Shown: in pieces, positions 1-64,000 of the stretch
Numbering within the stretch: the first letter of the stretch is position 1
How the letters are laid out: each line of letters begins with the position of its first letter
DNA from: a virus
Taxonomy: Duplodnaviria; Caudoviricetes
Direction: 5' to 3' (one strand)
IMG/VR virus record: IMGVR_UViG_3300025838_000022
Location: 1 to 64,000 of that record
DNA: 64,000 nt
Program-made: the position numbers and the translations under genes
The notes under the pieces: generated by a model
Database searches by the model: none
What the model was told of the DNA's origin: nothing
Seen by the model: the letters and a program-made list of their open reading frames with translations, nothing else

Positions 1-355
1 AACCACGGTACCGTAGTGGATACCGTAGTTCCTGATGAACCTCGCCTGCAGCTAACTCTTCAGCACCAGAGACGTGTATTGTTGAGCAGCACAGTGCTCA
101 CACGCGTGGAGAGGCATTCGTAGTACTCTTTACTACGCAGCACGACGCATCACGTCTATGCTGGCACGATCACACACCCTCACAGCACACAATGCCTGTG
201 AGATGCCGTTCGTGACACTCTCGGGGACACCCTTGAGTTAGGAGTACCGCCTTAGTTGGCGAATACCAAAAGAAGTTCATAATCTTTTTCTGTTGCTACT
301 GCAAACGTCACTGTAAGGCAAATAATAGGATGGCAACTTTTTGGACTTTGAATAC

Positions 356-497
356 TTGATGCACTAAAAATGGGGCCAAGAAGGGGGCCTAATGATGCAT
401 GGAGCGATCATTAAGGGGGATAATGGTGCATAGAGTATCCATTAAGGGCTTAACCGACACTCTATGATGCATTATAAAAAATCGCGGGGGGGCCTAA
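356..497. repeat. Imperfect ~31-35 bp repeats (T-R-R-TGCA...GGG) in the non-coding left end
   Basis: TAATGATGCATGGAGCGATCATTAAGGGGGA (390-420) is followed directly by TAATGGTGCATAGAGTATCCATTAAGGGCTT (421-451); looser copies start near 356 and 463. Confidence 0.5.
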
Positions 498-601
498 AGC
501 CCCTGCTGCAATACTTAGTGCACTAAAGTAAATAAAGACAATGTAAAAATATAGGTTTTTTGGTATAGGAAGTAGCGATTGTTCTATCCCGGAGTTACAC
601 T

Positions 602-967
602 ATGCCTTTTACAAAAGACAAATGGTCATATAGATATGCAAATGATGTCGAGGAAGACAGACCTCTTAATCCTAGAGAGATTGAGATTCTACAGGCACAC
701 CACGATGCTAAGATTGATTACCACGATAAAACGCTTGATCATCTAAAGGAAACGAGTGTGGGTAGAGAACACCCTATTTACAAGGCTCACCAAGCAGCTT
801 TCAGTGCACACTGCCTAGCTAAGCCAGGCAAAAGAACAGAACGTACGCTTTTATCGCAAAGGGAACAGACCGAAGAAGCTGATAGGCTGAGTAGAGAGGC
901 GGAAACATTGCAACATACTCCTGTTGCTCCATGGATCCAGGCTTTGCAAGAAGAGAACGAAGAATAA
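602..967 (+). CDS. Hypothetical protein with N-terminal WSYRYA leader (candidate internal head protein)
   Basis: 121-aa ORF, GGAG upstream, leader motif shared with neighbours. Confidence 0.7.
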   Translation: MPFTKDKWSYRYANDVEEDRPLNPREIEILQAHHDAKIDYHDKTLDHLKETSVGREHPIYKAHQAAFSAHCLAKPGKRTERTLLSQREQTEEADRLSREAETLQHTPVAPWIQALQEENEE

Positions 968-976
968 GGAGATACC

Positions 977-1933
977 ATGCCCTTTATTGAAGACATGTGG
1001 TCGAAAAAGACTGCTTCGACAGCAGATGAGATCCGTAGAGACCACGAAAATTTGAGCCAAGCTCTCGAGCAAGCAGAACGTACGGCTGAAGAAATGCGTG
1101 GTCGTTTTAGAGGCCAATACGACGCCATGCAAAATGTTAGTGATCTAGCTGGACGCGTTCAAGAGATCAATGACGCCAACAATGCTGCTCAAGCGCACCA
1201 CCTGCAGCAAGTCTCTGACGCCTTGAAGCGTACGCAATCAGGTGACGTTGTATACGACCCTATTGTTTATCCACACGCTCGTGTTGTACCACCATTGAAG
1301 CCTAAAAGTGCTTCTGTAAAGACTGCTGCGGGAACAAGCGAAGCTGTTCAACACCTGCTTAGAACAATCGGCACAGCTGTCCTCAGTCACTCTGGTTTTA
1401 CTGACCACATTACTGACACCCACTGGGGCCACACTCAGAAAGCATTTGATGTCCTTAACAAGTATCACAATGCTTACGCCATGGGTAACACCGCTGAGAA
1501 CATTATTAACTACTTCCGCAATCAGCCTAAGAACAGAATGGACGACGAGACTGCTAAACGCCACTCCAAGCTGGCGGAGCAACACCAACGCCTTGCTCGA
1601 GACATTGATGAGATCCTTGAGTCGCGGGCTATGGGTACCCCAGACCGTAAGCTCGAAGCAGAAACAGCCTACGATGGCACTGTAGCCGCACTACGCAGTG
1701 CAGGAATGCTGGGTATCAAGGTACCTACACCATTCACCAACTACTTCAACCAGAAGAAGGATCAAATGATTAACAACGTTGATCCTAGTGCCTCACGTAG
1801 ACAACAAACATGTGAACACGGTGTCCCACTGACTGCTGTCATGAACGATGCTGCATGCCCACAATGCTTTAATGCTGCTAACGATCACGATGATAGCACC
1901 CCATACGAAGTCACCGATAGCGACTTCATGTAA
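977..1933 (+). CDS. Hypothetical protein, N-terminal coiled coil, C-terminal CEHG...CPQC zinc motif
   Basis: 318-aa ORF, AAGGAG RBS, WSKKTA leader. Confidence 0.8.
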   Translation: MPFIEDMWSKKTASTADEIRRDHENLSQALEQAERTAEEMRGRFRGQYDAMQNVSDLAGRVQEINDANNAAQAHHLQQVSDALKRTQSGDVVYDPIVYPHARVVPPLKPKSASVKTAAGTSEAVQHLLRTIGTAVLSHSGFTDHITDTHWGHTQKAFDVLNKYHNAYAMGNTAENIINYFRNQPKNRMDDETAKRHSKLAEQHQRLARDIDEILESRAMGTPDRKLEAETAYDGTVAALRSAGMLGIKVPTPFTNYFNQKKDQMINNVDPSASRRQQTCEHGVPLTAVMNDAACPQCFNAANDHDDSTPYEVTDSDFM

Positions 1934-2063
1934 ACCCTTATAAACAAAGGGAAAACGACGTACAATCGAAACGCCTTGCAATATAAGGGAAAATGGAAAT
2001 TCGGAACTTTTTTCCCCGAAGGCGCGCGCGTAAACTGTGCAAATAACAATATAAGGTAATGGT

Positions 2064-3431
2064 ATGAAGATATTTAATAGTAGTAAGAAGACACGTAGAA
2101 CTTTTAATAGCGTTCTTGCAGGTGTTTTCGATGATATCCCCACAGACAAACCACAAGTACCTGACGATGCTGTTGACAAGCAAAAGAAGGTTGGCCCACT
2201 GAGAATGCGTTTCTTCAATGGGTTTGCTTCATTTGACCAAGACCCAATGAAGCGTGGCCTTGATAAGGGTGCTCAGGTTGCTGCTCACCACTACCTAAAG
2301 GGTTGTCACTATGCTTGTGCCAAAGATCACGCTGATGGTATATGCCGCAAAGATGACTCTTGTGAGCGTAATAACTGCGTTGGTGGATACAAAGACCAAG
2401 GTCTCAGCGAGCCTACTCAAGAAGCCATTGAAACGTTTGGTTTGATCAAGCCTAAATATGGTAAAGGCCGTGGCAACTGGATGTATTCCGGTGACTGCAG
2501 CAGAAGACAGTTAAGAGCTGAGGGTATTACTGATGAGTCTAACACGTCAAAACTTGCTAATTTGCCTACGTTGAGCTCGTATCTTAACCTTCAGCTTAAG
2601 CCTGCTGGGCGTGATGCAGATGAGAACAGGATTCATAACCTCACTGCCGACTACTACTTCTCTAACCCTAACACGATTGTTCGCTGGGGCAAAAAACCAG
2701 ATGGTTCAAAGGACTCAAATAAGCCAATTGCTATTGGTCAGTACTTTGATGAAAAGAACAAACCACAGATGGCTTACCCTGATGTGACCATTGGTGGTAT
2801 CCACCACCTCAGAAGATTGGCAGCTGACAACCTTTTGAACCGTGGTATCACTGACACAAAGACATGGTGGCACACAATGAAACACATTGGCCACTTTGCA
2901 CACAACGACCCCAATGATCCAGAGCAGCCCGGTGTTGCAGCTCATAAGGAAATTGAGGGTGTTTTCAGCTCAATCTTTGATCCTAAGAATACATATGTTA
3001 AAGATCCCAAAGAACAGCCAAAGTACAACAACGCAAGAACTGCAAGGTTTGTTCTCAGTAACCACCCTGGTCTTATTTTGAACAAAAATGCCCACCCTTC
3101 GGACAGTTGGATTGACGTTCAGAACCATAATGAAGCTGCTACAAGTAAAGATGAAGCAGTTAAGCGTGCTTATTACCGAGGATTCCCCTCAAGATACAGT
3201 CCAATGCTTGATGACAGAATGTCAAGTCTTGGTGCCAGAGGAAAATTTGACCCACTTCGCAACGATTGGCCTAAGCCTCACACGCAACTTTGGGCTGAAC
3301 GAGCCGTACAGGGTAGAAGAGACCAGGAAGATGCGTTGTTTGCTGGTCATGCAGACATTATTCCTGAGAATGTACCCAATCTTAGCCTTGGTGATCTTAG
3401 TGAAGAAGGTTACGAACCAGGTCTTGCATAA
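2064..3431 (+). CDS. Hypothetical protein with Cys cluster
   Basis: 455-aa ORF, FNS leader repeated twice at the N-terminus. Confidence 0.8.
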   Translation: MKIFNSSKKTRRTFNSVLAGVFDDIPTDKPQVPDDAVDKQKKVGPLRMRFFNGFASFDQDPMKRGLDKGAQVAAHHYLKGCHYACAKDHADGICRKDDSCERNNCVGGYKDQGLSEPTQEAIETFGLIKPKYGKGRGNWMYSGDCSRRQLRAEGITDESNTSKLANLPTLSSYLNLQLKPAGRDADENRIHNLTADYYFSNPNTIVRWGKKPDGSKDSNKPIAIGQYFDEKNKPQMAYPDVTIGGIHHLRRLAADNLLNRGITDTKTWWHTMKHIGHFAHNDPNDPEQPGVAAHKEIEGVFSSIFDPKNTYVKDPKEQPKYNNARTARFVLSNHPGLILNKNAHPSDSWIDVQNHNEAATSKDEAVKRAYYRGFPSRYSPMLDDRMSSLGARGKFDPLRNDWPKPHTQLWAERAVQGRRDQEDALFAGHADIIPENVPNLSLGDLSEEGYEPGLA

Positions 3432-3496
3432 AATTTTGTAAAAAGATACTTGACAAAACCCAAAAAATCCTCTTATATATAACTCAAGGAAATTTC

Positions 3497-3910
3497 ATGG
3501 CTGAAAAGTGTGACTGTGAAGCTTGTACTGTTAGAGAAAAGTACAAAGATAAGCAAAAAGTAGTCAAAAATACTGACAAAATCTCCGGATTTAAGGAAAA
3601 TATTGCCCAATCTAGCAATATTTCGTCAAAAGTTCTCAGTAAATTGACTAAATCCGACGAAAAACCTAAAAGTAACAAGTTTTTTCGTATCACAATCTCA
3701 GAATTTGATGAAATTGCTAAAACTTGCATGGAATATTCCCGTGAAGTAGATGAATTTGACTTCACGATGTTATTAGACGAGTTTTTTGACCTAGATATTG
3801 ACGATAATGATGACGTCAATGATCTTGACTACGAAAATGACATCGTCGTGTTCAAAAGTCTTGATGAAGTCATTGATTATCTTCAGAATAAAAGAGAAGA
3901 CGAACAATGA
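3497..3910 (+). CDS. Hypothetical protein (N-terminal CxCxxC, acidic C-terminus)
   Basis: 137-aa ORF, AAGGA RBS, overlaps next start (ATGA). Confidence 0.7.
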   Translation: MAEKCDCEACTVREKYKDKQKVVKNTDKISGFKENIAQSSNISSKVLSKLTKSDEKPKSNKFFRITISEFDEIAKTCMEYSREVDEFDFTMLLDEFFDLDIDDNDDVNDLDYENDIVVFKSLDEVIDYLQNKREDEQ

Positions 3911-4329
3911 CTGTAGAAGAACACGATCAAAATGTTACCCATCGCTATACTGTACATTACCCTGCTCACCCTGAGCGCACTTCAGACCCACACTACGTGG
4001 ACTTCAGCCACTATAGAGCAAAGACTAAAGGCACTGCTCAGTGTGCTGTCGGTGCTCATCGTAATGACTTTAGCGAATGTACTTTAGACGCTCCCTTAGA
4101 GCTTCACCACACACACATTGAGTTCTCATTGCAGAACGGTGTTGACCTTAAGTGGCTCGAGGTTGATTATCCCGGCGTATCTGACCCTGACACCGTTGGT
4201 GCATGGGTAGAGAGCGCAGAAAACTTGGAATGGCTTTGCCTATTCCACCACAGAGGTCATGGTGGCGTTCACACAACTGCTGCTGCTGATTACGAAGCAG
4301 AAAAATACGTACGAGGATTAATACAATGA
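3907..4329 (+). CDS. Small HNH-like (beta-beta-alpha-metal) protein
   Basis: C...C..LELHH...NLEWLCLFHH...H pattern. Confidence 0.5.
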   Translation: MTVEEHDQNVTHRYTVHYPAHPERTSDPHYVDFSHYRAKTKGTAQCAVGAHRNDFSECTLDAPLELHHTHIEFSLQNGVDLKWLEVDYPGVSDPDTVGAWVESAENLEWLCLFHHRGHGGVHTTAAADYEAEKYVRGLIQ

Positions 4330-4661
4330 GAACGTTTAATTCAAAAGAAGCAAATACTGGTGTCATTCTTCATGATCTATATAAAGCAATTTGGCCAGAA
4401 GGTCCAAAAACTATTGGAAGCGATGTAGCTAGAGCAGCAGACATCGCAACAAACCCAGACAAACGTCAGCACGCAAAAGATAGTCTTGAAAGCTTAAAAA
4501 CACTCCCAGGCTTAGCTGGTTTATACGCTAAAGAAAAAATTCAACATGCTAAGAACAGACTTAAAGGTTTGACACCAGAAAATCTTGATCCTGAAACCGG
4601 CATGCCGGTGCTGATTGCGAAGCAGAAAAATATGTTAGAGGACTTATCAAATGAACTTTAG
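4326..4661 (+). CDS. Hypothetical protein with MRTFNSKEA leader
   Basis: 111-aa ORF, translationally coupled (ATGA). Confidence 0.7.
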   Translation: MRTFNSKEANTGVILHDLYKAIWPEGPKTIGSDVARAADIATNPDKRQHAKDSLESLKTLPGLAGLYAKEKIQHAKNRLKGLTPENLDPETGMPVLIAKQKNMLEDLSNEL

Positions 4662-4878
4662 TGAACGTTATAGAAACGAACGGTTAGCAAATCCGCTGAT
4701 TGATCTCACAGCTAAAGAGATCGTAGCCTTGCTTACCCCAGTTGCAATTATGACGCAAAAAATTGTTTCTGACAAGATGGATCAACGTAAAAAAGAGCGT
4801 GAGCTCAGCAAGCTTGATAATTACGTCCACAAAGATCTTGATCCTCTAATCCATGGAGAATCTAATGGAATGGAGTAG
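4651..4878 (+). CDS. Hypothetical protein
   Basis: 75-aa ORF, GAGG RBS, tiles with neighbours. Confidence 0.65.
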   Translation: MNFSERYRNERLANPLIDLTAKEIVALLTPVAIMTQKIVSDKMDQRKKERELSKLDNYVHKDLDPLIHGESNGME

Positions 4879-5179
4879 AAGATACGCAATGGCAAAAGGG
4901 GATGACATTCCCACCCTCCTTGGCAAAATAAAAAACAATGCTTCTACGTATTTTCCAAACGCTAACGCAGCACCACATCAATGGGTTGCTAGATATTTTA
5001 TGACTGCAAAAGAACATGGTGCTGACAGCCATGAAGAACTTAGAAAAGCTTGTTATAAGAATTCTGATGAAGCTCGCCACATGGCACAGAATCAGCACAA
5101 ATCGTATTATGCGCACACAAAGATGTGGAGACAGCTCGGTGATCTACATTCAGACGCTCAAAGAGAAGCACAACAATGA
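4865..5179 (+). CDS. Hypothetical protein with MEWSRRYA leader
   Basis: Start moved to ATG 4865, which follows GGAG; tiles with neighbours. Confidence 0.65.
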   Translation: MEWSRRYAMAKGDDIPTLLGKIKNNASTYFPNANAAPHQWVARYFMTAKEHGADSHEELRKACYKNSDEARHMAQNQHKSYYAHTKMWRQLGDLHSDAQREAQQ

Positions 5180-5904
5180 CAGACCGCATTATTGGTAAAT
5201 TAGGTAAGCTTGATCCTAAGCGCCCCGCTGGTTTACACCAGTTAGCTTTTTATCAAGGCAGCCCTCTGCCAGTAGCTCCAGATACTGTTGCAGTGCCAAA
5301 TGTAGCTAGCTGGGGAATGTTAGGGAATGACAAATATGGGGATTGCACTTTTGCTGGTATTGTTCACGCCAGAATGGCTCACGCTGCTGTTTTGGGACTC
5401 TCCGAGGCTTTCCCCGCCGACACCGATGTGGAGAACGCGTACCTTTCTTATACTGGAGGAAAAGATCAAGGAGCAGTAGAGGCTGATCTTCTTAAGTATT
5501 GGCAGAGCAACGAATTGTTTGGTAGCAAGCTTGCTGCCTTTGCTCCTACTGACCATGCTGACCTTGATGAGCTTCGTAGCGTTATTGCTACGTTTGGTCT
5601 TGCTTACATTGGTGTTCAATTGCCTGTTACATTCCAACAGCAATTTCTTCAAAACCAACCTTGGGATCTAACTGGTACCCCTGCCGATAATCAAATTGAA
5701 GGTGGCCACTGTATTGTTCTTGTTGGGTATGACAAGGACCACGTGCAATGTATAACCTGGGGTAAAGTGCAGCAGATTACGTGGAGATGGTTGCAAAGCT
5801 ATATGGAAGAGAGCTGGGCTCTTATCACTCCAGAAATTGTTGAAAAAGGTGCTTATGGTGACATGCGCATCGATGACTTGACCGCTGACTTGGGGAAACT
5901 ATAA
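5176..5904 (+). CDS. Papain-like cysteine peptidase (C1-like fold)
   Basis: GND-x2-GDC (catalytic Cys), GGHCIVLVGYD (catalytic His), ITWG motif. Confidence 0.75.
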   Translation: MTDRIIGKLGKLDPKRPAGLHQLAFYQGSPLPVAPDTVAVPNVASWGMLGNDKYGDCTFAGIVHARMAHAAVLGLSEAFPADTDVENAYLSYTGGKDQGAVEADLLKYWQSNELFGSKLAAFAPTDHADLDELRSVIATFGLAYIGVQLPVTFQQQFLQNQPWDLTGTPADNQIEGGHCIVLVGYDKDHVQCITWGKVQQITWRWLQSYMEESWALITPEIVEKGAYGDMRIDDLTADLGKL

Positions 5905-6047
5905 TGGCTACTATTCCATTGAGAATTGAAGAAATTCTTGAACAACAAAAGATTGCATCTTCTATTGAAAAAGAACCAGTTACAAGACTTGCGCAATTAA
6001 TTGAAGAAGACAAAAATCGTTTTACTCCTCCCACTACCTGGGAATAA
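5904..6047 (+). CDS. Small hypothetical protein (47 aa, MATIPLRIEEILEQQKIASS...)
   Basis: Read manually; TAATG overlap with the upstream stop; below the ORF-track cutoff. Confidence 0.6.
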   Translation: MATIPLRIEEILEQQKIASSIEKEPVTRLAQLIEEDKNRFTPPTTWE

Positions 6048-6082
6048 GAGTTAAAACGGTCTTTAAGACGCAGTAGTAACTG

Positions 6083-6982
6083 ATGAGATACGCAGACACC
6101 AGTGCAGGCACTTACGAGAACGATGACTCGTTAAAAGCCATTGAGAACAATGAAGAAGGCTTTGGAATCCCAGGGCAATCTGCAGTTGGCACTGTTGGCA
6201 GCTTTAGATTCGCAGATATTGGCAATGAGGATGAAAACTCCACAGAGCTATCAGCACCAAAGCGCGTAACAAAGATCGATGTAACTGGCCAACCACCAGT
6301 TGTAGGAAATGAAGGGTTGTCAAGCGTCTCACCCGGATCGCTATCAACAATTATTGGAGCAAACATGAGCATGAATGCAAGAATTGCGTACGTCATGGAG
6401 AATGGTGAACCATTCTGCAATCACTGTGAAACTAATTACTTCCCAGGTACTCGTCTTGCTTGCACCCACTGCGGTTGCGGTAAGCCACAATACGATCACG
6501 GTCTTGGCGACAAGAATTTTAGCCACGTTGAAGGTCCAACGATTGGTGATATCGATGGTAAGCGTGACATCATCAAAGAAGAAGCTACAACCGCCAGCGC
6601 CTCTGATGAATACATAAGACTTTTTGCTTCTAATGGTGGTAGCGCAAGTGACCTTTACGTCCAAGGCAATATGGATGCAATGCAAAGAAAGCCTATGGAT
6701 GAAGATCTTGCTTTGTTGAGCAAAGACTACTACCAAGGATACCAGGACAGAAAATTCTACAACAAGACGCCACAACAAAGTGCTGGACAAAGCTTGTTTG
6801 ACATTAAACCAAACAGCAACGCCATCCCACGCTCTGACGGTAGCTCTAACCCTAGTTCAATGACACCTGGTGATTACGATCGTGGCCCTCTCGAGCTTAC
6901 AGATGGATTTAACCACGCTACTGCTAGCAAGAGAGCAACTTCACTTCCAGTTGATGTTATCCAAAAGTTTTTTGAGGTGTAA
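6083..6982 (+). CDS. Hypothetical protein with CNHC...CTHC zinc ribbon and several [KR]xA motifs
   Basis: 299-aa ORF starting MRYAD. Confidence 0.8.
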   Translation: MRYADTSAGTYENDDSLKAIENNEEGFGIPGQSAVGTVGSFRFADIGNEDENSTELSAPKRVTKIDVTGQPPVVGNEGLSSVSPGSLSTIIGANMSMNARIAYVMENGEPFCNHCETNYFPGTRLACTHCGCGKPQYDHGLGDKNFSHVEGPTIGDIDGKRDIIKEEATTASASDEYIRLFASNGGSASDLYVQGNMDAMQRKPMDEDLALLSKDYYQGYQDRKFYNKTPQQSAGQSLFDIKPNSNAIPRSDGSSNPSSMTPGDYDRGPLELTDGFNHATASKRATSLPVDVIQKFFEV

Positions 6983-6984
6983 TA

Positions 6985-7647
6985 ATGGAAATTTGCCACG
7001 TTTGCAACAAAGGCAATCTTGTTAGAACAGCTAGCAAGTTTGGCCCTGAGATCTACTGCGATGGTTGCCGTAGAGTAATCCTTAGCTCATACCTTGGTTT
7101 TAATTTCACTGCTGCTAGAGCTGCTGATGAAATTGAAGAGTGCAAGGTTGAGACCCCACAAGGCCCAATGCCTGGTTGGAAGGGTCCTGGTAAGAAGGCT
7201 AAGTGCCACATCTTTGAGCCAGGTGACTCTGAGGCTGAACAAGCCGCTAAAGCAAGAGCTATTGACTCTGCTTACGCTCACGAGCACAATAAGATTGCCT
7301 CAAGAATTATTAATTCAACAGCAGGGTTTATGGGTGCACCAACTTCAATGATGCCTCCTCAGCCACCGACGTCGCCAATGGCTGCACCAGACCTTAGAAA
7401 CTCTACTAACGTTCAGCCACAACCAACTAGCTCACAAGATCTTAGCAACACGGGTCAAACTGGTATTGGTGAAGCTACGGCTCCTGGTGGCATGCAGCCT
7501 GGGAACATGAATAGCAACATGCCAGTTAACAGTGGTACTACTGCTAAAAAAAAGATTGCTGAATTGCTTGAAGAGACGCTTGGCAAAAAATTTTGCACAC
7601 AACACATGACATATGATGGATGTAATCCAGACGAAAACTCGCAATAG
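6985..7647 (+). CDS. Hypothetical protein with N-terminal zinc ribbon (CHVC...CDGC)
   Basis: 220-aa ORF, GAGG RBS. Confidence 0.8.
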   Translation: MEICHVCNKGNLVRTASKFGPEIYCDGCRRVILSSYLGFNFTAARAADEIEECKVETPQGPMPGWKGPGKKAKCHIFEPGDSEAEQAAKARAIDSAYAHEHNKIASRIINSTAGFMGAPTSMMPPQPPTSPMAAPDLRNSTNVQPQPTSSQDLSNTGQTGIGEATAPGGMQPGNMNSNMPVNSGTTAKKKIAELLEETLGKKFCTQHMTYDGCNPDENSQ

Positions 7648-7671
7648 TCAATAAGAGAATAGAAAGATTCT

Positions 7672-8385
7672 ATGATGAATTACGACAACATTGAAATCGA
7701 AGCCAAGACTGCCGCTGCTGACACACGTTGGTTCAATGGCACATCAGAGAGCATCCTGACAAGACTCGACAGACTTCAGGATATCTTGGACAGAACGCGT
7801 ATGGCAGCTAGCAACCCCAATGCTGACATTAGAGACATTGAGCGTTATGCAAACATTCTAACTGAGCTTGGCGCTGAGAAGGAATCGCTTGAGAAGCTGG
7901 CTTCAGAGTATGTTGACTTTGACACAGATGATTACCTTAACAGCTTGCCAGGTGGTACTGTTGCTAAGGAATACCGTGTTAGCAGTGCTGGCACGACTGA
8001 CTTGGGCGAAGATGATGGTAGCTTGTTGTACCGTACAGCTTCTTCTGTTGAATCTGAGTACCATGACGCTGACTGGATCAATTTTGTCACTGCTGGTGCT
8101 GAGATCTGGGTTGAAGATCAAAACCCACGTTTGCTCAACAACCAACTGGACACCCGTGAAGCTGCTGTCTACTACGTTGAGCAAAAGACTCTCCCTCTCC
8201 TTGACACTGTAAAGCGTGCATCAATTATTGATAACTTTGTTGACAATGTTGAAATTTGCCGCAGAACAAAGAACGCAAGCGCAGAATTCCGCACTGTTAA
8301 GAGCGCAAAGGCTAACAAACTTGCTGCAACATTTGTACAAGATGCCATTGACGACTCCTTTGGGAGTGGCCTAAACTGGCTCTAA
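7672..8385 (+). CDS. Hypothetical, probably head-associated protein
   Basis: 237-aa ORF with C-ending codon bias like the structural genes; many [KR]xA motifs. Confidence 0.75.
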   Translation: MMNYDNIEIEAKTAAADTRWFNGTSESILTRLDRLQDILDRTRMAASNPNADIRDIERYANILTELGAEKESLEKLASEYVDFDTDDYLNSLPGGTVAKEYRVSSAGTTDLGEDDGSLLYRTASSVESEYHDADWINFVTAGAEIWVEDQNPRLLNNQLDTREAAVYYVEQKTLPLLDTVKRASIIDNFVDNVEICRRTKNASAEFRTVKSAKANKLAATFVQDAIDDSFGSGLNWL

Positions 8386-8386
8386 C

Positions 8387-8911
8387 ATGGAAGAGTGGAA
8401 CGGTTTTAGAGTCGTCGGTGCAGTAGAAGACGACACTACCAGCAACAATACTATTGATGAAAATAGTAATGAAAGCGATCTTGTATCGTCTTTAAAAACA
8501 ATGCTTGCTGAAGCATATGTTCTTTACCACACTATTCACGGTTTCCACTGGAATGTAACTGGCAGAGACTTCTACGAATATCACAAGTTCTTTGACGAGA
8601 TCGTAGACGATATCTACGAAAACATTGATCCTATTGCAGAGAACATTAGGAAGCTTGATGCAAAAGCTCCTTTCGTCATGAGCCAATTGGCTGGACTGAG
8701 TAGGATTAAAGAAGTAGGCTTTGTTGATGATGATTCACAAAAGCTTGCTAATCAATTCCTTGATATGAACAACGAATATATCGATCATATTAAGAAAGTT
8801 TTTGACCTTGCTAACAAAGAGAATGAGCAAGGCATTGCTAATTTTGTAGCTGAGCGTATCGACCAACACCAGAAGTGGAGTTGGTTCTTGAAGGCATCTA
8901 CTGAGGCATAA
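8387..8911 (+). CDS. dps: Dps / ferritin-like DNA protection protein with N-terminal extension
   Basis: HGFHWNVTG-x2-F-x3-H...D-x2-AE ferroxidase signature; C-terminal HQKWSWFL. Confidence 0.9.
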   Translation: MEEWNGFRVVGAVEDDTTSNNTIDENSNESDLVSSLKTMLAEAYVLYHTIHGFHWNVTGRDFYEYHKFFDEIVDDIYENIDPIAENIRKLDAKAPFVMSQLAGLSRIKEVGFVDDDSQKLANQFLDMNNEYIDHIKKVFDLANKENEQGIANFVAERIDQHQKWSWFLKASTEA

Positions 8912-9144
8912 TGGATTCAGTATCAGATAACATTAAAAATGTAGTAGCTTTGCTGACAGCGATCACGAGCGAGCAACAAGAGTTAGCTTACCAAATGGTA
9001 TTGGAAAGCGATCCAGTTCAATTGTTTAGTACAATAACTGGTGTTCTGCTTAGCACAATTGGTAAATATTGTGAGTTAACTGGAATAACAACAGAAGATT
9101 TCCTAAAAAACCTAGGAATGTTTGCTTTAAATCACAATGACTGA
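8911..9144 (+). CDS. Hypothetical protein
   Basis: 77-aa ORF, TAATG coupling. Confidence 0.65.
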   Translation: MDSVSDNIKNVVALLTAITSEQQELAYQMVLESDPVQLFSTITGVLLSTIGKYCELTGITTEDFLKNLGMFALNHND

Positions 9145-9439
9145 AAAAATTCAATTGCCAGAAGGCATTACTTATAATAAAAATAATTTTAATAATATAG
9201 AATTAGAATTTATTGAAGAAATCATAAATGACACTAATTGCAGCAAATGTGGATTGCATTTACAAGCTATATTGGTTACAGACAACTGCAGACACTCTGG
9301 CTTTATTAAATCAATAACAAATGGTAAAACTGTTTGGGAAAATACACTCCCAAGAGACCGTGTGCGTTCAATTAAAATGTTAAATGAAAATTTGGCATCA
9401 AAACTTGACAAACACATGGAAAGGCATAAAAATGATTAG
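9137..9439 (+). CDS. Hypothetical protein (CxxC)
   Basis: 100-aa ORF, overlaps neighbours. Confidence 0.6.
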   Translation: MTEKIQLPEGITYNKNNFNNIELEFIEEIINDTNCSKCGLHLQAILVTDNCRHSGFIKSITNGKTVWENTLPRDRVRSIKMLNENLASKLDKHMERHKND

Positions 9440-9602
9440 GTATAGCAATACACCCGATAAGAATTCCAAGGTTATCACAGACAGTCCAACTGCACCGATT
9501 AAGACAACAAGAGATTTTGCTGGTCTTAATGATGAAGGTAAGCCTAGCCAAAAGGTTAGAGACTTGCAGGACTTGGATGCCGAGGATATCAACGACGATT
9601 AA
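9432..9602 (+). CDS. Small hypothetical protein (MIRYSN...)
   Basis: Start at ATG 9432 after AAGG; leader resembles the RYA motif. Confidence 0.55.
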   Translation: MIRYSNTPDKNSKVITDSPTAPIKTTRDFAGLNDEGKPSQKVRDLQDLDAEDINDD

Positions 9603-9610
9603 GGACAATA

Positions 9611-10474
9611 GTGACTAATAAACTGGAAACTAATCCAGCTACACACATTGTAATTCCTGACACCCAGGCTAAGGACGGTGTGCCAACCGACCACCTTACT
9701 TGGATCGGTAACTACATCGTAGAAGAATTTCACAACCAAGATGTGAAGATTATTCACCTTGGTGACCACGCTGACATGCCAGCTTTGTCTCTTTACGATA
9801 AGGGCAAGAAGAGCATGGAGGGTCGTCGTGTCAAAGCAGACATTGAAGCTGCTAATGAACACTGGCGCATCCTTAATCAACCATTGTATGACTACAATGA
9901 CAACAAGCGTAAGAATAAGCATGCTATCTGGAACCCAGAGCGTCACATCTTGCTTGGTAACCACGAAGATCGTATTAACCGTGCTGTAGAGTCTGATGCA
10001 CAAATTGCTGGGTTGCTAAGCACCGATGATCTTGACTATGCCCGTAGTGGTTGGAGAGTTAGCCCATTCAAGCAGATTCTTAAACTTGATGGTGTGGCCT
10101 ACTCGCATTACTTCTACAACCCTATGACTGGTATCCCATATGGTGGCAACATTGAGACAAGATTGAAGACTATTGGTCACTCATTCACCATGGGTCACCA
10201 GCAAACGTTTTTGTACGGCATGCGTTACGTAAATGACATCCGTAATGGCGACGAGGCATACTCACAACACGGTCTTGTAGCAGGTGCGTGCTATCTTCAC
10301 GATGAAGACTACAAGGGACCACAGGGTAATGCTCACTTTAGAGGCATTGTGGTCAAACACGGTGTGCATGGCGGTAGTTATGATATCCAACAAATTTCGC
10401 TTGACTCATTGTGCCGTAGATACGAAGGCATGAGCCTTGAACGGTTTAAAAAGCTTAAGTATCCGCATATGTAG
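9611..10474 (+). CDS. Calcineurin-like metallophosphoesterase
   Basis: Motifs IPDTQ, LGDHAD, LGNHE, SH, MGHQ in canonical order. Confidence 0.85.
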   Translation: MTNKLETNPATHIVIPDTQAKDGVPTDHLTWIGNYIVEEFHNQDVKIIHLGDHADMPALSLYDKGKKSMEGRRVKADIEAANEHWRILNQPLYDYNDNKRKNKHAIWNPERHILLGNHEDRINRAVESDAQIAGLLSTDDLDYARSGWRVSPFKQILKLDGVAYSHYFYNPMTGIPYGGNIETRLKTIGHSFTMGHQQTFLYGMRYVNDIRNGDEAYSQHGLVAGACYLHDEDYKGPQGNAHFRGIVVKHGVHGGSYDIQQISLDSLCRRYEGMSLERFKKLKYPHM

Positions 10475-10477
10475 TAT

Positions 10478-11524
10478 ATGGATAATTCAAAGTCTTCTAA
10501 ACGTAAAAATTTTAAATGCATTTTTAATGGATACGTTTCTGAGTACAACAGAGACGCTGTAATACGCTCTGTTATTGCTCAGTTTGAAGGTTATTTTGCT
10601 GAACCAGAGGTAACTGTTACTGACTCTGGGTTTATTATCTCTTTGTTGATAGGAGATAACCTCTCACCAACAGCTGTGCGTGACAAAATACTTTGGAACC
10701 AGTTTATTGAGAGCGTAAGCATCGCAGACGAGATTCGTAAGATACAAATCATCCGTTTGCCCAAAGCTAGCAAAGAAAATGAAGGCACTGTAGGCGCATG
10801 GGGCCCACATGGCAGCAATAGCGGGGTAGATGAGATCATGGTAGCTAACGGTAAGCCAATTCCTCATATGGAATACAAAATTGACATGGGAGACCGTCCA
10901 GATGGCCCTATGACATTTAATTCTAGCTTGCACTATGCTGACCCAACAGAAGACATTATCCCAACCATCTATGGCCCTGGTGCTGAGAATGGTGAGCCTG
11001 TTGATGAGGACCTAAAGAGTGACGTCACTGATGTTACAAGTCAACCCGCTAGAAACCACGCAAAATTGTTCATGGGGTTTAAAGTTGTTGCCGTAGATAG
11101 TGATACTGGTGGATCTTTCACCCTTACCACGCCAAATGGATTCCAAGATGTAGAAGAACCTCCTCGAGGTGGCGCACGGCACGAAAGAGCTAACTCTGCT
11201 ACTGGCATTGGTGGCGGAGCAGATATTAGCGGTGCTAGCTGGTATGTTACTCAACCAGGCAATGAACAAGGCACACAACCAGGTGCTGAACGGTTAAAAG
11301 ACGATGGCTCTACAGCACCTTTTGGCAGCATTGTAGCCAATAGTATTATCTCCCCTACTCTTAAAGCAGAAGATGACACTCAGAGCATTGAGGGGCCCTA
11401 TGGAGACACTTTAGACGTACTTGGTGTAGGAGATCACCCAATGGGTGGCGCAACATACGGTTCAATCTTTGGAATGAATGAAACATATGATTATGAAGGT
11501 GATGTAGATGGCTACGACATATAA
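10478..11524 (+). CDS. Hypothetical protein with acidic, Gly-rich C-terminal region
   Basis: 348-aa ORF; internal FNSSLHYA and FKVVA motifs. Confidence 0.75.
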   Translation: MDNSKSSKRKNFKCIFNGYVSEYNRDAVIRSVIAQFEGYFAEPEVTVTDSGFIISLLIGDNLSPTAVRDKILWNQFIESVSIADEIRKIQIIRLPKASKENEGTVGAWGPHGSNSGVDEIMVANGKPIPHMEYKIDMGDRPDGPMTFNSSLHYADPTEDIIPTIYGPGAENGEPVDEDLKSDVTDVTSQPARNHAKLFMGFKVVAVDSDTGGSFTLTTPNGFQDVEEPPRGGARHERANSATGIGGGADISGASWYVTQPGNEQGTQPGAERLKDDGSTAPFGSIVANSIISPTLKAEDDTQSIEGPYGDTLDVLGVGDHPMGGATYGSIFGMNETYDYEGDVDGYDI

Positions 11525-12056
11525 GGTATACGACGCAGGAAAAGAACCAATTAAATATGTACCAGGGGATTTTGTTCTGGTATCAACAACTGGTATCCTT
11601 GCTAAGTTTATCCGTTTTGGTCAATTTGTTCGTTATCACGGAAAAATGAAGCCTTATTCCCATTGGAACCATGCTGCTATGGTTATTGATGAAGATGGCA
11701 CCATTGTTGAGGCTGTTGGACGTGGTGTGATCACTAGTAACATCAGTGAGTACAAGAACGTAGAATACTACTACGTTTCAACCAAGCTTAACAAGCAAAG
11801 TCGTGATCAAGCGGTGGCTGCTTGTAAGAGCTTTATTAAAGATAAGTATGGTTGGCTAACCATCTTGAGTATCGCTACAGAGCTGGCAACTGGCATTAAG
11901 ATGCAGTTCACAAACAACAATACAATGATCTGTAGCGCCGTAGTAGCACAATCTCTATGGGCTGGTGGAGTCGTATTTGACCGCAACCCATATCAAATGA
12001 TGCCAGCTGATTTAGCTGCTGCTTTTAATATTTTGACAGAATTGCCAAATACTTGA
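11508..12056 (+). CDS. Permuted papain-like NlpC/P60 enzyme (YaeF/YiiX-like)
   Basis: PGD near the N-terminus, WNHAAM (His), IVEA, and late ICSAVV (Cys): permuted order. Confidence 0.8.
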   Translation: MATTYKVYDAGKEPIKYVPGDFVLVSTTGILAKFIRFGQFVRYHGKMKPYSHWNHAAMVIDEDGTIVEAVGRGVITSNISEYKNVEYYYVSTKLNKQSRDQAVAACKSFIKDKYGWLTILSIATELATGIKMQFTNNNTMICSAVVAQSLWAGGVVFDRNPYQMMPADLAAAFNILTELPNT

Positions 12057-12081
12057 TTTTTTGCAATTAATGCGTTAAATT
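12053..12081 (+). promoter_or_regulatory. Sigma70-type promoter giving a leaderless mRNA
   Basis: TTGATT-17 nt-TAAATT, ATG 7 nt downstream at 12088. Confidence 0.5.
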
Positions 12082-12087
12082 GAAAAT

Positions 12088-12258
12088 ATGAAAAAAGCAG
12101 TCATCACAATCAGTTATGATCCCCGTGACGCGCAGAGCGAAGAGCTCGCAAGCCAAGAGATTAGCGAGACCATGTCTGGCCTTCTCAACAGCCTACGTAC
12201 TCAAGTTAATGGCGTCCAGGTATCGGTAAAATTCCAGAATACAAATAAGGAGAAATAA
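12088..12258 (+). CDS. Small hypothetical protein (56 aa, MKKAVITISYDPR...)
   Basis: Read manually; stop overlaps next ATG (TAATG). Confidence 0.6.
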   Translation: MKKAVITISYDPRDAQSEELASQEISETMSGLLNSLRTQVNGVQVSVKFQNTNKEK

Positions 12259-12572
12259 TGTCCAGTCCACTGAACACAACTACAACAAGAGCCACAGGTC
12301 GTGCTTTCGTTGCAGCTATCGTTGGTGCTTTGCTTGCTTGGGGTGCAACCAAGTGGGGTAAGTTCAACACCGGTACGTTTGCTGCGTTGACACCTGTCGC
12401 TTCCGGCTTGTACTACACGGCTATTACTGCCTTGGAGAAGAAGTACCCTAACCTTGGTTGGTTGCTTGGTACTCTTCCTCAACCTAAGGTTGTAGCAACA
12501 CCTACGCCTGCACCAACTCCAGAGCCAACTCCGGCTCCAGTTGCTGCTAAAAAGACTGCTCCTAAGAAGTAG
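12258..12572 (+). CDS. Holin-like membrane protein with Pro/Lys-rich tail
   Basis: Two hydrophobic segments, basic C-terminus, AAGGAG RBS. Confidence 0.5.
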   Translation: MSSPLNTTTTRATGRAFVAAIVGALLAWGATKWGKFNTGTFAALTPVASGLYYTAITALEKKYPNLGWLLGTLPQPKVVATPTPAPTPEPTPAPVAAKKTAPKK

Positions 12573-12579
12573 TTCTTAA

Positions 12580-12731
12580 TCCCTGGTAGCTCAATTGGTA
12601 GAATAAATGCAACAAAATAATTAATCCGCCCTAGCATAATGGCAATGCACCAAACTGTTAATTTGCAAGATCTTGGTTCGAATCCAAGGGGCGGAGCTTC
12701 TCGGTCGTAGGTTCGAGTCCAGGCTGGGGAG
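12580..12731 (+). pseudogene. Split tRNA (probably Asn): 5' part 12580-12602, 3' part 12710-12731, enclosing an intact tRNA-Asn
   Basis: TCCCTGG-TAGCTCAATTGGTAGA pairs with GGTTCGAGTCCAGG-CTGGGGA-G (acceptor includes two G-U pairs); anticodon arm absent. Confidence 0.7.
12625..12696 (+). tRNA. tRNA-Asn(GTT)
   Basis: Acceptor TCCGCCC/GGGCGGA, D stem GCAT/ATGC, anticodon loop CTGTTAA, T arm CTTGG-TTCGAAT-CCAAG; no encoded CCA. Confidence 0.9.
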
Positions 12732-12736
12732 CTTTA

Positions 12737-12813
12737 GGTCTTGTAGCTCAGTTGGTTAGAGCACTTCCCTGTCACGGAAGGGGTCGTGGGTTCAAGTCCC
12801 ATCAAGATCGCCA
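12737..12813 (+). tRNA. tRNA-Asp(GTC)
   Basis: Acceptor GGTCTTG/CAAGATC, anticodon arm CTTCC-CTGTCAC-GGAAG, canonical T arm, CCA. Confidence 0.95.
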
Positions 12814-12905
12814 GTGAGGGATGGTGTAATGGCAGCACGTCTCACTGACTCGAACGTAAATATAAATTAATGATTTAATATTGCCGTTAGAGCATAGAAG
12901 TAAAT

Positions 12906-13583
12906 ATGAGCAGAAAAAAAATAACAGATGAACAGCTTAGAGAAGCAGTATCTAATTCTCCATCAATATCGCATGCGTTAAGGTCGTTAGGGTTATCACC
13001 AAATGGTGGTACCCATGGGCACTACTCAAAGCGGATTAAAGATGCTGGTATATCAACTAAGCATTTTTTGCCTAATAATAATATTTATGGTATTCATCGT
13101 GATAAATTAAAGCCAGAAGAAATATTAGTAAAAAAACCCTATGGGTCATCGCGTACACAACGTGTTCATCTTCTTAGAGCTCTTTTAGAGATGGGCATCG
13201 AATATAAATGCGCAATTTGTGGAATCAATAACAATTGGAATGAGAAAGAATTAACACTCCAAATCGATCACATCAATGGTGATCGTATTGATAATAGTTT
13301 AAAAAACCTTCGTTTTCTTTGCCCTAATTGTCATTCACAAACAGAAACTTATGGTACCAAAAAACCAAGACGCCAATGTGAAAAATGTAAAAATTACATA
13401 CAGCAAAACAGCAAAACAGGTACTTGTAGAAGCTGCTATCCTCGTAAAAATAAAATTAATTGGCCAGATAATTATACATTACTTGCTATGGTTGAAGAAA
13501 GCAGCTATACTCAAGTTGGATTAAAATTAGGCGTTTCAGATAATGCTGTGCGTAAACGCTTAAAACATTCTGGGGTAGTGTAA
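12906..13583 (+). CDS. HNH homing endonuclease with HTH-like N- and C-terminal domains
   Basis: CAICG...LQIDHINGDRIDNSLKNLRFLCPNCH; C-terminal LGVSDNAVRKRL. Confidence 0.9.
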   Translation: MSRKKITDEQLREAVSNSPSISHALRSLGLSPNGGTHGHYSKRIKDAGISTKHFLPNNNIYGIHRDKLKPEEILVKKPYGSSRTQRVHLLRALLEMGIEYKCAICGINNNWNEKELTLQIDHINGDRIDNSLKNLRFLCPNCHSQTETYGTKKPRRQCEKCKNYIQQNSKTGTCRSCYPRKNKINWPDNYTLLAMVEESSYTQVGLKLGVSDNAVRKRLKHSGVV

Positions 13584-13639
13584 AGGTAGCACCGGAGTCT
13601 TTGGAACTTCTAGCCCTCGTTCGACCCGAGGCCCCAGAG
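13569..13639 (+). tRNA. tRNA-Gln(TTG), overlapping the last 15 nt of the HNH gene
   Basis: Acceptor TCTGGGG/CCCCAGA, anticodon arm GGAGT-CTTTGGA-ACTTC, T arm CCTCG-TTCGACC-CGAGG. Confidence 0.9.
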
Positions 13640-13676
13640 CTTTTGTTGAAGGTTCGAGTCCTGGTCCCTCAGCCAA

Positions 13677-13750
13677 CCGGGTGTGGATCGGTCATCCAAT
13701 TAAAGCTTATATCTTTGACTACGTGGGTTCAATTCCTACCGCCCGGACCA
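13677..13750 (+). tRNA. tRNA-Ile(TAT) with atypical D arm
   Basis: Acceptor CCGGGTG/CGCCCGG, anticodon arm TAAAG-CTTATAT-CTTTG, T arm GTGGG-TTCAATT-CCTAC, A-CCA end. Confidence 0.75.
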
Positions 13751-13839
13751 TTTAAAATATGCTCTAGGTTATAACAGGTATTAGGTATATATTACCTATT
13801 GTCCAGCGCCCTTTAAGGGCATAGCCAAGGAGTAACACG

Positions 13840-14667
13840 ATGACCTCGATGTTCGATTTTGACGATTCAGTGAACATGGCATTTGATGCCAAGTTTGCTG
13901 GTAAAAGCCTGGTGGCTGCTAAGCACGAATTGCTTACAAAGACCGGTGATTTCTTTTTCCTCGCTCACAGCGACCGTGAGCTTGCTCAACGCATGCGTAT
14001 GGTTGAAGAGGACATCGAGAAGGTTGCTTACCACAAGCTTGCCAACGTTAGTGACTCCAAGGCCAAGTTGGTTCGTGCTGTTTACGATGAGTGGCAGTTG
14101 CGCCACGCTTCTTGCCAAATGTGCAAGACTGCCGTAATGGGCCTTGCTCCCGGTACTATCTCTGAAACCGTTAAAGAACACGCAAGTGGTTTTGGTGGAG
14201 CAGCCGCAGGTGCAGCTATTGGTACAATGATTGCACCCGGACCTGGTACAGCAATTGGTGTAGGCGTTGGCCAGCTTACTGGCGAAATGTTGAATAAGAG
14301 TCACAACATCAAAAAGCACAGAGACCAAAGTCTTGACTTGATGCACCACGATTACAATACTGATAATCACTCTGATGCTGAGCATCACCCAGATCACCCT
14401 GCAACAGTTCAAGCTTCACGCAAACTTGCTGATGATGGCAGTGGCAATGGCAGCGGTGGCTCTATGCTCCCTGCCGGTTCTAATCTCCCTGGCAACATGC
14501 TTGGAGGGTTCTGCCACGGTTGTGCTTCAGCTATCGGTGCTGGTGTAGCTGGCCTTGCTGGCCTTGCTCTTTTTGCTTCTAAGCACGCTGCTGGTGGCCA
14601 CGAAGTATTTTGTGAAGATTGCAAAGACAACCCAAGCCAAATCAAGTGCGATACTTGTAAGCCATAA
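13840..14667 (+). CDS. Hypothetical virion-associated protein with two glycine-zipper hydrophobic segments
   Basis: AAGGAG RBS; GGAAAGAAIGTMIAPGPGTAIGVGVG and AIGAGVAGLAGLALFA. Confidence 0.75.
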   Translation: MTSMFDFDDSVNMAFDAKFAGKSLVAAKHELLTKTGDFFFLAHSDRELAQRMRMVEEDIEKVAYHKLANVSDSKAKLVRAVYDEWQLRHASCQMCKTAVMGLAPGTISETVKEHASGFGGAAAGAAIGTMIAPGPGTAIGVGVGQLTGEMLNKSHNIKKHRDQSLDLMHHDYNTDNHSDAEHHPDHPATVQASRKLADDGSGNGSGGSMLPAGSNLPGNMLGGFCHGCASAIGAGVAGLAGLALFASKHAAGGHEVFCEDCKDNPSQIKCDTCKP

Positions 14668-14699
14668 GTTTAACCTATAAAATATTAGATAGGTTAATA

Positions 14700-16745
14700 A
14701 TGTCTAAAACATTCAATTCATCCTTTAGCAAGCAATCAGCTGCACCATTGTTTGGTCCTAAATACCCAAAAGTATCTCCCGAAGAACTTGCGGAAGCAAG
14801 AGCAAGACCTGATATTACGGAAGTAGTACAGCCATCTACTGATGACCGTCCATTTTGGTACATGAGCTATGAACAAGGGCCAATGCCAAAAATGGAGAGT
14901 CCAACTCCAGGCTATACATACCAAACATTTGGTGGTACAGCAGACCGCTCCCCGGCATACTTTAACCCAGAAAAAGGTTGGGTTTGCTCAAAGTGCGACA
15001 AGTACATCCCAGACGACAAGTATTCCATTGGTAGAAGAGACTCAGAAGGCAAGCCTTACCCCGGTCACATGTATTGCCAGGGTAAGTTTGATCACTCACG
15101 CTGCCCAGAAGATTCAGAGTGCCGTAGATACGACGAAAATGTTCTAGCTAACCCTAAGAACATTGAGAGCTCTAGAATTAATAAGGCAATGGAAACATGT
15201 GTTGGTAACCTTCGTGGTTTTGGTAACCATGGTGATAAATGTCTTTACTGCATGAAGAGTGATGATCCAAAGGTTAGAGAGAACGCTGCTAATTGTAAGG
15301 GTGATAATAACAAGGGATTTAGTATTCACTTAATTAAAGACCCTGAAAAAATTGATGTTAGTGATCCCAACGCTCTTATAAGTTCTAACCCAAGAGAACT
15401 TCCATTGCCTAGTCAAAAACTTCAATCAATGATTAATGAAAACGTTTCTGACCCTCAGCTTAGAGAAGACATGTATACAGCATTGTCTAATACTAATGAA
15501 GGCCTGTCTTTTCACGATCACTTCCGTAATATTCTTGACAGTTGGAAGGGCAACAAATCATTGTACCCAGTCAGCGTTGAAGAACCAGGTAAAACAGCTA
15601 GCTTTAGAAGAACTGCTGATTCAATTATCCCCGGTTATTTTAGCGAAGGCAGAATGGTAGAAACTCCAGCACCGGATTATTACGATGTTGACAATAATTT
15701 TAGACACCTTGATGAATTAGAGATGCCTGAAGCACACTTCTTGTTTGAGCAAGGCGGCGAAGCCTCTACAGATGATACTCAGGGGACTGTTGGCGATTAT
15801 TCCAAGAAAAGCGATGCTGATTACAGAACATGTCCCGAATGTGACGGTAAATCACAATACAATCGACCTGATAATCCCCACTGGGTTGAACCACATTGCG
15901 AAAATTGCACGCAAGAAAAAAATGGCAAATGTGGTAGCGACCAAGACGACAAAGAAAATCACTGTTTTGGTTGTCGCTTAGAAGGCCATGGTTGTGAAGG
16001 AAAACTTCGTGGATATTGGGGTGGTCCTGATACCGTTTGTAATCTTTGCAAAAATGCTGGAGAAGTTGAAGACAGACCTGATCACTGTGTAACTTGCAAA
16101 GGTATGTATAAGACTACATATAACAATGGTGAAGTTAGAGAGCACGAGTGCGAACCATATGACGAATCTAGCGCAAAACTTGAGCTAAAAGGTCACCCAG
16201 GGCACTGTAGAGGTTGTGAAGTACCTAGCAATGGCAACCCTAAATATCACAAAGAACCAAACTCGGAAACAAGCTTCTCAAATTTTGCTAAAAAAGTAAA
16301 AGTTGATTCAGATGAAGCGAATAGAAACGCTGATGACGATGAAGAACTTGGTGATATTGATGGCGGATCAAAGCCAGCCGTTGTTGCAAGCGAACCAGAC
16401 CCAGAAAAGTTTGATTCATACACACCAGAAAACAATGTTCCTGAGATAGTCGATACTGAAGAGCCTGACAGAGATTACGAAGAAGAAGAAGAAACATGGC
16501 CAGAGCACACCGTAGAGAGGCAAAATAAAACTTACGAAACCAAAGGCCATGGTAAATGGTGCTCAATTTGTAAGGGTACTGGTCTTATTGACAAAAATGA
16601 TCACCCAGAAAAAATTGCGGAAATTAACAACAGCAAAGAATTTATAGAAGGAACAAAAAAGATTAATCAGATAGCGGACCAAGACGAGCGCGGTGATGCT
16701 TTGAATAATTTCCTTCTTGAACAATACAAGTGTAAAGGCGAATAA
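14700..16745 (+). CDS. Large Cys-rich (multiple CxxC) hypothetical protein
   Basis: 681-aa ORF; FNSSFSKQSA leader; CPECDG and CSICKGTG motifs. Confidence 0.8.
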   Translation: MSKTFNSSFSKQSAAPLFGPKYPKVSPEELAEARARPDITEVVQPSTDDRPFWYMSYEQGPMPKMESPTPGYTYQTFGGTADRSPAYFNPEKGWVCSKCDKYIPDDKYSIGRRDSEGKPYPGHMYCQGKFDHSRCPEDSECRRYDENVLANPKNIESSRINKAMETCVGNLRGFGNHGDKCLYCMKSDDPKVRENAANCKGDNNKGFSIHLIKDPEKIDVSDPNALISSNPRELPLPSQKLQSMINENVSDPQLREDMYTALSNTNEGLSFHDHFRNILDSWKGNKSLYPVSVEEPGKTASFRRTADSIIPGYFSEGRMVETPAPDYYDVDNNFRHLDELEMPEAHFLFEQGGEASTDDTQGTVGDYSKKSDADYRTCPECDGKSQYNRPDNPHWVEPHCENCTQEKNGKCGSDQDDKENHCFGCRLEGHGCEGKLRGYWGGPDTVCNLCKNAGEVEDRPDHCVTCKGMYKTTYNNGEVREHECEPYDESSAKLELKGHPGHCRGCEVPSNGNPKYHKEPNSETSFSNFAKKVKVDSDEANRNADDDEELGDIDGGSKPAVVASEPDPEKFDSYTPENNVPEIVDTEEPDRDYEEEEETWPEHTVERQNKTYETKGHGKWCSICKGTGLIDKNDHPEKIAEINNSKEFIEGTKKINQIADQDERGDALNNFLLEQYKCKGE

Positions 16746-16747
16746 AA

Positions 16748-17383
16748 ATGAGAGGGCAAGTACCAACAAAAATTAAACCAGGTCGACCACTCCACGTTGG
16801 CCGTTGCATTTGGGACACTGCTAAACAATCATTTGATGACCCAACATTTGAAAAACTTTTTGGCATGCCTAAAGAGCAAATTGGTGAATGCGACGTTTAC
16901 GACAGAAGAGTAGGCGCTGATATTGATGCAATGGGTGAAAACGGTGGGGATTTAGACCCAGATGTTGAGCACCTTGAAAACTTAGGTGATTACAACAAAA
17001 AAGTTAACAATCCAGATGCTACAGCTGCTGTTTGTTATGAAGGATCAAGCCCTACGCCTTCATGCATCAATCACGCTTCGTATGTTGCTTATCACCAGAT
17101 GAAAGCAATGAATGACTCATTGAACATTAGACCATATGTAAATCCAGGAGAATCTCCTGAGGCAGCATACGAAGTTAAAGAAGCTAAACGAAAGCGTTTT
17201 GAGCACGTTAAAAATAATTGGAATAAGCAGGTTGCTTCTAGAAGAAGACGCAACATGGGCTTAGATACAACGCCAATTACATACCAACCAAAAACCGATC
17301 AACCAATTGATGATGAAAATGATGTCGATATGTTTGATATTGGTGAAAATTATGACCAGGCATCCGCTGAAGACTTGTTGTAA
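16748..17383 (+). CDS. Hypothetical protein
   Basis: 211-aa ORF tiling with neighbours. Confidence 0.75.
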   Translation: MRGQVPTKIKPGRPLHVGRCIWDTAKQSFDDPTFEKLFGMPKEQIGECDVYDRRVGADIDAMGENGGDLDPDVEHLENLGDYNKKVNNPDATAAVCYEGSSPTPSCINHASYVAYHQMKAMNDSLNIRPYVNPGESPEAAYEVKEAKRKRFEHVKNNWNKQVASRRRRNMGLDTTPITYQPKTDQPIDDENDVDMFDIGENYDQASAEDLL

Positions 17384-17394
17384 TAGGGTAAATA

Positions 17395-20034
17395 ATGTAC
17401 AAATTTTCTTTTTTTAAAAAAACTGCTGCTCAAAGATATGTTGATTTAAGAACTCGTGAGCTCATTCAAGACGCAGATACAAATGCTGATAAGTATGACG
17501 AGCAACGTAAAAAACACAACGCAAAAGAAGAAGAATTAATTCAACCTTTTGCAGTGCACATGGGTGACCCAATGAGCCATTTGAACACAGAAGCTGGGCA
17601 CCGACCAAGCAAGTGGGCTGTTATTCACCCCGACACATTCACAGCTCAGGGTCACAGCCTTGGTCAAGCACAAGAGATGGTTCGTGCTATTCGTCTTCAT
17701 GTAATGGACCCACGTAATGGTTATGAAGAAGTTTCTAACACGAGCAAAGATGGCTCTAAAACGCCAGGTATCTCTCCAAGCCAATACGGAACTAACAAAG
17801 AAATTTCTAAGATTGCTCCAAATGGCATGGTTGGTTACCGTTTAAAGGACGACGAGCGTGCCGGGAATAAATTTAATGGTCCGCACATTAAATCGTTTAA
17901 TAGTGATACGGGGATTACAGATGATGACCACCTAGGTCCTCTTCGTAGATTCCACCAGATCATTGATCACGCAAACATGCGCAACGATTTGCGAAAGCGT
18001 GTGAATAACATGCCAAAACTAAACGCACCTGACTTTGACCCAACACACCCTTTGAACCTTATTGCAAACTATGGTGGTGACGTTGCCATTCAAAAGATTT
18101 TTACTGACGATGTTGCCCACCCACCAATGAAGCCAGGAGAAAATCTTTGCGCGGCATGCCACCTCCCTGCTGATAAACACGTTGATAAGCAGTCTGCTAT
18201 TGATCACTTTACTAAAACCGGTGAGCACCTTGAAGGTCATCACGAGTTCAGATCATCCCTTGACTCAGTGGAAGATAGAGCACAAAGTTCATCTTTGCGC
18301 GCTGCATTACTCCCAATCGTAGATGAAGATGGTAACTTAAAATTTAAGACTCAAGACCTGGGCGGAAGAGTTCCTGTTTTCCAAATTGGTTCTAACCCAA
18401 TTAGGCTTGCTCGTTACAAGATTGGCCCTATAAAAGGTGAGAAATACGAAGAAAAAACTGAACCAACAGAGGTTACCAAGAGAAGAGTTTGCCCTGATTG
18501 TTACAAGGGTAAAATAAACGCATTACAAAGAGAAAACAATATTCCATGCAATGATTGCGCAAAAGGTAAAATTAATTACAAGGCTTTCAAGGCAGAAAAC
18601 GGTAACATTGTTGTAAAACCACACACAATTGGTACGGGTGGTTCTCTTTTGTATCTTGATGTTAATGATGCTGACCCTTGCCCATCTTGTAAAGGTACTA
18701 AGCAAAAAACTCACACTGATTCAACCGGTGCAAGAGCTATTGGACCATGTACAGCTTGTTATGACGATACAACCGGTGAAACTACGGGTAAAAACCTTAA
18801 TCAAGTTGTTGGCCATAACTTTAAAAATGCTGGTATGGTTTGCAGCAACCACGGTGCTGTTCTTGACCCAACAATCCGTATTACGCCAGATAATCGTTGT
18901 CCAAAATGCTTGGATGATCCAGGTTTTATCACTACCAAAAAAACTGTTGGTAGATCATCAAGAGAACCATTTTTTCATATTAAGGTAAAAGAATTTGATG
19001 GCAACCCAATGACACTTTCCAGGTATATGGTTACTGGATTCAAAGATATTGAAATTATAAAAGGGAAACTTTATTCCACCATAAAGATTGAACCAAATGG
19101 TCCTGACGGTTACAAACCAGCTGACCCCACTTGCCCACGTTGTTCTGAATGGGCTAAGAAAACTGGTAAAGACCAGAACGACTATCGCACGGTAGATAAC
19201 AGAACATGCCCTTGCACGTATGGTTGGTATGACCAAAAGGATCACATTATTGCGCCAACAGGTTCTAAATGGATTCACCCTGATCATATCACTGTTCCAG
19301 CCTCTATGTACCAGATGGCAATGCACAAAGCTTATAAAGACGATCCAAGCTCTAACCCACACAGTTTAACTCCTGTTGGTGCAATTAATTCTACGCCACC
19401 TAAGAGCATAAGCAAACTTCCTGAGTGGGCACGTTCAATAATGGGTGAAAAGTGGGGATGGCCCAATGGTGAACTTATCGCTGACAAAAATGTTCTTGGG
19501 TTTGTTAGAAATGGCGTAAGCGTTTCCCAAAAAGACCTTGAATCCTTAAACAAACAAGCAGCTGTTATTAGAAAGAGCCCTAATTATTCATACAATGGCG
19601 CCAGTAGAGAGCTGAAACTTGTCAAAGACTTTCTTGACACTAAAGGGTTCAAAGCTCTCCCAATCAACACGCCATTGTCAACTAAGAAGAGTGAAAATCT
19701 TACTGACAACTCAAGAGTTGATCTTAATAATTTTCACCCAAAGATTCAAAGCAGAATTCAACGTGTTGAAAAAGTGCTTGATAAAACTGGTTTGCAAGGT
19801 GAAGCCCGTGATAAGGTTAACGAATCTTTGAACAAGCTTTACTCAGAATCTTCTGGCATCCAAGAAGACAGAGAAAGAACCAATAGCGACGATAGTAGCC
19901 ACTGGGAGCCTTTTGAATCTGCTCGCGATGAGTTGCTAAAGACAATTGGTAAGCACGTCGATAACGACGAAGAAATCAGAAAAGAAATCGACAGATTCCC
20001 CAGCCGACAACTGCCTAGAATGCAAGAGGTTTAG
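17395..20034 (+). CDS. Large protein with DnaJ-like CxxCxG zinc-finger repeats
   Basis: 879-aa ORF; CPDCYKG, CNDCAKG, CPSCKGT, CTAC, CPKC, CPRC; FSFFKKTA leader. Confidence 0.8.
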   Translation: MYKFSFFKKTAAQRYVDLRTRELIQDADTNADKYDEQRKKHNAKEEELIQPFAVHMGDPMSHLNTEAGHRPSKWAVIHPDTFTAQGHSLGQAQEMVRAIRLHVMDPRNGYEEVSNTSKDGSKTPGISPSQYGTNKEISKIAPNGMVGYRLKDDERAGNKFNGPHIKSFNSDTGITDDDHLGPLRRFHQIIDHANMRNDLRKRVNNMPKLNAPDFDPTHPLNLIANYGGDVAIQKIFTDDVAHPPMKPGENLCAACHLPADKHVDKQSAIDHFTKTGEHLEGHHEFRSSLDSVEDRAQSSSLRAALLPIVDEDGNLKFKTQDLGGRVPVFQIGSNPIRLARYKIGPIKGEKYEEKTEPTEVTKRRVCPDCYKGKINALQRENNIPCNDCAKGKINYKAFKAENGNIVVKPHTIGTGGSLLYLDVNDADPCPSCKGTKQKTHTDSTGARAIGPCTACYDDTTGETTGKNLNQVVGHNFKNAGMVCSNHGAVLDPTIRITPDNRCPKCLDDPGFITTKKTVGRSSREPFFHIKVKEFDGNPMTLSRYMVTGFKDIEIIKGKLYSTIKIEPNGPDGYKPADPTCPRCSEWAKKTGKDQNDYRTVDNRTCPCTYGWYDQKDHIIAPTGSKWIHPDHITVPASMYQMAMHKAYKDDPSSNPHSLTPVGAINSTPPKSISKLPEWARSIMGEKWGWPNGELIADKNVLGFVRNGVSVSQKDLESLNKQAAVIRKSPNYSYNGASRELKLVKDFLDTKGFKALPINTPLSTKKSENLTDNSRVDLNNFHPKIQSRIQRVEKVLDKTGLQGEARDKVNESLNKLYSESSGIQEDRERTNSDDSSHWEPFESARDELLKTIGKHVDNDEEIRKEIDRFPSRQLPRMQEV

Positions 20035-20042
20035 GAAAAAAT

Positions 20043-22382
20043 ATGACTGACAAAAAACAGTTTAACTCTAAGTACGCCATTGATCTTAGTGGCCTAGAAG
20101 GTCTTGAAGATTATAACATTCGTGTAGACCCGGCAGTTGAGAACTACTTTGAAGGTGACGAATCAGACAACCAGGATCGAGACACTGGCCACACAACGTA
20201 CTACATTAAAAAGCCAGATAGAGAACCAAATCCTGGTGAGACTATCGCAAGCCCAGAAGACAACGCTGCTTATTGGCATGAAAAAGCACAAAAAGTACGT
20301 AGCGAAGTTGCTTCAGGTAAAGGAAAGCCAGGGTTCCCGCACGAAGCATACATGCGTGAGCACGAAAACAACAAAAAAAAGATTGCTGCTACTTATGCCT
20401 CTGTAGATTACATGCTTCGTCACTCGGAAGCGTATCGTTGCCCAGACCCTATTTACAATGACAAAGGCGTTAAAATTCGTGGTGGTTGTGGCGGTAGAAA
20501 AAATGGTGGCAACCCTAGCGTTGGTTATGAAACTCAAAAACTTGCTACCCAAAAGTTTTGTCAATTGTGTCTTAACCAAGGCCACATTCTTACAAGATGG
20601 TCACCAACTGATAATCCCAAACTGAGAATTAAAGACGAAAAAACCAATTCATTCCGTGATGTTAAGGCTGGCGATAGAATTTTTTCGCCAACAAAAAGCA
20701 ATGTTTATTCAGCAACTGGTAAAAATCAGCCTCTTGATACAAGTGTCATGGATATCACTGGTAGAGCTAGACAAATTAACTCTGCCATCAATTTTCACGA
20801 TACTTGGTGTTCAAGCAAAAATTGCCATGTAGATTGTGCTTTTAAACCACAAATTGATCAAATTCGTAGACGCGTTGGCATTAATAATGTAAAGAAAAAA
20901 GATACACACAATCGTTCAAAGAGTAGCCCTTTTGTTCAGGACCTTCTTCGACCAATAGCTGTTCGCGACCGTTACCAAGAACCTGCTAAGGCTCTTATCA
21001 TGGCCGCTGGTCACGAAGACGACCCGATTCGTAAACATGACATGGTTCACTTCTTGAACTGGAACACGGTTGACCCAGACTATTCATTAGATAAGCCGGA
21101 CGAAGGTTTTCACCAATTCGTAGACACTTATACAAGAAAAGAATTTGATCACCAAACTGGTGAAACAAGAGAAGTCTCAGACTGGTCAGCTCCTTCAGCT
21201 AGCCCATCATCCTTAAGCCCTGGTGTAAAACCAACACCTAGTGTTATCGAACAGGATACCTGTGCGAAGTGTGGTATGGGCAAAAGCAATATTAACCACA
21301 TTGCCAAGCAGCGCATGTACACGAAAGAAGACCGTGAACGTATTGAAAACATGTTCCAAGGTCGTTCTACTCGTGACAAAGCAGTGGCTGGCGTTGTCCT
21401 TAATGCCGGTGAACACACTGCTGACGTTGCTGTTTACTATCGTCCAATGGAAGCAATCCGTGGTGAACGTAGTGGTGAGCTTGGGCGTAAGGTTCAAGAT
21501 CGACCAGATAAGCAGATCCAGGTTGAAAAAGCTATCAATGGTGTTCCAACAATTGATGGTTTTTCTAATCCTGATCAAGATTCAAGATTCAACACAAGAC
21601 CGCAAGCATATAAAGATGTTATTACGCACATTAAAAATGCGCACAAGTCTATTAGCCACCTCATTGGAGAAAAATCTCCTTTGAACGATGTTGGTTACTG
21701 GCAAGTACACACCTCTGTACCAAAGACTGCATTGGCAAGACTTTCTCCAGCTAATGCTCCAATGGTTGGTTATGCTGGTGTTGTCACTTCAACATTGCCA
21801 GCAACCAACATTACTGGTAGTTACCCTGGTGGGAAAAAAATCAATCCTAACAAAAAAGTTAAGATGGATGTTGTTTATAGAAACGGCATTGGTCTTAGCC
21901 AAAATGAGATCAAAAAGAGCGTACAAGCAAGTGACTCTCCAACCAGAGAAAGAATGAATCAATGGGCTAGAGAGCTTGCCAACGATCTTCAATTGGGTGT
22001 AAGAGAGAATGGAACGGTTGATTATAACCACAGAGAAAGCCTTGTTGTGCCAATCGGTGGTAATGAACTTAAGCCACACGGTTTGGAAAAGCGTAGAAAA
22101 GTTACGCCTGGCGAAAAGAATTTTAATAGCAGTACTCCAGATCTTGACGATAAACCATTTGACTCCATCCCTTATGACATTACCCCAGACTCGGAAAAGC
22201 AACTCTCTCCAGAACAAGAGAATTCAACAATGAATGTCGTTAAAGATACTTACAAACAAGTTACAGGAAAAGATCTTTTCCCTGAACAATACGAGAGAGC
22301 CAAGAAAGCTATTCGAGAAAATAACAATATTGATGCTGGTCTTGAAGAGCTTGGCATTGGTGAAGAAGAAGACGGAGAATAA
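20043..22382 (+). CDS. Large hypothetical protein with Cys motifs
   Basis: 779-aa ORF; FNSKYA leader. Confidence 0.8.
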   Translation: MTDKKQFNSKYAIDLSGLEGLEDYNIRVDPAVENYFEGDESDNQDRDTGHTTYYIKKPDREPNPGETIASPEDNAAYWHEKAQKVRSEVASGKGKPGFPHEAYMREHENNKKKIAATYASVDYMLRHSEAYRCPDPIYNDKGVKIRGGCGGRKNGGNPSVGYETQKLATQKFCQLCLNQGHILTRWSPTDNPKLRIKDEKTNSFRDVKAGDRIFSPTKSNVYSATGKNQPLDTSVMDITGRARQINSAINFHDTWCSSKNCHVDCAFKPQIDQIRRRVGINNVKKKDTHNRSKSSPFVQDLLRPIAVRDRYQEPAKALIMAAGHEDDPIRKHDMVHFLNWNTVDPDYSLDKPDEGFHQFVDTYTRKEFDHQTGETREVSDWSAPSASPSSLSPGVKPTPSVIEQDTCAKCGMGKSNINHIAKQRMYTKEDRERIENMFQGRSTRDKAVAGVVLNAGEHTADVAVYYRPMEAIRGERSGELGRKVQDRPDKQIQVEKAINGVPTIDGFSNPDQDSRFNTRPQAYKDVITHIKNAHKSISHLIGEKSPLNDVGYWQVHTSVPKTALARLSPANAPMVGYAGVVTSTLPATNITGSYPGGKKINPNKKVKMDVVYRNGIGLSQNEIKKSVQASDSPTRERMNQWARELANDLQLGVRENGTVDYNHRESLVVPIGGNELKPHGLEKRRKVTPGEKNFNSSTPDLDDKPFDSIPYDITPDSEKQLSPEQENSTMNVVKDTYKQVTGKDLFPEQYERAKKAIRENNNIDAGLEELGIGEEEDGE

Positions 22383-22383
22383 T

Positions 22384-22797
22384 ATGGCAATTAAAAGAAG
22401 CTATGTAGAACCTAAAGATGCCCCTGAGGGAGTGCCTTGCCGTTTTTGTGATATGCCCGCTGGCGCACAGGGTTTGGGTAGGGTCCTGTCAGATGGTGTA
22501 GCAGTTGATGGTGAACGCCCATTGTTTTCGCACGCATATTGCTTGATGAACTCAGGCGGTGTTAAGCAAGACAACCAGGATTTTTCTTTGCAAAGCCTTA
22601 ACCCAAACAATAGACAGGCTTCAAAAGAAGAAAACGTTTGGGAATTTGCTTCAAAAATGCGTTATTTTGCTCACACAGATATGAATAATGTCACTGAAAC
22701 AAGCAAAAAACCAGTTGTTAAACCAATGACAAATATGAACGCCAAAGAAGAATACTCTGATGAAGAGACTGGCGCGTCACAACCACCCAGCAAATAG
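22384..22797 (+). CDS. Hypothetical protein (CRFC...HAYC zinc motif)
   Basis: Start moved to ATG 22384 after GGAG. Confidence 0.7.
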   Translation: MAIKRSYVEPKDAPEGVPCRFCDMPAGAQGLGRVLSDGVAVDGERPLFSHAYCLMNSGGVKQDNQDFSLQSLNPNNRQASKEENVWEFASKMRYFAHTDMNNVTETSKKPVVKPMTNMNAKEEYSDEETGASQPPSK

Positions 22798-22856
22798 ACA
22801 ATGTAATTAAAGTCGATATGTACCATAGTGTATGTATCCAAGTACAGGAGAAACCA

Positions 22857-23420
22857 ATGGAACCACGTTTGAACGTAAACGTAGCTGATCTGTTCACTAA
22901 GACAGCTGCTGAAATGGGCCAAGGCCCGGATGTTAACTTCCAAGACCCTAGCCAACAGTGGCTTGGCGACTTTGTTAACAATAAGAATGACTACCAGCGC
23001 AACCAACAGGCTTACGACGAGTACAAGTCTGGTGAAGCTGCACAGATTGACCGCGACAATGCAATCGGTATGCAGAACAATGGCATGTCAAACCCTGCTC
23101 AGGACCGTGCTTTGATGGTTATGGAGCCAGAAGTTGCTGGCACGCCAGACTTGGCATTGGCACCTGTTAAGGCTTCAAAGTTTGCCTCACAGTCGCAAGG
23201 CTTTAGACGCGACCAGGCTTACGAAGGCTTTACCATGGGTATTGTTGCCAACATCAACACCGGTACAATCGTCAACTCCCGTGTTGTTGCTGAGACACCT
23301 AGCACCAAGATCGCCGGTACGGTTATTGCCGTTGGTGACCGTGAATTCGCCGTTGTGTGGGATGACAAGACTGCCTCTGTTGAGCGCAAGGGCGACTACG
23401 AATTGGTGATTGCTCAATAA
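22857..23420 (+). CDS. Hypothetical, probably head-associated protein with small C-terminal beta domain
   Basis: AGGAG RBS before ATG 22857; strong-expression codon bias. Confidence 0.75.
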   Translation: MEPRLNVNVADLFTKTAAEMGQGPDVNFQDPSQQWLGDFVNNKNDYQRNQQAYDEYKSGEAAQIDRDNAIGMQNNGMSNPAQDRALMVMEPEVAGTPDLALAPVKASKFASQSQGFRRDQAYEGFTMGIVANINTGTIVNSRVVAETPSTKIAGTVIAVGDREFAVVWDDKTASVERKGDYELVIAQ

Positions 23421-23423
23421 CTC

Positions 23424-24038
23424 ATGTTCAGATCTAGAAAAACTAAGATCGTCTCTACTCCGGTAGAGGAGGTCCTTGAGGTTGTAGATCCCGTTGTCGA
23501 AGAGTTCATTCCAGAACCGCAGACGGTATCTAACATAGAATTTTTAGCAGTTGACAAAACTGACGGTGAAATTGGACGAGGAACTTTGACTGATTACGAC
23601 GGTAACGTTTATAACTACCAGTGGGATACAAAGTCAAAGCGAATTATGCGACTCACTGGAGATACTGTCAACAAGTTAACGTGGGATCTTTGTAACGAAG
23701 TTTTGCGCAAGTATTATGTGAAGCCTGAGCCACAAAAGGTTGAAGAGCCAATTGGGCCACAGGTCGAGCGTGCAATAAGTAGCGCACTTAACCAAGTTAC
23801 ATCGTCTTTTAAAACTCTTGAAGGAAAAGTAGACAAGGCACTGACTGTAAGGGTTGCTCCGGCACCTACTCCTGTACAAACTCAGCCAGCGCCAAGGCCA
23901 CAGACAGTCCAATCAGTACCAACAACAGACTTACCGGCAATGGGCGGAGTAGCTGATGGTGATATCAGCGCAAACGCTATGAGATTCTTACAAGAATCTA
24001 ATACGCCGGATCTAGGCATAGATTATATGAGCCTCTAG
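23424..24038 (+). CDS. Hypothetical protein
   Basis: 204-aa ORF. Confidence 0.75.
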   Translation: MFRSRKTKIVSTPVEEVLEVVDPVVEEFIPEPQTVSNIEFLAVDKTDGEIGRGTLTDYDGNVYNYQWDTKSKRIMRLTGDTVNKLTWDLCNEVLRKYYVKPEPQKVEEPIGPQVERAISSALNQVTSSFKTLEGKVDKALTVRVAPAPTPVQTQPAPRPQTVQSVPTTDLPAMGGVADGDISANAMRFLQESNTPDLGIDYMSL

Positions 24039-24046
24039 GAGAGAGC

Positions 24047-24805
24047 ATGAACATCGCAGAAGGTAAAGGCCCAAAGCAGACAAAGAAAACATGGCCATTG
24101 GGTCAATTCGTTACCAATTATGGTAATGATGGGACACCTGGTGCGGTATACCCTCCTGCTGTGGCTTATGGCCAGCAAATTAATACTACTAGTGGTGTTG
24201 GCTACATGACCACAAGTGGTAATATTGGCTATGCACAGCCCGGCTCAATGAACCCTGGTCTTAACCTGAACGTCAATGGTAACGGTGCCGTTGACGTTAG
24301 CTTTATCTGTGCTCCTGACAACAATGTTACTTTGCAAGATGTTCAATCTCTTACTGCTGTGCTTAACGCAGAGACTGGTTGGACCGGTACAGCCGCAGTG
24401 GCTATTCAGGGAACATTTGACCGTTTTACTCCAAATGCCTACTACACTTCAAACGCTACCTTATACAATTCCACAAACTGGACTACAATTGTAACTGGTT
24501 CTGTTACCGCTGCTAGCGTACCGGTGCTCCTTAAGGTCCCTGTGGCAAGTGGTATTTCTTACAACGCTTACAGAATTGTTGCTTCGGGCGGTACAGGTAT
24601 CATTGACTGGACATTGCCTGGAATGTTCCTTGATCTTAGTGCCATGCAAATTGGTCAAGAATCTACTTGGGTTAATGGCGGTATTGGCCAGCCAAACGTT
24701 AATGATGTTGACATTATTACAATTTCTGGTGGATCAGTTACCGCTTACAGTGAAGGAAACATTCCTTACTCAAGTGTAGACAATAACCACAACTACTTCG
24801 GCTAA
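24047..24805 (+). CDS. Putative beta-rich virion surface protein
   Basis: 252-aa ORF, Ser/Thr/Asn/Gly-rich with repeated xxSG, AGGAG RBS. Confidence 0.7.
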   Translation: MNIAEGKGPKQTKKTWPLGQFVTNYGNDGTPGAVYPPAVAYGQQINTTSGVGYMTTSGNIGYAQPGSMNPGLNLNVNGNGAVDVSFICAPDNNVTLQDVQSLTAVLNAETGWTGTAAVAIQGTFDRFTPNAYYTSNATLYNSTNWTTIVTGSVTAASVPVLLKVPVASGISYNAYRIVASGGTGIIDWTLPGMFLDLSAMQIGQESTWVNGGIGQPNVNDVDIITISGGSVTAYSEGNIPYSSVDNNHNYFG

Positions 24806-24814
24806 GGAGAAACC

Positions 24815-25000
24815 ATGGAAAGACAACAAAACATTAGACAAGCAGCTATTAGACGTGTTGGCGCTAATTTTGATTTCAATGGCAATCCTATTGCACAAAA
24901 TACATCTGGTGGTATTATTAGAGCTACAAGAAGTGCAAACTATCCTTGCGGCCACCAAGCAATCCCAGGCGTTGAATCCTGCAGCTGCATGGCATTCTAG
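24815..25000 (+). CDS. Small zinc-binding protein
   Basis: 61 aa, AAGGAG RBS, CGH...CSC. Confidence 0.7.
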   Translation: MERQQNIRQAAIRRVGANFDFNGNPIAQNTSGGIIRATRSANYPCGHQAIPGVESCSCMAF

Positions 25001-25011
25001 AAAGATAACCA

Positions 25012-27354
25012 ATGGCTACAAACGACTGGAGTGCTTCTGCGGAGTTTAGCCGCATGAGAACAGCCGGTATTACTCTTCCTAAAAACCCTATTGCTGGACG
25101 TGTTGCTGCACGTGACATGCTTAATAGAGCTAAGACCAGTGGATCAATGCTTAATGACATTGGCCCTATGGCTATGGCTATGGGCGGGCCACCTGAGGGT
25201 AGACAACGTCTAAACGGACTCGGCAAAGACTTTATGGCTGAGAATGGCATGGCACGCACTGCCAATCGTAAAACTGGTGCTGCTACTGGTTCAGATGCTC
25301 AATGGGCTTGGCCTAAGCTCCACGACCCATTTGAATACTGGCGTGAGCGCACCTGGTGGTTCAACATGGAGGACCCAGATGAGCAAACACGTAAAATTCG
25401 TGACTGGGCTCGTCTTCTTTATACTACTCACCACCTTGTGCCTTCTCTTATTGACATCTACACTCGTTTCCCTCTCCTTGACGTAGAGCTAGTCCACCCA
25501 GACAAGCGCATCTCGGATTTCTATAACGAGTTGTTCTTTGATGGTCTTAACTACAACGAATTCCTGTTTGACCTTGGCCGTGAACACTGGACCGTTGGTG
25601 AAGTGTTCGCCATGGGTTCTTGGCACGATGGTATTGGTGCATGGGAAGAAGACGAGATCATCAACCCTAACGACGTTATTGTCGCTAAGAACCGTGCTCT
25701 AAGAACATACCAGTTCCACGTAAAGGTCCCTGAAGAGATCAAGCGTCTTATAGAACGGCGTGATCCTCCACAGGAATACGCAATGCTTATGCAGATGTAC
25801 CCAGACGTTGTTGCCTGGGCACGCCAAGACAAAGAGATCCCCGTCTCCGATGTCATCATGAAGCAGATTAAGTTTAAGACCAACCCTTGGAGCGAACATG
25901 GAACTCCTATTCTTCTTCGTGCTTTCCGCATGCTTATGCTTGAAGAATCTCTCAATGCCGCTCAGGACGCTATTGCTGACCGTCTATATTCTCCCCTTAT
26001 TCTGGCTACTTTGGGTCTGCCTGACGTAGACCAGGATGGCCCATGGGTTCCTGACGCTATGGAGCTGCAGTCATTGCGTGACGACTTGTCTATGGCTATT
26101 AACTCAGACTTCCGTCTGATGACATACCACCACGGTTTGCAGATCCAAAACGCATTTGGTCGTGAATCAATGCCACGTCTTGACCAAGACTTCATGCGTG
26201 TACAGACAAACGTTATGGGTGTATTCGGTATTGGTGCTGACCTTATCCAGGGTGGTGCCAATGGTACGTATGCTTCCGGTGCTCTTAACCGTGAGCTCAT
26301 TACACAGATGCTTAGCACTTATCAGCACAAGATCGAGAAGTTTATCCGTTCTCGCATGGAACCAGTAGCAGAAAGACAGGGTCACTATGAGATGCGTAAC
26401 GTGGGTGGCAAAATGGTTCCTGTTATGGAAACTGTTCTCATGGTTGATGAAGAGACTGGTGCTGAATATGTTGAAGAACGACCCAAGCTGGCCATTCCAG
26501 AAGTAAGGTTCCGTTCTATGAACCTGAGAGACGAGACGGTTGAACGTGGGTTCCTCCAACAGCTCAGTGCCTCAGGTTTCCCAATTTCTCTCAGCACGCT
26601 TGCTGTGAACATCCCAATTGACTTTGACGATGAGATCGAAAGCCGTAAAGAAGAGAAAATTAAGACAGTTGTTGCTGAACAGCAATTCAAGAAAGAACTG
26701 TTCAACCGTTTGTTTACTCTACAACTGCCTATCCCGCCAGAATATGTACAGGAATACCAGGCCTACCTAGCAATGATGGAAAATCCTGCCATCGCTGCAC
26801 AACTTGCACCAGGAGCTATGGCGGGTCTCGTTACTCCTCCAAGTGCTCCAAACATGACTGGAAACACTGCTGGCAATAGCGATGCCGCTGCTGGTGCACA
26901 GGTTTACCCAAGCGTTAACGAAATGGCTGCACAGCAACAACGTCAACGCCCTGAGATTTCTTACGAACAACGCAAGGATCAACCTAAGCCTTCTAAGAAG
27001 GGTCCTAAGAATGGCCCTAAGAAGAAGACAGCTTCTGTTTCTGGTTGGGATGAAGACGATTTCGATGACTTTAGCGGTCGCGTTGAATACGGTGATCGAA
27101 TGAAGTTTGCCGTACCTTTTGAACAAAAGAAGCGTAAGCGCATGAAGCTTGCTTCTGGTATGAAGATCATCGTCGATGATTCATACGAGAAATTCAATGA
27201 AGATGATTTTAAAAAGCATCTAGCATCAATCATTGAAGCAAGCGATGAGCCAATGATTCAAGAACCTACATCGCTTGATGAGCACAGCAGTGGTGAGGGC
27301 GGCATGGATCAGCCTGCAAGAAAACAAATTGACCCTACAAAAGAAGATTTATAA
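25012..27354 (+). CDS. Portal protein with long C-terminal extension
   Basis: 780 aa; GTPILLRAF...PLILATLG portal-like segments; upstream of protease, scaffold and capsid. Confidence 0.8.
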   Translation: MATNDWSASAEFSRMRTAGITLPKNPIAGRVAARDMLNRAKTSGSMLNDIGPMAMAMGGPPEGRQRLNGLGKDFMAENGMARTANRKTGAATGSDAQWAWPKLHDPFEYWRERTWWFNMEDPDEQTRKIRDWARLLYTTHHLVPSLIDIYTRFPLLDVELVHPDKRISDFYNELFFDGLNYNEFLFDLGREHWTVGEVFAMGSWHDGIGAWEEDEIINPNDVIVAKNRALRTYQFHVKVPEEIKRLIERRDPPQEYAMLMQMYPDVVAWARQDKEIPVSDVIMKQIKFKTNPWSEHGTPILLRAFRMLMLEESLNAAQDAIADRLYSPLILATLGLPDVDQDGPWVPDAMELQSLRDDLSMAINSDFRLMTYHHGLQIQNAFGRESMPRLDQDFMRVQTNVMGVFGIGADLIQGGANGTYASGALNRELITQMLSTYQHKIEKFIRSRMEPVAERQGHYEMRNVGGKMVPVMETVLMVDEETGAEYVEERPKLAIPEVRFRSMNLRDETVERGFLQQLSASGFPISLSTLAVNIPIDFDDEIESRKEEKIKTVVAEQQFKKELFNRLFTLQLPIPPEYVQEYQAYLAMMENPAIAAQLAPGAMAGLVTPPSAPNMTGNTAGNSDAAAGAQVYPSVNEMAAQQQRQRPEISYEQRKDQPKPSKKGPKNGPKKKTASVSGWDEDDFDDFSGRVEYGDRMKFAVPFEQKKRKRMKLASGMKIIVDDSYEKFNEDDFKKHLASIIEASDEPMIQEPTSLDEHSSGEGGMDQPARKQIDPTKEDL

Positions 27355-27406
27355 ATAACTATTAAATGCACTAATTAATAGACACACTAATTTCCTTGGA
27401 GTTTTT

Positions 27407-27595
27407 ATGAGCACTCTGTTTAATAACGAGACGCCTCGCATGCTGCCAAAAACTGCCTTTAACCGGGTTAGTTTTCTTGACGTAGTTAGCCCGCTTGTCA
27501 AGATGGACATTATCAAAGAAGGTGAAGGGCGGATCTGTCGCAATGCTCACAAGTTGAACCTTGCTAACAGCATCTACGAAAAATTGGAGGACTAA
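27407..27595 (+). CDS. Small hypothetical protein
   Basis: 62 aa, GGAG RBS, KTA motif. Confidence 0.6.
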   Translation: MSTLFNNETPRMLPKTAFNRVSFLDVVSPLVKMDIIKEGEGRICRNAHKLNLANSIYEKLED

Positions 27596-27969
27596 TGCTT
27601 GCCACGTTCTTCAATTCATCTAACACATGGTTTAGTTATATTTCTAACTTCTTTTTTGCTGCTGCTGGTTTTGGTACCGTAGCACGTTTTATTTACAAGC
27701 TTATTGTTCGCCACAGCGACCACAAGATGGATGAGCTTGAAGCAAAGATTATCGAGACAAAGATTGATCAAGACGACAAATTCGAGCGTCTTTTTAGTCA
27801 GTTTAAGACTAATGGTGGATCAAGCCCCAAAGACCAGTGGAATCGCCTAGAGACAAAGGTTGACCACTTGATGAAACTTGAAAATCATGTGGATAAGCTT
27901 ACGCAATCTCTTGATCGCCACCTTGGTTATCACGAAGGACTTAGAGCAGCGCACGAAGACGAGGAATAA
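27595..27969 (+). CDS. Membrane protein (N-terminal TM + coiled coil; possible lysis accessory)
   Basis: Hydrophobic N-terminus, charged helical C-terminus. Confidence 0.6.
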   Translation: MLATFFNSSNTWFSYISNFFFAAAGFGTVARFIYKLIVRHSDHKMDELEAKIIETKIDQDDKFERLFSQFKTNGGSSPKDQWNRLETKVDHLMKLENHVDKLTQSLDRHLGYHEGLRAAHEDEE

Positions 27970-28364
27970 TGGCCAGATCATTTAGACACCCGATTACGGG
28001 CGATCCTATTGGTCTTGGCAAGCATGTTTCTTGGAAGATCCAATTCTCTATCCGTAATTGGTACTTTATTGGAACCATTACCGGTATCACAATTTTTTGT
28101 GTTATCTGGGGAACAATGAACATCAAGGTCATTGGCTGGTGGAATGTATGGGCTTCCTACATGGCTCTTTTTATTGAGTCTGTTGTCGGTATCAGTATGT
28201 TTGAACAGACCCGTGCTGATGCCAAGGTACTTAGACAAAGTCTTGCAGCCATTGAAGAATTGCTTACCAAGATCAATCAATTGCTTGAACTTGAAAAAGA
28301 ACAAAGCAAAGAAGTACACAATCTTGTAGATGTATTAGAAGATGAAATCAATCTTCACCATTAA
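27969..28364 (+). CDS. Two-TM membrane protein (DUF1003-like / holin-like)
   Basis: Two hydrophobic helices followed by a coiled coil. Confidence 0.55.
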   Translation: MARSFRHPITGDPIGLGKHVSWKIQFSIRNWYFIGTITGITIFCVIWGTMNIKVIGWWNVWASYMALFIESVVGISMFEQTRADAKVLRQSLAAIEELLTKINQLLELEKEQSKEVHNLVDVLEDEINLHH

Positions 28365-28428
28365 ATATTTAACATAGTTTTATTATAAAGACGATGTAAA
28401 AGTCTTATTAAGACAAAAAAGGTTACAG

Positions 28429-29088
28429 ATGATTAAATTTGGTGCACCATCAATAGCTCTACAGGGTAGAGAGACGCTGGCCGGTATTGGTCAGCCTATT
28501 GAGCTACACAATGTAACATTTGATGACTTTAATTTTAAACCAGAACCTGGTTACGTTTACGCTGTTTCTAGAGCCATTTCCTCCAGAGTAAACGCTAACT
28601 ACGATGGCTGGCCTGTTGACCAAATCAAGAAAAGCTACAAAACTTTTGTTGGTCGTCCAATCTATGTTGAGCACAACAACTCTGATCCAGACCGTGCTCG
28701 TGGTGTGATCTTGGATGCTGTATACCGTGAGAGCAAGCTTGCCTCTGGTGCTACAGACGCCAGTGTTTACTGCCTTATGGAAGTAGACGCACAGAATTTC
28801 CCAAAGCTAGCCAACTCAATTATGGAAGGTAGCTTGAACGCTGTCAGTATGGGTGCTGACGTAGAGGGTACGCAGTGCTCAGCTTGTGGTAAGTACGCTA
28901 GCAAGCCAGCTGAATACTGTACTCACATCCCTCGCCTTAAAGGACGTACAGTTACCGTATACAAGGCTGGTAAGAGAATTGAAAGCCTTGTCTACGAGAG
29001 CTGCATTAAGCCAAACTTCTTCGAGCTGAGTTTTGTTTTTGAACCAGCAGACGAATCAGCTTGGCTGCTACAAAAGAAGCGTTACTAA
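28429..29088 (+). CDS. Prohead (capsid maturation) protease with zinc-ribbon insertion
   Basis: VEHNN (His), VSMGA (Ser), ELSFVFEPAD; CSAC...CTH insertion; lies between portal and capsid. Confidence 0.85.
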   Translation: MIKFGAPSIALQGRETLAGIGQPIELHNVTFDDFNFKPEPGYVYAVSRAISSRVNANYDGWPVDQIKKSYKTFVGRPIYVEHNNSDPDRARGVILDAVYRESKLASGATDASVYCLMEVDAQNFPKLANSIMEGSLNAVSMGADVEGTQCSACGKYASKPAEYCTHIPRLKGRTVTVYKAGKRIESLVYESCIKPNFFELSFVFEPADESAWLLQKKRY

Positions 29089-29090
29089 TA

Positions 29091-29789
29091 ATGCCTATTC
29101 TTAAAGTTTCTGAAGACATTAAGAAGTATGCGTTGGAGGTAATCAAGGTACCAATTTCTGTGCTTGGTGACTGCCCTCAGTGTCAGAGCAACGGTTACAG
29201 AGACGGTATCTGCCCAGACTGTGCTTTTATTGACCCTCGTGTTCAAGAAGCAATTGCTGCTTGGCAACAAGCTATGGGTATTGAACAGGTTATGAAGCAG
29301 CAACAACAAAGCCTTGCAGAACAAAATGCAATGTCAAAAGCTGCTTACAGAAGCTTGGCATTTAGCGATATGTTCCCATCTTCGGCCACAACAAAGGTTA
29401 AATGCCCAGACTGTGGTCAAATGACTTTTGAAAATGATTCCTTAAAAAAGGGTGAAATTTCAGGGACATGTAAAAATCCTGAATGTATGAAAGAAATTGC
29501 TGGTGCAACAGGATTTAAAAGACCCAAGTTCCTGGGTATAGATCCTAGGTGGAAAAAAAAGGTTGATAGAGGTTACAACTTCTTGAGCCCTGGGACACTA
29601 CAGATTGAACAAGCAAAAAACAAATTAAAAAAGAAAAGTGCTAAGGAACAAAACGATCCTGGTGCAATTCTAAATGATGCAGCAGCAGCTTCGATGGATG
29701 CTACGACTCGTATGAGAAGTATGCAACTACAAGACGCAGCTCTTCAAACACAACCCCAAGACGCAGAAAATAGCGAGGAGCAACAATGA
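29091..29789 (+). CDS. Double zinc-ribbon protein of the head module
   Basis: CPQC...CPDC and CPDC...CKNPEC; start at ATG 29091. Confidence 0.75.
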   Translation: MPILKVSEDIKKYALEVIKVPISVLGDCPQCQSNGYRDGICPDCAFIDPRVQEAIAAWQQAMGIEQVMKQQQQSLAEQNAMSKAAYRSLAFSDMFPSSATTKVKCPDCGQMTFENDSLKKGEISGTCKNPECMKEIAGATGFKRPKFLGIDPRWKKKVDRGYNFLSPGTLQIEQAKNKLKKKSAKEQNDPGAILNDAAAASMDATTRMRSMQLQDAALQTQPQDAENSEEQQ

Positions 29790-31180
29790 GCCGTTTCGAC
29801 AATGAACTGGTCAGACAAGCGAACAACGCTTATCAGAACACCGTGGGCGAGGGTAAGACCACCACACCAAGACAACAAGAGTATGACCAGGTTGGTTTGG
29901 CTGGTACTGATCCAGCACCTGGTGTCTTTCAGGCTCCTGCTGCTCCAGTAGATGAAGTCGGCTCATGGGGCGCTTTGCAGCCCACTAGCCCTAACGTTGT
30001 TGACGTTAGAAACTTGGACAACCTCGAGGGTGAGATCATTGGTGGTCCTGGCTCGAGCGCAGTTTGGGCTGAGAAGCAGCCTATGTATGCCAGCACACAA
30101 GTCATTGATGAAAGCTTGTACCAGGTGTACAAGGCTAGCCGTGACATTCGTAATGCCATTGATGAGCAAGTTGACTTTGATTTCTCTAACTTGATCACTG
30201 CTGCTAACGAGGCTTCGACTGTTATGCGCTTCGCTAGCTCAGATGACACCGTTAACCAGGTTATTGGTACGGTTGCAGGCATTGTACTCGACATCGAGAA
30301 TGACCTCGCTACCTACGGTGACTACCGTCAAGCTTCTGCTGATCTTAAGTCACTCGAGGGCTTGCTTGAAGACATCAAGGTTGCCGCCACTGGCGAAGAC
30401 GATGACAAGGACGGCAAGGAAGACGACGGAGACTCTGACGACAGCACAAAGACTTCTGCCAAGAAGAAGTGCGTTTGCAAGGGTAAGGGTTGCAAGAACT
30501 GCAAGAAGTCTGCCAAAGACAAGGACTCTGACGACGAGGATGAGGACGACGAAGACGACGATGACATGCCTGCCTTCTTGAAGAAAAAGAAGAAGAAGGC
30601 TTCCAACGGTAACCAAGAGTCGCTGCAAGTTGTTGACGTTCGTGACCTTGACGACCAGGCTGGTGTCTGGGACCGTCAAAAGGCTATGACTCCTAACCAC
30701 ACCACAAATGTGTTGGTTCCTCAGGAAGTCAATGGTGAGGATGCTGCCTACGTGCCATTCTACAACGATGGTGGAACGACGGGCATCGAGCCTGGCAATG
30801 GCCCTCACAAGCAGCAACTTGACTTCCAAGATGGTACCAACCCTGCCATTGCTCCTTACGCAGGTACAGTTGCTGCTGTACAAGCTAGCCGCGAAAAGAT
30901 CTTCGCTGCTATTGAGGTTGTTGACCGCCTTGAAAAGATGGGTATGGTCAATCACGACGATCGTGCTAAGCACATCGCAAAGTTTGAGCAGATGTCCGAA
31001 TCTAAGCTAGCAGGTTTTGTAGCTTCGATGGAGCTGTTTGAAGAGTCTGGGGCTCGTCAACCCCGGAGCCAGAAAGTGGCAAAGGGTAACAACTCATTGC
31101 CAGAAATGGGTCGGTTGACAACGGCCTCAACAGTTACTCGTCAAGACGTTCAGTCTGACGATTGGCTGATGACACTATAA
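29786..31180 (+). CDS. Putative scaffolding / head core protein
   Basis: 464 aa, acidic and basic low-complexity tracts, internal repeat VVDVRxLD, upstream of capsid genes. Confidence 0.65.
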   Translation: MSRFDNELVRQANNAYQNTVGEGKTTTPRQQEYDQVGLAGTDPAPGVFQAPAAPVDEVGSWGALQPTSPNVVDVRNLDNLEGEIIGGPGSSAVWAEKQPMYASTQVIDESLYQVYKASRDIRNAIDEQVDFDFSNLITAANEASTVMRFASSDDTVNQVIGTVAGIVLDIENDLATYGDYRQASADLKSLEGLLEDIKVAATGEDDDKDGKEDDGDSDDSTKTSAKKKCVCKGKGCKNCKKSAKDKDSDDEDEDDEDDDDMPAFLKKKKKKASNGNQESLQVVDVRDLDDQAGVWDRQKAMTPNHTTNVLVPQEVNGEDAAYVPFYNDGGTTGIEPGNGPHKQQLDFQDGTNPAIAPYAGTVAAVQASREKIFAAIEVVDRLEKMGMVNHDDRAKHIAKFEQMSESKLAGFVASMELFEESGARQPRSQKVAKGNNSLPEMGRLTTASTVTRQDVQSDDWLMTL

Positions 31181-31208
31181 CCAAATCCCCTACTAAGGAG
31201 AAAGAAAA

Positions 31209-31739
31209 ATGCTGCAACTCAATAGCGTAGCTAACGTTGGGGTTCACCGTACGTGCACCCCACTGTACGAAAAGTACGAGGCTACACCCTACAACACGTT
31301 CCTGGACCCTACGGACACCACGAACATCTACTCGGGTATGGCCATGTACCGTACTGGTCCTGACACCGTTGCCAACGCTGGCTCGGGTGCTACCGTTTCT
31401 GGTGCACGTGTCTTTGGTCTGTCGGCTCTCGACCGTAACCCCAACATTGACGACGTGACTCAGGTCGGCGTCAACGCATGGGCTGTGTGGCTCGGTGGTT
31501 CTAACGCCTTCTTCACGATCACGGCTCCTGCTTTTGACACGACTCAGCAGTACAACGTTCCTACGAATGGTACTCGTCAGTTCCTGTACACCGCTTCTGG
31601 TACCGGTCAGCTTACGTCAAACCAAAACACAAGTGCCACTTCCGGTACTCTGTGCTTCCAGCCTATCGCTGAGTTGATTGACGTGATCAGCCCAACCCAG
31701 ATCGTTATCCGCCTCGTACCATTCGGTGCTCAGGCTTAA
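31209..31739 (+). CDS. Putative capsid decoration / stabilising protein
   Basis: 176-aa beta-rich protein immediately upstream of the major capsid gene, strong codon bias. Confidence 0.65.
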   Translation: MLQLNSVANVGVHRTCTPLYEKYEATPYNTFLDPTDTTNIYSGMAMYRTGPDTVANAGSGATVSGARVFGLSALDRNPNIDDVTQVGVNAWAVWLGGSNAFFTITAPAFDTTQQYNVPTNGTRQFLYTASGTGQLTSNQNTSATSGTLCFQPIAELIDVISPTQIVIRLVPFGAQA

Positions 31740-31757
31740 TCTGAAAGGAACATGAAA

Positions 31758-32768
31758 ATGTCAATTCTCCCTAATGGCGCTGTCGCTGAGCACCTTGCTC
31801 CCCGCACAGCTAAGAAGTCAGACGACTACGTCGCTGGCATTGTAGAGGCTCAAGAGCGTCTCGCTTCGGCTACTGGTCGTAAGACTGCTACCCGCGAAGA
31901 GAAGCAACGTCGTCTCGCTGGCATCCTTGCCGACAAGGACAACTACATGGTCCGTCTGGGTCAGGGTATGATTGGTCCTATCCAGCTTAAGCTCCGTTAC
32001 CAGGGTATGACCCGTAACGTCCTGCTGGAAGACCCGCTCACCCCTGGTGTCCCTGTCATGTACGACGTTCTTGACGAGTACGGTCAGGCTTACATTCTTT
32101 CCGGTAACGAAGGTGAAGTCCGCGTGACACCCTTCGAAGGTAAGAAGGTTCCAGTCCGTTTGTTCCGTATCGCTACCTTCCCTCAGATTAAGAAGGAAGA
32201 CCTGTGGTACCTGCGTGTGAACATCGTTGAGTACGCTCAGGACATGTCGAAGCAGGCAATCATGATGCAGGAAGACGCCCGTTTGATCACGGTGCTCGAG
32301 GCTGCCATCAACAACTACGCGGTTGACCCCAACCACGTTGTGTCGCCTAACCACATCGTTAACGAGCTCTCGGGTTACATCACCCCTGACTCGTTGTACG
32401 ACCTCGTTGCCCTCATCGAAGTCCACCAGTTGGAAGCTTCGAGACTGTTGTTCAACCCAATCGACTACCGTGACCTCTACAAGTGGGACATCAACCAGAC
32501 CGGTTGGGCCTTCAAGGACCGCGTTGTCGCTGGTGAGCGCATCGTTCAGTTCGGTGGTTTCCAAGTTCAGCGTTCGATCGAAGTGCCTCAGGGTACTGTC
32601 TACATGACCCCAAGCCCCGAGTTCCTCGGTGTGTTCCCCGTCATGTACTCGCTCGACGTCGAAGAGAACCACACCCCAGAGAAGTTCCACAAGGGTTGGG
32701 TCATGGACGAGCTCGTCTCCGAGATCGTTCTCAACCCACGTGGTCTGGGCAAGATCGTTAAGGCTTAG
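31758..32768 (+). CDS. Major capsid protein (HK97 fold, Bxz1/cluster C-like)
   Basis: MIGPIQLKLRYQG...RNVLLEDPLTPGVP...FRIATFPQIKKEDL recognised; strongest codon bias; ATG 31758 is better spaced from AAGGA than 31752. Confidence 0.9.
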   Translation: MSILPNGAVAEHLAPRTAKKSDDYVAGIVEAQERLASATGRKTATREEKQRRLAGILADKDNYMVRLGQGMIGPIQLKLRYQGMTRNVLLEDPLTPGVPVMYDVLDEYGQAYILSGNEGEVRVTPFEGKKVPVRLFRIATFPQIKKEDLWYLRVNIVEYAQDMSKQAIMMQEDARLITVLEAAINNYAVDPNHVVSPNHIVNELSGYITPDSLYDLVALIEVHQLEASRLLFNPIDYRDLYKWDINQTGWAFKDRVVAGERIVQFGGFQVQRSIEVPQGTVYMTPSPEFLGVFPVMYSLDVEENHTPEKFHKGWVMDELVSEIVLNPRGLGKIVKA

Positions 32769-32787
32769 TCTTAACAAACGTACTAAG

Positions 32788-32824
32788 GCCGGGGAGGTCG
32801 GGTCCTTTGAGATCGCTCCCCGGT
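32788..32824 (+). terminator. GC-rich stem-loop after the capsid gene (terminator or mRNA stabiliser)
   Basis: GCCGGGGAG...CTCCCCGGT inverted repeat; no U tract. Confidence 0.5.
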
Positions 32825-32918
32825 CATCGTACAAAATTCGAATTAAAATCTACAGATTTCCTAGATCTGTTAGCAGTTTGCGAAATGCGCAAATTGCCTT
32901 GAAACAAGGAGAAACAAA

Positions 32919-33485
32919 ATGGCAAGAACAGTATCAAAATCAAGCGACACGGGTTCAGAGAGTACTCCAGTTCCAGTAGTGGACCTGGGTGGACACTTTG
33001 AAGACCACATTCCAGACGCAGCCGACAGAGCAGCAGCACTCCAAAAGCGTGCACCAGTTGCTTTCAAGGAACTGCAGGACATTAAGACTGCAGACTGGAT
33101 TGAGAACTTGATGGCTGGTTCAACAGTGTTTTCTAGCGACAAGGGCAGCTTCAAGCTGAATGGCGCTGGTTACCACGGTAGCATCCAGCCAGTCGCTGAG
33201 GAGATCCGCAAGGATCCATACCTGTTGAGAGCCGTACAACGTGGACGTATTGCCTTCATTACAGCTGAAGAGGCCGAAGGTAAGATCGCTGAACTCAGAG
33301 ATGAGAACAGCACAAGCGAGAGCCACATGGATCACCTCCGTGAAAGCCTCGCTGCAGGAGCTAGCGAAAATACAGGTCTTTACAAGATTCCTCTCCCTGA
33401 CGAAGCAGAGCCTAAGGGCCCAGCTCAGACATGGGAACAGATCTGGAAGAACAGCACCAGTACTCCTAAGCCAAAGAACGTATAA
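32919..33485 (+). CDS. Hypothetical protein downstream of capsid
   Basis: 188 aa, AAGGAG RBS. Confidence 0.8.
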   Translation: MARTVSKSSDTGSESTPVPVVDLGGHFEDHIPDAADRAAALQKRAPVAFKELQDIKTADWIENLMAGSTVFSSDKGSFKLNGAGYHGSIQPVAEEIRKDPYLLRAVQRGRIAFITAEEAEGKIAELRDENSTSESHMDHLRESLAAGASENTGLYKIPLPDEAEPKGPAQTWEQIWKNSTSTPKPKNV

Positions 33486-33490
33486 CAACC

Positions 33491-33511
33491 GGTGGACTGA
33501 AAAGCTCCACC
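33491..33511 (+). terminator. Intergenic stem-loop
   Basis: GGTGGA-9 nt-TCCACC. Confidence 0.35.
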
Positions 33512-33527
33512 TTCATAAGGAGCTTAA

Positions 33528-33797
33528 ATGAGCGATGAGATCAAGAAGACAGTAGAGCCTGTTGTCGAGGCAACTGCCGAGCCATTGGGTGCTGTTATCC
33601 CCAGCGGTACGACGCTTAGCGGTACAACAATCTACAACGAGCCATGGTTCGGTCCTTGGGTCCCACAGACCTTCCCCGGTACCGTTAGCGGTGGCTATGC
33701 ACAGCCTACCTTGAGTGGTAACGGCTGGGCTGGTCAAAACAACAACGGATTCGTTTTCCAAAACGATCAATACAACACAACCGTGAGAGGATTCTAA
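33528..33797 (+). CDS. Small putative virion protein
   Basis: 89 aa, AAGGAG RBS, xxSG motifs. Confidence 0.7.
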   Translation: MSDEIKKTVEPVVEATAEPLGAVIPSGTTLSGTTIYNEPWFGPWVPQTFPGTVSGGYAQPTLSGNGWAGQNNNGFVFQNDQYNTTVRGF

Positions 33798-33798
33798 C

Positions 33799-34518
33799 AT
33801 GGCTACACCAAACCTTCCTAACGAGCAAGCTACAAAGGCTACACTCCGCAGCCTGACACGTGGAGGTGTTACACCAGGTGATGTCAACCCACCAGTTGAC
33901 TATGCCATCATGGTTAATGCCATCTCTACGACCAGTGGAATCCTGGAGCTTTCAGTCCCAACCGGTAACACAAGCTTTGTTATTAGTGGTAGCAATGGTC
34001 TGAACTCTGCAGTGATTACTGGTACCTCTACTGGTACCAACGTCAATGGCCTCATTGCTGCTCTTGCCAACACGGCTCTTAGCGGTCAAACGTTCTTTGT
34101 GAACGCTGGTGGTGCTAACTACTTGAACAACACAACGACAAGCATTATCATTCCTAGCGGTGCTGTTCTGACTGTTGTCAGTGCTACGGGTACGGCTCCT
34201 ACTATTACTGCTGCTTCTGGTACTGGCACCGAAGCTAACGCTTACCCAAGCTACGTTGGTACTCCTAACGCTACTCCAAACTGGGTTGATGACGTAACTG
34301 GTCACTCATACCAGGTTGGCTACGCTGGTCAGCTGGTTGTCAACAATAATGGTACCCTGAGTGGTGCAAACGTTGTCCAAACACAGATCCGTCAGATCTT
34401 CACCGGTAACGGTCCTGACGGTGGTAGCCAGACACAGCAGTACGCTGGTTACCAGGCTACCTACTCGGGTAACTTGTACCAGACTGGTCAGAAGAGAACG
34501 TACCGTCAGCAGAGCTAA
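33799..34518 (+). CDS. Putative virion structural protein
   Basis: 239 aa, Thr/Ser/Gly/Asn-rich. Confidence 0.75.
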   Translation: MATPNLPNEQATKATLRSLTRGGVTPGDVNPPVDYAIMVNAISTTSGILELSVPTGNTSFVISGSNGLNSAVITGTSTGTNVNGLIAALANTALSGQTFFVNAGGANYLNNTTTSIIIPSGAVLTVVSATGTAPTITAASGTGTEANAYPSYVGTPNATPNWVDDVTGHSYQVGYAGQLVVNNNGTLSGANVVQTQIRQIFTGNGPDGGSQTQQYAGYQATYSGNLYQTGQKRTYRQQS

Positions 34519-34658
34519 TGGAACACGTACCTTTTAATGTAAAGGTAGAAGCAGTAGTTATTAGAACCAATGGCACTCAGGAACAACTGGGTGTCATTGG
34601 TTCTACTACTTTAAAGGATAATAGTGAACACAGTATTGACATCGACAACAAGAAGTAG
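34518..34658 (+). CDS. Small hypothetical protein (46 aa, MEHVPFNVKVEAVVIRTNG...)
   Basis: Read manually; TAATG coupling to the upstream gene. Confidence 0.5.
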   Translation: MEHVPFNVKVEAVVIRTNGTQEQLGVIGSTTLKDNSEHSIDIDNKK

Positions 34659-35229
34659 CCTCGTCAACGTCATCACAGGTTCTGGCTATTCCTTGAGTGA
34701 GCCAAAATACCTCTCTTTTGGAACTGGCTTAAGTCCTGCTTTACCTACCGATATTGCTCTTGGTAACCCTATTGGCAGTGTTATCTCTGGTACTGTTAGT
34801 ACTCTTTCTACCGTTACATCAGGTGATACGTACTTTTGTACGGGTACTTTCACTGCTAGTGGAATTGTTTCGGTTACCGAGGTAGGCCTTTTTACCAGTC
34901 AGTCTAGTTCAGCTGTAGGATCAATTGCAAGTCAGGTTAACCCTACAGATACCACCATTACAGTGAGCGGCTACAGCGGCTTTCCAGGTACCTTTCCGTT
35001 CAATGTACAGGTGCTTACCGAAGTGATGACAGTGACCTCTGGCGATGGTACAAATGTCTTCAATGTAATTCGTGGTACAAACGGCTCTAGTAGAGTGACG
35101 AGTATTATTCCAACGCTTACCCCAGTTGTAGGACCAGCAGGGTATATGTTCTTGAAAAGTACGTTTTCAGGTATCAACCTATATCCAGGGGATAATCTTC
35201 AATTTAATATCAGCGTACAATTCTCTTAG
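34624..35229 (+). CDS. Putative fibre-anchoring structural protein
   Basis: FGTG...TDIAL...VTEVGLF pattern typical of fibre/baseplate N-terminal domains. Confidence 0.65.
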   Translation: MNTVLTSTTRSSLVNVITGSGYSLSEPKYLSFGTGLSPALPTDIALGNPIGSVISGTVSTLSTVTSGDTYFCTGTFTASGIVSVTEVGLFTSQSSSAVGSIASQVNPTDTTITVSGYSGFPGTFPFNVQVLTEVMTVTSGDGTNVFNVIRGTNGSSRVTSIIPTLTPVVGPAGYMFLKSTFSGINLYPGDNLQFNISVQFS

Positions 35230-35236
35230 GATCTAA

Positions 35237-38200
35237 ATGTCTTACCCCACATATACAACTCCTAGATCTATCGCTGGCGCAGCTGCACCTTCTTACCTTT
35301 CTGCAACGCTTGCTAGTGGGTACTCTGCTGGTCAAACAATTACAGTTGGCAATACATCTGGCTGGTATGAGGTAAGCTCGAGTGGCACTGCTACAACAAA
35401 TCCTTTGGGAACTAGCGGTGTATTTACGTTGGTGGTTGATTACGGCCTCAGCACAGAGGAAAAGATCCTGTGCGCATCCGGTGCTATCTCTATTGGTGTT
35501 AATGCAGTAATCCCAGTGTGGACAGACGGTACTTACAACGGCCGTGGCTGGGATGGCACAACATCGGTGGCTCACGCTACGGGCAGTGGCACGAACCCTA
35601 ACGTATTCCTGGTTAGAACCGCGGTAGATGACCTTCAATTCAACACGTCAGCGGCCACGCTTACTAACAACCTTGCCACACTCTCTGGGCAATATGCTGT
35701 CACTTCCGGAATTGTTACAGCACAATCTGGTTACATTTCTACGATCTCAGGTAAGCAAGTTACTGATGAGACAAATATTGCTAGTTTGTCAGGTAGTTTG
35801 GCAACCCTCAGTGGTCAATATGTAATAACCAGTGGTATTGTAACCGGTCACACTGGTTCAATTGCAAGCATCAGCGGTAGCCTTAATACCCTGTCGGGGC
35901 AATTTGTTGCATTGTCAGGCGCCTATGCTGTAACCTCAGGGAACCTCAACACAACAAATGGTAACCTGTCAACATTAAGTGGCCAGTTCGTAACTCTTAG
36001 TGGAGCTTACGCAACCACTTCGGGTAACTTAAACACAACGAACACAAACGTTGCGAACCTTAGCGGTCAATTTGCTTCACTGTCTGGGCAGTATCTGACT
36101 ACATCAGGGATAGTTACTGGGCACACAAGTTCAATTGCTTCAATCAGTGGCAGCCTAAACACCTTGTCTGGTCAGTACGTTGCTACCAGTGGCAGTTTAA
36201 CCACGTTGAGCGGTCAATACGTTGTAACTTCTGGTAGTCTTACAACCCTTTCAGGACAATTTGTTGTTCTAAGCGGTGCATACGCTGCTACTTCAGGTAG
36301 CCTCAACACCGTAAGCGGAGTCGCTTACTCTGCTCTGCAACGCTCTGGTGGTACTATCAGTGGTGCATTGAATATCACCAGCCCCATCCTTGGTGGTGTA
36401 ACTGCTACTAGCGGACAATCTCTTGTATGGAACAGCACACAATGGGTGCCAGCTACCATTAGTGGTGGCAGTGGAGGAAGCGGAATTACTTCACTTACAG
36501 GTGACGTAACTGCATCCGGTACGGGTGCGGTTGCTGCAACACTGGTAGGTACGACTGCTGTTAGTGGTGTAGTAAACACTATTATCAATGTTAACCCCAC
36601 TGTTACAGGAACAGTTGCAAGCCTTGCCACCCTAAGCGGCCAATTCGTTGCGCTTAGCGGAGCATATGCAATAACGTCTGGTTCGTTGAACACCGTAAGC
36701 GGAGTTGCTTATGCTGCTTTGCCAGGCTCTGGCGGCACAATTAGTGGCAACCTTGTAGTTGCTTCTGGTCTCACTGTTAGTGGAACTATAAGTGGAACTA
36801 CTGCTGTTTTTAGTGGTGGCGTAACAGCACAGTACTTATCAGTAAGTGGCATCCCAGGTTCTACGTCTGGTTCTAGATTCGTGGGTGCTATTTCAACTGG
36901 TATTAGTGGCATACCTTACGGTCCTAATTCTGGTACTTATACCGTAGGCGATTTTGTAACTGACCAAGCAGGTAAAATCTGGGTCTGCTATAGTGGCGGC
37001 ACTCCTGGTCTTTGGACTACGACACTTTACAGTCTTCCTATCTATAGAACCTATAGAGGTGGTGTAGGCGCAGCAAATAATGCTAATGGTGTAAGTATCC
37101 CAACGACAGGATCGGGACTCTTGTTAGCACCCAATGAGCAAACTATTTTGCAAATTGGTAATACACAGGGTAATGGAGTTACCTGGACATTACCTTTTAA
37201 CCCTCCAAATGGTAGCATTAATACTTTTATTAATACTAGCAATGGTTACTATACATATCTTTTGCCATCTGGTACGGATACAATTAATGTAAATAACACT
37301 GTTTATTCTGGTACTAGTAGCCCAGGTTTGTACATTGGTCCTGGTGCTTGGTACCAGTTTAGCTATGATGCTTTTGGACAGGGCAGTGGAAAAGGTGTTT
37401 GGTTTGCATTCTCCAGCAACCAGGCTCAATATTTATCTGGTAATTTTTCCAACGTTACAGTTACAGGCACTCTAAACGCTATTGGCCCTACGAATACATT
37501 AAGTGGGACAAATAATTTATTTGGTACAACAACTATTAGTGGTAGTTACGCTTTTTACCCTGCGTTATCAGGTACACCTACAGGAGCTGCAGGCGGTGAT
37601 CTTACAGGTACTTACCCTAACCCAACGTTAGTTGGAACCACAAATGTAAGCGGAATTGTTAACACTATTATCAATGTTAACTCAACGGTGACAGGTACCG
37701 CTGCTAGCTTGACTACGCTAAGTGGTCAGTATGTTGCTACTTCAGGTAGCCTCGCTACACTTTCAGGTCAGTTTGCGACCCTTAGCGGCGCCTATGCAAC
37801 CACATCAGGCAACCTCAATACAACAAATGCCAATGTAGCAAGCTTAAGCGGCCAATTTGCTTCACTTTCAGGACAATACTTAACCACCTCTGGCATCGTA
37901 ACAACAGCAACAGGTAACATTGCATCATTGTCAGGCAGCCTTGCAACGTTAAGCGGACAGTACGTAAGTACTAGTGGTAGCCTTACAACTTTGTCAGGTC
38001 AGTTTGTAACGCTTAGTGGGCAATATAACACAACATCTGGTATTGTTACTGGTCAAACGAGCTCTATCGCGCTAATTTCAGGTAACCTTAACACTGTTAG
38101 TGGTGTAGCTTATGCTGCCCTGCCAGGATCCGGTGGAACTATTAGCGGCAACCTTGTTGTTGCTTCTGGTTTTACTGTATCTGGTACATCTACTCACATT

Positions 38201-38686
38201 GGTAACTCTACGTTTAGTGGTACTCTTACAGTGGCAAGTGCCATTATCAACCCTATCCTTCAGGGTGCTTATGAAGTTGTATCTTACAGTGGATCAACCG
38301 TGCTTAGCGGAACGGCTACTCCAGCTACGCTTAATGCAGCAAACAGCTCTTTCTATTTCTATAACACAGCACCATCTGGTTCATATACTGTGGCAATCAC
38401 TGGTGCTCCAACAGTATCGGGTAGAAGTGCTACATTCGCTCTGCTGGTAAACAATGGTGCAACAGCCTATTTGCCCAATCAAATTACCATCAATGGTGTA
38501 GGCGCTTCTTCTACACTTGCACTGCCAGCCCAGGGATCTACAACTAGTGGTATTACTACCTATTACCAGGGTGGTACGTTGTGGTCATCAGCAGATGCAA
38601 GTACTCTTGACTCTTACACGTTTACTGTGATCTGCACGTCATTTACCCCAACATGGACATTGTTAGCAGGATTGACAAAGTTCTAA
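35237..38686 (+). CDS. Long fibre protein with Ser-Gly heptad coiled-coil tracts
   Basis: 1149 aa; heptads such as TTLSGQY and VATSGSL; GGDLTGTYPNPTL fibre motif. Confidence 0.85.
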   Translation: MSYPTYTTPRSIAGAAAPSYLSATLASGYSAGQTITVGNTSGWYEVSSSGTATTNPLGTSGVFTLVVDYGLSTEEKILCASGAISIGVNAVIPVWTDGTYNGRGWDGTTSVAHATGSGTNPNVFLVRTAVDDLQFNTSAATLTNNLATLSGQYAVTSGIVTAQSGYISTISGKQVTDETNIASLSGSLATLSGQYVITSGIVTGHTGSIASISGSLNTLSGQFVALSGAYAVTSGNLNTTNGNLSTLSGQFVTLSGAYATTSGNLNTTNTNVANLSGQFASLSGQYLTTSGIVTGHTSSIASISGSLNTLSGQYVATSGSLTTLSGQYVVTSGSLTTLSGQFVVLSGAYAATSGSLNTVSGVAYSALQRSGGTISGALNITSPILGGVTATSGQSLVWNSTQWVPATISGGSGGSGITSLTGDVTASGTGAVAATLVGTTAVSGVVNTIINVNPTVTGTVASLATLSGQFVALSGAYAITSGSLNTVSGVAYAALPGSGGTISGNLVVASGLTVSGTISGTTAVFSGGVTAQYLSVSGIPGSTSGSRFVGAISTGISGIPYGPNSGTYTVGDFVTDQAGKIWVCYSGGTPGLWTTTLYSLPIYRTYRGGVGAANNANGVSIPTTGSGLLLAPNEQTILQIGNTQGNGVTWTLPFNPPNGSINTFINTSNGYYTYLLPSGTDTINVNNTVYSGTSSPGLYIGPGAWYQFSYDAFGQGSGKGVWFAFSSNQAQYLSGNFSNVTVTGTLNAIGPTNTLSGTNNLFGTTTISGSYAFYPALSGTPTGAAGGDLTGTYPNPTLVGTTNVSGIVNTIINVNSTVTGTAASLTTLSGQYVATSGSLATLSGQFATLSGAYATTSGNLNTTNANVASLSGQFASLSGQYLTTSGIVTTATGNIASLSGSLATLSGQYVSTSGSLTTLSGQFVTLSGQYNTTSGIVTGQTSSIALISGNLNTVSGVAYAALPGSGGTISGNLVVASGFTVSGTSTHIGNSTFSGTLTVASAIINPILQGAYEVVSYSGSTVLSGTATPATLNAANSSFYFYNTAPSGSYTVAITGAPTVSGRSATFALLVNNGATAYLPNQITINGVGASSTLALPAQGSTTSGITTYYQGGTLWSSADASTLDSYTFTVICTSFTPTWTLLAGLTKF
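35675..36325 (+). repeat. 31 tandem 7-aa (21-bp) repeats, 26 with SG at positions 4-5
   Basis: Counted from ATLSGQY to NTVSGVA. Confidence 0.85.
37712..38110 (+). repeat. 19 tandem 7-aa repeats (second coiled-coil tract)
   Basis: Counted from TTLSGQY to NTVSGVA. Confidence 0.85.
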
Positions 38687-39423
38687 TGCCATTGGTAACT
38701 ACTTTTGCAGACGATGCTATTCAAGCATTAAGTCGTTTAATCACATCAGGGGGATCATTCTCATCCACGGTTCTTATTGTTGGTGGTGGTGGTGGGTCAA
38801 TCGGTAGCACAAGGTATGGTGGTGGAGCTGGTGGTATGCAAACAATTACACCAACCATCACAATAGGAACTGCCTATACAATTACTGTAGGTTCTGCTGG
38901 AACAACTACAAATGGTGGTAACTCGGTATTCAACACTACAACATCATTGGGTGGTGGTACAACAAACAGTAGTGGTGGTTCTGGTGGTGGTAGTACAAGC
39001 GCAACCAAATATGCTGGTACAGCTGGTCAAGGTAACTCAGGCGGTGCAGGTACCACTACTGGTGTTGGTGGTGGTGGTGGCGCTGGCGGAGCTGGTATAA
39101 ATGGTTTAGCAGGTGTCGGTGGTAATGGCGGCGCAGGACTTCAGAGTTCGATTACCGGAACGGCGGTCTACTACGCCGCCGGTGGTGGTGGCTACGCCGT
39201 TGCAAACCCTGGTTCAGCTGGTACAGGTTGGTCCTCAACTGGATATGGTATGGGTGCAGATGCTGGTACACCGGCCAATGCTACAGCGGGTGTAGTAATT
39301 ATTTCTTTGCCAAATACCTACACCGGGACGCCGACCTCGTCGCTCGTCTACACCAAGACCACTTACACCGGCTACGTTGTGTTTACATTCAGAACGGCGG
39401 GTACAGGAACGGTAACTTTCTAA
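38686..39423 (+). CDS. Glycine-rich fibre-tip / receptor-binding protein
   Basis: LIVGGGGG...GGGAGG...ITVG...YYAAGGGG...GVVII pattern; start at ATG 38686 (TAATG). Confidence 0.75.
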   Translation: MPLVTTFADDAIQALSRLITSGGSFSSTVLIVGGGGGSIGSTRYGGGAGGMQTITPTITIGTAYTITVGSAGTTTNGGNSVFNTTTSLGGGTTNSSGGSGGGSTSATKYAGTAGQGNSGGAGTTTGVGGGGGAGGAGINGLAGVGGNGGAGLQSSITGTAVYYAAGGGGYAVANPGSAGTGWSSTGYGMGADAGTPANATAGVVIISLPNTYTGTPTSSLVYTKTTYTGYVVFTFRTAGTGTVTF

Positions 39424-39752
39424 TGCTAGGCAACCGAGGATATTACAGCTCAAACGCCAAGGTGTATGAAGGCTACCGTGGTATACGTAAGCTGCAATCT
39501 TATATATTAAACATCTTGTTGGTTGAATTTGGTAAAGTACAACCATTTATCAATGTTAATAATTATGCATTAGATAACGATCAAAATCTTGATAATGCTG
39601 GCAACTTCACTGCGAATAATGACCAGCCAGGTCTTAATTGGATAGAACCAATAATTCCTGCTAGCGAAGGGTACACCGCAGAAGAAGTCCTGCAACCCAA
39701 TGACTTTACAGAACCTGACTATCCATCTGGCGAAGATGTAGTACCCTCTTAA
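39423..39752 (+). CDS. Hypothetical protein
   Basis: Start at ATG 39423 (TAATG coupling). Confidence 0.6.
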   Translation: MLGNRGYYSSNAKVYEGYRGIRKLQSYILNILLVEFGKVQPFINVNNYALDNDQNLDNAGNFTANNDQPGLNWIEPIIPASEGYTAEEVLQPNDFTEPDYPSGEDVVPS

Positions 39753-39785
39753 TTTTGCTGTAGATAATAGACCAAAGGAGATAGT

Positions 39786-40337
39786 ATGAACGACACACGC
39801 AATGCACAAGTAGCTTGGGCCGAATGGGGCGTAGCTAATCACCAGCACTTTAATTACTCAGAAGGTGCTGACCGCATGAACGCCATTGGTATCTGGCCTC
39901 CCAAGTTCCCAATCAACACCGACTGCTCTGGTTCTTGCACTCTGTGGGCATTCCTTGCCAATGGTAATGACCCCAACGGCCTTGGGTTTGACCACGAAGG
40001 TTACACTGGCACATTCCTTAGCCACGAAGAGCACCTTGCTCTCTGGGTTAAGAATGCTAAGGGTGTTCTTGTAGAAGACGTTTTGCCAGGTGACTACGTA
40101 GTTTATGGACCCGGAACGGGCGAACACGTAGCGATTATCGTGAAGGTAAACGGCAATGATATCTTGACCGTTTCGCACGGCCAACAAGGCGGACCTGGCT
40201 ACTGCTGGGTTAACACGCCAACAAAGACTCCAAACCCAAACAACTTCCCAGTCGATGGTCGTACCCCACAGACGTTCCTACGCAATGTAACTGACACAAC
40301 AAAGCCTGTTCGCACACCTGCAGACCTTCCAAAGTAG
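39786..40337 (+). CDS. NlpC/P60-family peptidoglycan hydrolase (candidate endolysin)
   Basis: TDCSG, YTGT, PGDYVVYG, EHVAI, SHG; AAGGAG RBS. Confidence 0.75.
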   Translation: MNDTRNAQVAWAEWGVANHQHFNYSEGADRMNAIGIWPPKFPINTDCSGSCTLWAFLANGNDPNGLGFDHEGYTGTFLSHEEHLALWVKNAKGVLVEDVLPGDYVVYGPGTGEHVAIIVKVNGNDILTVSHGQQGGPGYCWVNTPTKTPNPNNFPVDGRTPQTFLRNVTDTTKPVRTPADLPK

Positions 40338-40342
40338 GATAA

Positions 40343-41218
40343 ATGGCACGCCAACGCGTTAATTTTTACTCAGGTGTAATCAGCTCCTTAGCGAGCTCTA
40401 CTGCTGGAGCAACCACAACAATTACTGGTAACGGTTTGGGTGTGGGGTTCCCAGTGCCTAGTGCTGGTAATTACATTCCAATTACTCTTAACCCAGGTTA
40501 TTTTGGTGCTAATAACACCAGTGGCCCTGAAATCGCCTACATTACACCAGGCGGTTCTAGCACGATTGCCAACGTTACAAGAGTAGTTGAAGGATCTGTT
40601 TTCGCTAGCGGTACCAATGTACCATGGGTGGCTGGGCCTGTTTTATCTGACTTTGATGCAAGCAACCTAAGTTCAAGTGGCGTTGTTACTTTTAACAATG
40701 GCCTTGTTGTATATGGTGGCGATTCAATTTATGGCGGTGATGTAGTTCAGCAGGGTAACTTAACTGTCAGCGGTAATGCTACTGTCAGCGGTAATATTAG
40801 CACCAGCGGAACGATCACTGCTAGTGGTGCAACGTTTACTACATCACCGAATGTTACTGGTAAGTGGATGTCAAATACCGCTATCAACCCTACCGGTGTT
40901 ACCACTGGTTATTCAAACCAGGTTGCAGTTAGCGTTAGCGGTTATACCAATTACCTGATTAACTACACCATCAGAGTGGCAAGCTCAGCTAGTAATACAC
41001 AAATTATACAAGCCGCCATCCAAAAAGCAGGTTCAACAATTAGCGTAAATGCACAGCAAACTACTTCTGCTGGAGCAACAAGCACGCTGACGATCTCACA
41101 CCTGGACACTGGAGTCAGTACTGGTGTTATAACTTATGACGGTGTAGTCCTAATTGGTGGATCAGGTTCGACTGCCACAGTTGGTGGAATCGAAATGAAT
41201 GTTATTGGTCTTAATTAA
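40343..41218 (+). CDS. Short fibre / whisker-like structural protein
   Basis: GNLTVSGNATVSGNISTSG beta-repeat, C-terminal beta domain. Confidence 0.7.
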   Translation: MARQRVNFYSGVISSLASSTAGATTTITGNGLGVGFPVPSAGNYIPITLNPGYFGANNTSGPEIAYITPGGSSTIANVTRVVEGSVFASGTNVPWVAGPVLSDFDASNLSSSGVVTFNNGLVVYGGDSIYGGDVVQQGNLTVSGNATVSGNISTSGTITASGATFTTSPNVTGKWMSNTAINPTGVTTGYSNQVAVSVSGYTNYLINYTIRVASSASNTQIIQAAIQKAGSTISVNAQQTTSAGATSTLTISHLDTGVSTGVITYDGVVLIGGSGSTATVGGIEMNVIGLN

Positions 41219-42081
41219 TGAGAGTCCGCCCTATCCCACAATATGCTGCTGAGCCGCTTGGTATAACAACGTATATCAACGGCGGTTTGGCCGATCCTGA
41301 CAACCAATACGTATGGCTTAACATCACCAATTCTGATAGCGGCACAGTTGTATTGGCATCAGGACAAGCAACCTGGGAAGGTACGGGAACGTATCAATAC
41401 ACTACGAACTCTAGCCAGACTGCAATCCAAGGTAATTACGCAGCTACATGGAACTACACGATTAGTGGTAGCCCAAGAACATACGTAGATAGCTTTGTTA
41501 TTACTGATCAGATGCCATACTGGAGCAATCTAGACACTACTACTAGAGAACTTGTAACAGGCATTGTTCACCGTCTTGACAAGAGCTTTGACAGCACCGC
41601 CGGTGGCCCATATTTGCAAGAACTCAGCCAGAGTGGGTTCTTAATGTACGAAGAAGTTGCCATGGTTATGCAAGACGAAACCATGGACTACATCAACTTT
41701 GAGTTCCAGCCAATTTTTAGTCCAGCTTATGAAGTTGGTTTGAATGCGACTGTACCATTTCCGACTACGTATTATGGCGTTCTGGCTACACAAACGTATG
41801 CCCACTTTTTAAAGCATATTGCTCGCAATTATATTGAACAACCATCACCAACTGGCATGAATGCTGCTTGGATGGATCGCAGAGACTACTACAACCGTTG
41901 GTGGCAGTTGTATCTATTTGATAAAGAAATTGCTGACAAGCAGCTTCGTCAGATGAAGCGTCAGTACATGGTTGGATCTAAGCGAAGCCTTTTGGTCGCT
42001 GGTGGTCTTATCCCACGTATGTTCACAAACCCTGCACGCCCTCACTTCCAGTACGCTGCCGTAAACATGGGTGGAGCATAG
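41218..42081 (+). CDS. Putative head-tail adaptor / neck protein
   Basis: Position before the tail genes; beta N-domain plus helical C-domain. Confidence 0.55.
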   Translation: MRVRPIPQYAAEPLGITTYINGGLADPDNQYVWLNITNSDSGTVVLASGQATWEGTGTYQYTTNSSQTAIQGNYAATWNYTISGSPRTYVDSFVITDQMPYWSNLDTTTRELVTGIVHRLDKSFDSTAGGPYLQELSQSGFLMYEEVAMVMQDETMDYINFEFQPIFSPAYEVGLNATVPFPTTYYGVLATQTYAHFLKHIARNYIEQPSPTGMNAAWMDRRDYYNRWWQLYLFDKEIADKQLRQMKRQYMVGSKRSLLVAGGLIPRMFTNPARPHFQYAAVNMGGA

Positions 42082-42082
42082 T

Positions 42083-42808
42083 GTGTCAGGTATCAACCCA
42101 CAGCCAGGCCCCGTTGTCTCAGGTAGCGGTGGCTTAAACACTCAGCTCGAGAGTCCTCTTCTTGTTGTTAAATCACGAGAGGCAATCACACAAGTAAACC
42201 AACAACGTTTTCACGATGAGACTTTGCAGTGGTTTGGTGAAGAATGCATTGTACGCTTGCTTTGGCGTGCTGAAGATGCTCAAGCGGGCCTCGTTGGGTA
42301 TTGCCAACAGTGTCAAGATAGTCCTAACCCAAGCAGTCCTGATACTTCTATCCAAAGACGTGTTAGCAATGTTTACAAGCAGACTGGTAATAGCTATTGC
42401 GGTACCTGCTACGGAACAACATTCTCTGGCGGTTTTCAACCCATTTGTTACCACATTTATATGATGGCAGCTGACACAGAAGATGATCGTAGGAACCTTA
42501 GCACTGGTCAGTTCTGGAAGCAAAACCCACGCGTCCAATTCTCATGGTTCCCACAGATTCGAGTTGGTGACCTTGTGGTGCGTGTAGAGAGCTGGAACAA
42601 TGGTTCGCCAACGTCAACCAGCGAGAGATTCCAAGTGAGTTCGGTAGCCCCACAAACCATTAGAACTGGCCCTGGTCCATCTGCTCAATACCCTTATCGT
42701 GTTGGCACGACACAACCATTCACCAATACTCAAATTATTGTTAGTCAACAAACGGTGCTCGAGAACGTTTGGCCTGGTCATCCCTACTACAACGTGCCAG
42801 TTATCTAA
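42083..42808 (+). CDS. Putative head-closure / neck protein with zinc finger
   Basis: GEE...CQQC...CGTCYGTTF...RVGDLVV; GTG start after GGAG. Confidence 0.6.
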   Translation: MSGINPQPGPVVSGSGGLNTQLESPLLVVKSREAITQVNQQRFHDETLQWFGEECIVRLLWRAEDAQAGLVGYCQQCQDSPNPSSPDTSIQRRVSNVYKQTGNSYCGTCYGTTFSGGFQPICYHIYMMAADTEDDRRNLSTGQFWKQNPRVQFSWFPQIRVGDLVVRVESWNNGSPTSTSERFQVSSVAPQTIRTGPGPSAQYPYRVGTTQPFTNTQIIVSQQTVLENVWPGHPYYNVPVI

Positions 42809-43329
42809 TGTTTGAAAGCATACCTGCACCAGAACAATTAACAGAACGAATTGCTAGACGTGCAGTGCAAATTGCACAGGTTATTGGTCCACGTAGAACT
42901 AGCGCGAGTTTGAACAGCCTTTTCCCTATTTCTGATAATGGCATAATTGGCTTAGAAGTACCACCAGAGACTGCATATATTTTTGATCTTGAAAATGGCG
43001 TTAAAGCACACGCTATGATGGATTTAGCTGGTAGAGTAATTCCTATCAGAAAAACGGATGGAACAATAGCATTTAGAACAGCTAGTGCTGACAAAATTGG
43101 TACTATACCAATTATTAATAGAAATTTTAAAGACGGTAAAATTCAAACCGTAAAGCGTGAATGGTATTACCCAGAAAAACCAGGACTTCATTTTCTACAA
43201 AAATCATTGAAAATGAGCGTTGATGAATGGAAAAGAACAGCAAACACTAACGATATTGTCAATATGCTTATACAAACAGAGTATAAAGATGATATTAGTC
43301 AAATAGTATATGGAAGACCTGCTATCTAA
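42808..43329 (+). CDS. Putative neck / tail completion protein
   Basis: Position; C-terminal WYYPEKPGLHFL motif; TAATG coupling. Confidence 0.55.
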   Translation: MFESIPAPEQLTERIARRAVQIAQVIGPRRTSASLNSLFPISDNGIIGLEVPPETAYIFDLENGVKAHAMMDLAGRVIPIRKTDGTIAFRTASADKIGTIPIINRNFKDGKIQTVKREWYYPEKPGLHFLQKSLKMSVDEWKRTANTNDIVNMLIQTEYKDDISQIVYGRPAI

Positions 43330-44006
43330 TGTTTACAACAGCCGTTAAAACAACAATTGTAGAAGCATTAAATGCTGGATTCAACGTGCTCAATTCTGGA
43401 ACGCCTAGTGATACTGGTTTGGATCTCACCCCTAACAGCATTACTATCGAGTATCCACTCGAGCCAGTGCAATGGCCAGCAATTTTTGTACAGTTTAGAC
43501 CAAGCAAGATCCAATGGTCCGGTATTAACCCAGATACATATGCGATTTCTACATCAGGCATTACCATCAGCGGAGTAACCTACTCGGGTCTTTCTGCTGA
43601 TAGAACTGGTTATTTTGAAGGTAGTATTGACTTACAAATCATGGCAATGCACTCTGAAGAGCGTGACCGGCTTTATGACAGCGTTACAAACATGATACTT
43701 ATGGACAATATTAGCGCAGCTAGCACTGCTTTTGTCCAAAGTATTTACAACAATTCCCTGGTTGGTCTGACACTGCTCTTGGATAGCTTTACCCCACTAG
43801 GAGACAGTGTAAGCCCAGGAACTCCATGGAGCCCAGAAGAACTTACTTATGAGGCAAGCGTAAGAATCCGTTGTATTGGCGACTTCTACGAGACCAAGTA
43901 TGACGTTCTTTACCCCGCAATTACCAGCGTTACCGCTTCGGGGCAGATGGTACCAACATACCTTACTCTCTCTGGTTATATTAACCAGAATCTTTACGGG
44001 TTTTAA
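43329..44006 (+). CDS. Putative tail terminator
   Basis: IEYP...WPAIFV...SEERDRLYD pattern, directly upstream of the sheath. Confidence 0.6.
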   Translation: MFTTAVKTTIVEALNAGFNVLNSGTPSDTGLDLTPNSITIEYPLEPVQWPAIFVQFRPSKIQWSGINPDTYAISTSGITISGVTYSGLSADRTGYFEGSIDLQIMAMHSEERDRLYDSVTNMILMDNISAASTAFVQSIYNNSLVGLTLLLDSFTPLGDSVSPGTPWSPEELTYEASVRIRCIGDFYETKYDVLYPAITSVTASGQMVPTYLTLSGYINQNLYGF

Positions 44007-44075
44007 TCCTAATATTTTGTAAAAGAAACATTGTAAAACAGCAATTAATTTGCACAAGGCATTGAAGGAGAATGT

Positions 44076-45653
44076 ATGCCTAGTCCCATTTCAAACTACT
44101 CGATCCCGGGTGTTTATGTTACGCAGTCTGGATCACAGCTAACATCTATTGCTCCAACTGGTCTTAACATTGCCATTGTTGCCGACGATGTCGTTCCAGG
44201 TTACAACACCGACACGTTCTATAACGTTGTTGCAATCAGTGGTATTACCATTGGTCAGCTCAGCGTGCCAATGGTTAACAACAGCTCGACTGGTACTTAC
44301 ACGTCATATTCTGGTTACACAGTTACCTGGGTCAGTGGTACCACAGTTGTTACAGGTACGTATGGTGTGAACTTTAACATTGTTCCTGGAACAACTACCA
44401 ACTCATTCAGTTACATTACAACAAGTGGTGTGACAGCATCATCTGCTCAGGCCCTTCCAAGCGGTACCGTGCAGGTTACTTACGGTCACAACTGGGGTGC
44501 TTACGGTACGTTCTACAACTACAACTCAGCTGCTAACCAAATTGGTACTTCTATCAGCGGTTCAACCATTACGCACCCTTCGCTGCTCGCTACGCAACTT
44601 GCATTCTCCAACGGTGCAGGTAGTGTAACCATTCTTCCAGTCGCAAGACTTGCAACGCTCGGTAGCGGTTCTGCAACCGTTAACGACTGGACAAACACAT
44701 TCACAACAAGCGGTACTGGTAGCAACCCAGTTTACGCATCAACGCTTCCAAACATTGACGTAATTGTTCCGCTTTATGGCCACGTGTACACCAGCGGTAA
44801 CACATATGGCCAGGTGATCCCTTACGGTACAAATACGGTTGCCGGTGCAATTGTTTCTTACCTCGCAACCCAATCTGGCGCTGGTGTGTTCCAACGCGCC
44901 TTCTTTGGTATTGATGGTACAACCAACCAAGTTAACGCTAGCCAAATGCAGGTTTTTGCTAGTGGTATTGGTTCTAGCACAGCCGGTAACAGAATTAGTG
45001 TTCTTTACCCACCACAGGTAAACTACAACCCAGGCTTGAGCACATCAACTGGTCTTACCAATAACAACTTTAACATCCCTGGTTATTACGTTGCTGCTGC
45101 TGTTGCCGGTACTTTTGTTGGTCAAACAAATGTAGCAACTCCAATTACCAATAAAATTATTAATGGGTTTAACTACACTCCAAGTCAAATCTCTTTGATT
45201 GATGCACAGACAAATTACCTGCCTTATGGTATTACAACTATTTTCCAAAAGAGAGACGGAAACTTCTGGATCCTCCAGGGTTTGACAACAAACACAACCA
45301 ACTGGTTGACGCAGGAAATTTCGATTCAAGCAATTGGTGACGCTCTTGCCAACCAGATTAGAACTGCGCTGCAGAACACAAACCTTATTGGTGGTCCGTT
45401 GACGCAGAACACAGCCGGTGCTGCATTGGGCGAAGTCCAGGCACAACTTACCTTGGCAGTGGCAAATGGTTTGATTCAGAGTTACCAGAACCTGTCTTAC
45501 ACGCTTAACCCAGCCACACCAACGACAGTTAACATCTCGTTCCAGTACGCTCCAACGTATCCATTGAACTACCTCCAGGTGGTTTTGAGCCTCAATACTC
45601 AGACTGGTACCGTACTGACCGTTAACCAACAAACCAACCAGGCAACTTACTAG
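44076..45653 (+). CDS. Tail sheath protein
   Basis: MP...PGVYV N-terminus; C-terminal GLTT...EISI...YAPTYPLNYLQV; 525 aa. Confidence 0.9.
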   Translation: MPSPISNYSIPGVYVTQSGSQLTSIAPTGLNIAIVADDVVPGYNTDTFYNVVAISGITIGQLSVPMVNNSSTGTYTSYSGYTVTWVSGTTVVTGTYGVNFNIVPGTTTNSFSYITTSGVTASSAQALPSGTVQVTYGHNWGAYGTFYNYNSAANQIGTSISGSTITHPSLLATQLAFSNGAGSVTILPVARLATLGSGSATVNDWTNTFTTSGTGSNPVYASTLPNIDVIVPLYGHVYTSGNTYGQVIPYGTNTVAGAIVSYLATQSGAGVFQRAFFGIDGTTNQVNASQMQVFASGIGSSTAGNRISVLYPPQVNYNPGLSTSTGLTNNNFNIPGYYVAAAVAGTFVGQTNVATPITNKIINGFNYTPSQISLIDAQTNYLPYGITTIFQKRDGNFWILQGLTTNTTNWLTQEISIQAIGDALANQIRTALQNTNLIGGPLTQNTAGAALGEVQAQLTLAVANGLIQSYQNLSYTLNPATPTTVNISFQYAPTYPLNYLQVVLSLNTQTGTVLTVNQQTNQATY

Positions 45654-45662
45654 GAGTAACTT

Positions 45663-46136
45663 ATGGCAAGTTCAAAGTTTCGCGTATTAGGTCACTATAC
45701 GTCATTCATGTACCGAGGCAAAGTTCTCAACTATGCTCAGGTTATCAACGAAGTTGGTCCTCAGCCTGTCGCAAACGTGCAGGTTATCCAGCCCCTCGAC
45801 TCAGCCTACCCAATTGAAATTGCTCTCCCGGGTGCTTTGCAAGCTGGTCGTCTCGAAATTACATTCTTGGAACAATGGAATGCAGAAGTCTGGTCACAGC
45901 TTGGTGGAGAATTCACCACTGCATCTGACTTGCTCGACGTTTTCAAGGCACAGCTGGCTCAGGGCGAAGTCCAGTGTGTAAAGATCATCAATAAGCCTGA
46001 TGGAACTCAACGCAGAATTGTGTACCAGGGCTGTGTCGTAACTAACGTCACCATTGATGAAACTGTCCAGATTGGCTCAATGACAATCCCTAAGACTATC
46101 CAGATTATGTATCGTTCTAGAAAAGAACTCCTGTAG
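45663..46136 (+). CDS. Tail tube protein
   Basis: 157 aa directly after the sheath; YQGCVVT...DE...TI pattern. Confidence 0.8.
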   Translation: MASSKFRVLGHYTSFMYRGKVLNYAQVINEVGPQPVANVQVIQPLDSAYPIEIALPGALQAGRLEITFLEQWNAEVWSQLGGEFTTASDLLDVFKAQLAQGEVQCVKIINKPDGTQRRIVYQGCVVTNVTIDETVQIGSMTIPKTIQIMYRSRKELL

Positions 46137-46149
46137 GAAAGGTAATAAA

Positions 46150-47163
46150 ATGTCCGTACGTTCATACGTTATTCAATTGCAAGCAGGAGTTGGCCAGGCC
46201 CTTCTTCCTGACCACCGTAAGATGCTTCCTGGCGTTCAGTACGTCGTGGATGCTGACACGTTCTCGAGAATCAGTCTCGGTGCTCGCCAGAACGTTATCA
46301 AGGTTGTTTCTGTAAACACAGACAACACGTCTACTAGTGGTACGTTCTACCCAGCACAGACTTCGACTGGTTACAACCTCCAAGCACTTGGTGGTGTTAG
46401 CTTCCAGAACATCTTGTCACAGACAAGCTCTACTCTCAGCGGTATTGCTGGTTCGTTCAGCATTGCTGGTTTTGCTGCACAAGGTGCTTCTGCCGGTGGT
46501 GGTGCTGGTGCCGGTGCTGGTATCGGTTTGCCAAACGCAGTGCTTAGCGGTTCTGCCAACAACTACACGTTGACTGGTCCTGACGGTGCTCGTTATGCAC
46601 TCGTTTACAACGAAACAGGTGCCACCATTTCCGGTGGTTGGTCGACTGTTTGGACAGACTACAACAACCGTTTCGTTGGTGTTGCTGCCTCTGGTGCTGC
46701 TCTGGTTGTTAAGCAAGATGGTTTGGGCACGTCTTACGTGATCAGCTCGAATGTTTCTTACTCCGGTTCAGCTACCAACAACAATGGTACTGTGACTTCT
46801 ATCGGTACTAAGGCCGGTGAATTCGCTGGCATTACTCTTGTCAACCTGCCAGCTAACAACTTTGGATTCATCCAGATTGATGGTATCCACCCCAACGCTG
46901 CCGTTGCTTCCGGTACTCCAGTTGGTACAGCTGTTGGTCTTGTTAGCACCAACACTAACGGTACTCTGGCTGCTCCTACCAATACTACACCATCGGTTTC
47001 CAGCACCCTGGTTGTTTCCGGTACTGCTCTGGCTAACAACATTGCCGGTACAGTCCTTACAACCCCTGCTTCCGGTACTGGTACTGGTCAGTTCTTTGCA
47101 CAGGTTGAGCTCCGTAGCCGCCGCGTCAAGAAGCCTTACGTTCGCTTCCTGAATAAGAACTAG
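46150..47163 (+). CDS. Putative virion structural protein
   Basis: 337 aa, strong-expression codon bias, SG-rich. Confidence 0.7.
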   Translation: MSVRSYVIQLQAGVGQALLPDHRKMLPGVQYVVDADTFSRISLGARQNVIKVVSVNTDNTSTSGTFYPAQTSTGYNLQALGGVSFQNILSQTSSTLSGIAGSFSIAGFAAQGASAGGGAGAGAGIGLPNAVLSGSANNYTLTGPDGARYALVYNETGATISGGWSTVWTDYNNRFVGVAASGAALVVKQDGLGTSYVISSNVSYSGSATNNNGTVTSIGTKAGEFAGITLVNLPANNFGFIQIDGIHPNAAVASGTPVGTAVGLVSTNTNGTLAAPTNTTPSVSSTLVVSGTALANNIAGTVLTTPASGTGTGQFFAQVELRSRRVKKPYVRFLNKN

Positions 47164-47221
47164 AAATTTAATAAATGTTCTGGTAGGCTGTTGACAAAAT
47201 AGCCCTAGACCTGAAGGTAAC

Positions 47222-47734
47222 ATGACAAACGTTAATAACGAGTTCGACAGCAGTAAAAATGTTGAGACTTTTCCGGACGAGTGGAAGGACGAATTCGAGG
47301 GTCTCTTGTTTGTAGGATATCTACAGCGAGAGATCACTCGAATTCCCTTCCACAAGTTCGTTGTTAGGACTCTAACAATCAATGACAAGTTAGAGATCAG
47401 CCTCTTGACTAAGCCTTACCTCGAGAGTGTTGGCTATGGTCGTGCTTATAAGGCGGCAGTGGTTGCTGCGGGTCTTGTAAGCGTTGATGGTAGAGAACTA
47501 GTACCTAGTAACAAAAACATTAACGTTATTAAGCAAAAGTATGATTATGTAGTCAACAACTGGTATGACACTACCGTTGAGTTGCTTTACAACGAGATTG
47601 AAGCACTTGAAAATAGAGTAATTATTGTACTCCAAGAGTTGGGCATTATTAGCCCAGTAGTTCCAATGAGCATCTTTGAAGATGAAGATGAGGAAATTGA
47701 TATCCCAAAAGATGGGAATCAGACCCTTACGTAG
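47222..47734 (+). CDS. Tail assembly chaperone (gpG-like)
   Basis: Upstream of tape measure; ends just after a slippery heptamer. Confidence 0.75.
   Translation: MTNVNNEFDSSKNVETFPDEWKDEFEGLLFVGYLQREITRIPFHKFVVRTLTINDKLEISLLTKPYLESVGYGRAYKAAVVAAGLVSVDGRELVPSNKNINVIKQKYDYVVNNWYDTTVELLYNEIEALENRVIIVLQELGIISPVVPMSIFEDEDEEIDIPKDGNQTLT
47704..47710 (+). promoter_or_regulatory. -1 ribosomal frameshift site C CCA AAA
   Basis: In-frame X XXY YYZ heptamer; the -1 frame is open to 48135. Confidence 0.8.
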
Positions 47735-48135
47735 TTGAAAAAAGTGAGATTGCCTATGTAACTGGTGTTCTTACTAAACCTGATCTAAATGTTGTGCAAG
47801 AGAAAATTCTCATAACAGTTATTGCACGTAAAAAGAATCAGGAAGCAGATCTAGAGTTAATGCGTTTTGAAAATGCCATGTTGATCAATAACCCTGGCAT
47901 GTATCAAGAGTATATTCGTAATAAGGAAAGTGCTCCTGAAAACGAAGGTGCTGAGTGGAAGGCTCCAGAGACTGCCGAGGAAGCTGCAATACTTCAGAAG
48001 ATGTTTGAAGAAGCCAGCGAATTGGCTAATCAAGCTAATGATGAAAAAGCTGCCAACGAAGATTTTATCAGGCAAGTAGAAGAAATGAATTTGTTTAACG
48101 GTATTGACATAGATCAACTTGGAGGTGATGAATAA
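47710..48135 (+). CDS. Tail assembly chaperone C-terminal extension (gpT-like), reached by -1 frameshift
   Basis: RWESDPYVVEKSEIAY... is continuous with the 47794..48135 ORF, which lacks a good RBS. Confidence 0.75.
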   Translation, partial: RWESDPYVVEKSEIAYVTGVLTKPDLNVVQEKILITVIARKKNQEADLELMRFENAMLINNPGMYQEYIRNKESAPENEGAEWKAPETAEEAAILQKMFEEASELANQANDEKAANEDFIRQVEEMNLFNGIDIDQLGGDE

Positions 48136-50849
48136 TGGCACAAAATGATGATTCACTCCAAGTAAATTTAGAATTTACTGACAATACCGCACCACTTATT
48201 CAAGGTATGAGCGCCGCCGCTAGCGTGGCTGGCGAAATGCGTTCCGATATGGAAGCCATCGAGCAGGCCATGGGTAGCATTGCTGATCGTGCGGACGCAA
48301 TGCGAGCAGCTTACCAAGAAAACAGCGAGCTTATTAGCAATATGAAGCAGCTCTTGGAAACAATTGCTAGCATCAACGCAACAAACCAAACAAGCCTTAG
48401 TCAAAATATCCAGCAGATTAACGAAATGCTTCTTCAGACAAGAGGTCTTGGGGGTAACGTCGGCCATGTTATGACCATGCTTGGTATGGCGGGATCTCCT
48501 GGTGTTGGTAGCGTCAATGGTTATTCATACAATAGTAACCAGAGCACCTCTAGTCAGGACTTTAGTGGGTATGTAGGAAGTAGCTACATTAGCACTGGTG
48601 ATTCAACGAGCCCAACTGCCACTCTTGGCGACTGGTTTAAGGGTATTCGTGCTGTTAAGCGTGCTATAAAAAATCCTACTGGCACTGTTGAAGACAATAG
48701 TGCCACAAGAGCAATCCCATTGCCAACAGCCGGTAGTGGTGGAGGCTCAAGGAAACCACCAAGGGTATTAACAACTGGCGGCCCTTCTGGCCCCATGGAC
48801 GATGAGCCAAGGATTAATGATCCTGACTTTAATGAAAATTGGATCGGTGTAGATTTACCAGAAGGTGATTACATTGAACCAGAAGGTGTTTCTAGTCTAT
48901 ATACAGACCAGTTAAAAAACCGTTGGAATAAACTCAATTTGCCATTGGATGCCTCTGATCCAGCATTGATTGCCTATAAAAAAATGAATAGGACTGTCAA
49001 AAATGCTATGGGTCAAGGCCCATTGGGTAAAAAACTTTATAAGAGATGGCAAAAACATCTTGTAAATTCCGGCATCACACCAGAAGCTCTTAGAGAAGCA
49101 ACAGCTTCAATGGGTGCCCCTGAATATACTCAAATAACAGATGAGTATGGCGATTTCATTGATCAAAAGATCAGAACAACACCAGTCCCTGAAGACGTAC
49201 AAGCCCAAACTCTGGACACTGCTAACCAAGTTGCCCGTATTTTTAGTAGTGGTTTGTATGAGTCTCTCGCTAAATTTACTGGTCTTGCTACTGCTGTTAA
49301 AAACGCTGGCGGTGCGATTGGTGACGTTTACTCTGCTGCACAAGGGCAAATGGGTCAGATCAGACAACTTACCAATGCTACTTATATGCAAAATGGAGCA
49401 TTTGGTGAAGTTGACTACGGTCGTACTTTGAACCTGGGTGTCCAATCGTGGATGAAGTCGTGGGGTGGTTTAAACCCATTTTATAATCAAGCACAAGTGC
49501 AATCAGCACAAATGGGTGCAGCCGCTCTTGGTCTAAGAGGCGGTGCCCTTAATGGTTATGTAGACACATCTTTGGATATTGCTCTCCGTCGTTGGGGTAT
49601 GACGCAGGACCAGTTTAATCAGTTCTCAGCACAAGCAATGGGTGCTGGTTATATGACTAACAACTATAACCAATACATGCAGCAATACAATGCTGCCAGA
49701 GACTATGCCAATGGCAATAACAATACATCTCTAGGCTATGCAAACTACGCGTTTAACCAGGGCGCAAACTCTGCTGCTGCTATGGGTATGGGCAATGGTT
49801 ACGCTGCTGCTCGTCAAGGCTACCTCGCAATGCAGTTCGGTGCTGGTAACTATGTTGCTCAAGCTGCTGGTATGACGGGGAATGAACTACAAGGATCAAT
49901 GCTTGGCAATGTTCTTCTTGCACAGAATCTTGGTGTAAGCGTTATGGGCCTTTATGGCAAAGAATTGCAGCTTGGTAAGCAAGGTGGTGCTGGTGCACAA
50001 ACCCAAGCAATGGCGCAAAATGCCAGCAATGAGCAGATCCTTACTTGGGCTGGCATCGATATTAAATCCCAATACAAAAGTCATAGTGATTTTAGTACAA
50101 AGAATGCAAACGCCATTGAACGATTGAATTTTATGTTGAATTCTGGGCAGTTGCCTGCTGCTCTGAGCAAGTACGGTGCAAGCTTCCAGCAAACAGATAC
50201 CTGGGCATGGAGCGTTGTTCAACAACACCAACGTCTTACTCACCCTGGACAAAGTGGCGGTCTTTTGGGCCACATCTTTGGTACAGACCTTGGCCACGCT
50301 TTGAGCAACATTGGTCACGCTGCTGCAGGAGTGCTAGACATACCAAGTGCAGTAATTGGTAAAGTCTACACTGGTGCATCAGATGCAGTAATTGGTATTG
50401 GTGGTGCTTTAGCTGGTCAATCTTTGGCTGAAATTAAGAGTGAACAAAACACTTGGCACCATTACACATGGCAAGATGTTGGAAGTAAAGCGCTGGGTGT
50501 TGGTCATGACTTAATTAATGCTGAACAAGCTGTCAATAGAGACTGGGGTGGTGACGTTAAGAATTGGACTAGAAACGTTGTATCCCAAGGCATCCCAACA
50601 CTTGAGACCGGTGGGGCTAATGTTCTCGCTTCATATGCCACTGGTAGAGATGTTTTAGGTGGTGGAACTTTTGCAAGTCACATACCAGGTTATGGCGGAT
50701 CTGGTGGATCACAACAGTCTATTGAAGTAAATATTCACCCGAATGCTAAACATTTGATTACTGCAGCAGTTAAGTCGGCAACAAATGGGTTTAACAATGG
50801 TCAAGTACCATTGAATAGACAACCTGGTATAAATAGTATAATGGGTTAA
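48135..50849 (+). CDS. Tape measure protein
   Basis: 904 aa, Ala/Gly/Gln-rich helical, follows the chaperone pair. Confidence 0.8.
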   Translation: MAQNDDSLQVNLEFTDNTAPLIQGMSAAASVAGEMRSDMEAIEQAMGSIADRADAMRAAYQENSELISNMKQLLETIASINATNQTSLSQNIQQINEMLLQTRGLGGNVGHVMTMLGMAGSPGVGSVNGYSYNSNQSTSSQDFSGYVGSSYISTGDSTSPTATLGDWFKGIRAVKRAIKNPTGTVEDNSATRAIPLPTAGSGGGSRKPPRVLTTGGPSGPMDDEPRINDPDFNENWIGVDLPEGDYIEPEGVSSLYTDQLKNRWNKLNLPLDASDPALIAYKKMNRTVKNAMGQGPLGKKLYKRWQKHLVNSGITPEALREATASMGAPEYTQITDEYGDFIDQKIRTTPVPEDVQAQTLDTANQVARIFSSGLYESLAKFTGLATAVKNAGGAIGDVYSAAQGQMGQIRQLTNATYMQNGAFGEVDYGRTLNLGVQSWMKSWGGLNPFYNQAQVQSAQMGAAALGLRGGALNGYVDTSLDIALRRWGMTQDQFNQFSAQAMGAGYMTNNYNQYMQQYNAARDYANGNNNTSLGYANYAFNQGANSAAAMGMGNGYAAARQGYLAMQFGAGNYVAQAAGMTGNELQGSMLGNVLLAQNLGVSVMGLYGKELQLGKQGGAGAQTQAMAQNASNEQILTWAGIDIKSQYKSHSDFSTKNANAIERLNFMLNSGQLPAALSKYGASFQQTDTWAWSVVQQHQRLTHPGQSGGLLGHIFGTDLGHALSNIGHAAAGVLDIPSAVIGKVYTGASDAVIGIGGALAGQSLAEIKSEQNTWHHYTWQDVGSKALGVGHDLINAEQAVNRDWGGDVKNWTRNVVSQGIPTLETGGANVLASYATGRDVLGGGTFASHIPGYGGSGGSQQSIEVNIHPNAKHLITAAVKSATNGFNNGQVPLNRQPGINSIMG

Positions 50850-50851
50850 CC

Positions 50852-51451
50852 ATGACACAGTTATTTATCAACAGTCAAGAAGTAGCAACGTTAACAGACA
50901 GAGTTGCTCAAAAAACATATAGCTTCCCGTTCAATATTAATACAATGAACTGGAACTATGAGCTAAACACTCAAAGCTTTAGTACAATTGGTGGCCGAGT
51001 CACCCAACTTTTGTCAACAAAGATCACAACACTTGTTATCCAAGGAGACGCTGGTAGTAGATACAATCTCCTGCAGCTTTGGGAAAACTACAAGTCGATC
51101 CAGGATGGTCAAACCCAGCACAAAATATCAGCAATTTTTTCTGTGCCAAGCCAACCTGGTCTAGGGTTCTATGTTTGGTTGGAAAACTTCCAAATGGGGT
51201 TCGGCACCACCACAGTTTCTTATGAATACACATTGTATATGGAAGTACAAATAGACGTTGGCCTTCTTGCCACCAACGCTTCAACAGCAGATGCATTAAG
51301 TAGGATTGTTAATAACAATGGTGGAGAGATCGGGTTCAGCAGTCAGTTCACCGGCCTAGACACATCTCTTGTAAACCTTCAATTCAAAGACGTTGAAAGC
51401 GCACTCAGCACGGGTGCAATTTATGGTACGACCAGCACAACACCGAGGTAA
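50852..51451 (+). CDS. Putative tail tube initiator / baseplate protein
   Basis: FPFNINTMNWNY...TIGGRVTQLL; position after tape measure. Confidence 0.6.
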   Translation: MTQLFINSQEVATLTDRVAQKTYSFPFNINTMNWNYELNTQSFSTIGGRVTQLLSTKITTLVIQGDAGSRYNLLQLWENYKSIQDGQTQHKISAIFSVPSQPGLGFYVWLENFQMGFGTTTVSYEYTLYMEVQIDVGLLATNASTADALSRIVNNNGGEIGFSSQFTGLDTSLVNLQFKDVESALSTGAIYGTTSTTPR

Positions 51452-51453
51452 TA

Positions 51454-51648
51454 ATGCAAAACGATATTAACTCAAACAAAATTAGTACTAATTACTCTAA
51501 CTGCAGAATATCAGGGCCCATTTTGCACCCAGATAAACAAGACATTGTGATGAATGGTTTTGCCTGGAGTAGTTCTCTTGGTATGATCCATCAGGTTTCA
51601 CCTATTTCTGACGGGAGTTTGCAGCAATGGCTGGGAACGCAACAGTAA
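51454..51648 (+). CDS. Small hypothetical protein
   Basis: 64 aa, GAGG RBS. Confidence 0.5.
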   Translation: MQNDINSNKISTNYSNCRISGPILHPDKQDIVMNGFAWSSSLGMIHQVSPISDGSLQQWLGTQQ

Positions 51649-52346
51649 CGTTGATTAACGATCAGGGTAACCAACAAAATTACGAGATTTGGATTCAGGG
51701 TATCCAGACAAGCTCGAGCACAGAGTTCTCTGCTGTACAAGTGCGTGATGCTATGCAATGGCAGCCAATTAGACGTGCAGAGCGATTCATTACTTTTCAA
51801 GCGATATGGCCTTTAATTGGTACAAGCAACGATATCCCAGTTGGGTTTGAGGACCTTGATCCACACGATGGTTTTGGCAGAATGAATAAGTTTCAGAATG
51901 CCATCCAATTGCATCAAATTTATGGTGGTATTGGATCTACCAACATACCTATGCTGCTTAACTATTATAACAACTCTGATACTACTTCTCCTATTTACAA
52001 CCCGTTAATTGGTTTGCAAAAAACAAATCTTTATTACAGAGGTTGGATTAAAAACGTAGAAAAACAATACGTTCGTTTTCAAAACTTATTTATTACTAAC
52101 TATAGTATGAATATAATTATGGATAATTATGCAGATACTCCACCAACTATTATTCAACCGCAAGCAAATGTTACTTATGCTCCAACAGCAGCAGACCAAC
52201 TCGCATACGGTTCAAGCTGGCTGAATATTAATGCAATGGCATCAGCGGCAGATAAGATTAACATCACGTACGTACCAGCGTCTGGTACACCCGTATACGA
52301 TTTATCTTCGGCTTCTGCATCTGGGAATGGTACAACAACATCATGA
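51627..52346 (+). CDS. Putative baseplate protein
   Basis: 239 aa in the baseplate module. Confidence 0.65.
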   Translation: MAGNATVTLINDQGNQQNYEIWIQGIQTSSSTEFSAVQVRDAMQWQPIRRAERFITFQAIWPLIGTSNDIPVGFEDLDPHDGFGRMNKFQNAIQLHQIYGGIGSTNIPMLLNYYNNSDTTSPIYNPLIGLQKTNLYYRGWIKNVEKQYVRFQNLFITNYSMNIIMDNYADTPPTIIQPQANVTYAPTAADQLAYGSSWLNINAMASAADKINITYVPASGTPVYDLSSASASGNGTTTS

Positions 52347-55255
52347 GTTTTAATCAATCAGGTACTTTTATTTACTCGCCGGATATTAGTGTTGCTATCA
52401 GCACTGTTAACAATGGTGTTATTGACGTATCAGCGGATATTGTCAATTTTCAAATGAGTCGTAATATTAATTCTGTTAGTACATTTAGTTGTACGCTCAA
52501 TAACCCTTTGCGCAAATACAACAGAATGATTAACACGATGGACAGAATCACTGTGTTTTTGAAAAGAACCCAGTTTGTTCAATGCTTTACTGGTCTTGTT
52601 ACGTATGCGCCTATTGAAACTCTGGTGCCAACACCGATCACAATCCAAGCAAGCTGCACACTCTATATCCTTCAGAATACATACTGGGATGACACGCTGC
52701 TTGAATTCCAGCAGCTCCTTCTTAACATGTTTGACCAGACTGCTCAGAGCACTGACCAAACACAAAACGACGGTGGTGTTGGCCAGGCATTGGTAAACGT
52801 TCTCTATAGAGTGGCTGGATGGGACCCAAATGCTATTCACGTGCAAGGAATCCCACCAAAGTTTTTAAGCAATGCTGTCCAAGCATATAAAAACATTATT
52901 ATTTCCAGCGAACTTGACCAAGCTTCTGTCGTTGAACTGGCTGCAGTACTAAGCGCCAATAGCATTACAAGTGGTAAAACAGTAGCGAATGGTGCTTATA
53001 CGTTTAATGGGCTAGAAACTTTAAATAGCAACTCTGCCCCTGATGGCGGTGTTGGTGTTAGCGTTTCTGCTTCTCAAGCAGGTGCATTTATTACACAGCC
53101 AATTGTTAATAGCAAACAAAACTTCCCAGGACCAAATACTCTTAACCCTGTAAACATTAATCAGATCACTCAAGATATTTATTACTGCTCAGCACCATGG
53201 TCTTACTTGTCCTATCAAAATATGAGTGGTTTGACAGACAAACAAAAACAAAAGAATCAGTCAATCATTGATAACGCCAAAAATTGGCTTAGCACTAACC
53301 CAGCTACCGGCAATAATGATGGCAGACTTTTGCTCGTATGTAACCAATCGACAAGCAAAGTTGTTGCTGTGAGAGCAACAAGCATTGCACAGCAACCCAA
53401 CGAATCATTAAAGGGTTACGCTGTATACGCACCCTATGTAAACTTTCTACAGTTACACCCTGGCATCGTTGCTTACCTAAATGGCAAAGTCGGTGATCCA
53501 ACTGCATGGAAGTCGACCATTGATCCAGGTGTAGCAGACATTACTTTCCAATGGGCTGATTCAACAAAAGTTTCTAGTGCAGGCAAACTCCCAGACCTTG
53601 ATTCGCCACAGTCTAAAAACTACCTTACGCCAAACCAAACAAGCCTTGGTGACCCCAGCGTAGTAAACAAAGCTCTTGACGCAATGGTATTCGCACTTGT
53701 AGGTCAGCTTGGTGACTCATATAGCGAGTCAAGTAAAGGTAGAATCAACCCAGGTGCATACGGCACTGGCACTGGATCATTTGACTGTTCAGGTCTTGCT
53801 TCATGGGCTTATAGCAAGATTGGTATCAACTTGAATGGTTGGCCTTACTGTGATACATGGTCACTTTATGGCCCTCAAACAACCCCAGGTCAGAGCCCAT
53901 CGGGTACTTACACGCAGGGCGCAGAACCTGGAACATACGGCCAATGGATTCCGAACACGCAGCAACCACAAAAGGGTGACCTTATTTTCTGGGAAGTGCC
54001 GCTTGATGCACAAGGTGTGCCACCAGGGAATCCTAACCTAAATGCACCGCAGCACGTATCTATTATGGTGGCAAACTTTGGTGATCCAGGGCCCGCAGGA
54101 ACAAAGTTTGAAGGAACAAAAGGAAACCCTGACATTGGTTACCTGATTGAATCGTCTGGCGGTTCACTTGGGCCAAACATTCAACAAATTAGTTGGAGTG
54201 CAATGGCCAATGGCCAATGGCTATACTCAGGCCAGTCATATACAGCTCGTTCTATTGGCTGCCGTAGACCTATTACGTTGCACCCAGCTTGGGGTCAAGC
54301 TGCAATGCAGAACTTTAGCATTATTGCTTCTGCACAATCGAACTCAAACATTGTTGCCCCTGGCACAAGCACAGGTACTAACCCATCGACTGCTGTTGGT
54401 GCTACATCACAGACCGCAGACCCAAATAATGCAAACCAAAGAGCAACAATTAGCATCGCTAACTCGTTTAACAACTTGATGCAAATGCCAAGTTTTGACG
54501 TAAGAGCTAGTTCTATGGTGGGAACACCTCGAGCATTTTTGCTTGACAACCCTGTGATGCAAGATATTACTCAGATCATCGGTGCTGGTTTGCGTCAGTA
54601 TATGAGTGCACCGAATGGCGACTTCGTTGCATGGTTCCCAGACTGGTATGGTGTATACGGTACTGACCCAGTGCTTGAAATTAGTCCTGTAGAGATTATT
54701 GACTTCCAGATCTACCACGATGATACACAATTGGCAACACACGTTGGTATCGTTGGTGACACTAATGGTATTGGTCAGCAAGTCAGCTTTGGAGACTATA
54801 TGACAACCAATGGTATTGTTAGCATCCAAGACGTATCAACAATGAGAATTCTTTTTGGTAATGATTTTAGCCAAAATACTGGTGCTGATGTTGCTGCAAC
54901 GCTTGCTTATACTAAGTTTTTAAATAGATATGGTATTAGACCATTTGTACAAGAACAAAATATGATTCACAGTCATATTATGGAATACATGTACGCTTTG
55001 TACACGTTTATGAATCAATGGTCTAACCAATTCTCGAGTAGTATCCAGCTTACATTCATGCCTGAACTTTATCCAGGCATGAGAGTTGTTATGAACCTTG
55101 ACGATGAACAAGGTGGCACTGTACAATACAAGTTCTACTGTACATCTGTTCAACATTCTGGCGACAGAACAAATGGGTTTACTACACAAGCAACGTTTAC
55201 TGCCCCGATGAAGGGTAATAACATTATGCACTACGGATTGAATATTGGATCATAA
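52343..55255 (+). CDS. Baseplate hub protein with internal NlpC/P60 peptidoglycan hydrolase
   Basis: Hub-like termini (FSCTLNNP; FMPELYPGMR...SVQH); internal FDCSGL...KGDLIFW...HVSI. Confidence 0.85.
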   Translation: MSFNQSGTFIYSPDISVAISTVNNGVIDVSADIVNFQMSRNINSVSTFSCTLNNPLRKYNRMINTMDRITVFLKRTQFVQCFTGLVTYAPIETLVPTPITIQASCTLYILQNTYWDDTLLEFQQLLLNMFDQTAQSTDQTQNDGGVGQALVNVLYRVAGWDPNAIHVQGIPPKFLSNAVQAYKNIIISSELDQASVVELAAVLSANSITSGKTVANGAYTFNGLETLNSNSAPDGGVGVSVSASQAGAFITQPIVNSKQNFPGPNTLNPVNINQITQDIYYCSAPWSYLSYQNMSGLTDKQKQKNQSIIDNAKNWLSTNPATGNNDGRLLLVCNQSTSKVVAVRATSIAQQPNESLKGYAVYAPYVNFLQLHPGIVAYLNGKVGDPTAWKSTIDPGVADITFQWADSTKVSSAGKLPDLDSPQSKNYLTPNQTSLGDPSVVNKALDAMVFALVGQLGDSYSESSKGRINPGAYGTGTGSFDCSGLASWAYSKIGINLNGWPYCDTWSLYGPQTTPGQSPSGTYTQGAEPGTYGQWIPNTQQPQKGDLIFWEVPLDAQGVPPGNPNLNAPQHVSIMVANFGDPGPAGTKFEGTKGNPDIGYLIESSGGSLGPNIQQISWSAMANGQWLYSGQSYTARSIGCRRPITLHPAWGQAAMQNFSIIASAQSNSNIVAPGTSTGTNPSTAVGATSQTADPNNANQRATISIANSFNNLMQMPSFDVRASSMVGTPRAFLLDNPVMQDITQIIGAGLRQYMSAPNGDFVAWFPDWYGVYGTDPVLEISPVEIIDFQIYHDDTQLATHVGIVGDTNGIGQQVSFGDYMTTNGIVSIQDVSTMRILFGNDFSQNTGADVAATLAYTKFLNRYGIRPFVQEQNMIHSHIMEYMYALYTFMNQWSNQFSSSIQLTFMPELYPGMRVVMNLDDEQGGTVQYKFYCTSVQHSGDRTNGFTTQATFTAPMKGNNIMHYGLNIGS

Positions 55256-56052
55256 TGAGCGTTTCAGGAAGACAATACGATAGAAACAGTGGCGTGAGAA
55301 GAGTGGTCTTAACCACTGGACCAATTCTTCACCCGCTCAGTAAAGCACCCAATGCTTCGCAAAATTATTATTGCCTTGCCTTGGACATGAAGGGTTTTCA
55401 AGTCCAAATTGACTTGCAAGCTATCCCAGCCGGAGTAACCCTCCAACAAATTCAGCCAAATCAGGTATGGTGGGTAGAGAAGCGAACAACTTTATACAGG
55501 CTTTACTTGTATGGTGGAACAATGGATCCACAAACGCGTCAGATTGATAGTACAGGGTTGTTGCCTAATGATACAACTGCTAAGTATTACGCTAATTACT
55601 ACAGCACTGTAACCCAAACAGCCCCTTTAGCTAATACACCATATGCGACTACCTATAACGTAACATCAGATGCTAATGGTTTCAATGTAGACTCTACGGG
55701 TAGTCAAATTACAGCACAGTATGCCGGAACCTATCAGTTTATCTTTACAGCACAAATCATCAACAATAATTCATCAGGAACTGCCACTAACAATATTAGT
55801 TTTTGGTGCAGAATAAACGGTGTAGATGCACCTTGGAGTGCTGGTGAATACACAAGTTTTTCAAAGGGTGGCGGCGTTACACCAGGTTTGGTAGGAAGTT
55901 GGAATTTTATTGCTGAAATGGAAGCTGGGGATTATCTACAGCTGATGTGGGGCGTAGACAACTCCAGCAATTATTTGCAACTTGTAGCACAGCCAAACCC
56001 ACCATACGGACCAGCTGTGCCGTCTGTAACCATAACAGCACAGCAAATATAA
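55255..56052 (+). CDS. Putative baseplate spike-position protein with C-terminal C1q/BclA-like beta domain
   Basis: Between hub and gp25-like gene; AGTYQFIFTAQI...AGDYLQLMW. Confidence 0.55.
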   Translation: MSVSGRQYDRNSGVRRVVLTTGPILHPLSKAPNASQNYYCLALDMKGFQVQIDLQAIPAGVTLQQIQPNQVWWVEKRTTLYRLYLYGGTMDPQTRQIDSTGLLPNDTTAKYYANYYSTVTQTAPLANTPYATTYNVTSDANGFNVDSTGSQITAQYAGTYQFIFTAQIINNNSSGTATNNISFWCRINGVDAPWSAGEYTSFSKGGGVTPGLVGSWNFIAEMEAGDYLQLMWGVDNSSNYLQLVAQPNPPYGPAVPSVTITAQQI

Positions 56053-56084
56053 TGTACTACAACCCTTATTTTGCATAAGATATT

Positions 56085-56534
56085 ATGAAGACGATTACAG
56101 TTAGCAATGGCGATATCCAGTTAAACAATGGTAAAATACAGTTTGTCACAGGCCAAAATAAATTGATTCAAGACATCCAGCTGTGGCTTATGGAGCCTCT
56201 TGGAACTGGTTTTACCACACCAAACTTTGGTAGTCTTCTAGTTGGTATGGTTGGTGGTGCCCAAAATGGTGCCACACAAAGCACCATAACCAATGAAATT
56301 AAAAGAGTATTACAGCTTTACCAGGCTCAACAAGTATATAATCTTAAAAACGCTCAGAACACAGCTACATTGGCCAATTGGAACAGATCTGAAATTATAC
56401 AAAGTATTAATTCTGTAAACGTTTCTGTGCAAAATTCAACTGCAGTAGCAAATGTTAGTTTATTGACATTGGCAAACAGCACAATTAATATTAATGTAAT
56501 TATCAATAGCAATGGAGTCAGTGTAAATGGCTGA
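56085..56534 (+). CDS. Baseplate wedge protein, gp25/GPW-like
   Basis: KLIQDIQLWLMEPLG...PNFGS motif. Confidence 0.8.
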   Translation: MKTITVSNGDIQLNNGKIQFVTGQNKLIQDIQLWLMEPLGTGFTTPNFGSLLVGMVGGAQNGATQSTITNEIKRVLQLYQAQQVYNLKNAQNTATLANWNRSEIIQSINSVNVSVQNSTAVANVSLLTLANSTININVIINSNGVSVNG

Positions 56535-59040
56535 TACAACAGGTGTACTTGCCAGACTGCAGGCAGCATTATCTATCTATGACCCAACATGGGACGTTAG
56601 CCCAGGTAGCGCCACCTACAAGATTCTGGAGTCTGTAGCGCAAGAGATCGCTATAGCCAATAACAATTCGACGCTACAAACATATAGCTACGATATCAAT
56701 ACAAAGTTCGGTGCCGAGCTTGACGCATTCACCAACCTTTTTGGTGTTTATCGCCAGTTGGGTAAAAGAGCTTCTGGCCTTGTAACATTCTCTACCGGTG
56801 GAACCGCTGCGACCTCCATTCTTGACATCCCAGTGGGTACTCAGGTCGCCGTGCCAATTAGCACTGGGTACGTTTCGGCAGTTTACTTCTCAACAACAGC
56901 CCCAGCCATTATTGGTATCGGTGACACTTCTACTGACGTTCCCGTAGTTGCTACAATTCCAGGAATTGTTGGCAACGTACCGGCTAATACCATCACCAGC
57001 ATGACTAGCACCATTGTTGGTGTTACCACGGTAAACAATGCCAATGCTATGACTGGCGGTATTGATCCTGAGTCTGACACAGCTCTTAGAAGCAGATGGC
57101 AAAATACTGCTTTCAACAACACTACGGGTACTTACGGTAAATATAACCTTACCGCTTTGCAGAACCCGAATGTAACTTACGCCAACTCCATTGGGCCAGA
57201 AACGTTTTACTCTGAGCAGTTGCAGATCAATTCAACGCTCGGTGCAACAGCTAGTGGTGGTACAGCAACATTAAACCTCGTTGCATACAGTGGCATGACT
57301 GTCAATAACGTTACCTATAGTGGTGCCACAACAGTGACTGGTATGACCATTAGTGGAACAACCACTCCAGCATTTTTGCAAACAACTTTAAACGCAATGA
57401 TCTCTGGAGTTTATCCATCCATTGTTCTGAATAGCGGTTTTGCTTATACAGTATCAGGCAACAACAATATTCTTAACCTTGGAGCGACAGGGACATTCAC
57501 AATTAGCACAACGCTGCCTAGCCCGTACCGATTGCTTATGGCCGGTAGCGGTGGCACTGCAACAAACAGCGGCATTACTAGTAGTGGTAACTATTACTTT
57601 TACGACTACGTAACTTCAAACAACCCAGACGTTGGTGTATCTGGTACGCTTTCCTACAATGATGGCAACACCGTCTCAGGTTCGCCTTCATTCTCAGGCC
57701 AATATGCTTTCAACGGTTTGTTGTACCCACAAGGGAATGAACTTATTGGTAACAATATTAATGCTTGGAATCAAACAGTTTATTCTAACAATACTGATTA
57801 TTATTACCCAAGTGGTACGTTAACACCACCTTTAACATTAAACATTATTAATGGGACTAACAATACAAACTTGTTTAATGGTAATACAATCCAAGTAATT
57901 TCAGAATACATTCCAGCTGCTAGTAGAACAATTTCCGTTTCTAGTGGTAACTTTGTGGATATTTTTGTTAATGGTACAACAGCTGCCGTTGCTCAATCAC
58001 AATCTGTTTTTAACACCACTTTTACTTTGTCTTCAGGCAACAATGCAAAGTATTTGAACACAAACTACTATATTCTTGCCAGTGGTGCGATTGCGTCTCA
58101 AAACACTGCTACGTCTAACGACATTTATGTGCCACTTGATTTTCAACCAGTTATCAACTTTCCTAGCCAGTTGAGCACAGCAACAAGCGGTGTTGCAGAT
58201 ACTGTATTTCTTTTCAACCCAACGACTGGCAGCGGAGTAACATACCCAATTGCTCTTAATAGATACCCTTACATTTCTTTCAGTGGTACAGTCGCTTCAG
58301 GATCTGCTGCTTCTGGAACAAACTTTATAAACGTAACGAATGCTAATACATTCCTTTATCCAGGACTTGCGCTTGCGAACAATAACTTGATTGTTTCCGG
58401 ATCTCAGTACTACATCAGTAGCGTTTCTAGCAGTGGTATTACATTGAATAAGAACGTAAGCAGCAGTGGAACTAACGTTGTTTTGAGTGGTAAAGCACTG
58501 GTCTATCCAGTTTACGATAACAGCATCAACCAGAATAGTGTATTCGATACAACGGGATTGGCATTTGTGCCTGGTGCAGGACCGTCTGGCTGGCCAACGT
58601 TGCAATCAACAAACGGTTATATTTCTTACACTTATAACTACAATAGCGATGTTGTATCTGTAGAGAATCTTATCCAGCAGAGTAGGCCAATTGGTGTTAA
58701 TACATTGGTGCACATTGCTTCTTTTATCCCCTTGGTGATCAACGCAACGATCGTTGCTGTCAACGGATATAGCTTGAGCACAATTGAATCAAATATTTAC
58801 AATCAGATTAGTTCTTTGTTCGGTAAGTATTCTTACCTAGGAACAATCTCGTTTGCTAACTTAAACACAAACATTTTGAACGTTCCTGGCGTTGCCAACT
58901 CAAAAGTGACAAGCGTCTCTGTTGTTGCTTATGATGGCACGATTATCAACACGTTCACAAAAGACTTTAACCTTGCTAGTAACCAATTGCCACAACTCAG
59001 CTCGATTAATTTTACGGTTAGAGGGGCAAGCAACTTCTAA
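56527..59040 (+). CDS. Baseplate J-like protein
   Basis: IPVGTQV...GNVPANTI...TGGIDPESDTALRSR. Confidence 0.9.
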   Translation: MADTTGVLARLQAALSIYDPTWDVSPGSATYKILESVAQEIAIANNNSTLQTYSYDINTKFGAELDAFTNLFGVYRQLGKRASGLVTFSTGGTAATSILDIPVGTQVAVPISTGYVSAVYFSTTAPAIIGIGDTSTDVPVVATIPGIVGNVPANTITSMTSTIVGVTTVNNANAMTGGIDPESDTALRSRWQNTAFNNTTGTYGKYNLTALQNPNVTYANSIGPETFYSEQLQINSTLGATASGGTATLNLVAYSGMTVNNVTYSGATTVTGMTISGTTTPAFLQTTLNAMISGVYPSIVLNSGFAYTVSGNNNILNLGATGTFTISTTLPSPYRLLMAGSGGTATNSGITSSGNYYFYDYVTSNNPDVGVSGTLSYNDGNTVSGSPSFSGQYAFNGLLYPQGNELIGNNINAWNQTVYSNNTDYYYPSGTLTPPLTLNIINGTNNTNLFNGNTIQVISEYIPAASRTISVSSGNFVDIFVNGTTAAVAQSQSVFNTTFTLSSGNNAKYLNTNYYILASGAIASQNTATSNDIYVPLDFQPVINFPSQLSTATSGVADTVFLFNPTTGSGVTYPIALNRYPYISFSGTVASGSAASGTNFINVTNANTFLYPGLALANNNLIVSGSQYYISSVSSSGITLNKNVSSSGTNVVLSGKALVYPVYDNSINQNSVFDTTGLAFVPGAGPSGWPTLQSTNGYISYTYNYNSDVVSVENLIQQSRPIGVNTLVHIASFIPLVINATIVAVNGYSLSTIESNIYNQISSLFGKYSYLGTISFANLNTNILNVPGVANSKVTSVSVVAYDGTIINTFTKDFNLASNQLPQLSSINFTVRGASNF

Positions 59041-60008
59041 TGGCTGGCAACCTGTTCCCAATTAATCTTCACTCCACCTTTTTACAGAAGGTGTCTAATT
59101 TCCCTGAACAGGTATACAACTTCAATGACGGTGATAATCTCACTACATTAATGAAAATCCTTTTGGGTAACAGTGGGACAGGGCAGTTAAACAACATTCA
59201 ACTTGTAGCAAGACTTAGTCAGCAACAAATTGAATTTAGTAACTTGGACAACATTCTTGGTATTATTCTTGATATCAGCAGATCTTCTTCTGAAATCTAT
59301 AAGTTTTCTACCAACCCATTTATTGACCAACTGTTACAAACTCAATGGCAAGAAGTAATTACTAAGGATGCTAGCTACCGAGAACGCCTCCTTGGTGCCG
59401 CCGAAGCTTTTCAAATTGGTTGTACGCTTTGGGGGATCCTTACCCTGTGTGAAGCATTAACACAAATGAATTTTTACGTTGTAGAATCCTGGAGAACCCC
59501 CGGGTATGGGCGAGCAATCAACAGCCAAAAAGAAATCGTTTTAATCCCACTAGTTGATAACAATAGTTTTTTTACTTGGGATCAATCAAAAGCTTATTTA
59601 ATTCTACAAACAATACAAAAAATTTTATTTTTTGATATGCAAATTAGCTTTGGTACGCCTATTACAACTTTTACTACGTACTCAGGTGCTAATGTAACTG
59701 TTACTACATCAGGCGTCACTGCAGTGCCGAGTGGGTATTGCAATTATTTTTATCTGCAACCAACAGTTAATAGCACACAAATTTCTACGCCAGCAATCAT
59801 TACTCCTGGTGCAAATACACGATACTGGGTGCAAAACAATGCTAACACGCAAGCCCCATGGTTTGCTCACTTGCAAACACAAGAAACATCTATTGATTTA
59901 ACTGGTAATATTATTTCTGCTACTTCATCTGACAATGCACCTAGTGTTAACCAAAGCATTGCTAATTCTTTGATGGAAGTAACATCTACTATGTATGGTG
60001 CACAATAA
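59040..60008 (+). CDS. Baseplate wedge protein (gpI-like)
   Basis: LDNILG...DASYRERL...G-x-T-x-x-GI; follows baseplate J. Confidence 0.7.
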   Translation: MAGNLFPINLHSTFLQKVSNFPEQVYNFNDGDNLTTLMKILLGNSGTGQLNNIQLVARLSQQQIEFSNLDNILGIILDISRSSSEIYKFSTNPFIDQLLQTQWQEVITKDASYRERLLGAAEAFQIGCTLWGILTLCEALTQMNFYVVESWRTPGYGRAINSQKEIVLIPLVDNNSFFTWDQSKAYLILQTIQKILFFDMQISFGTPITTFTTYSGANVTVTTSGVTAVPSGYCNYFYLQPTVNSTQISTPAIITPGANTRYWVQNNANTQAPWFAHLQTQETSIDLTGNIISATSSDNAPSVNQSIANSLMEVTSTMYGAQ

Positions 60009-63000
60009 TGTCTATTATTCCTAACAATACAGATCCATTAAAAGATTATGTAACACCAAATGTTAACCCACCATTAACTATTAATGGTTTAGTTTTTAAT
60101 AAGATCTACGGTTACACCGGCGTTGTTGATGCATTAAACAATACTACTTCATCATATTATAATGATCCAACAGTTAATACTGTAAGCACAAATAATGGTT
60201 TAATTAGTCTAAATAAAAACATTAACACGTATTGGATTTCTAATACTGATTTTGGTGGTAATAATAGTGCACCAGTTGTTTTAACGTATAATCTTGTTAA
60301 TACAATTTACTACAATAATATTTCTTTTGATATTCTTAACGTGCCATGCTACGTAGAACTCTTGGATAATAATGGCAATAATCTACCAGGAGCTTCTACG
60401 TTCACAATTGTTGGTGGCGATGATATTTTTACCAGAGACAACTGGATCAGATTAAACTATGACGCACCTACCAACCCTTATCCGGCAACAGTTTCGGGTA
60501 CTGGTGGCACAAGCACTTTCTCATACCCCTTGACTGGCTTAACAAGTATTAAAGTCAGAATCACCCGAAACAAGCAGGTGCAGACTAGCAGCGCCGCATT
60601 TGGTCTTGCAAATGTAGCATACTCTGTTGGCCTGCAAAACTTTAGAGTAAAACTAAACGTAAAAGGTTTGTCAGATATCCCATCTGCAGTGGTTAGCGGA
60701 ACTCAAAATATTATCACACAAAACGGTTTTGGGTTTGTAGAAAGCTACGCTTACACAGCCAACAACCAAAGCAATATTTTTGTCAACGACTCAACGTATT
60801 GGAAATCTTCACCGCAACCGACTAAAGACTCTGTTGTTTTCTTTTATGCAAAGATCAGCGACCCCACACCAACTGTTGTAAACCGCTTGTACATCGATCC
60901 TATTTACAGTGGTTGTAAGTTTAACGTTTACTATACGACGCAAAGTACATCCAGTGGGACTGTAGACCCTGGAACTTTTACATGGACACCAATCCAAAGA
61001 GATTTTTCTCTGCGCAAAGGTATTTATAAAATTCCTAAAATTTCATGCACGTATTTGAAGTTTGAATTTACCTCTTTGGTGCCAGAAGCTTATGATTTGC
61101 CTTTTGACTCTGTGAATAGAACCATCAATGTTTTCCCATATGATGTTGAGCAGTACTACGACAACCTTGAACAGGATATCGCCAATGCCAACGCGGTGAA
61201 GTACTCAACATATGGGAACGCAAACCTTAGAACGCAACCACAGAACAGCAATCAGCTGAGTGCTTCTACCGTTTTTGGTGTTTCTAACAATACAATTGGG
61301 TCACAGAGTAATTGGCAAAGCCTTAGTCAACTTAATACGACACAACTTGGTAGCTTTACTACAACTAGTTTATCAACTAGTTCTCAAATTTTTGATCCAA
61401 GCATTAGTTACAAATTGTTAGATTCCAATGGCAATTATAACCAAACTTCTTATACGCAATTCTTGCAAAGACGCTTTTACAATACAAGAGTTCATAGCTA
61501 TGCATCTATCAGTATTAATCAAACATGGCACCAGGCTTACTACGTTGGCATTAGATTTTTAAACTTTTTCTATGAGCAACGGTACGATGACCTACAAGCA
61601 ATCCCAGGCCAGTTGATAGCAAAGAATGCTACAACCAGTGGATTTGTTTCTCAGGATGTTAATTACGTCGGTTTGAACCCTGACGATACGGCAACAACAC
61701 CTTGGTTTTCCACAATTGATACTTTTACCAGCTTTAATATCGCTGGACTTACAACTGACTGGAAAAGTTTTATTACACAGGGTGCTCCATTAAGCCAGGA
61801 TCCAACCATCCTAAATGGTCCAGTCAATGGGAATTTATCTACAGCACAAATTGCCAGCATGGTCGTTGGCTACGGAACGACTCCACAGTACGTCGGGAAT
61901 CTTGGCTCGAGCTCAATTTATTCTGTTTCTGGCACTACAAGTGGACAAACGTATGGTATTAAATCAATCGGGTATAACACAACAAATAATTTGCTAAACT
62001 ACTACGATGCAAACTTCTTGTCTACCAATGGTAACTGGTATGGGTTGGCATCAACAAGCGTAACTGGAACGTCGGTCAACTGGACCCAGACAATCAGTGG
62101 AGCAACCTACAGTGGCACCGCAAGCGGCATTACGGTGAGCGGAGGATCATACGTTGCTGCTTACAACTTTACTTTGCCCAATGTTTACAGCCCAAGCGGT
62201 ACAACGCCATGGACTACGCAACTTGGTAGCTCATCGTTGGGTGTTGTTGGATTCGCCAGTTATGTACCAGCAACAGGCATTAATTATTACTTCTTAACTA
62301 ATGTGCAATCTACTGGAACACAAAGTGTAACAATGTACACGCGTTTTATTAACGCTTCTACAAGCGGTGTTATCGCAAACACTACGGTTACTGGTAGCAC
62401 AGTATCCCTGTCCGCTGCATCTGGGTCTACTGTTATTACAGCAACTGGTACAAACTATAACTCAAGCATTCCAAGCAATACAATCCAGGTTGTGTTGAGT
62501 GGCTCTGCTGCTGTTCCGTATCAGGTATACCAAGCTGGTGTTTTTTCGACGCCAACCACTCAATGGATAAGCCCTTCTGACCGCACAAATATGCGTGTTA
62601 GTGGTGTTGCAAGAATGTTCTTGCCAGTAACAAACTATGGAACATACCGAATTAGTTTGTATGCAGTAAACACAACAGGAACAACAGTTGAAATTGCTTA
62701 CAGAGTGTATCAGGGTAATCAACTGCCTTTGAATACTTGGTTTGATATAGAAGTTTTTAGTTACACGACAATTAACTACACAAGTTTTTATGCTCAAGTT
62801 CAGCAAACTAATACAGCTGTCAATGAGCAATTCTATGTTGCAATGTTGGCTCCTTTCTACCACCCTGTTCGTTATGAATACATCACCCAAAGCGGTGCTA
62901 CTAACTGGCAACCCGTTATCTATGGTGTAAACAACCCGAATGTGTTTATCTCGACTGCCTCAGGATTGCCAGCAAGCGGCATTCAGGTACGCATGACAGC

Positions 63001-63232
63001 ATTGGACCCAAATGTCTACATTTCTGGAGTCAGTGTTGTCCCATACTACAAGCAGAACGCTTATTACGCCGGTCTCGATATCAACTACCTTGGAAATGGT
63101 AAGACAAACGAATGGGAATCGCGTGTCAACGTCGCTAATAAACCATACTTCCAGCTAAACAGCAATTATTACCCGACAAAGTTTGCAATCAACAACATTG
63201 CCAGTACGGTGACACCCTACATCCTGCATTGA
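60008..63232 (+). CDS. Large baseplate / tail appendage protein
   Basis: 1074 aa, beta-rich, last gene of the baseplate module. Confidence 0.75.
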   Translation: MSIIPNNTDPLKDYVTPNVNPPLTINGLVFNKIYGYTGVVDALNNTTSSYYNDPTVNTVSTNNGLISLNKNINTYWISNTDFGGNNSAPVVLTYNLVNTIYYNNISFDILNVPCYVELLDNNGNNLPGASTFTIVGGDDIFTRDNWIRLNYDAPTNPYPATVSGTGGTSTFSYPLTGLTSIKVRITRNKQVQTSSAAFGLANVAYSVGLQNFRVKLNVKGLSDIPSAVVSGTQNIITQNGFGFVESYAYTANNQSNIFVNDSTYWKSSPQPTKDSVVFFYAKISDPTPTVVNRLYIDPIYSGCKFNVYYTTQSTSSGTVDPGTFTWTPIQRDFSLRKGIYKIPKISCTYLKFEFTSLVPEAYDLPFDSVNRTINVFPYDVEQYYDNLEQDIANANAVKYSTYGNANLRTQPQNSNQLSASTVFGVSNNTIGSQSNWQSLSQLNTTQLGSFTTTSLSTSSQIFDPSISYKLLDSNGNYNQTSYTQFLQRRFYNTRVHSYASISINQTWHQAYYVGIRFLNFFYEQRYDDLQAIPGQLIAKNATTSGFVSQDVNYVGLNPDDTATTPWFSTIDTFTSFNIAGLTTDWKSFITQGAPLSQDPTILNGPVNGNLSTAQIASMVVGYGTTPQYVGNLGSSSIYSVSGTTSGQTYGIKSIGYNTTNNLLNYYDANFLSTNGNWYGLASTSVTGTSVNWTQTISGATYSGTASGITVSGGSYVAAYNFTLPNVYSPSGTTPWTTQLGSSSLGVVGFASYVPATGINYYFLTNVQSTGTQSVTMYTRFINASTSGVIANTTVTGSTVSLSAASGSTVITATGTNYNSSIPSNTIQVVLSGSAAVPYQVYQAGVFSTPTTQWISPSDRTNMRVSGVARMFLPVTNYGTYRISLYAVNTTGTTVEIAYRVYQGNQLPLNTWFDIEVFSYTTINYTSFYAQVQQTNTAVNEQFYVAMLAPFYHPVRYEYITQSGATNWQPVIYGVNNPNVFISTASGLPASGIQVRMTALDPNVYISGVSVVPYYKQNAYYAGLDINYLGNGKTNEWESRVNVANKPYFQLNSNYYPTKFAINNIASTVTPYILH

Positions 63233-63257
63233 TTTTTAACGAGTTTTGTGCTAGACT
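63229..63257 (+). promoter_or_regulatory. Sigma70-type extended -10 promoter giving a leaderless mRNA
   Basis: TTGATT-17 nt-(TGC)TAGACT; GTG start 7 nt downstream. Confidence 0.55.
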
Positions 63258-63263
63258 TAGCAC

Positions 63264-64000
63264 GTGGCTTCGGACAAAAAAATCTACATACAGAAAAGCA
63301 AGTTGCTCAACGGGGTGTTGAGGTACAGCTCGCTCAATGACGATTTCAAAAAACTATTCCCTCTAGATGGCTACGGAACGCTTAGAAACCGTGACAACAT
63401 CGATCAATTCCACCAGGCTGCTCAGGACAACGGCTATTCGTTAATCTTTGAAGACGACGCTGCTGAGCAAGATTACAACGAACTACGTGAATGTAGCACA
63501 ACCCCATATGAGGTACGTAGCCCGTTCCTGGATGATCACCAGCTTTTCCCATTCCAGCATGTAGGGCTTAATTACGTATGGAAAAGGCTTCACTCAGATA
63601 ACCCACGCGTTTTGGTGCAGTGGGACACTGGTGCCGGTAAGACTTTGCTGAGCTGCTTGACAAGCCAAAAATTATATGATATGAGCGACGTCGATCTCAT
63701 TTTGGTGTTCTGCAAAAAGATCAAGCAGTACGACTGGGAGCAAGAGTTCCGTCGGATGACACACCTTGATGTGACCCGTGTGCCAGAGAAGATGACTCGT
63801 CGCAACCGTCACATGTTCTACAAACAAACCAAGGCCAATGTGCTCGTCCTCAACTACGAGAAGGTTAGGAATGGTAGCCTGACCAGGGTAAAAGGACAGA
63901 GAAAAAAATCTATGTCTTACGACCGCACGGACCTTCTCCAAGTGCTAGAATTAGTTAAAAACAAAAAAGTACTAATCATCATCGATGAAGCACAAAAGAT
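63264..64000 (+). CDS. SNF2-like superfamily 2 helicase (runs off the window)
   Basis: Read manually: LFPFQ (Q motif), WDTGAGKT (Walker A), VLNYE, IIIDEAQK (Walker B). Confidence 0.85.
   Translation, partial: MASDKKIYIQKSKLLNGVLRYSSLNDDFKKLFPLDGYGTLRNRDNIDQFHQAAQDNGYSLIFEDDAAEQDYNELRECSTTPYEVRSPFLDDHQLFPFQHVGLNYVWKRLHSDNPRVLVQWDTGAGKTLLSCLTSQKLYDMSDVDLILVFCKKIKQYDWEQEFRRMTHLDVTRVPEKMTRRNRHMFYKQTKANVLVLNYEKVRNGSLTRVKGQRKKSMSYDRTDLLQVLELVKNKKVLIIIDEAQK

Follow-up and report, generated by a model that had tools for sequence, protein, structure and literature searches.

Why do about a dozen unrelated proteins of a single phage open with the same short peptide, M-N-W-N-x-R-Y-A? The phage is uncultured and known from metagenomes alone, with a 122,797-bp genome and freshwater actinobacteria as hosts, and the question was raised by a 64,000-nucleotide stretch of that genome (the window), in which an initial annotation had seen similar leaders on many head-region proteins. 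Our analysis suggests that the leader is probably a tag that loads proteins into the head and is then clipped, as in T4 but with a different cutting motif. For the complete scheme, in which a portable tag docks cargo to the prohead, a phage protease cuts after Ala and the cargo enters the host, we estimate a probability of about 0.5.

The motif proper is [FW]-[NS]-x-[KR]-[YTF]-A, positioned within the first ~15 residues. A strict regular expression for counting, [FW][NSLDTAK]x[KR][YTFEQ]A, was applied to the 169 ORFs of the whole genome and matched 12 N-termini and 4 internal places (~28-fold enrichment per residue), whereas shuffled sequences averaged 0.15-0.17 matches and never gave more than 3. 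An independent PSSM, trained on four related genomes only and used at a cut-off of at least 10 bits, recovered 11/169 N-termini versus 1/1175 internal windows. All 12 N-terminal matches fall into two blocks, one at 0.6-23 kb and the other surrounding the terminase (103-107.6 kb); when the blocks were set at 0-33 kb or 98.3-107.6 kb, 12 of 57 ORFs matched versus 0 of 112 elsewhere (p 9e-7). The absence of the leader from tail and baseplate N-termini, as seen in the initial annotation, was borne out: none of these 27 ORFs carries even a loose form.

The claim that unrelated proteins share a leader is thus upheld, with a clear enrichment over background (12 N-termini vs 0.15 expected from shuffles), but in a narrower form than stated. 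Generic [KR]-x-A, which had been regarded as a code in itself, is enriched only 1.5-fold at N-termini, and its head sites as a class show no better conservation than control tripeptides. Neither could a cargo set of ~20 equal members be sustained. The window holds five or six strong copies (WSYRYA at 602, WSKKTA at 977, WSRRYA at 4865, FNSKYA at 20043 and FSERY..ERLA at 4651, with FNSKEA at 4326 weaker), about eight of the leaders listed earlier count as weak variants, and beyond the window, at 103308-107247 by the terminase, are six of the best copies. The weak or family-specific leaders (2064, MRYA at 6083, EAKTA at 7672, FDAKFA at 13840, 14700, FFKKTA at 17395 and FTKTA at 22857) are modestly enriched as a class (8/45 vs 7/112, p 0.036), and several are kept in orthologues. 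The genes concerned are:

602..967, + strand: 121-aa protein; strong leader MPFTKDKWSYRYA, nt 602-640; PSSM 17.9 bits
977..1933, + strand: 318-aa protein; strong leader MPFIEDMWSKKTA, nt 977-1015; PSSM 13.8 bits; AGGAG precedes the ATG
2064..3431, + strand: 455-aa protein; weak, degenerate double leader MKIFNSSKKT..FNSVLA
4326..4661, + strand: 111-aa protein; moderate leader MRTFNSKEA; PSSM 6.9 bits
4651..4878, + strand: 75-aa protein; leader MNFSERYRNERLA; PSSM 10.9 bits
4853..5179, + strand: 108-aa ORF; likely start at 4865, giving the strong leader MEWSRRYA; PSSM 18.2 bits; GGAG 8 nt upstream of this second ATG
6083..6982, + strand: 299-aa protein; minimal leader MRYA; stop codon directly upstream
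7672..8385, + strand: 237-aa protein; N-terminal ..IEIEAKTA, weak class
8387..8911, + strand: Dps/ferritin-like protein (PF00210, E 5e-19); N-terminal extension MEEWNGFRVVG
13840..14667, + strand: 275-aa protein; ..MAFDAKFA-GK, residues 14-22
14700..16745, + strand: 681-aa Cys-rich protein; MSKTFNSSFSKQSA, weak
17395..20034, + strand: 879-aa protein; start MYKFSFFKKTA
20043..22382, + strand: 779-aa protein; strong leader MTDKKQFNSKYA
22857..23420, + strand: conserved ~187-aa protein; variable leader ..ADLFTKTA; C-terminal WDD[KR]TA-SVERK, nt 23367-23375

Leader codons vary and track genome usage, which places selection at the peptide level, and the DNA upstream of tagged genes is unrelated. 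In 596 Gb of prokaryote genomes the exact leader DNA pattern occurs at chance level only, and it is absent from Actinobacteria; thus, nothing suggests mimicry of a host leader. A few leaders have I or N in place of the final A (RYI, RYN), which weakens a strict Ala-P1 rule and keeps a cut after Tyr possible.

The tagged genes are accessory: homologues exist in 1.7 of five relatives, against 4.3 of five for the head and tail core, and in related lake-metagenome phages the leader stands on other, mostly unrelated proteins; a start similar to that of the 4651 protein, MNKFEERYRQA, is found on a different protein in relative G002. No family match was found for the 602 or 14700 proteins, the former having no homologue among five relatives, and 5.8 billion proteins yielded nothing but near relatives of the 20043 protein. 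The leader survives in proteins whose bodies have diverged to 23-29% identity: 20043 homologues at only 23-29% retain FNAKYA and FNSKTA, and the 2064 protein, which fails the strict expression, has homologues at 23-25% that begin MFNSREA or MFNSKEA. The 17395 protein is hypervariable between phages whose capsid proteins are 98-99% identical, and its homologues at 24-31% identity begin MFNFSFNKNKVKVA and MNKFVFNKN..KTSA. The 13840 family reads FDAKFA, FDAKLA, FEAKTA, YNAKTA and FQAKTA in five genomes, GK following each, and 7672 orthologues have [KR]-T-A in 6/7 N-termini with differing flanks (EAKTA, QIRTA, LLRTA, IIRTA). The 6083 orthologues start MMRYA / ..ILMRYA, and the G001 neighbour of the 14700 protein begins MAKTFNSKYS. 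For the 22857 protein, roughly half of the relatives carry the N-terminal KTA, and the pattern of the C-terminal site is kept in 25/26; at the p200 C-terminal site the pattern is retained through residue turnover. The Dps start had also been counted as a leader, and its extension, WNGF[RK][VI][VL][GSA], is indeed conserved in five relatives (missing from G004) and leader-related, but does not fit [KR]-x-A. No strict leader copy occurs in G004, and the leaders are absent from cluster C mycobacteriophages, the closest cultured relatives.

The full motif is also found between domains of fused proteins in relatives. A G005 fusion with ..SSFDERYA-NEK at its junction corresponds to two separate tagged genes of our phage; other junction copies are SSWNKRYA (G003), RSFNSRYA (G002), SSWSSRYA (L128) and the tandem WSERYA..WKARYA (L126), and a G001 exonuclease fusion has QKMA-S. 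We estimate ~4 strict internal copies at fusion junctions vs ~0.4 expected. In Roseobacter phage CRP-821, a 974-aa polyprotein opens with a domain to which the body of a 183-aa tagged protein shows 39% identity (E 2e-21); after that domain come an S78 protease and then an HK97 capsid. For some other tagged bodies (RNase T-like exonuclease, cupin) no role in the head is known.

Two proteases encoded in the window may act on the leader:

28429..29088, + strand: prohead protease of gp21/assemblin fold (phrog_18299, E 7e-26)
5176..5904, + strand: papain-like (clan CA) cysteine peptidase, itself leaderless, inside the tagged-gene cluster

The former appears the most likely cutter. Its structural model (pLDDT 78) aligns in VIA-align with VZV protease (Z 8.6, rmsd 2.7, 114 aligned), T4 gp21 5jbl (Z 8.5, rmsd 3.2, 127 aligned) and HCMV protease (Z 6.8), and its top Foldseek matches are all herpes proteases; H82, S140 and H166 are invariant and plausibly form a Ser-His-His catalytic set. 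The papain-like peptidase is an equally placed candidate that rivals it. N51, C57 and H178 are invariant, the model matches xylellain (E 3e-5), Lpg2622, Der p 1, cathepsins and papain, and Pfam gives a weak C39_2 match (E 0.037). It is conserved in nine relatives, in eight of which a variable slot just upstream, whose first gene here is 4326 by synteny, holds 1-4 small tagged genes; the MRYA, RTA and Dps-extension genes lie downstream. G004 keeps the peptidase and has N-termini of Y-x-Y-A type without K/R.

Whether the head proteins share the cutting specificity was considered at the following genes:

25012..27354, + strand: portal (phrog_2833, E 3e-164, residues 8-677)
29061..29789, + strand: Zn-ribbon head protein; KKYA at residues 22-24, pattern in 79%
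29786..31180, + strand: putative scaffold; candidate sites at residues 10-12 (RQA, nt 29813-29821) and 148-150 (RFA-S, nt 30227-30235)
31752..32768, + strand: major capsid protein; candidate maturation site PRTA-KKSDDYV, residues 18-20, nt 31803-31811

The capsid protein is 64% identical to those of cluster C mycobacteriophages. Of the N-arm sites proposed earlier, the R-x-A of PRTA is kept in 38/39 relatives, as well as in Myrna (GRFA-K), with a preceding peptide variable in length and sequence and a conserved region after it, but ERLA and RKTA are not conserved among relatives. At site 148 of the scaffold, [KR]xA is present in 42/44 ungapped rows (RFA, KSA, RTA, KFA, RVA, RKA), S/A and acidic residues follow, and retention of the pattern exceeds residue identity. 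The C-terminal tail of the portal starts at KKKTA-S (nt 27025-27033), followed by KFA and KLA, and 74-83% of relatives retain these sites, some having S in place of A; the Zn-ribbon protein and scaffold are fused in some relatives (L035, G004). As a class, [KR]xA in head proteins is conserved no better than control tripeptides, so a shared specificity rests on a few sites.

Docking, cleavage, the cut position, the acting protease, packaging and delivery are steps that we infer. The tag, M-[NS]-[WF]-[NS]-x-[RK]-[YTF]-A with looser F..K-T-A relatives, would, late in infection, attach a protein to the core of the forming prohead (its scaffold or protease), and a phage protease, most likely the assemblin-fold 28429 enzyme, would cleave after its Ala. 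The same activity would shorten the capsid protein by a cut after R-x-A, cleave the scaffold and, at internal copies, release the modules of fused cargo proteins from one another. Mature cargo would stay in the head and pass into the host together with the DNA.

In T4, internal proteins, and also GFP, enter the head by means of a CTS of ~10 aa, and small N-terminal peptides are stripped off by gp21 (PMC9958956). The analogy had been drawn before, and the anatomy fits: a short N-terminal tag (8-13 aa here vs ~10 on IPI-III and Alt), carried by unrelated, fast-changing, non-essential-looking proteins in late head-side blocks, a phage protease of gp21/assemblin fold (Z 8.5 to 5jbl) and a capsid protein probably trimmed at a related site; packaging, cleavage and injection would be the extrapolated part. 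Unlike the T4 tag, however, the leader lacks sequence similarity to MKTYQEFIAE, and its last residues are [KR]-[YTF]-Ala where T4 has hydrophobic-x-Glu. The head belongs to the cluster C mycobacteriophage type, with a 338-aa HK97-like capsid protein and a separate scaffold, and does not resemble that of T4; far more genes are tagged, some encoding 680-880 aa, in a phage known from sequence alone. In phiKZ (gp175) and SPN3US (gp245), one prohead protease matures many head-internal and ejection proteins at a short motif, S/A/G-x-E, with several sites in some proteins (PMC5694885, PMC10052503); in contrast to this Glu P1, our phage has no Glu motif, and its propeptides are much shorter. Herpesvirus assemblins cleave after Ala, at YLQA-T and VQA-S (more generally YLQA-T/S and VxA-S), and the putative cut of our phage resembles their R and M sites: Ala precedes it, Ser is often the next residue, and an aromatic side chain stands a few positions upstream (PMC4498786). 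The 28429 protease shares their fold (VZV Z 8.6, HCMV Z 6.8) at 10-14% sequence identity, with a specificity that is predicted only, and assemblin substrates are the protease-scaffold itself, whereas our phage would have a tagged cargo family. One tagged domain is the N-terminal module of the CRP-821 polyprotein, and relatives fuse and split modules at the motif as head polyproteins do; unlike in CRP-821, most modules are free-standing tagged genes, not covalently joined to a head protein. In staphylococcal phage 80alpha, the host Prp cuts leaders on the capsid and scaffold proteins, and these leaders mimic the extension of ribosomal protein L27. A short N-terminal leader of head proteins, an aromatic-Ala junction end and a possible cysteine protease are shared with our phage, but Prp is a Firmicutes host enzyme acting on an L27-like leader, whereas the candidate here is phage-encoded and papain-like, and the leader has no counterpart above chance in the 596 Gb searched.

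The leader could instead be a propeptide cut by the papain-like peptidase, in the cytoplasm or the head, with no need for capsid loading. We hold this to be possible though unlikely. The peptidase fold, the invariant Cys57/His178 dyad, the gene's presence in nine relatives with small tagged genes adjoining upstream in eight, and the G004 combination of peptidase and Y-x-Y-A type N-termini without K/R all favour it. Papain-family enzymes select chiefly by a bulky P2; Y/F at P2 of R-Y-A suits this preference, whereas the common Thr of KTA is a poor fit for their S2 pockets. Against it, some 100 kb separates the six best leaders, by the terminase, from the peptidase gene; unlike with C39 leader peptidases, there is no ABC transporter or GG motif; and it leaves unexplained why R-x-A is invariant in the capsid protein, as well as the site in the scaffold and the head-polyprotein homologue.

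A leader that stays uncleaved and serves for docking or regulation, with no link to the capsid (binding a host or phage factor, acting as a degron, or timing late-protein activity), would accommodate strong conservation of the peptide on unrelated proteins, tagged enzymes without known head role and residues other than Ala at P1. It seems to us rather improbable: the motif is confined to late blocks adjoining head and terminase genes, recurs between fused domains, where a tag meant for N-termini would serve no purpose, and matches a conserved capsid site; one tagged domain has its homologue in the CRP-821 head polyprotein, and the DNA pattern of the leader is only at chance level in the 596 Gb of prokaryote genomes. 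That the shared start is a functionless relic of cassette exchange, genes having recombined at 5' ends they had in common, is very improbable. Exchange of such a kind occurs at T4 internal-protein loci, and the tagged genes do occupy hyperplastic slots swapped between near-identical phages; but differing codons that follow genome usage and unrelated upstream DNA leave little DNA homology for recombination, the motif persists at 23-29% body identity, and it is retained in full in the internal copies.

The virus record is a single contig of 122,797 bp with 45% G+C, the first 64 kb of which are covered by the window. Almost all genes between 0.6 and 107.6 kb lie on the plus strand and are followed by a 15-kb minus-strand arm. 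The landmark genes of the head and of packaging are as follows:

25012, portal (phrog_2833 match)
31209, cement protein (PF23968)
31752-32768, capsid protein, 64% identical to cluster C mycobacteriophage capsid proteins, e.g. that of Myrna
104846 (outside the window), terminase large subunit

Capsid genes 66-99% identical were present on ~80 contigs of IMG/VR, whose sample series indicate lake metagenomes as the apparent source, and WhiB-like N-termini in the genome may point to an actinobacterial host.

The initial annotation described similar short leaders on unrelated head-region proteins and read them as a [KR]-x-A code; the leader is real, and both sharper and wider than described, but the code is not. 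The N-termini listed are correct as given, and the shared form is best written as the strict motif [FW]-[NS]-x-[KR]-[YTF]-A. When this motif was relaxed a little, its regex matched 12 N-termini and four internal positions in 38,647 residues (~28-fold per residue), whereas shuffling of whole proteins, or of the first 24 residues only, gave a mean of 0.15-0.17 and a maximum of 3 (12 strict copies vs 0.15 expected). The bodies behind the 12 strict copies are mutually unrelated. As the regex was derived from the same genome, a PSSM was trained on four related genomes only, and it scored at least 10 bits at 11 of 169 N-termini vs 1 of 1175 internal windows. All strict copies fall within 0-33 kb or 98.3-107.6 kb (12 of 57 ORFs vs 0 of 112 elsewhere, p 9e-7), and none of 27 tail and baseplate ORFs, where the initial annotation saw no evident motif, carries even a loose form. 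Six of the best copies lie near the terminase, outside the window, among them MNWNLRYA, MNWNTRYA, MNFNERYA, MSWLERYA and MSDWNLRYA. The consensus of 28 seeds from six genomes is M-[NS]-[WF]-[NS]-x-[RK]-Y-A, then S/K/A/N/T, then acidic residues. Leader codons vary in the proportions usual for the genome (Arg AGA/CGT/CGC, Tyr TAC/TAT, Ala GCT/GCA/GCC), and the DNA upstream of tagged genes is unrelated except for one local tandem duplication at 4326/4651; a DNA-level signal was thereby ruled out, and the conserved unit, judged in this way, is the peptide.

The ~20 listed members are not equally good. Leaders are strong at 602, 977, 4865 and 20043, that at 4651 scores well and that at 4326 moderately, whereas the rest are weak variants (2064, 6083 with MRYA, 7672, 13840, 14700, 17395 and 22857), a class that is modestly enriched (p 0.036). 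Several weak leaders are kept in orthologues despite changing flanks; orthologue N-termini read EAKTA/QIRTA/LLRTA/IIRTA for 7672 and FDAKFA/FEAKTA/YNAKTA/FQAKTA for 13840. The leader claimed for the Dps protein (8387-8911) is a conserved extension, WNGF[RK][VI][VL], but its pattern differs from the leader motif.

In four of the five long related contigs (G001-G005), it is other proteins that bear the tag (MFNSRYA, MSWSERYA, MNWKRRYA, MNWSIRYA, MNWSLRYA, MSFNSKFA and FNAKYA). G004, with 37% G+C, has no strict copies; starts of the FFSKTA, YFKKSA and Y-x-Y-A type are present. The exact back-translated MNWNxRYA pattern gave 27 matches on 20 IMG/VR contigs, which belong to the same lineage as far as could be judged from shared contig names and sample series, and the proteins at these matches are 42-194 aa long, mostly unrelated and often Cys-rich. 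The N-termini of Myrna have no such leaders. Tagged genes are accessory, with homologues in 1.7 of five relatives vs 4.3 for core genes of head and tail, and the leader (FNSKYA, FNAKYA, FNSKTA) survives where bodies are only 23-29% identical. The window holds a hyperplastic slot at 4326-5179, bordered by a conserved gene for a His-rich 140-aa product (3907-4329) and by a peptidase gene, and the same slot contains one to four different small leader-bearing genes per relative in G001, G003 and four further contigs (L125, L126, L129 and L141).

Complete copies of the motif also lie within proteins, where one module meets the next, and modules are fused or split among relatives at a fixed junction motif (G005_97309, G001_777, G004_57386, G003_1076, L126_3314, L128_5906 and L130_176). 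In G005_97309, the tagged genes 104046 and 104597 of the present genome (G000) are joined by ..EKNSS-FDERYA-NEK... In G001_777, which starts with MFNSRYA, an RNase T-like exonuclease is joined to the body of tagged gene 103308 by ..QKMA-STGE..; the exonuclease is a separate, untagged gene in G000, where it and the next small tagged gene occupy 102550-103589 (outside the window), vs one tagged fusion at 777-1778 in G001. G004_57386 has ..SSRTA-NKYIEKRGD ahead of a DUF2188 module, and further internal copies read RS-FNSRYA (G002), SS-WNKRYA (G003), SS-WSSRYA (L128) and WNTRYS (L130), while L126 has WSERYA..WKARYA spaced by 15 residues. Several internal matches with a Met just upstream were discarded as start-codon miscalls of the longest-ORF caller; strict [FW][NS]xRYA copies number ~4 internally vs ~0.4 expected from composition by our own estimate.

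The generic [KR]-x-A form is enriched at N-termini just 1.5-fold, and in alignments of nine head proteins it was retained no better than the control tripeptides [KR]xG, [KR]x[LIV] or Ax[KR], for which reason it was rejected as a class. Internal [KR][YTF]A is ~2-fold above shuffles, both in the leader-bearing proteins (z 2.9) and in the head proteins (z 2.2). Judged from the alignments, only a few head-protein sites count, namely those where the pattern outlives its residues. Some of the [KR]-x-A sites proposed in the capsid N-arm and in the putative scaffold (29786) are of this kind, although the class as a whole equals the controls. R-x-A is kept in 38 of 39 capsid relatives with a middle residue of T, V, I, A or Y (F in Myrna), preceded by a peptide that varies in both length and sequence and followed by a conserved (K)SDDYV. 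Scaffold site 148 is kept in 42 of 44 rows as RFA, KSA, RTA, KFA, RVA or RKA, and Ser and acidic residues come next. In addition, the C-terminus of a conserved ~187-aa protein (22857-23420) keeps WDD[KR]TA-SVERK, and the portal domain ends at KKKTA-S. Among solved structures, the sole capsid relative by sequence is 6wkk, whose alignment starts at residue 49 and says nothing on cleavage, and literature searches yielded no reported N-terminus for any cluster C capsid protein.

A link to the head came from the body of a 183-aa tagged protein (phrog_2859), which matches, at 39% identity (E 2e-21), the ~130 N-terminal residues of a 974-aa protein in Roseobacter phage CRP-821. This polyprotein (L142:3992-6916, annotated "major capsid protein") continues with a Peptidase_S78 prohead protease and then an HK97 capsid domain; it is encoded next to the portal gene. 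Thus, a phrog_2859-like module covalently fused to a head polyprotein in one phage is the module that bears the tag in G000. Vibrio phages also have this domain, at the front of a protein encoded immediately upstream of a head-morphogenesis gene.

To our knowledge, capsid-targeting leaders are established in T4 and have been inferred in phages resembling T4 or phiKZ, and in every case the motif ends in Glu. G000 has both a short N-terminal peptide common to unrelated phage proteins and a prohead protease of the gp21 fold, as T4 does. Unlike in T4, the hydrophobic-x-Glu end (MKTYQEFIAE) is absent, the consensus M-N-[WF]-[NS]-x-[RK]-Y-A having no Glu at P1, and the S/A/G-x-Glu cleavage motif of phiKZ and SPN3US was not found at the shared N-termini. 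T4 gp21 strips small N-terminal peptides off internal proteins, and the ~10-aa T4 capsid-targeting sequence loads GFP (PMC9958956). The T4-analogous system with Ala at P1 that had been suggested is consistent with the tag, the gp21 fold and the few conserved head-protein sites, but a few leaders end in RYI or RYN instead of Ala. The most likely reading, to which we give a probability of about 0.5, is that the leader serves for loading and clipping as in T4, but with a motif ending in Ala, and doubles as a joint in fused cargo; we infer each of its steps, that is, cleavage, the identity of the enzyme, packaging and delivery of the tagged proteins.

The candidate enzyme encoded at 28429 is a 219-aa protein matching phrog_18299 "head maturation protease" (E 7e-26). 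A sequence search of solved structures returned nothing for it. Its model (pLDDT 78) aligned with the VZV protease (Z 8.6, rmsd 2.7, 114 aligned), T4 gp21 (5jbl; Z 8.5, rmsd 3.2, 127 aligned) and the HCMV protease (Z 6.8), and the top Foldseek matches were all herpes proteases (probability 0.89-1.0). H82, S140 and H166 are invariant and, by their spacing, are the putative Ser-His-His triad of the assemblin fold. Assemblins cleave after Ala, at YLQA-T and VQA-S (PMC4498786), usually before Ser; as a sequence pattern, the G000 leaders have S/K/A/N/T at P1', then acidic residues. The cutter could instead be a stand-alone papain-like (C1-type) cysteine peptidase of 242 aa (5176-5904), predicted from a model that resembles xylellain, Lpg2622, Der p 1, cathepsins and papain in fold. 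Its N51, C57 and H178 are invariant, it is conserved in nine relatives, and the hot spot of one to four small tagged genes lies just upstream. This peptidase has no Pfam family above threshold, C39_2 being a sub-threshold match (E 0.037). In double-glycine/C39 systems, the leader ends in GG and the C39 domain sits on an ABC exporter, whereas the G000 leaders end in R-Y-A and the peptidase is a stand-alone protein of C1-type fold. Leaders of the Prp/L27 type mimic a host-protein extension; a search of 596 Gb of prokaryote genomes with the exact DNA pattern for MNWNxRYA (one codon pattern) gave 44 scattered single matches, with ~35 expected by chance by our own estimate and none in Actinobacteria, a chance level that lends no support to host-protein mimicry. 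Head polyproteins and polyvalent cargo resemble the G000 relatives in having modules fused or split at a fixed junction motif.

More tentatively, and at somewhat less than even odds, the load-and-clip reading may extend to a lineage of actinophages from fresh water, with heads of the cluster C mycobacteriophage type, having evolved its own 8-residue capsid-loading tag, cut assemblin-style after Ala, both N-terminal and at module joints, that carries a large and rapidly exchanged arsenal (Zn-ribbon peptides, nucleases, a cupin and 700-900-aa orphans) into the host with the DNA. If true, the tag would be ready-made for protein delivery in actinophage engineering, and the 8 residues would be a candidate means of bringing foreign proteins into phages related to the cluster C mycobacteriophages. 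With a second, unrelated motif present in an actinophage head of HK97 type, tag-load-clip would become a general, convergent means of protein delivery by phages, phage protease specificity would be linked to the Ala-specific herpesvirus assemblins, and dozens of orphan proteins would become candidates for effectors injected against the Actinobacteria that abound in lakes.

The large leader-bearing proteins had no family match in Pfam or PHROGs; tblastn against 50,697 phage records returned nothing for the 779-, 237- and 275-aa proteins, and a search of 5.8 billion proteins with the 779-aa protein returned near relatives only. Three adjacent orphans at 14700-22382 (681, 879 and 779 aa, with 27, 17 and 9 Cys) vary extremely among phages whose capsid proteins are near-identical, the 879-aa protein being barely recognisable where these are 98-99% identical. 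Glycine-zipper stretches occur in the conserved protein at 13840-14667, which also gave weak PHROG matches of the tape-measure-like kind and varies from 128 to 826 aa among relatives through added modules. The Dps extension is missing in G004, where the Zn-ribbon protein of 29061-29789 is fused to the scaffold (29786-31180; 540 aa), as also in contig L035 (626 aa). The protease (28429-29088) has a conserved Cys-x2-Cys..Cys-x-His insert at residues 150-166 (C150, C153, C164, H166), a possible zinc ribbon, and a conserved N-terminal K-[FY]-G-A-P. The portal gene reaches 1582 aa in L067:1239-5987 (also in L068, L069 and L077); its large insert starts C-L-V-A-G-T-D, with LAGLIDADG-like text, and is probably an intein, which explains the size instead of fused cargo.

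Follow-up and report, generated by a model that had tools for sequence, protein, structure and literature searches.

A putative homing HNH endonuclease cassette with a spare tRNA-Gln inside a broken tRNA-Gln gene of a lake phage

How does a nuclease gene come to lie in the middle of a phage tRNA gene, together with a second, complete tRNA gene of the same anticodon, and what becomes of the tRNA that it interrupts? Homing endonucleases are thought to remain harmless either by residing in introns or inteins or by their position beside the target. The window (i.e., the whole 64,000-nt stretch of DNA that was analyzed) corresponds to the initial 64 kb of a contig of 122.8 kb from an uncultured virus, a lake phage; it contains genes for a portal and a tail sheath and features a small tRNA cluster at 12580-13750 in which such an arrangement is found. 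Our preferred reading, to which we assign a probability of roughly 0.78 from the sequence comparisons, is that a homing HNH endonuclease traveling with a spare tRNA as a cassette replaced ~12 bp of a resident tRNA-Gln(UUG) gene, with later decay of the nuclease gene in some relatives. Relatives of the locus were collected by means of the conserved downstream gene and exact words from both tRNA types, and are referred to below by contig handles (e.g., L002). Searches of a cultured-phage database returned generic tRNA and HNH matches only and no relative, and exact 24-mers of both tRNA types, used in a search for a host origin, had zero matches in 185,579 prokaryote genomes.

The cluster holds four complete tRNAs predicted by ARAGORN and Rfam, all on the plus strand, namely tRNA-Asn, tRNA-Asp, tRNA-Gln(UUG) at 13569-13639 and a tRNA with a UAU anticodon. 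Two of these are intact neighbors of the split gene: tRNA-Asp(GUC) at 12737-12813 (Rfam, 68.9 bits) and the UAU tRNA, called as Ile, at 13677-13750 (Rfam, 30.1 bits, barely over the threshold). The D arm of the latter is left unaligned by the Rfam tRNA model, as a 14-nt stretch that is a local gap only, and several relatives retain this tRNA at the same place. The second tRNA cluster of the genome, at 73.4-74.3 kb, has no nuclease and no tRNA fragments.

The split tRNA-Gln(UUG) gene extends over 12815-13675, with its 5′ piece at 12815-12839 and its 3′ piece from 13639 or 13640 to 13675. Between these outer pieces lie, in order and on the same strand, a 66-nt AT-rich leader that forms the left end of the insert (12840-12905), an HNH ORF of 225 aa (12906-13583) and a complete but different tRNA-Gln(UUG), the apparent cargo of the cassette (13569-13639; ARAGORN; Rfam tRNA, 49.9 bits), whose minimum-energy fold is a cloverleaf; all the elements named in the original prediction were thus recovered in their places. 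The 5′ remnant (25 nt, tRNA positions 1-26) comprises the 7-nt acceptor strand, the D arm and G26 (BLAST E-value 2e-5 to intact tRNA-Gln), and the 3′ remnant (13640-13675) comprises the 3′ anticodon-stem strand, the variable loop, the T arm, the 3′ acceptor strand, G73 and CCA (E-value 1e-6). The Gln-type identity proposed for the outer gene is borne out by the matches of these pieces to the intact tRNA-Gln(UUG) of relatives, 20/20 for the 5′ remnant (L003) and 25/26 for the 3′ remnant, as is the perfect complementarity proposed for its two ends, since the acceptor strand of the 3′ remnant, followed by G73 and CCA, pairs exactly with 12815-12821.

The boundaries of both pieces needed revision. 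The 5′ half had been described as running through the 5′ anticodon stem to a terminal CT; its acceptor strand and D arm stand, but homology to the intact L066 allele (2991-3062) stops after G26, and the 7 nt that follow match no intact allele found and appear better assigned to the insert. The 3′ end had been described as a T loop with TCCCTCA-G-CCA, and these are present, but the remnant is longer than that, ~36-37 nt, starting at about tRNA position 39, with G13639 possibly common to it and the inner tRNA. What the outer gene lacks is a stretch of ~12 nt that made up the 7-nt loop and the anticodon-stem strand 5′ of it, in place of which stands the 800-bp insert (12840-13639), with a 3-nt microhomology at its right junction. 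The leader is identical to that of L002 bar one base and occurs in no empty-site allele. The T stem of the 3′ remnant has two mismatched pairs. With these losses the resident tRNA-Gln gene is, to judge from its sequence, dead, and the inner tRNA-Gln(UUG), the sole tRNA-Gln gene detected in the 122.8-kb genome, would be the only tRNA-Gln of the phage.

The HNH ORF and the inner tRNA overlap by 15 nt, such that the last four codons and the stop codon of the former are the first 15 nt of the latter. At the left end of the insert, the opposite strand of 12847-12858 reads as a 12-mer similar to a tRNA T loop plus some of the stem, with complementarity to 12708-12719 at 11 of 12 positions and to 13652-13660 at 9 of 9; this may be chance or a trace of an older rearrangement. 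No weight was given to the corresponding inverted repeat of 9 nt (12847-12855 and 13652-13660), which lies at the two ends of the cassette, since a 1.2-kb stretch should contain about three pairs of this kind by chance alone.

The HNH gene appears compositionally foreign, with a GC content of 34.7% as against 44.9% for the genome. Members of the HNH superfamily have a beta-beta-alpha-metal core with a catalytic histidine and metal-holding asparagine or histidine residues, and a subgroup of them has two zinc-binding CxxC pairs. The 225-aa protein shows the features of the superfamily: it matches the Pfam HNH models PF01844 (21.9 bits, cut-off 21.4) and PF13392 as well as PHROG 10822 (E-value 2e-55), and C102, C105, D121, H122, N134, C139, C142 and H143 do not vary across 18 aligned relatives. 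With its HNH and zinc residues thus conserved, the nuclease appears intact. In an AF2 model (pLDDT 87), three helices form an N-terminal module that precedes the HNH core, with strands at 119-122 and 135-138 and then a helix at 140-145. The core leads into a linker region, modeled less confidently, that holds CxxC pairs at 158-161 and 174-177, and the C-terminal part is a bundle of three helices. The bundle is a predicted helix-turn-helix, which sigma-70 region 4 and HTH profiles match weakly, under the Pfam cut-offs. Searches of the PDB by sequence and by fold gave weak HNH matches only, and every fold match was an HNH nuclease.

Whether the outer gene was once whole at this position can be read from the relatives. 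At least 15 related contigs carry an intact outer-type tRNA-Gln(UUG) at the same position of the cluster, and the allele found in L066, L071, L074, L075 and L076 agrees with both remnants and so reveals which 12 nucleotides are missing. These contigs are one mosaic phage group, in which the downstream protein is 66-85% identical over its N-terminal part. A strictly isogenic empty site was not found among the related contigs, in which the carriers of an intact HNH gene have tRNA-Asp upstream and the intact outer allele was never seen in that context.

The same split gene and insert recur in L002 and L013, and the L002 form of the insert is carried by three further assemblies (L083-L085); identical junctions in at least five assemblies speak against an assembly artefact. 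A MAFFT alignment of the window with L002 over 12836-13662 has 8 mismatches in 827 nt, as against flanks that are ~85% identical; the ORF contributes 6 differences, 5 of them synonymous, and the downstream flanking gene has only 66% protein identity. Over all four other assemblies that carry it, the insert is 99% identical and the flanks about 85%. The high identity of the window to L002 breaks off within the T loop of the 3′ remnant: the 5′ T-stem strand is GAAGG in both, followed by the matching CCTTC in L002 and by CCTGG in the window, and the 3′ remnant of L062 switches to a third allele, with CCTAG. In both the window and L062, the first ~23 nt of the 3′ remnant are of the L066/L002-type allele and the rest, from the T loop on, is of another allele. 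This switch between two alleles within the T loop accounts for the mismatched T stem, and the 3′ remnant of the window is, by its sequence, a chimera of two alleles. Chimeric remnants of this kind are what co-conversion during break repair in homing predicts, and the same right junction is found in three different outer alleles, with the donor-type sequence carried along. The contrast between insert and flanks, together with such apparent co-conversion tracts, is a hallmark of homing endonucleases.

Other relatives display nuclease-less states of the locus. In L059, L063 and L077, both remnants and the inner tRNA are present and ~692 bp of the HNH gene is gone, by a deletion that spares a few nt at the start of the intervening region and 33 nt at its end and is bounded by a 3-nt microhomology, TCA. 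In L062, the inner tRNA and the 3′ remnant directly follow tRNA-Ser, without a 5′ remnant. The tRNA of L009 and L010 is also of the inner type but differs in its anticodon stem; after it comes the 3′ remnant of another outer allele, which is intact in L012, and a 5′ remnant is again absent. In L058, a different outer tRNA encloses an inner-type tRNA to which a diverged relic of the ORF end is fused. The new (inner) tRNA is retained in every one of these states, of which those of L009/L010 and L062 could have arisen by other recombination routes rather than by decay. Filled, empty and decayed sites thus all occur among the related contigs, the sporadic presence that is typical of free-standing homing endonucleases. 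The cassette inside a broken tRNA gene, with its own tRNA of the same anticodon, that the original prediction had proposed is therefore well backed by the empty sites, the 99%/85% contrast, the chimeras and the nuclease-less derivatives.

Comparison of the inner tRNA with the matching intact outer allele reveals an identical 7-nt anticodon loop and anticodon stems that differ at 3 positions. Within the 12 nt lost from the outer gene, the inner tRNA differs at one position, so any discrimination between the two genes must rest on the flanks in the D arm and in the variable loop and T arm. The tRNA of L009 (3640-3711) and the inner tRNA of the window (13569-13639) have identical acceptor, D and T arms and quite different anticodon stems. 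The stem of the window inner tRNA resembles that of the outer allele that was replaced, which suggests patchwise gene conversion between inner and outer genes.

A census of 49 non-redundant loci with a relative of the 225-aa protein found a tRNA within 300 nt in 42 and, in 23, an ORF end at most 20 nt from the start of a same-strand tRNA; random positions in the same loci averaged 3.0 and did not exceed 9. The commonest overlap of ORF and tRNA is exactly 15 nt (seven loci), with the stop codon at tRNA positions 13-15, and the partner tRNAs have 14 different anticodons. These adjacency statistics indicate that nuclease-plus-tRNA units are typical of the family. HNH ORFs also end within the downstream tRNA in L017 (3459-3468), L021 (3219-3225) and L082 (8123-8137). 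Cleavage by RNase P at +1 would strip the stop codon from the HNH reading frame, and the fused ORF-tRNA junction suggests a link between tRNA processing and the control of a toxic nuclease.

tRNA remnants on both flanks were clear only in the present lineage, a strict filter detecting none beside other members of the HNH family. The search for split tRNA ends in relatives, proposed as a check in the original prediction, gave a divided outcome: the pattern was found in the present lineage, but a T-loop motif and a 7-mer with an upstream complement, sought with the same geometry filter, gave 0 hits outside the lineage in 25 other HNH loci. A looser D-arm filter flagged candidate 5′ fragments in L090 and L114. 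Two further loci have tRNA duplications of other kinds. In L018 (an AT-rich contig with a giant-virus bin label; 2655-2681 and 3532-3619), a complete tRNA-Leu(CAA) flanks the HNH relative on one side, and a 27-nt perfect copy of the 3′ part of this tRNA plus its flank lies on the other, a different, duplication-type footprint. In L119 (551-711 and 1230-1310), three tRNA-Trp copies surround the HNH relative, one of them decayed and missed by ARAGORN.

The tRNA-Asn locus next door appears to repeat the nested geometry. An older tRNA-Asn 5′ fragment, comprising the acceptor strand and an incomplete D arm (12580-12602, plus strand), matches the intact tRNA-Asn of relatives at 15/15 of its first 15 nt and is followed on the same strand by a 22-nt AT-rich spacer (12603-12624), a complete inner tRNA-Asn(GUU), the likely cargo of a second cassette (12625-12696; ARAGORN; Rfam tRNA, 61.2 bits), and an older tRNA-Asn 3′ remnant with a mismatched T stem, 3′ acceptor strand and discriminator (12697-12731). 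The last 29 nt of this remnant equal the L082 remnant, and an alignment places the remnant against the 3′ portion of the L002 tRNA-Asn, which is intact. At the syntenic site of L082 (12570-12745 of the window versus 7610-8275), the same 5′ fragment precedes an AT-rich leader, a 146-aa HNH gene where the window has the spacer, a tRNA-Asn that matches the inner tRNA-Asn of the window 74/74 and is overlapped by the last 15 nt of the HNH ORF, and a longer 3′ remnant. The alignment of the 22-nt spacer with the L082 HNH gene is ambiguous. By this comparison, 12580-12731 is probably the relic of a second break-and-replace cassette whose nuclease has been lost in the window. The 146-aa HNH protein belongs to PHROG 2255 and has no significant similarity to the 225-aa protein; thus, two unrelated HNH genes have taken on the same architecture in one phage lineage.

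Illegitimate recombination in a crowded tRNA cluster could in principle produce nested tRNA pieces, with the HNH gene being a bystander that happens to lie near tRNAs and neither targets the outer gene nor spreads the inner one. tRNA debris is indeed common among the relatives (e.g., an orphan T arm with acceptor end, an orphan 5′ half and a 40-nt partial duplicate, 85% identical, after the UAU tRNA, at 3105-3185 and 3873-3912 of L012 and 144-183 of L011, with such duplicates in both L011 and L012), L009 and L062 have the inner type without an HNH gene, and the junction microhomologies are just 3 nt. We nonetheless hold this explanation to be unlikely, as it leaves unexplained the 99% identity of the insert against 85% for the flanks, the one right junction in three outer alleles with donor-type sequence alongside, the ORF-tRNA overlap conserved across the family and the repetition of the geometry at tRNA-Asn with an unrelated HNH gene.

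A second alternative attributes the retention of the cassette to selection and not to drive: the new tRNA would aid the phage (e.g., against a tRNA-cleaving host defense), the HNH gene being its vehicle. The inner tRNA does outlive the HNH gene in several lineages, and phage tRNAs and SegB-driven tRNA amplification counter tRNA-targeting defenses (PMC13096335). Against this, retention is expected anyway where the inner gene is the only tRNA-Gln left, and the inner and outer genes, with their identical anticodon loops and stems only 3 positions apart, would not be distinguished by an anticodon-loop nuclease. We accordingly regard this alternative as improbable, and the same comparison lends no support to the suggestion in the original prediction that the allele swap allows escape from host anticodon nucleases. 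That a self-splicing intron (group I or similar) houses the HNH gene and the inner tRNA, with the outer tRNA restored at the RNA level, is barely credible: the insertion is in the anticodon arm, and endonuclease-bearing group I introns occur in bacterial tRNA anticodon loops (PMC3984707), but no Rfam intron family is detected in 12300-14000 even at an E-value of 10, the ARAGORN intron mode gives no spliced outer tRNA, the locus has neither a ribozyme core nor exons that join to a complete tRNA, the 3′ remnant has a mismatched T stem, the full tRNA in the insert survives alone in relatives, and the 5′ anticodon-stem strand and the whole anticodon of the intact allele are absent from both remnants, which when joined cannot make a tRNA.

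Two further candidates were rejected. Restoration of the integrase type, which calls for a tyrosine or serine recombinase and a direct repeat of the tRNA 3′ end that rebuilds the same gene, is excluded: the HNH gene is the only ORF in the insert, and the inner tRNA differs in sequence and is no duplicate of the outer end. A tandem duplication with decay is excluded by the nested order, in which the outer 3′ end is downstream of the inner gene. With no intron signature and no recombinase, the locus agrees with the earlier proposal of a strategy that involves neither splicing nor an integrase.

Returning to the homing cassette, the anatomy, the empty sites, the insert-versus-flank identity, the chimeric remnants and the decay series can be read directly from the contigs; the step that we infer is that the HNH enzyme cleaves the outer allele where this is intact, at a site close to the anticodon arm, and spares the inner gene. 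In a mixed infection, the enzyme would cut resident alleles that are still whole, within the anticodon arm or close to it, and the break would be repaired from a cassette-bearing genome, with the tRNA remnants and the neighboring tRNA genes serving as homology arms, so that repair would copy the nuclease and the spare tRNA into the target. Once no targets were left, the nuclease gene would decay and the new tRNA would stay, and on balance the tRNA alleles of the phage cluster would be turned over. The tRNA-Asn locus next door would have undergone an equivalent cycle, driven by an HNH gene of another family. More tentatively, and at somewhat less than even odds, we posit that "break and replace" is a general third homing lifestyle in essential RNA genes, in which an HNH endonuclease with a spare tRNA invades genes of the same anticodon, decays and turns over alleles, and in which the stop codon inside the tRNA couples expression to processing, with the RNase P cut at +1 yielding a stop-less message. 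One phage lineage here keeps the whole apparent cycle, from the empty site through invasion and nuclease loss to the retained new tRNA. If the enzyme cuts the intact allele, this would account for the tRNA fragments that litter phage tRNA clusters, provide a mechanism for the fast exchange of tRNA alleles between phage genomes and offer compact natural nucleases aimed at tRNA-gene sequences.

Among known systems, SegB of phages T4 and T6 is a free-standing GIY-YIG homing endonuclease in a tRNA cluster that recognizes a T-loop motif and spreads with the neighboring tRNA genes by break repair in co-infection (PMC2330249), and the association of SegB with tRNAs is widespread (PMC13096335). The cassette resembles it in being a free-standing nuclease gene among phage tRNA genes; however, SegB is of the GIY-YIG and not the HNH family, lies between intact tRNA genes and has no replacement tRNA fused to its ORF. 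In the intronless homing of T4 (SegF and MobE), the endonuclease-less allele is cut, the endonuclease's own genome is guarded by sequence differences and flanking markers are co-converted (PMC2988022, PMC2790892). There the target remains intact in the donor as a resistant allele, whereas in the cassette it is destroyed and complemented in cis. The endonuclease-bearing group I introns of bacterial tRNAs (PMC3984707) share with the cassette the anticodon-arm site and the nuclease passenger; unlike them, the cassette is without a ribozyme, and function is restored by a second gene and not at the RNA level.

The closest parallel in principle is offered by the mobile ORFs of fungal mitochondria, which make gene hybrids in atp6 of Allomyces macrogynus and in atp6, atp9, cox2 and nad3 of Glomus by an intronless insertion into an essential gene, whereby a foreign gene end is supplied and the native end is left downstream as a remnant without use (PMC3630166). 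The corresponding layout is seen at 12815-13675 of the window and in L002, L059 and L082, as an analogy of principle only and not of membership. The fungal elements are LAGLIDADG or GIY-YIG ORFs that target protein genes in organelles and supply an in-frame 3′ end only, whereas the cassette targets a phage tRNA gene and supplies a whole new gene. In our incomplete literature collection, no paper was found on a nuclease that disrupts a tRNA gene and brings a complete substitute for it; the literature searches thus agree with the original prediction that such an element was undescribed, the published parallel in principle being that from fungal mitochondria (PMC3630166). Unlike elements with the intron, intein or beside-target lifestyles, this one would occupy and destroy a tRNA gene and pay for it with a linked spare, and the locus appears to be a well-supported new variant of free-standing homing with an unusually complete series of natural states.
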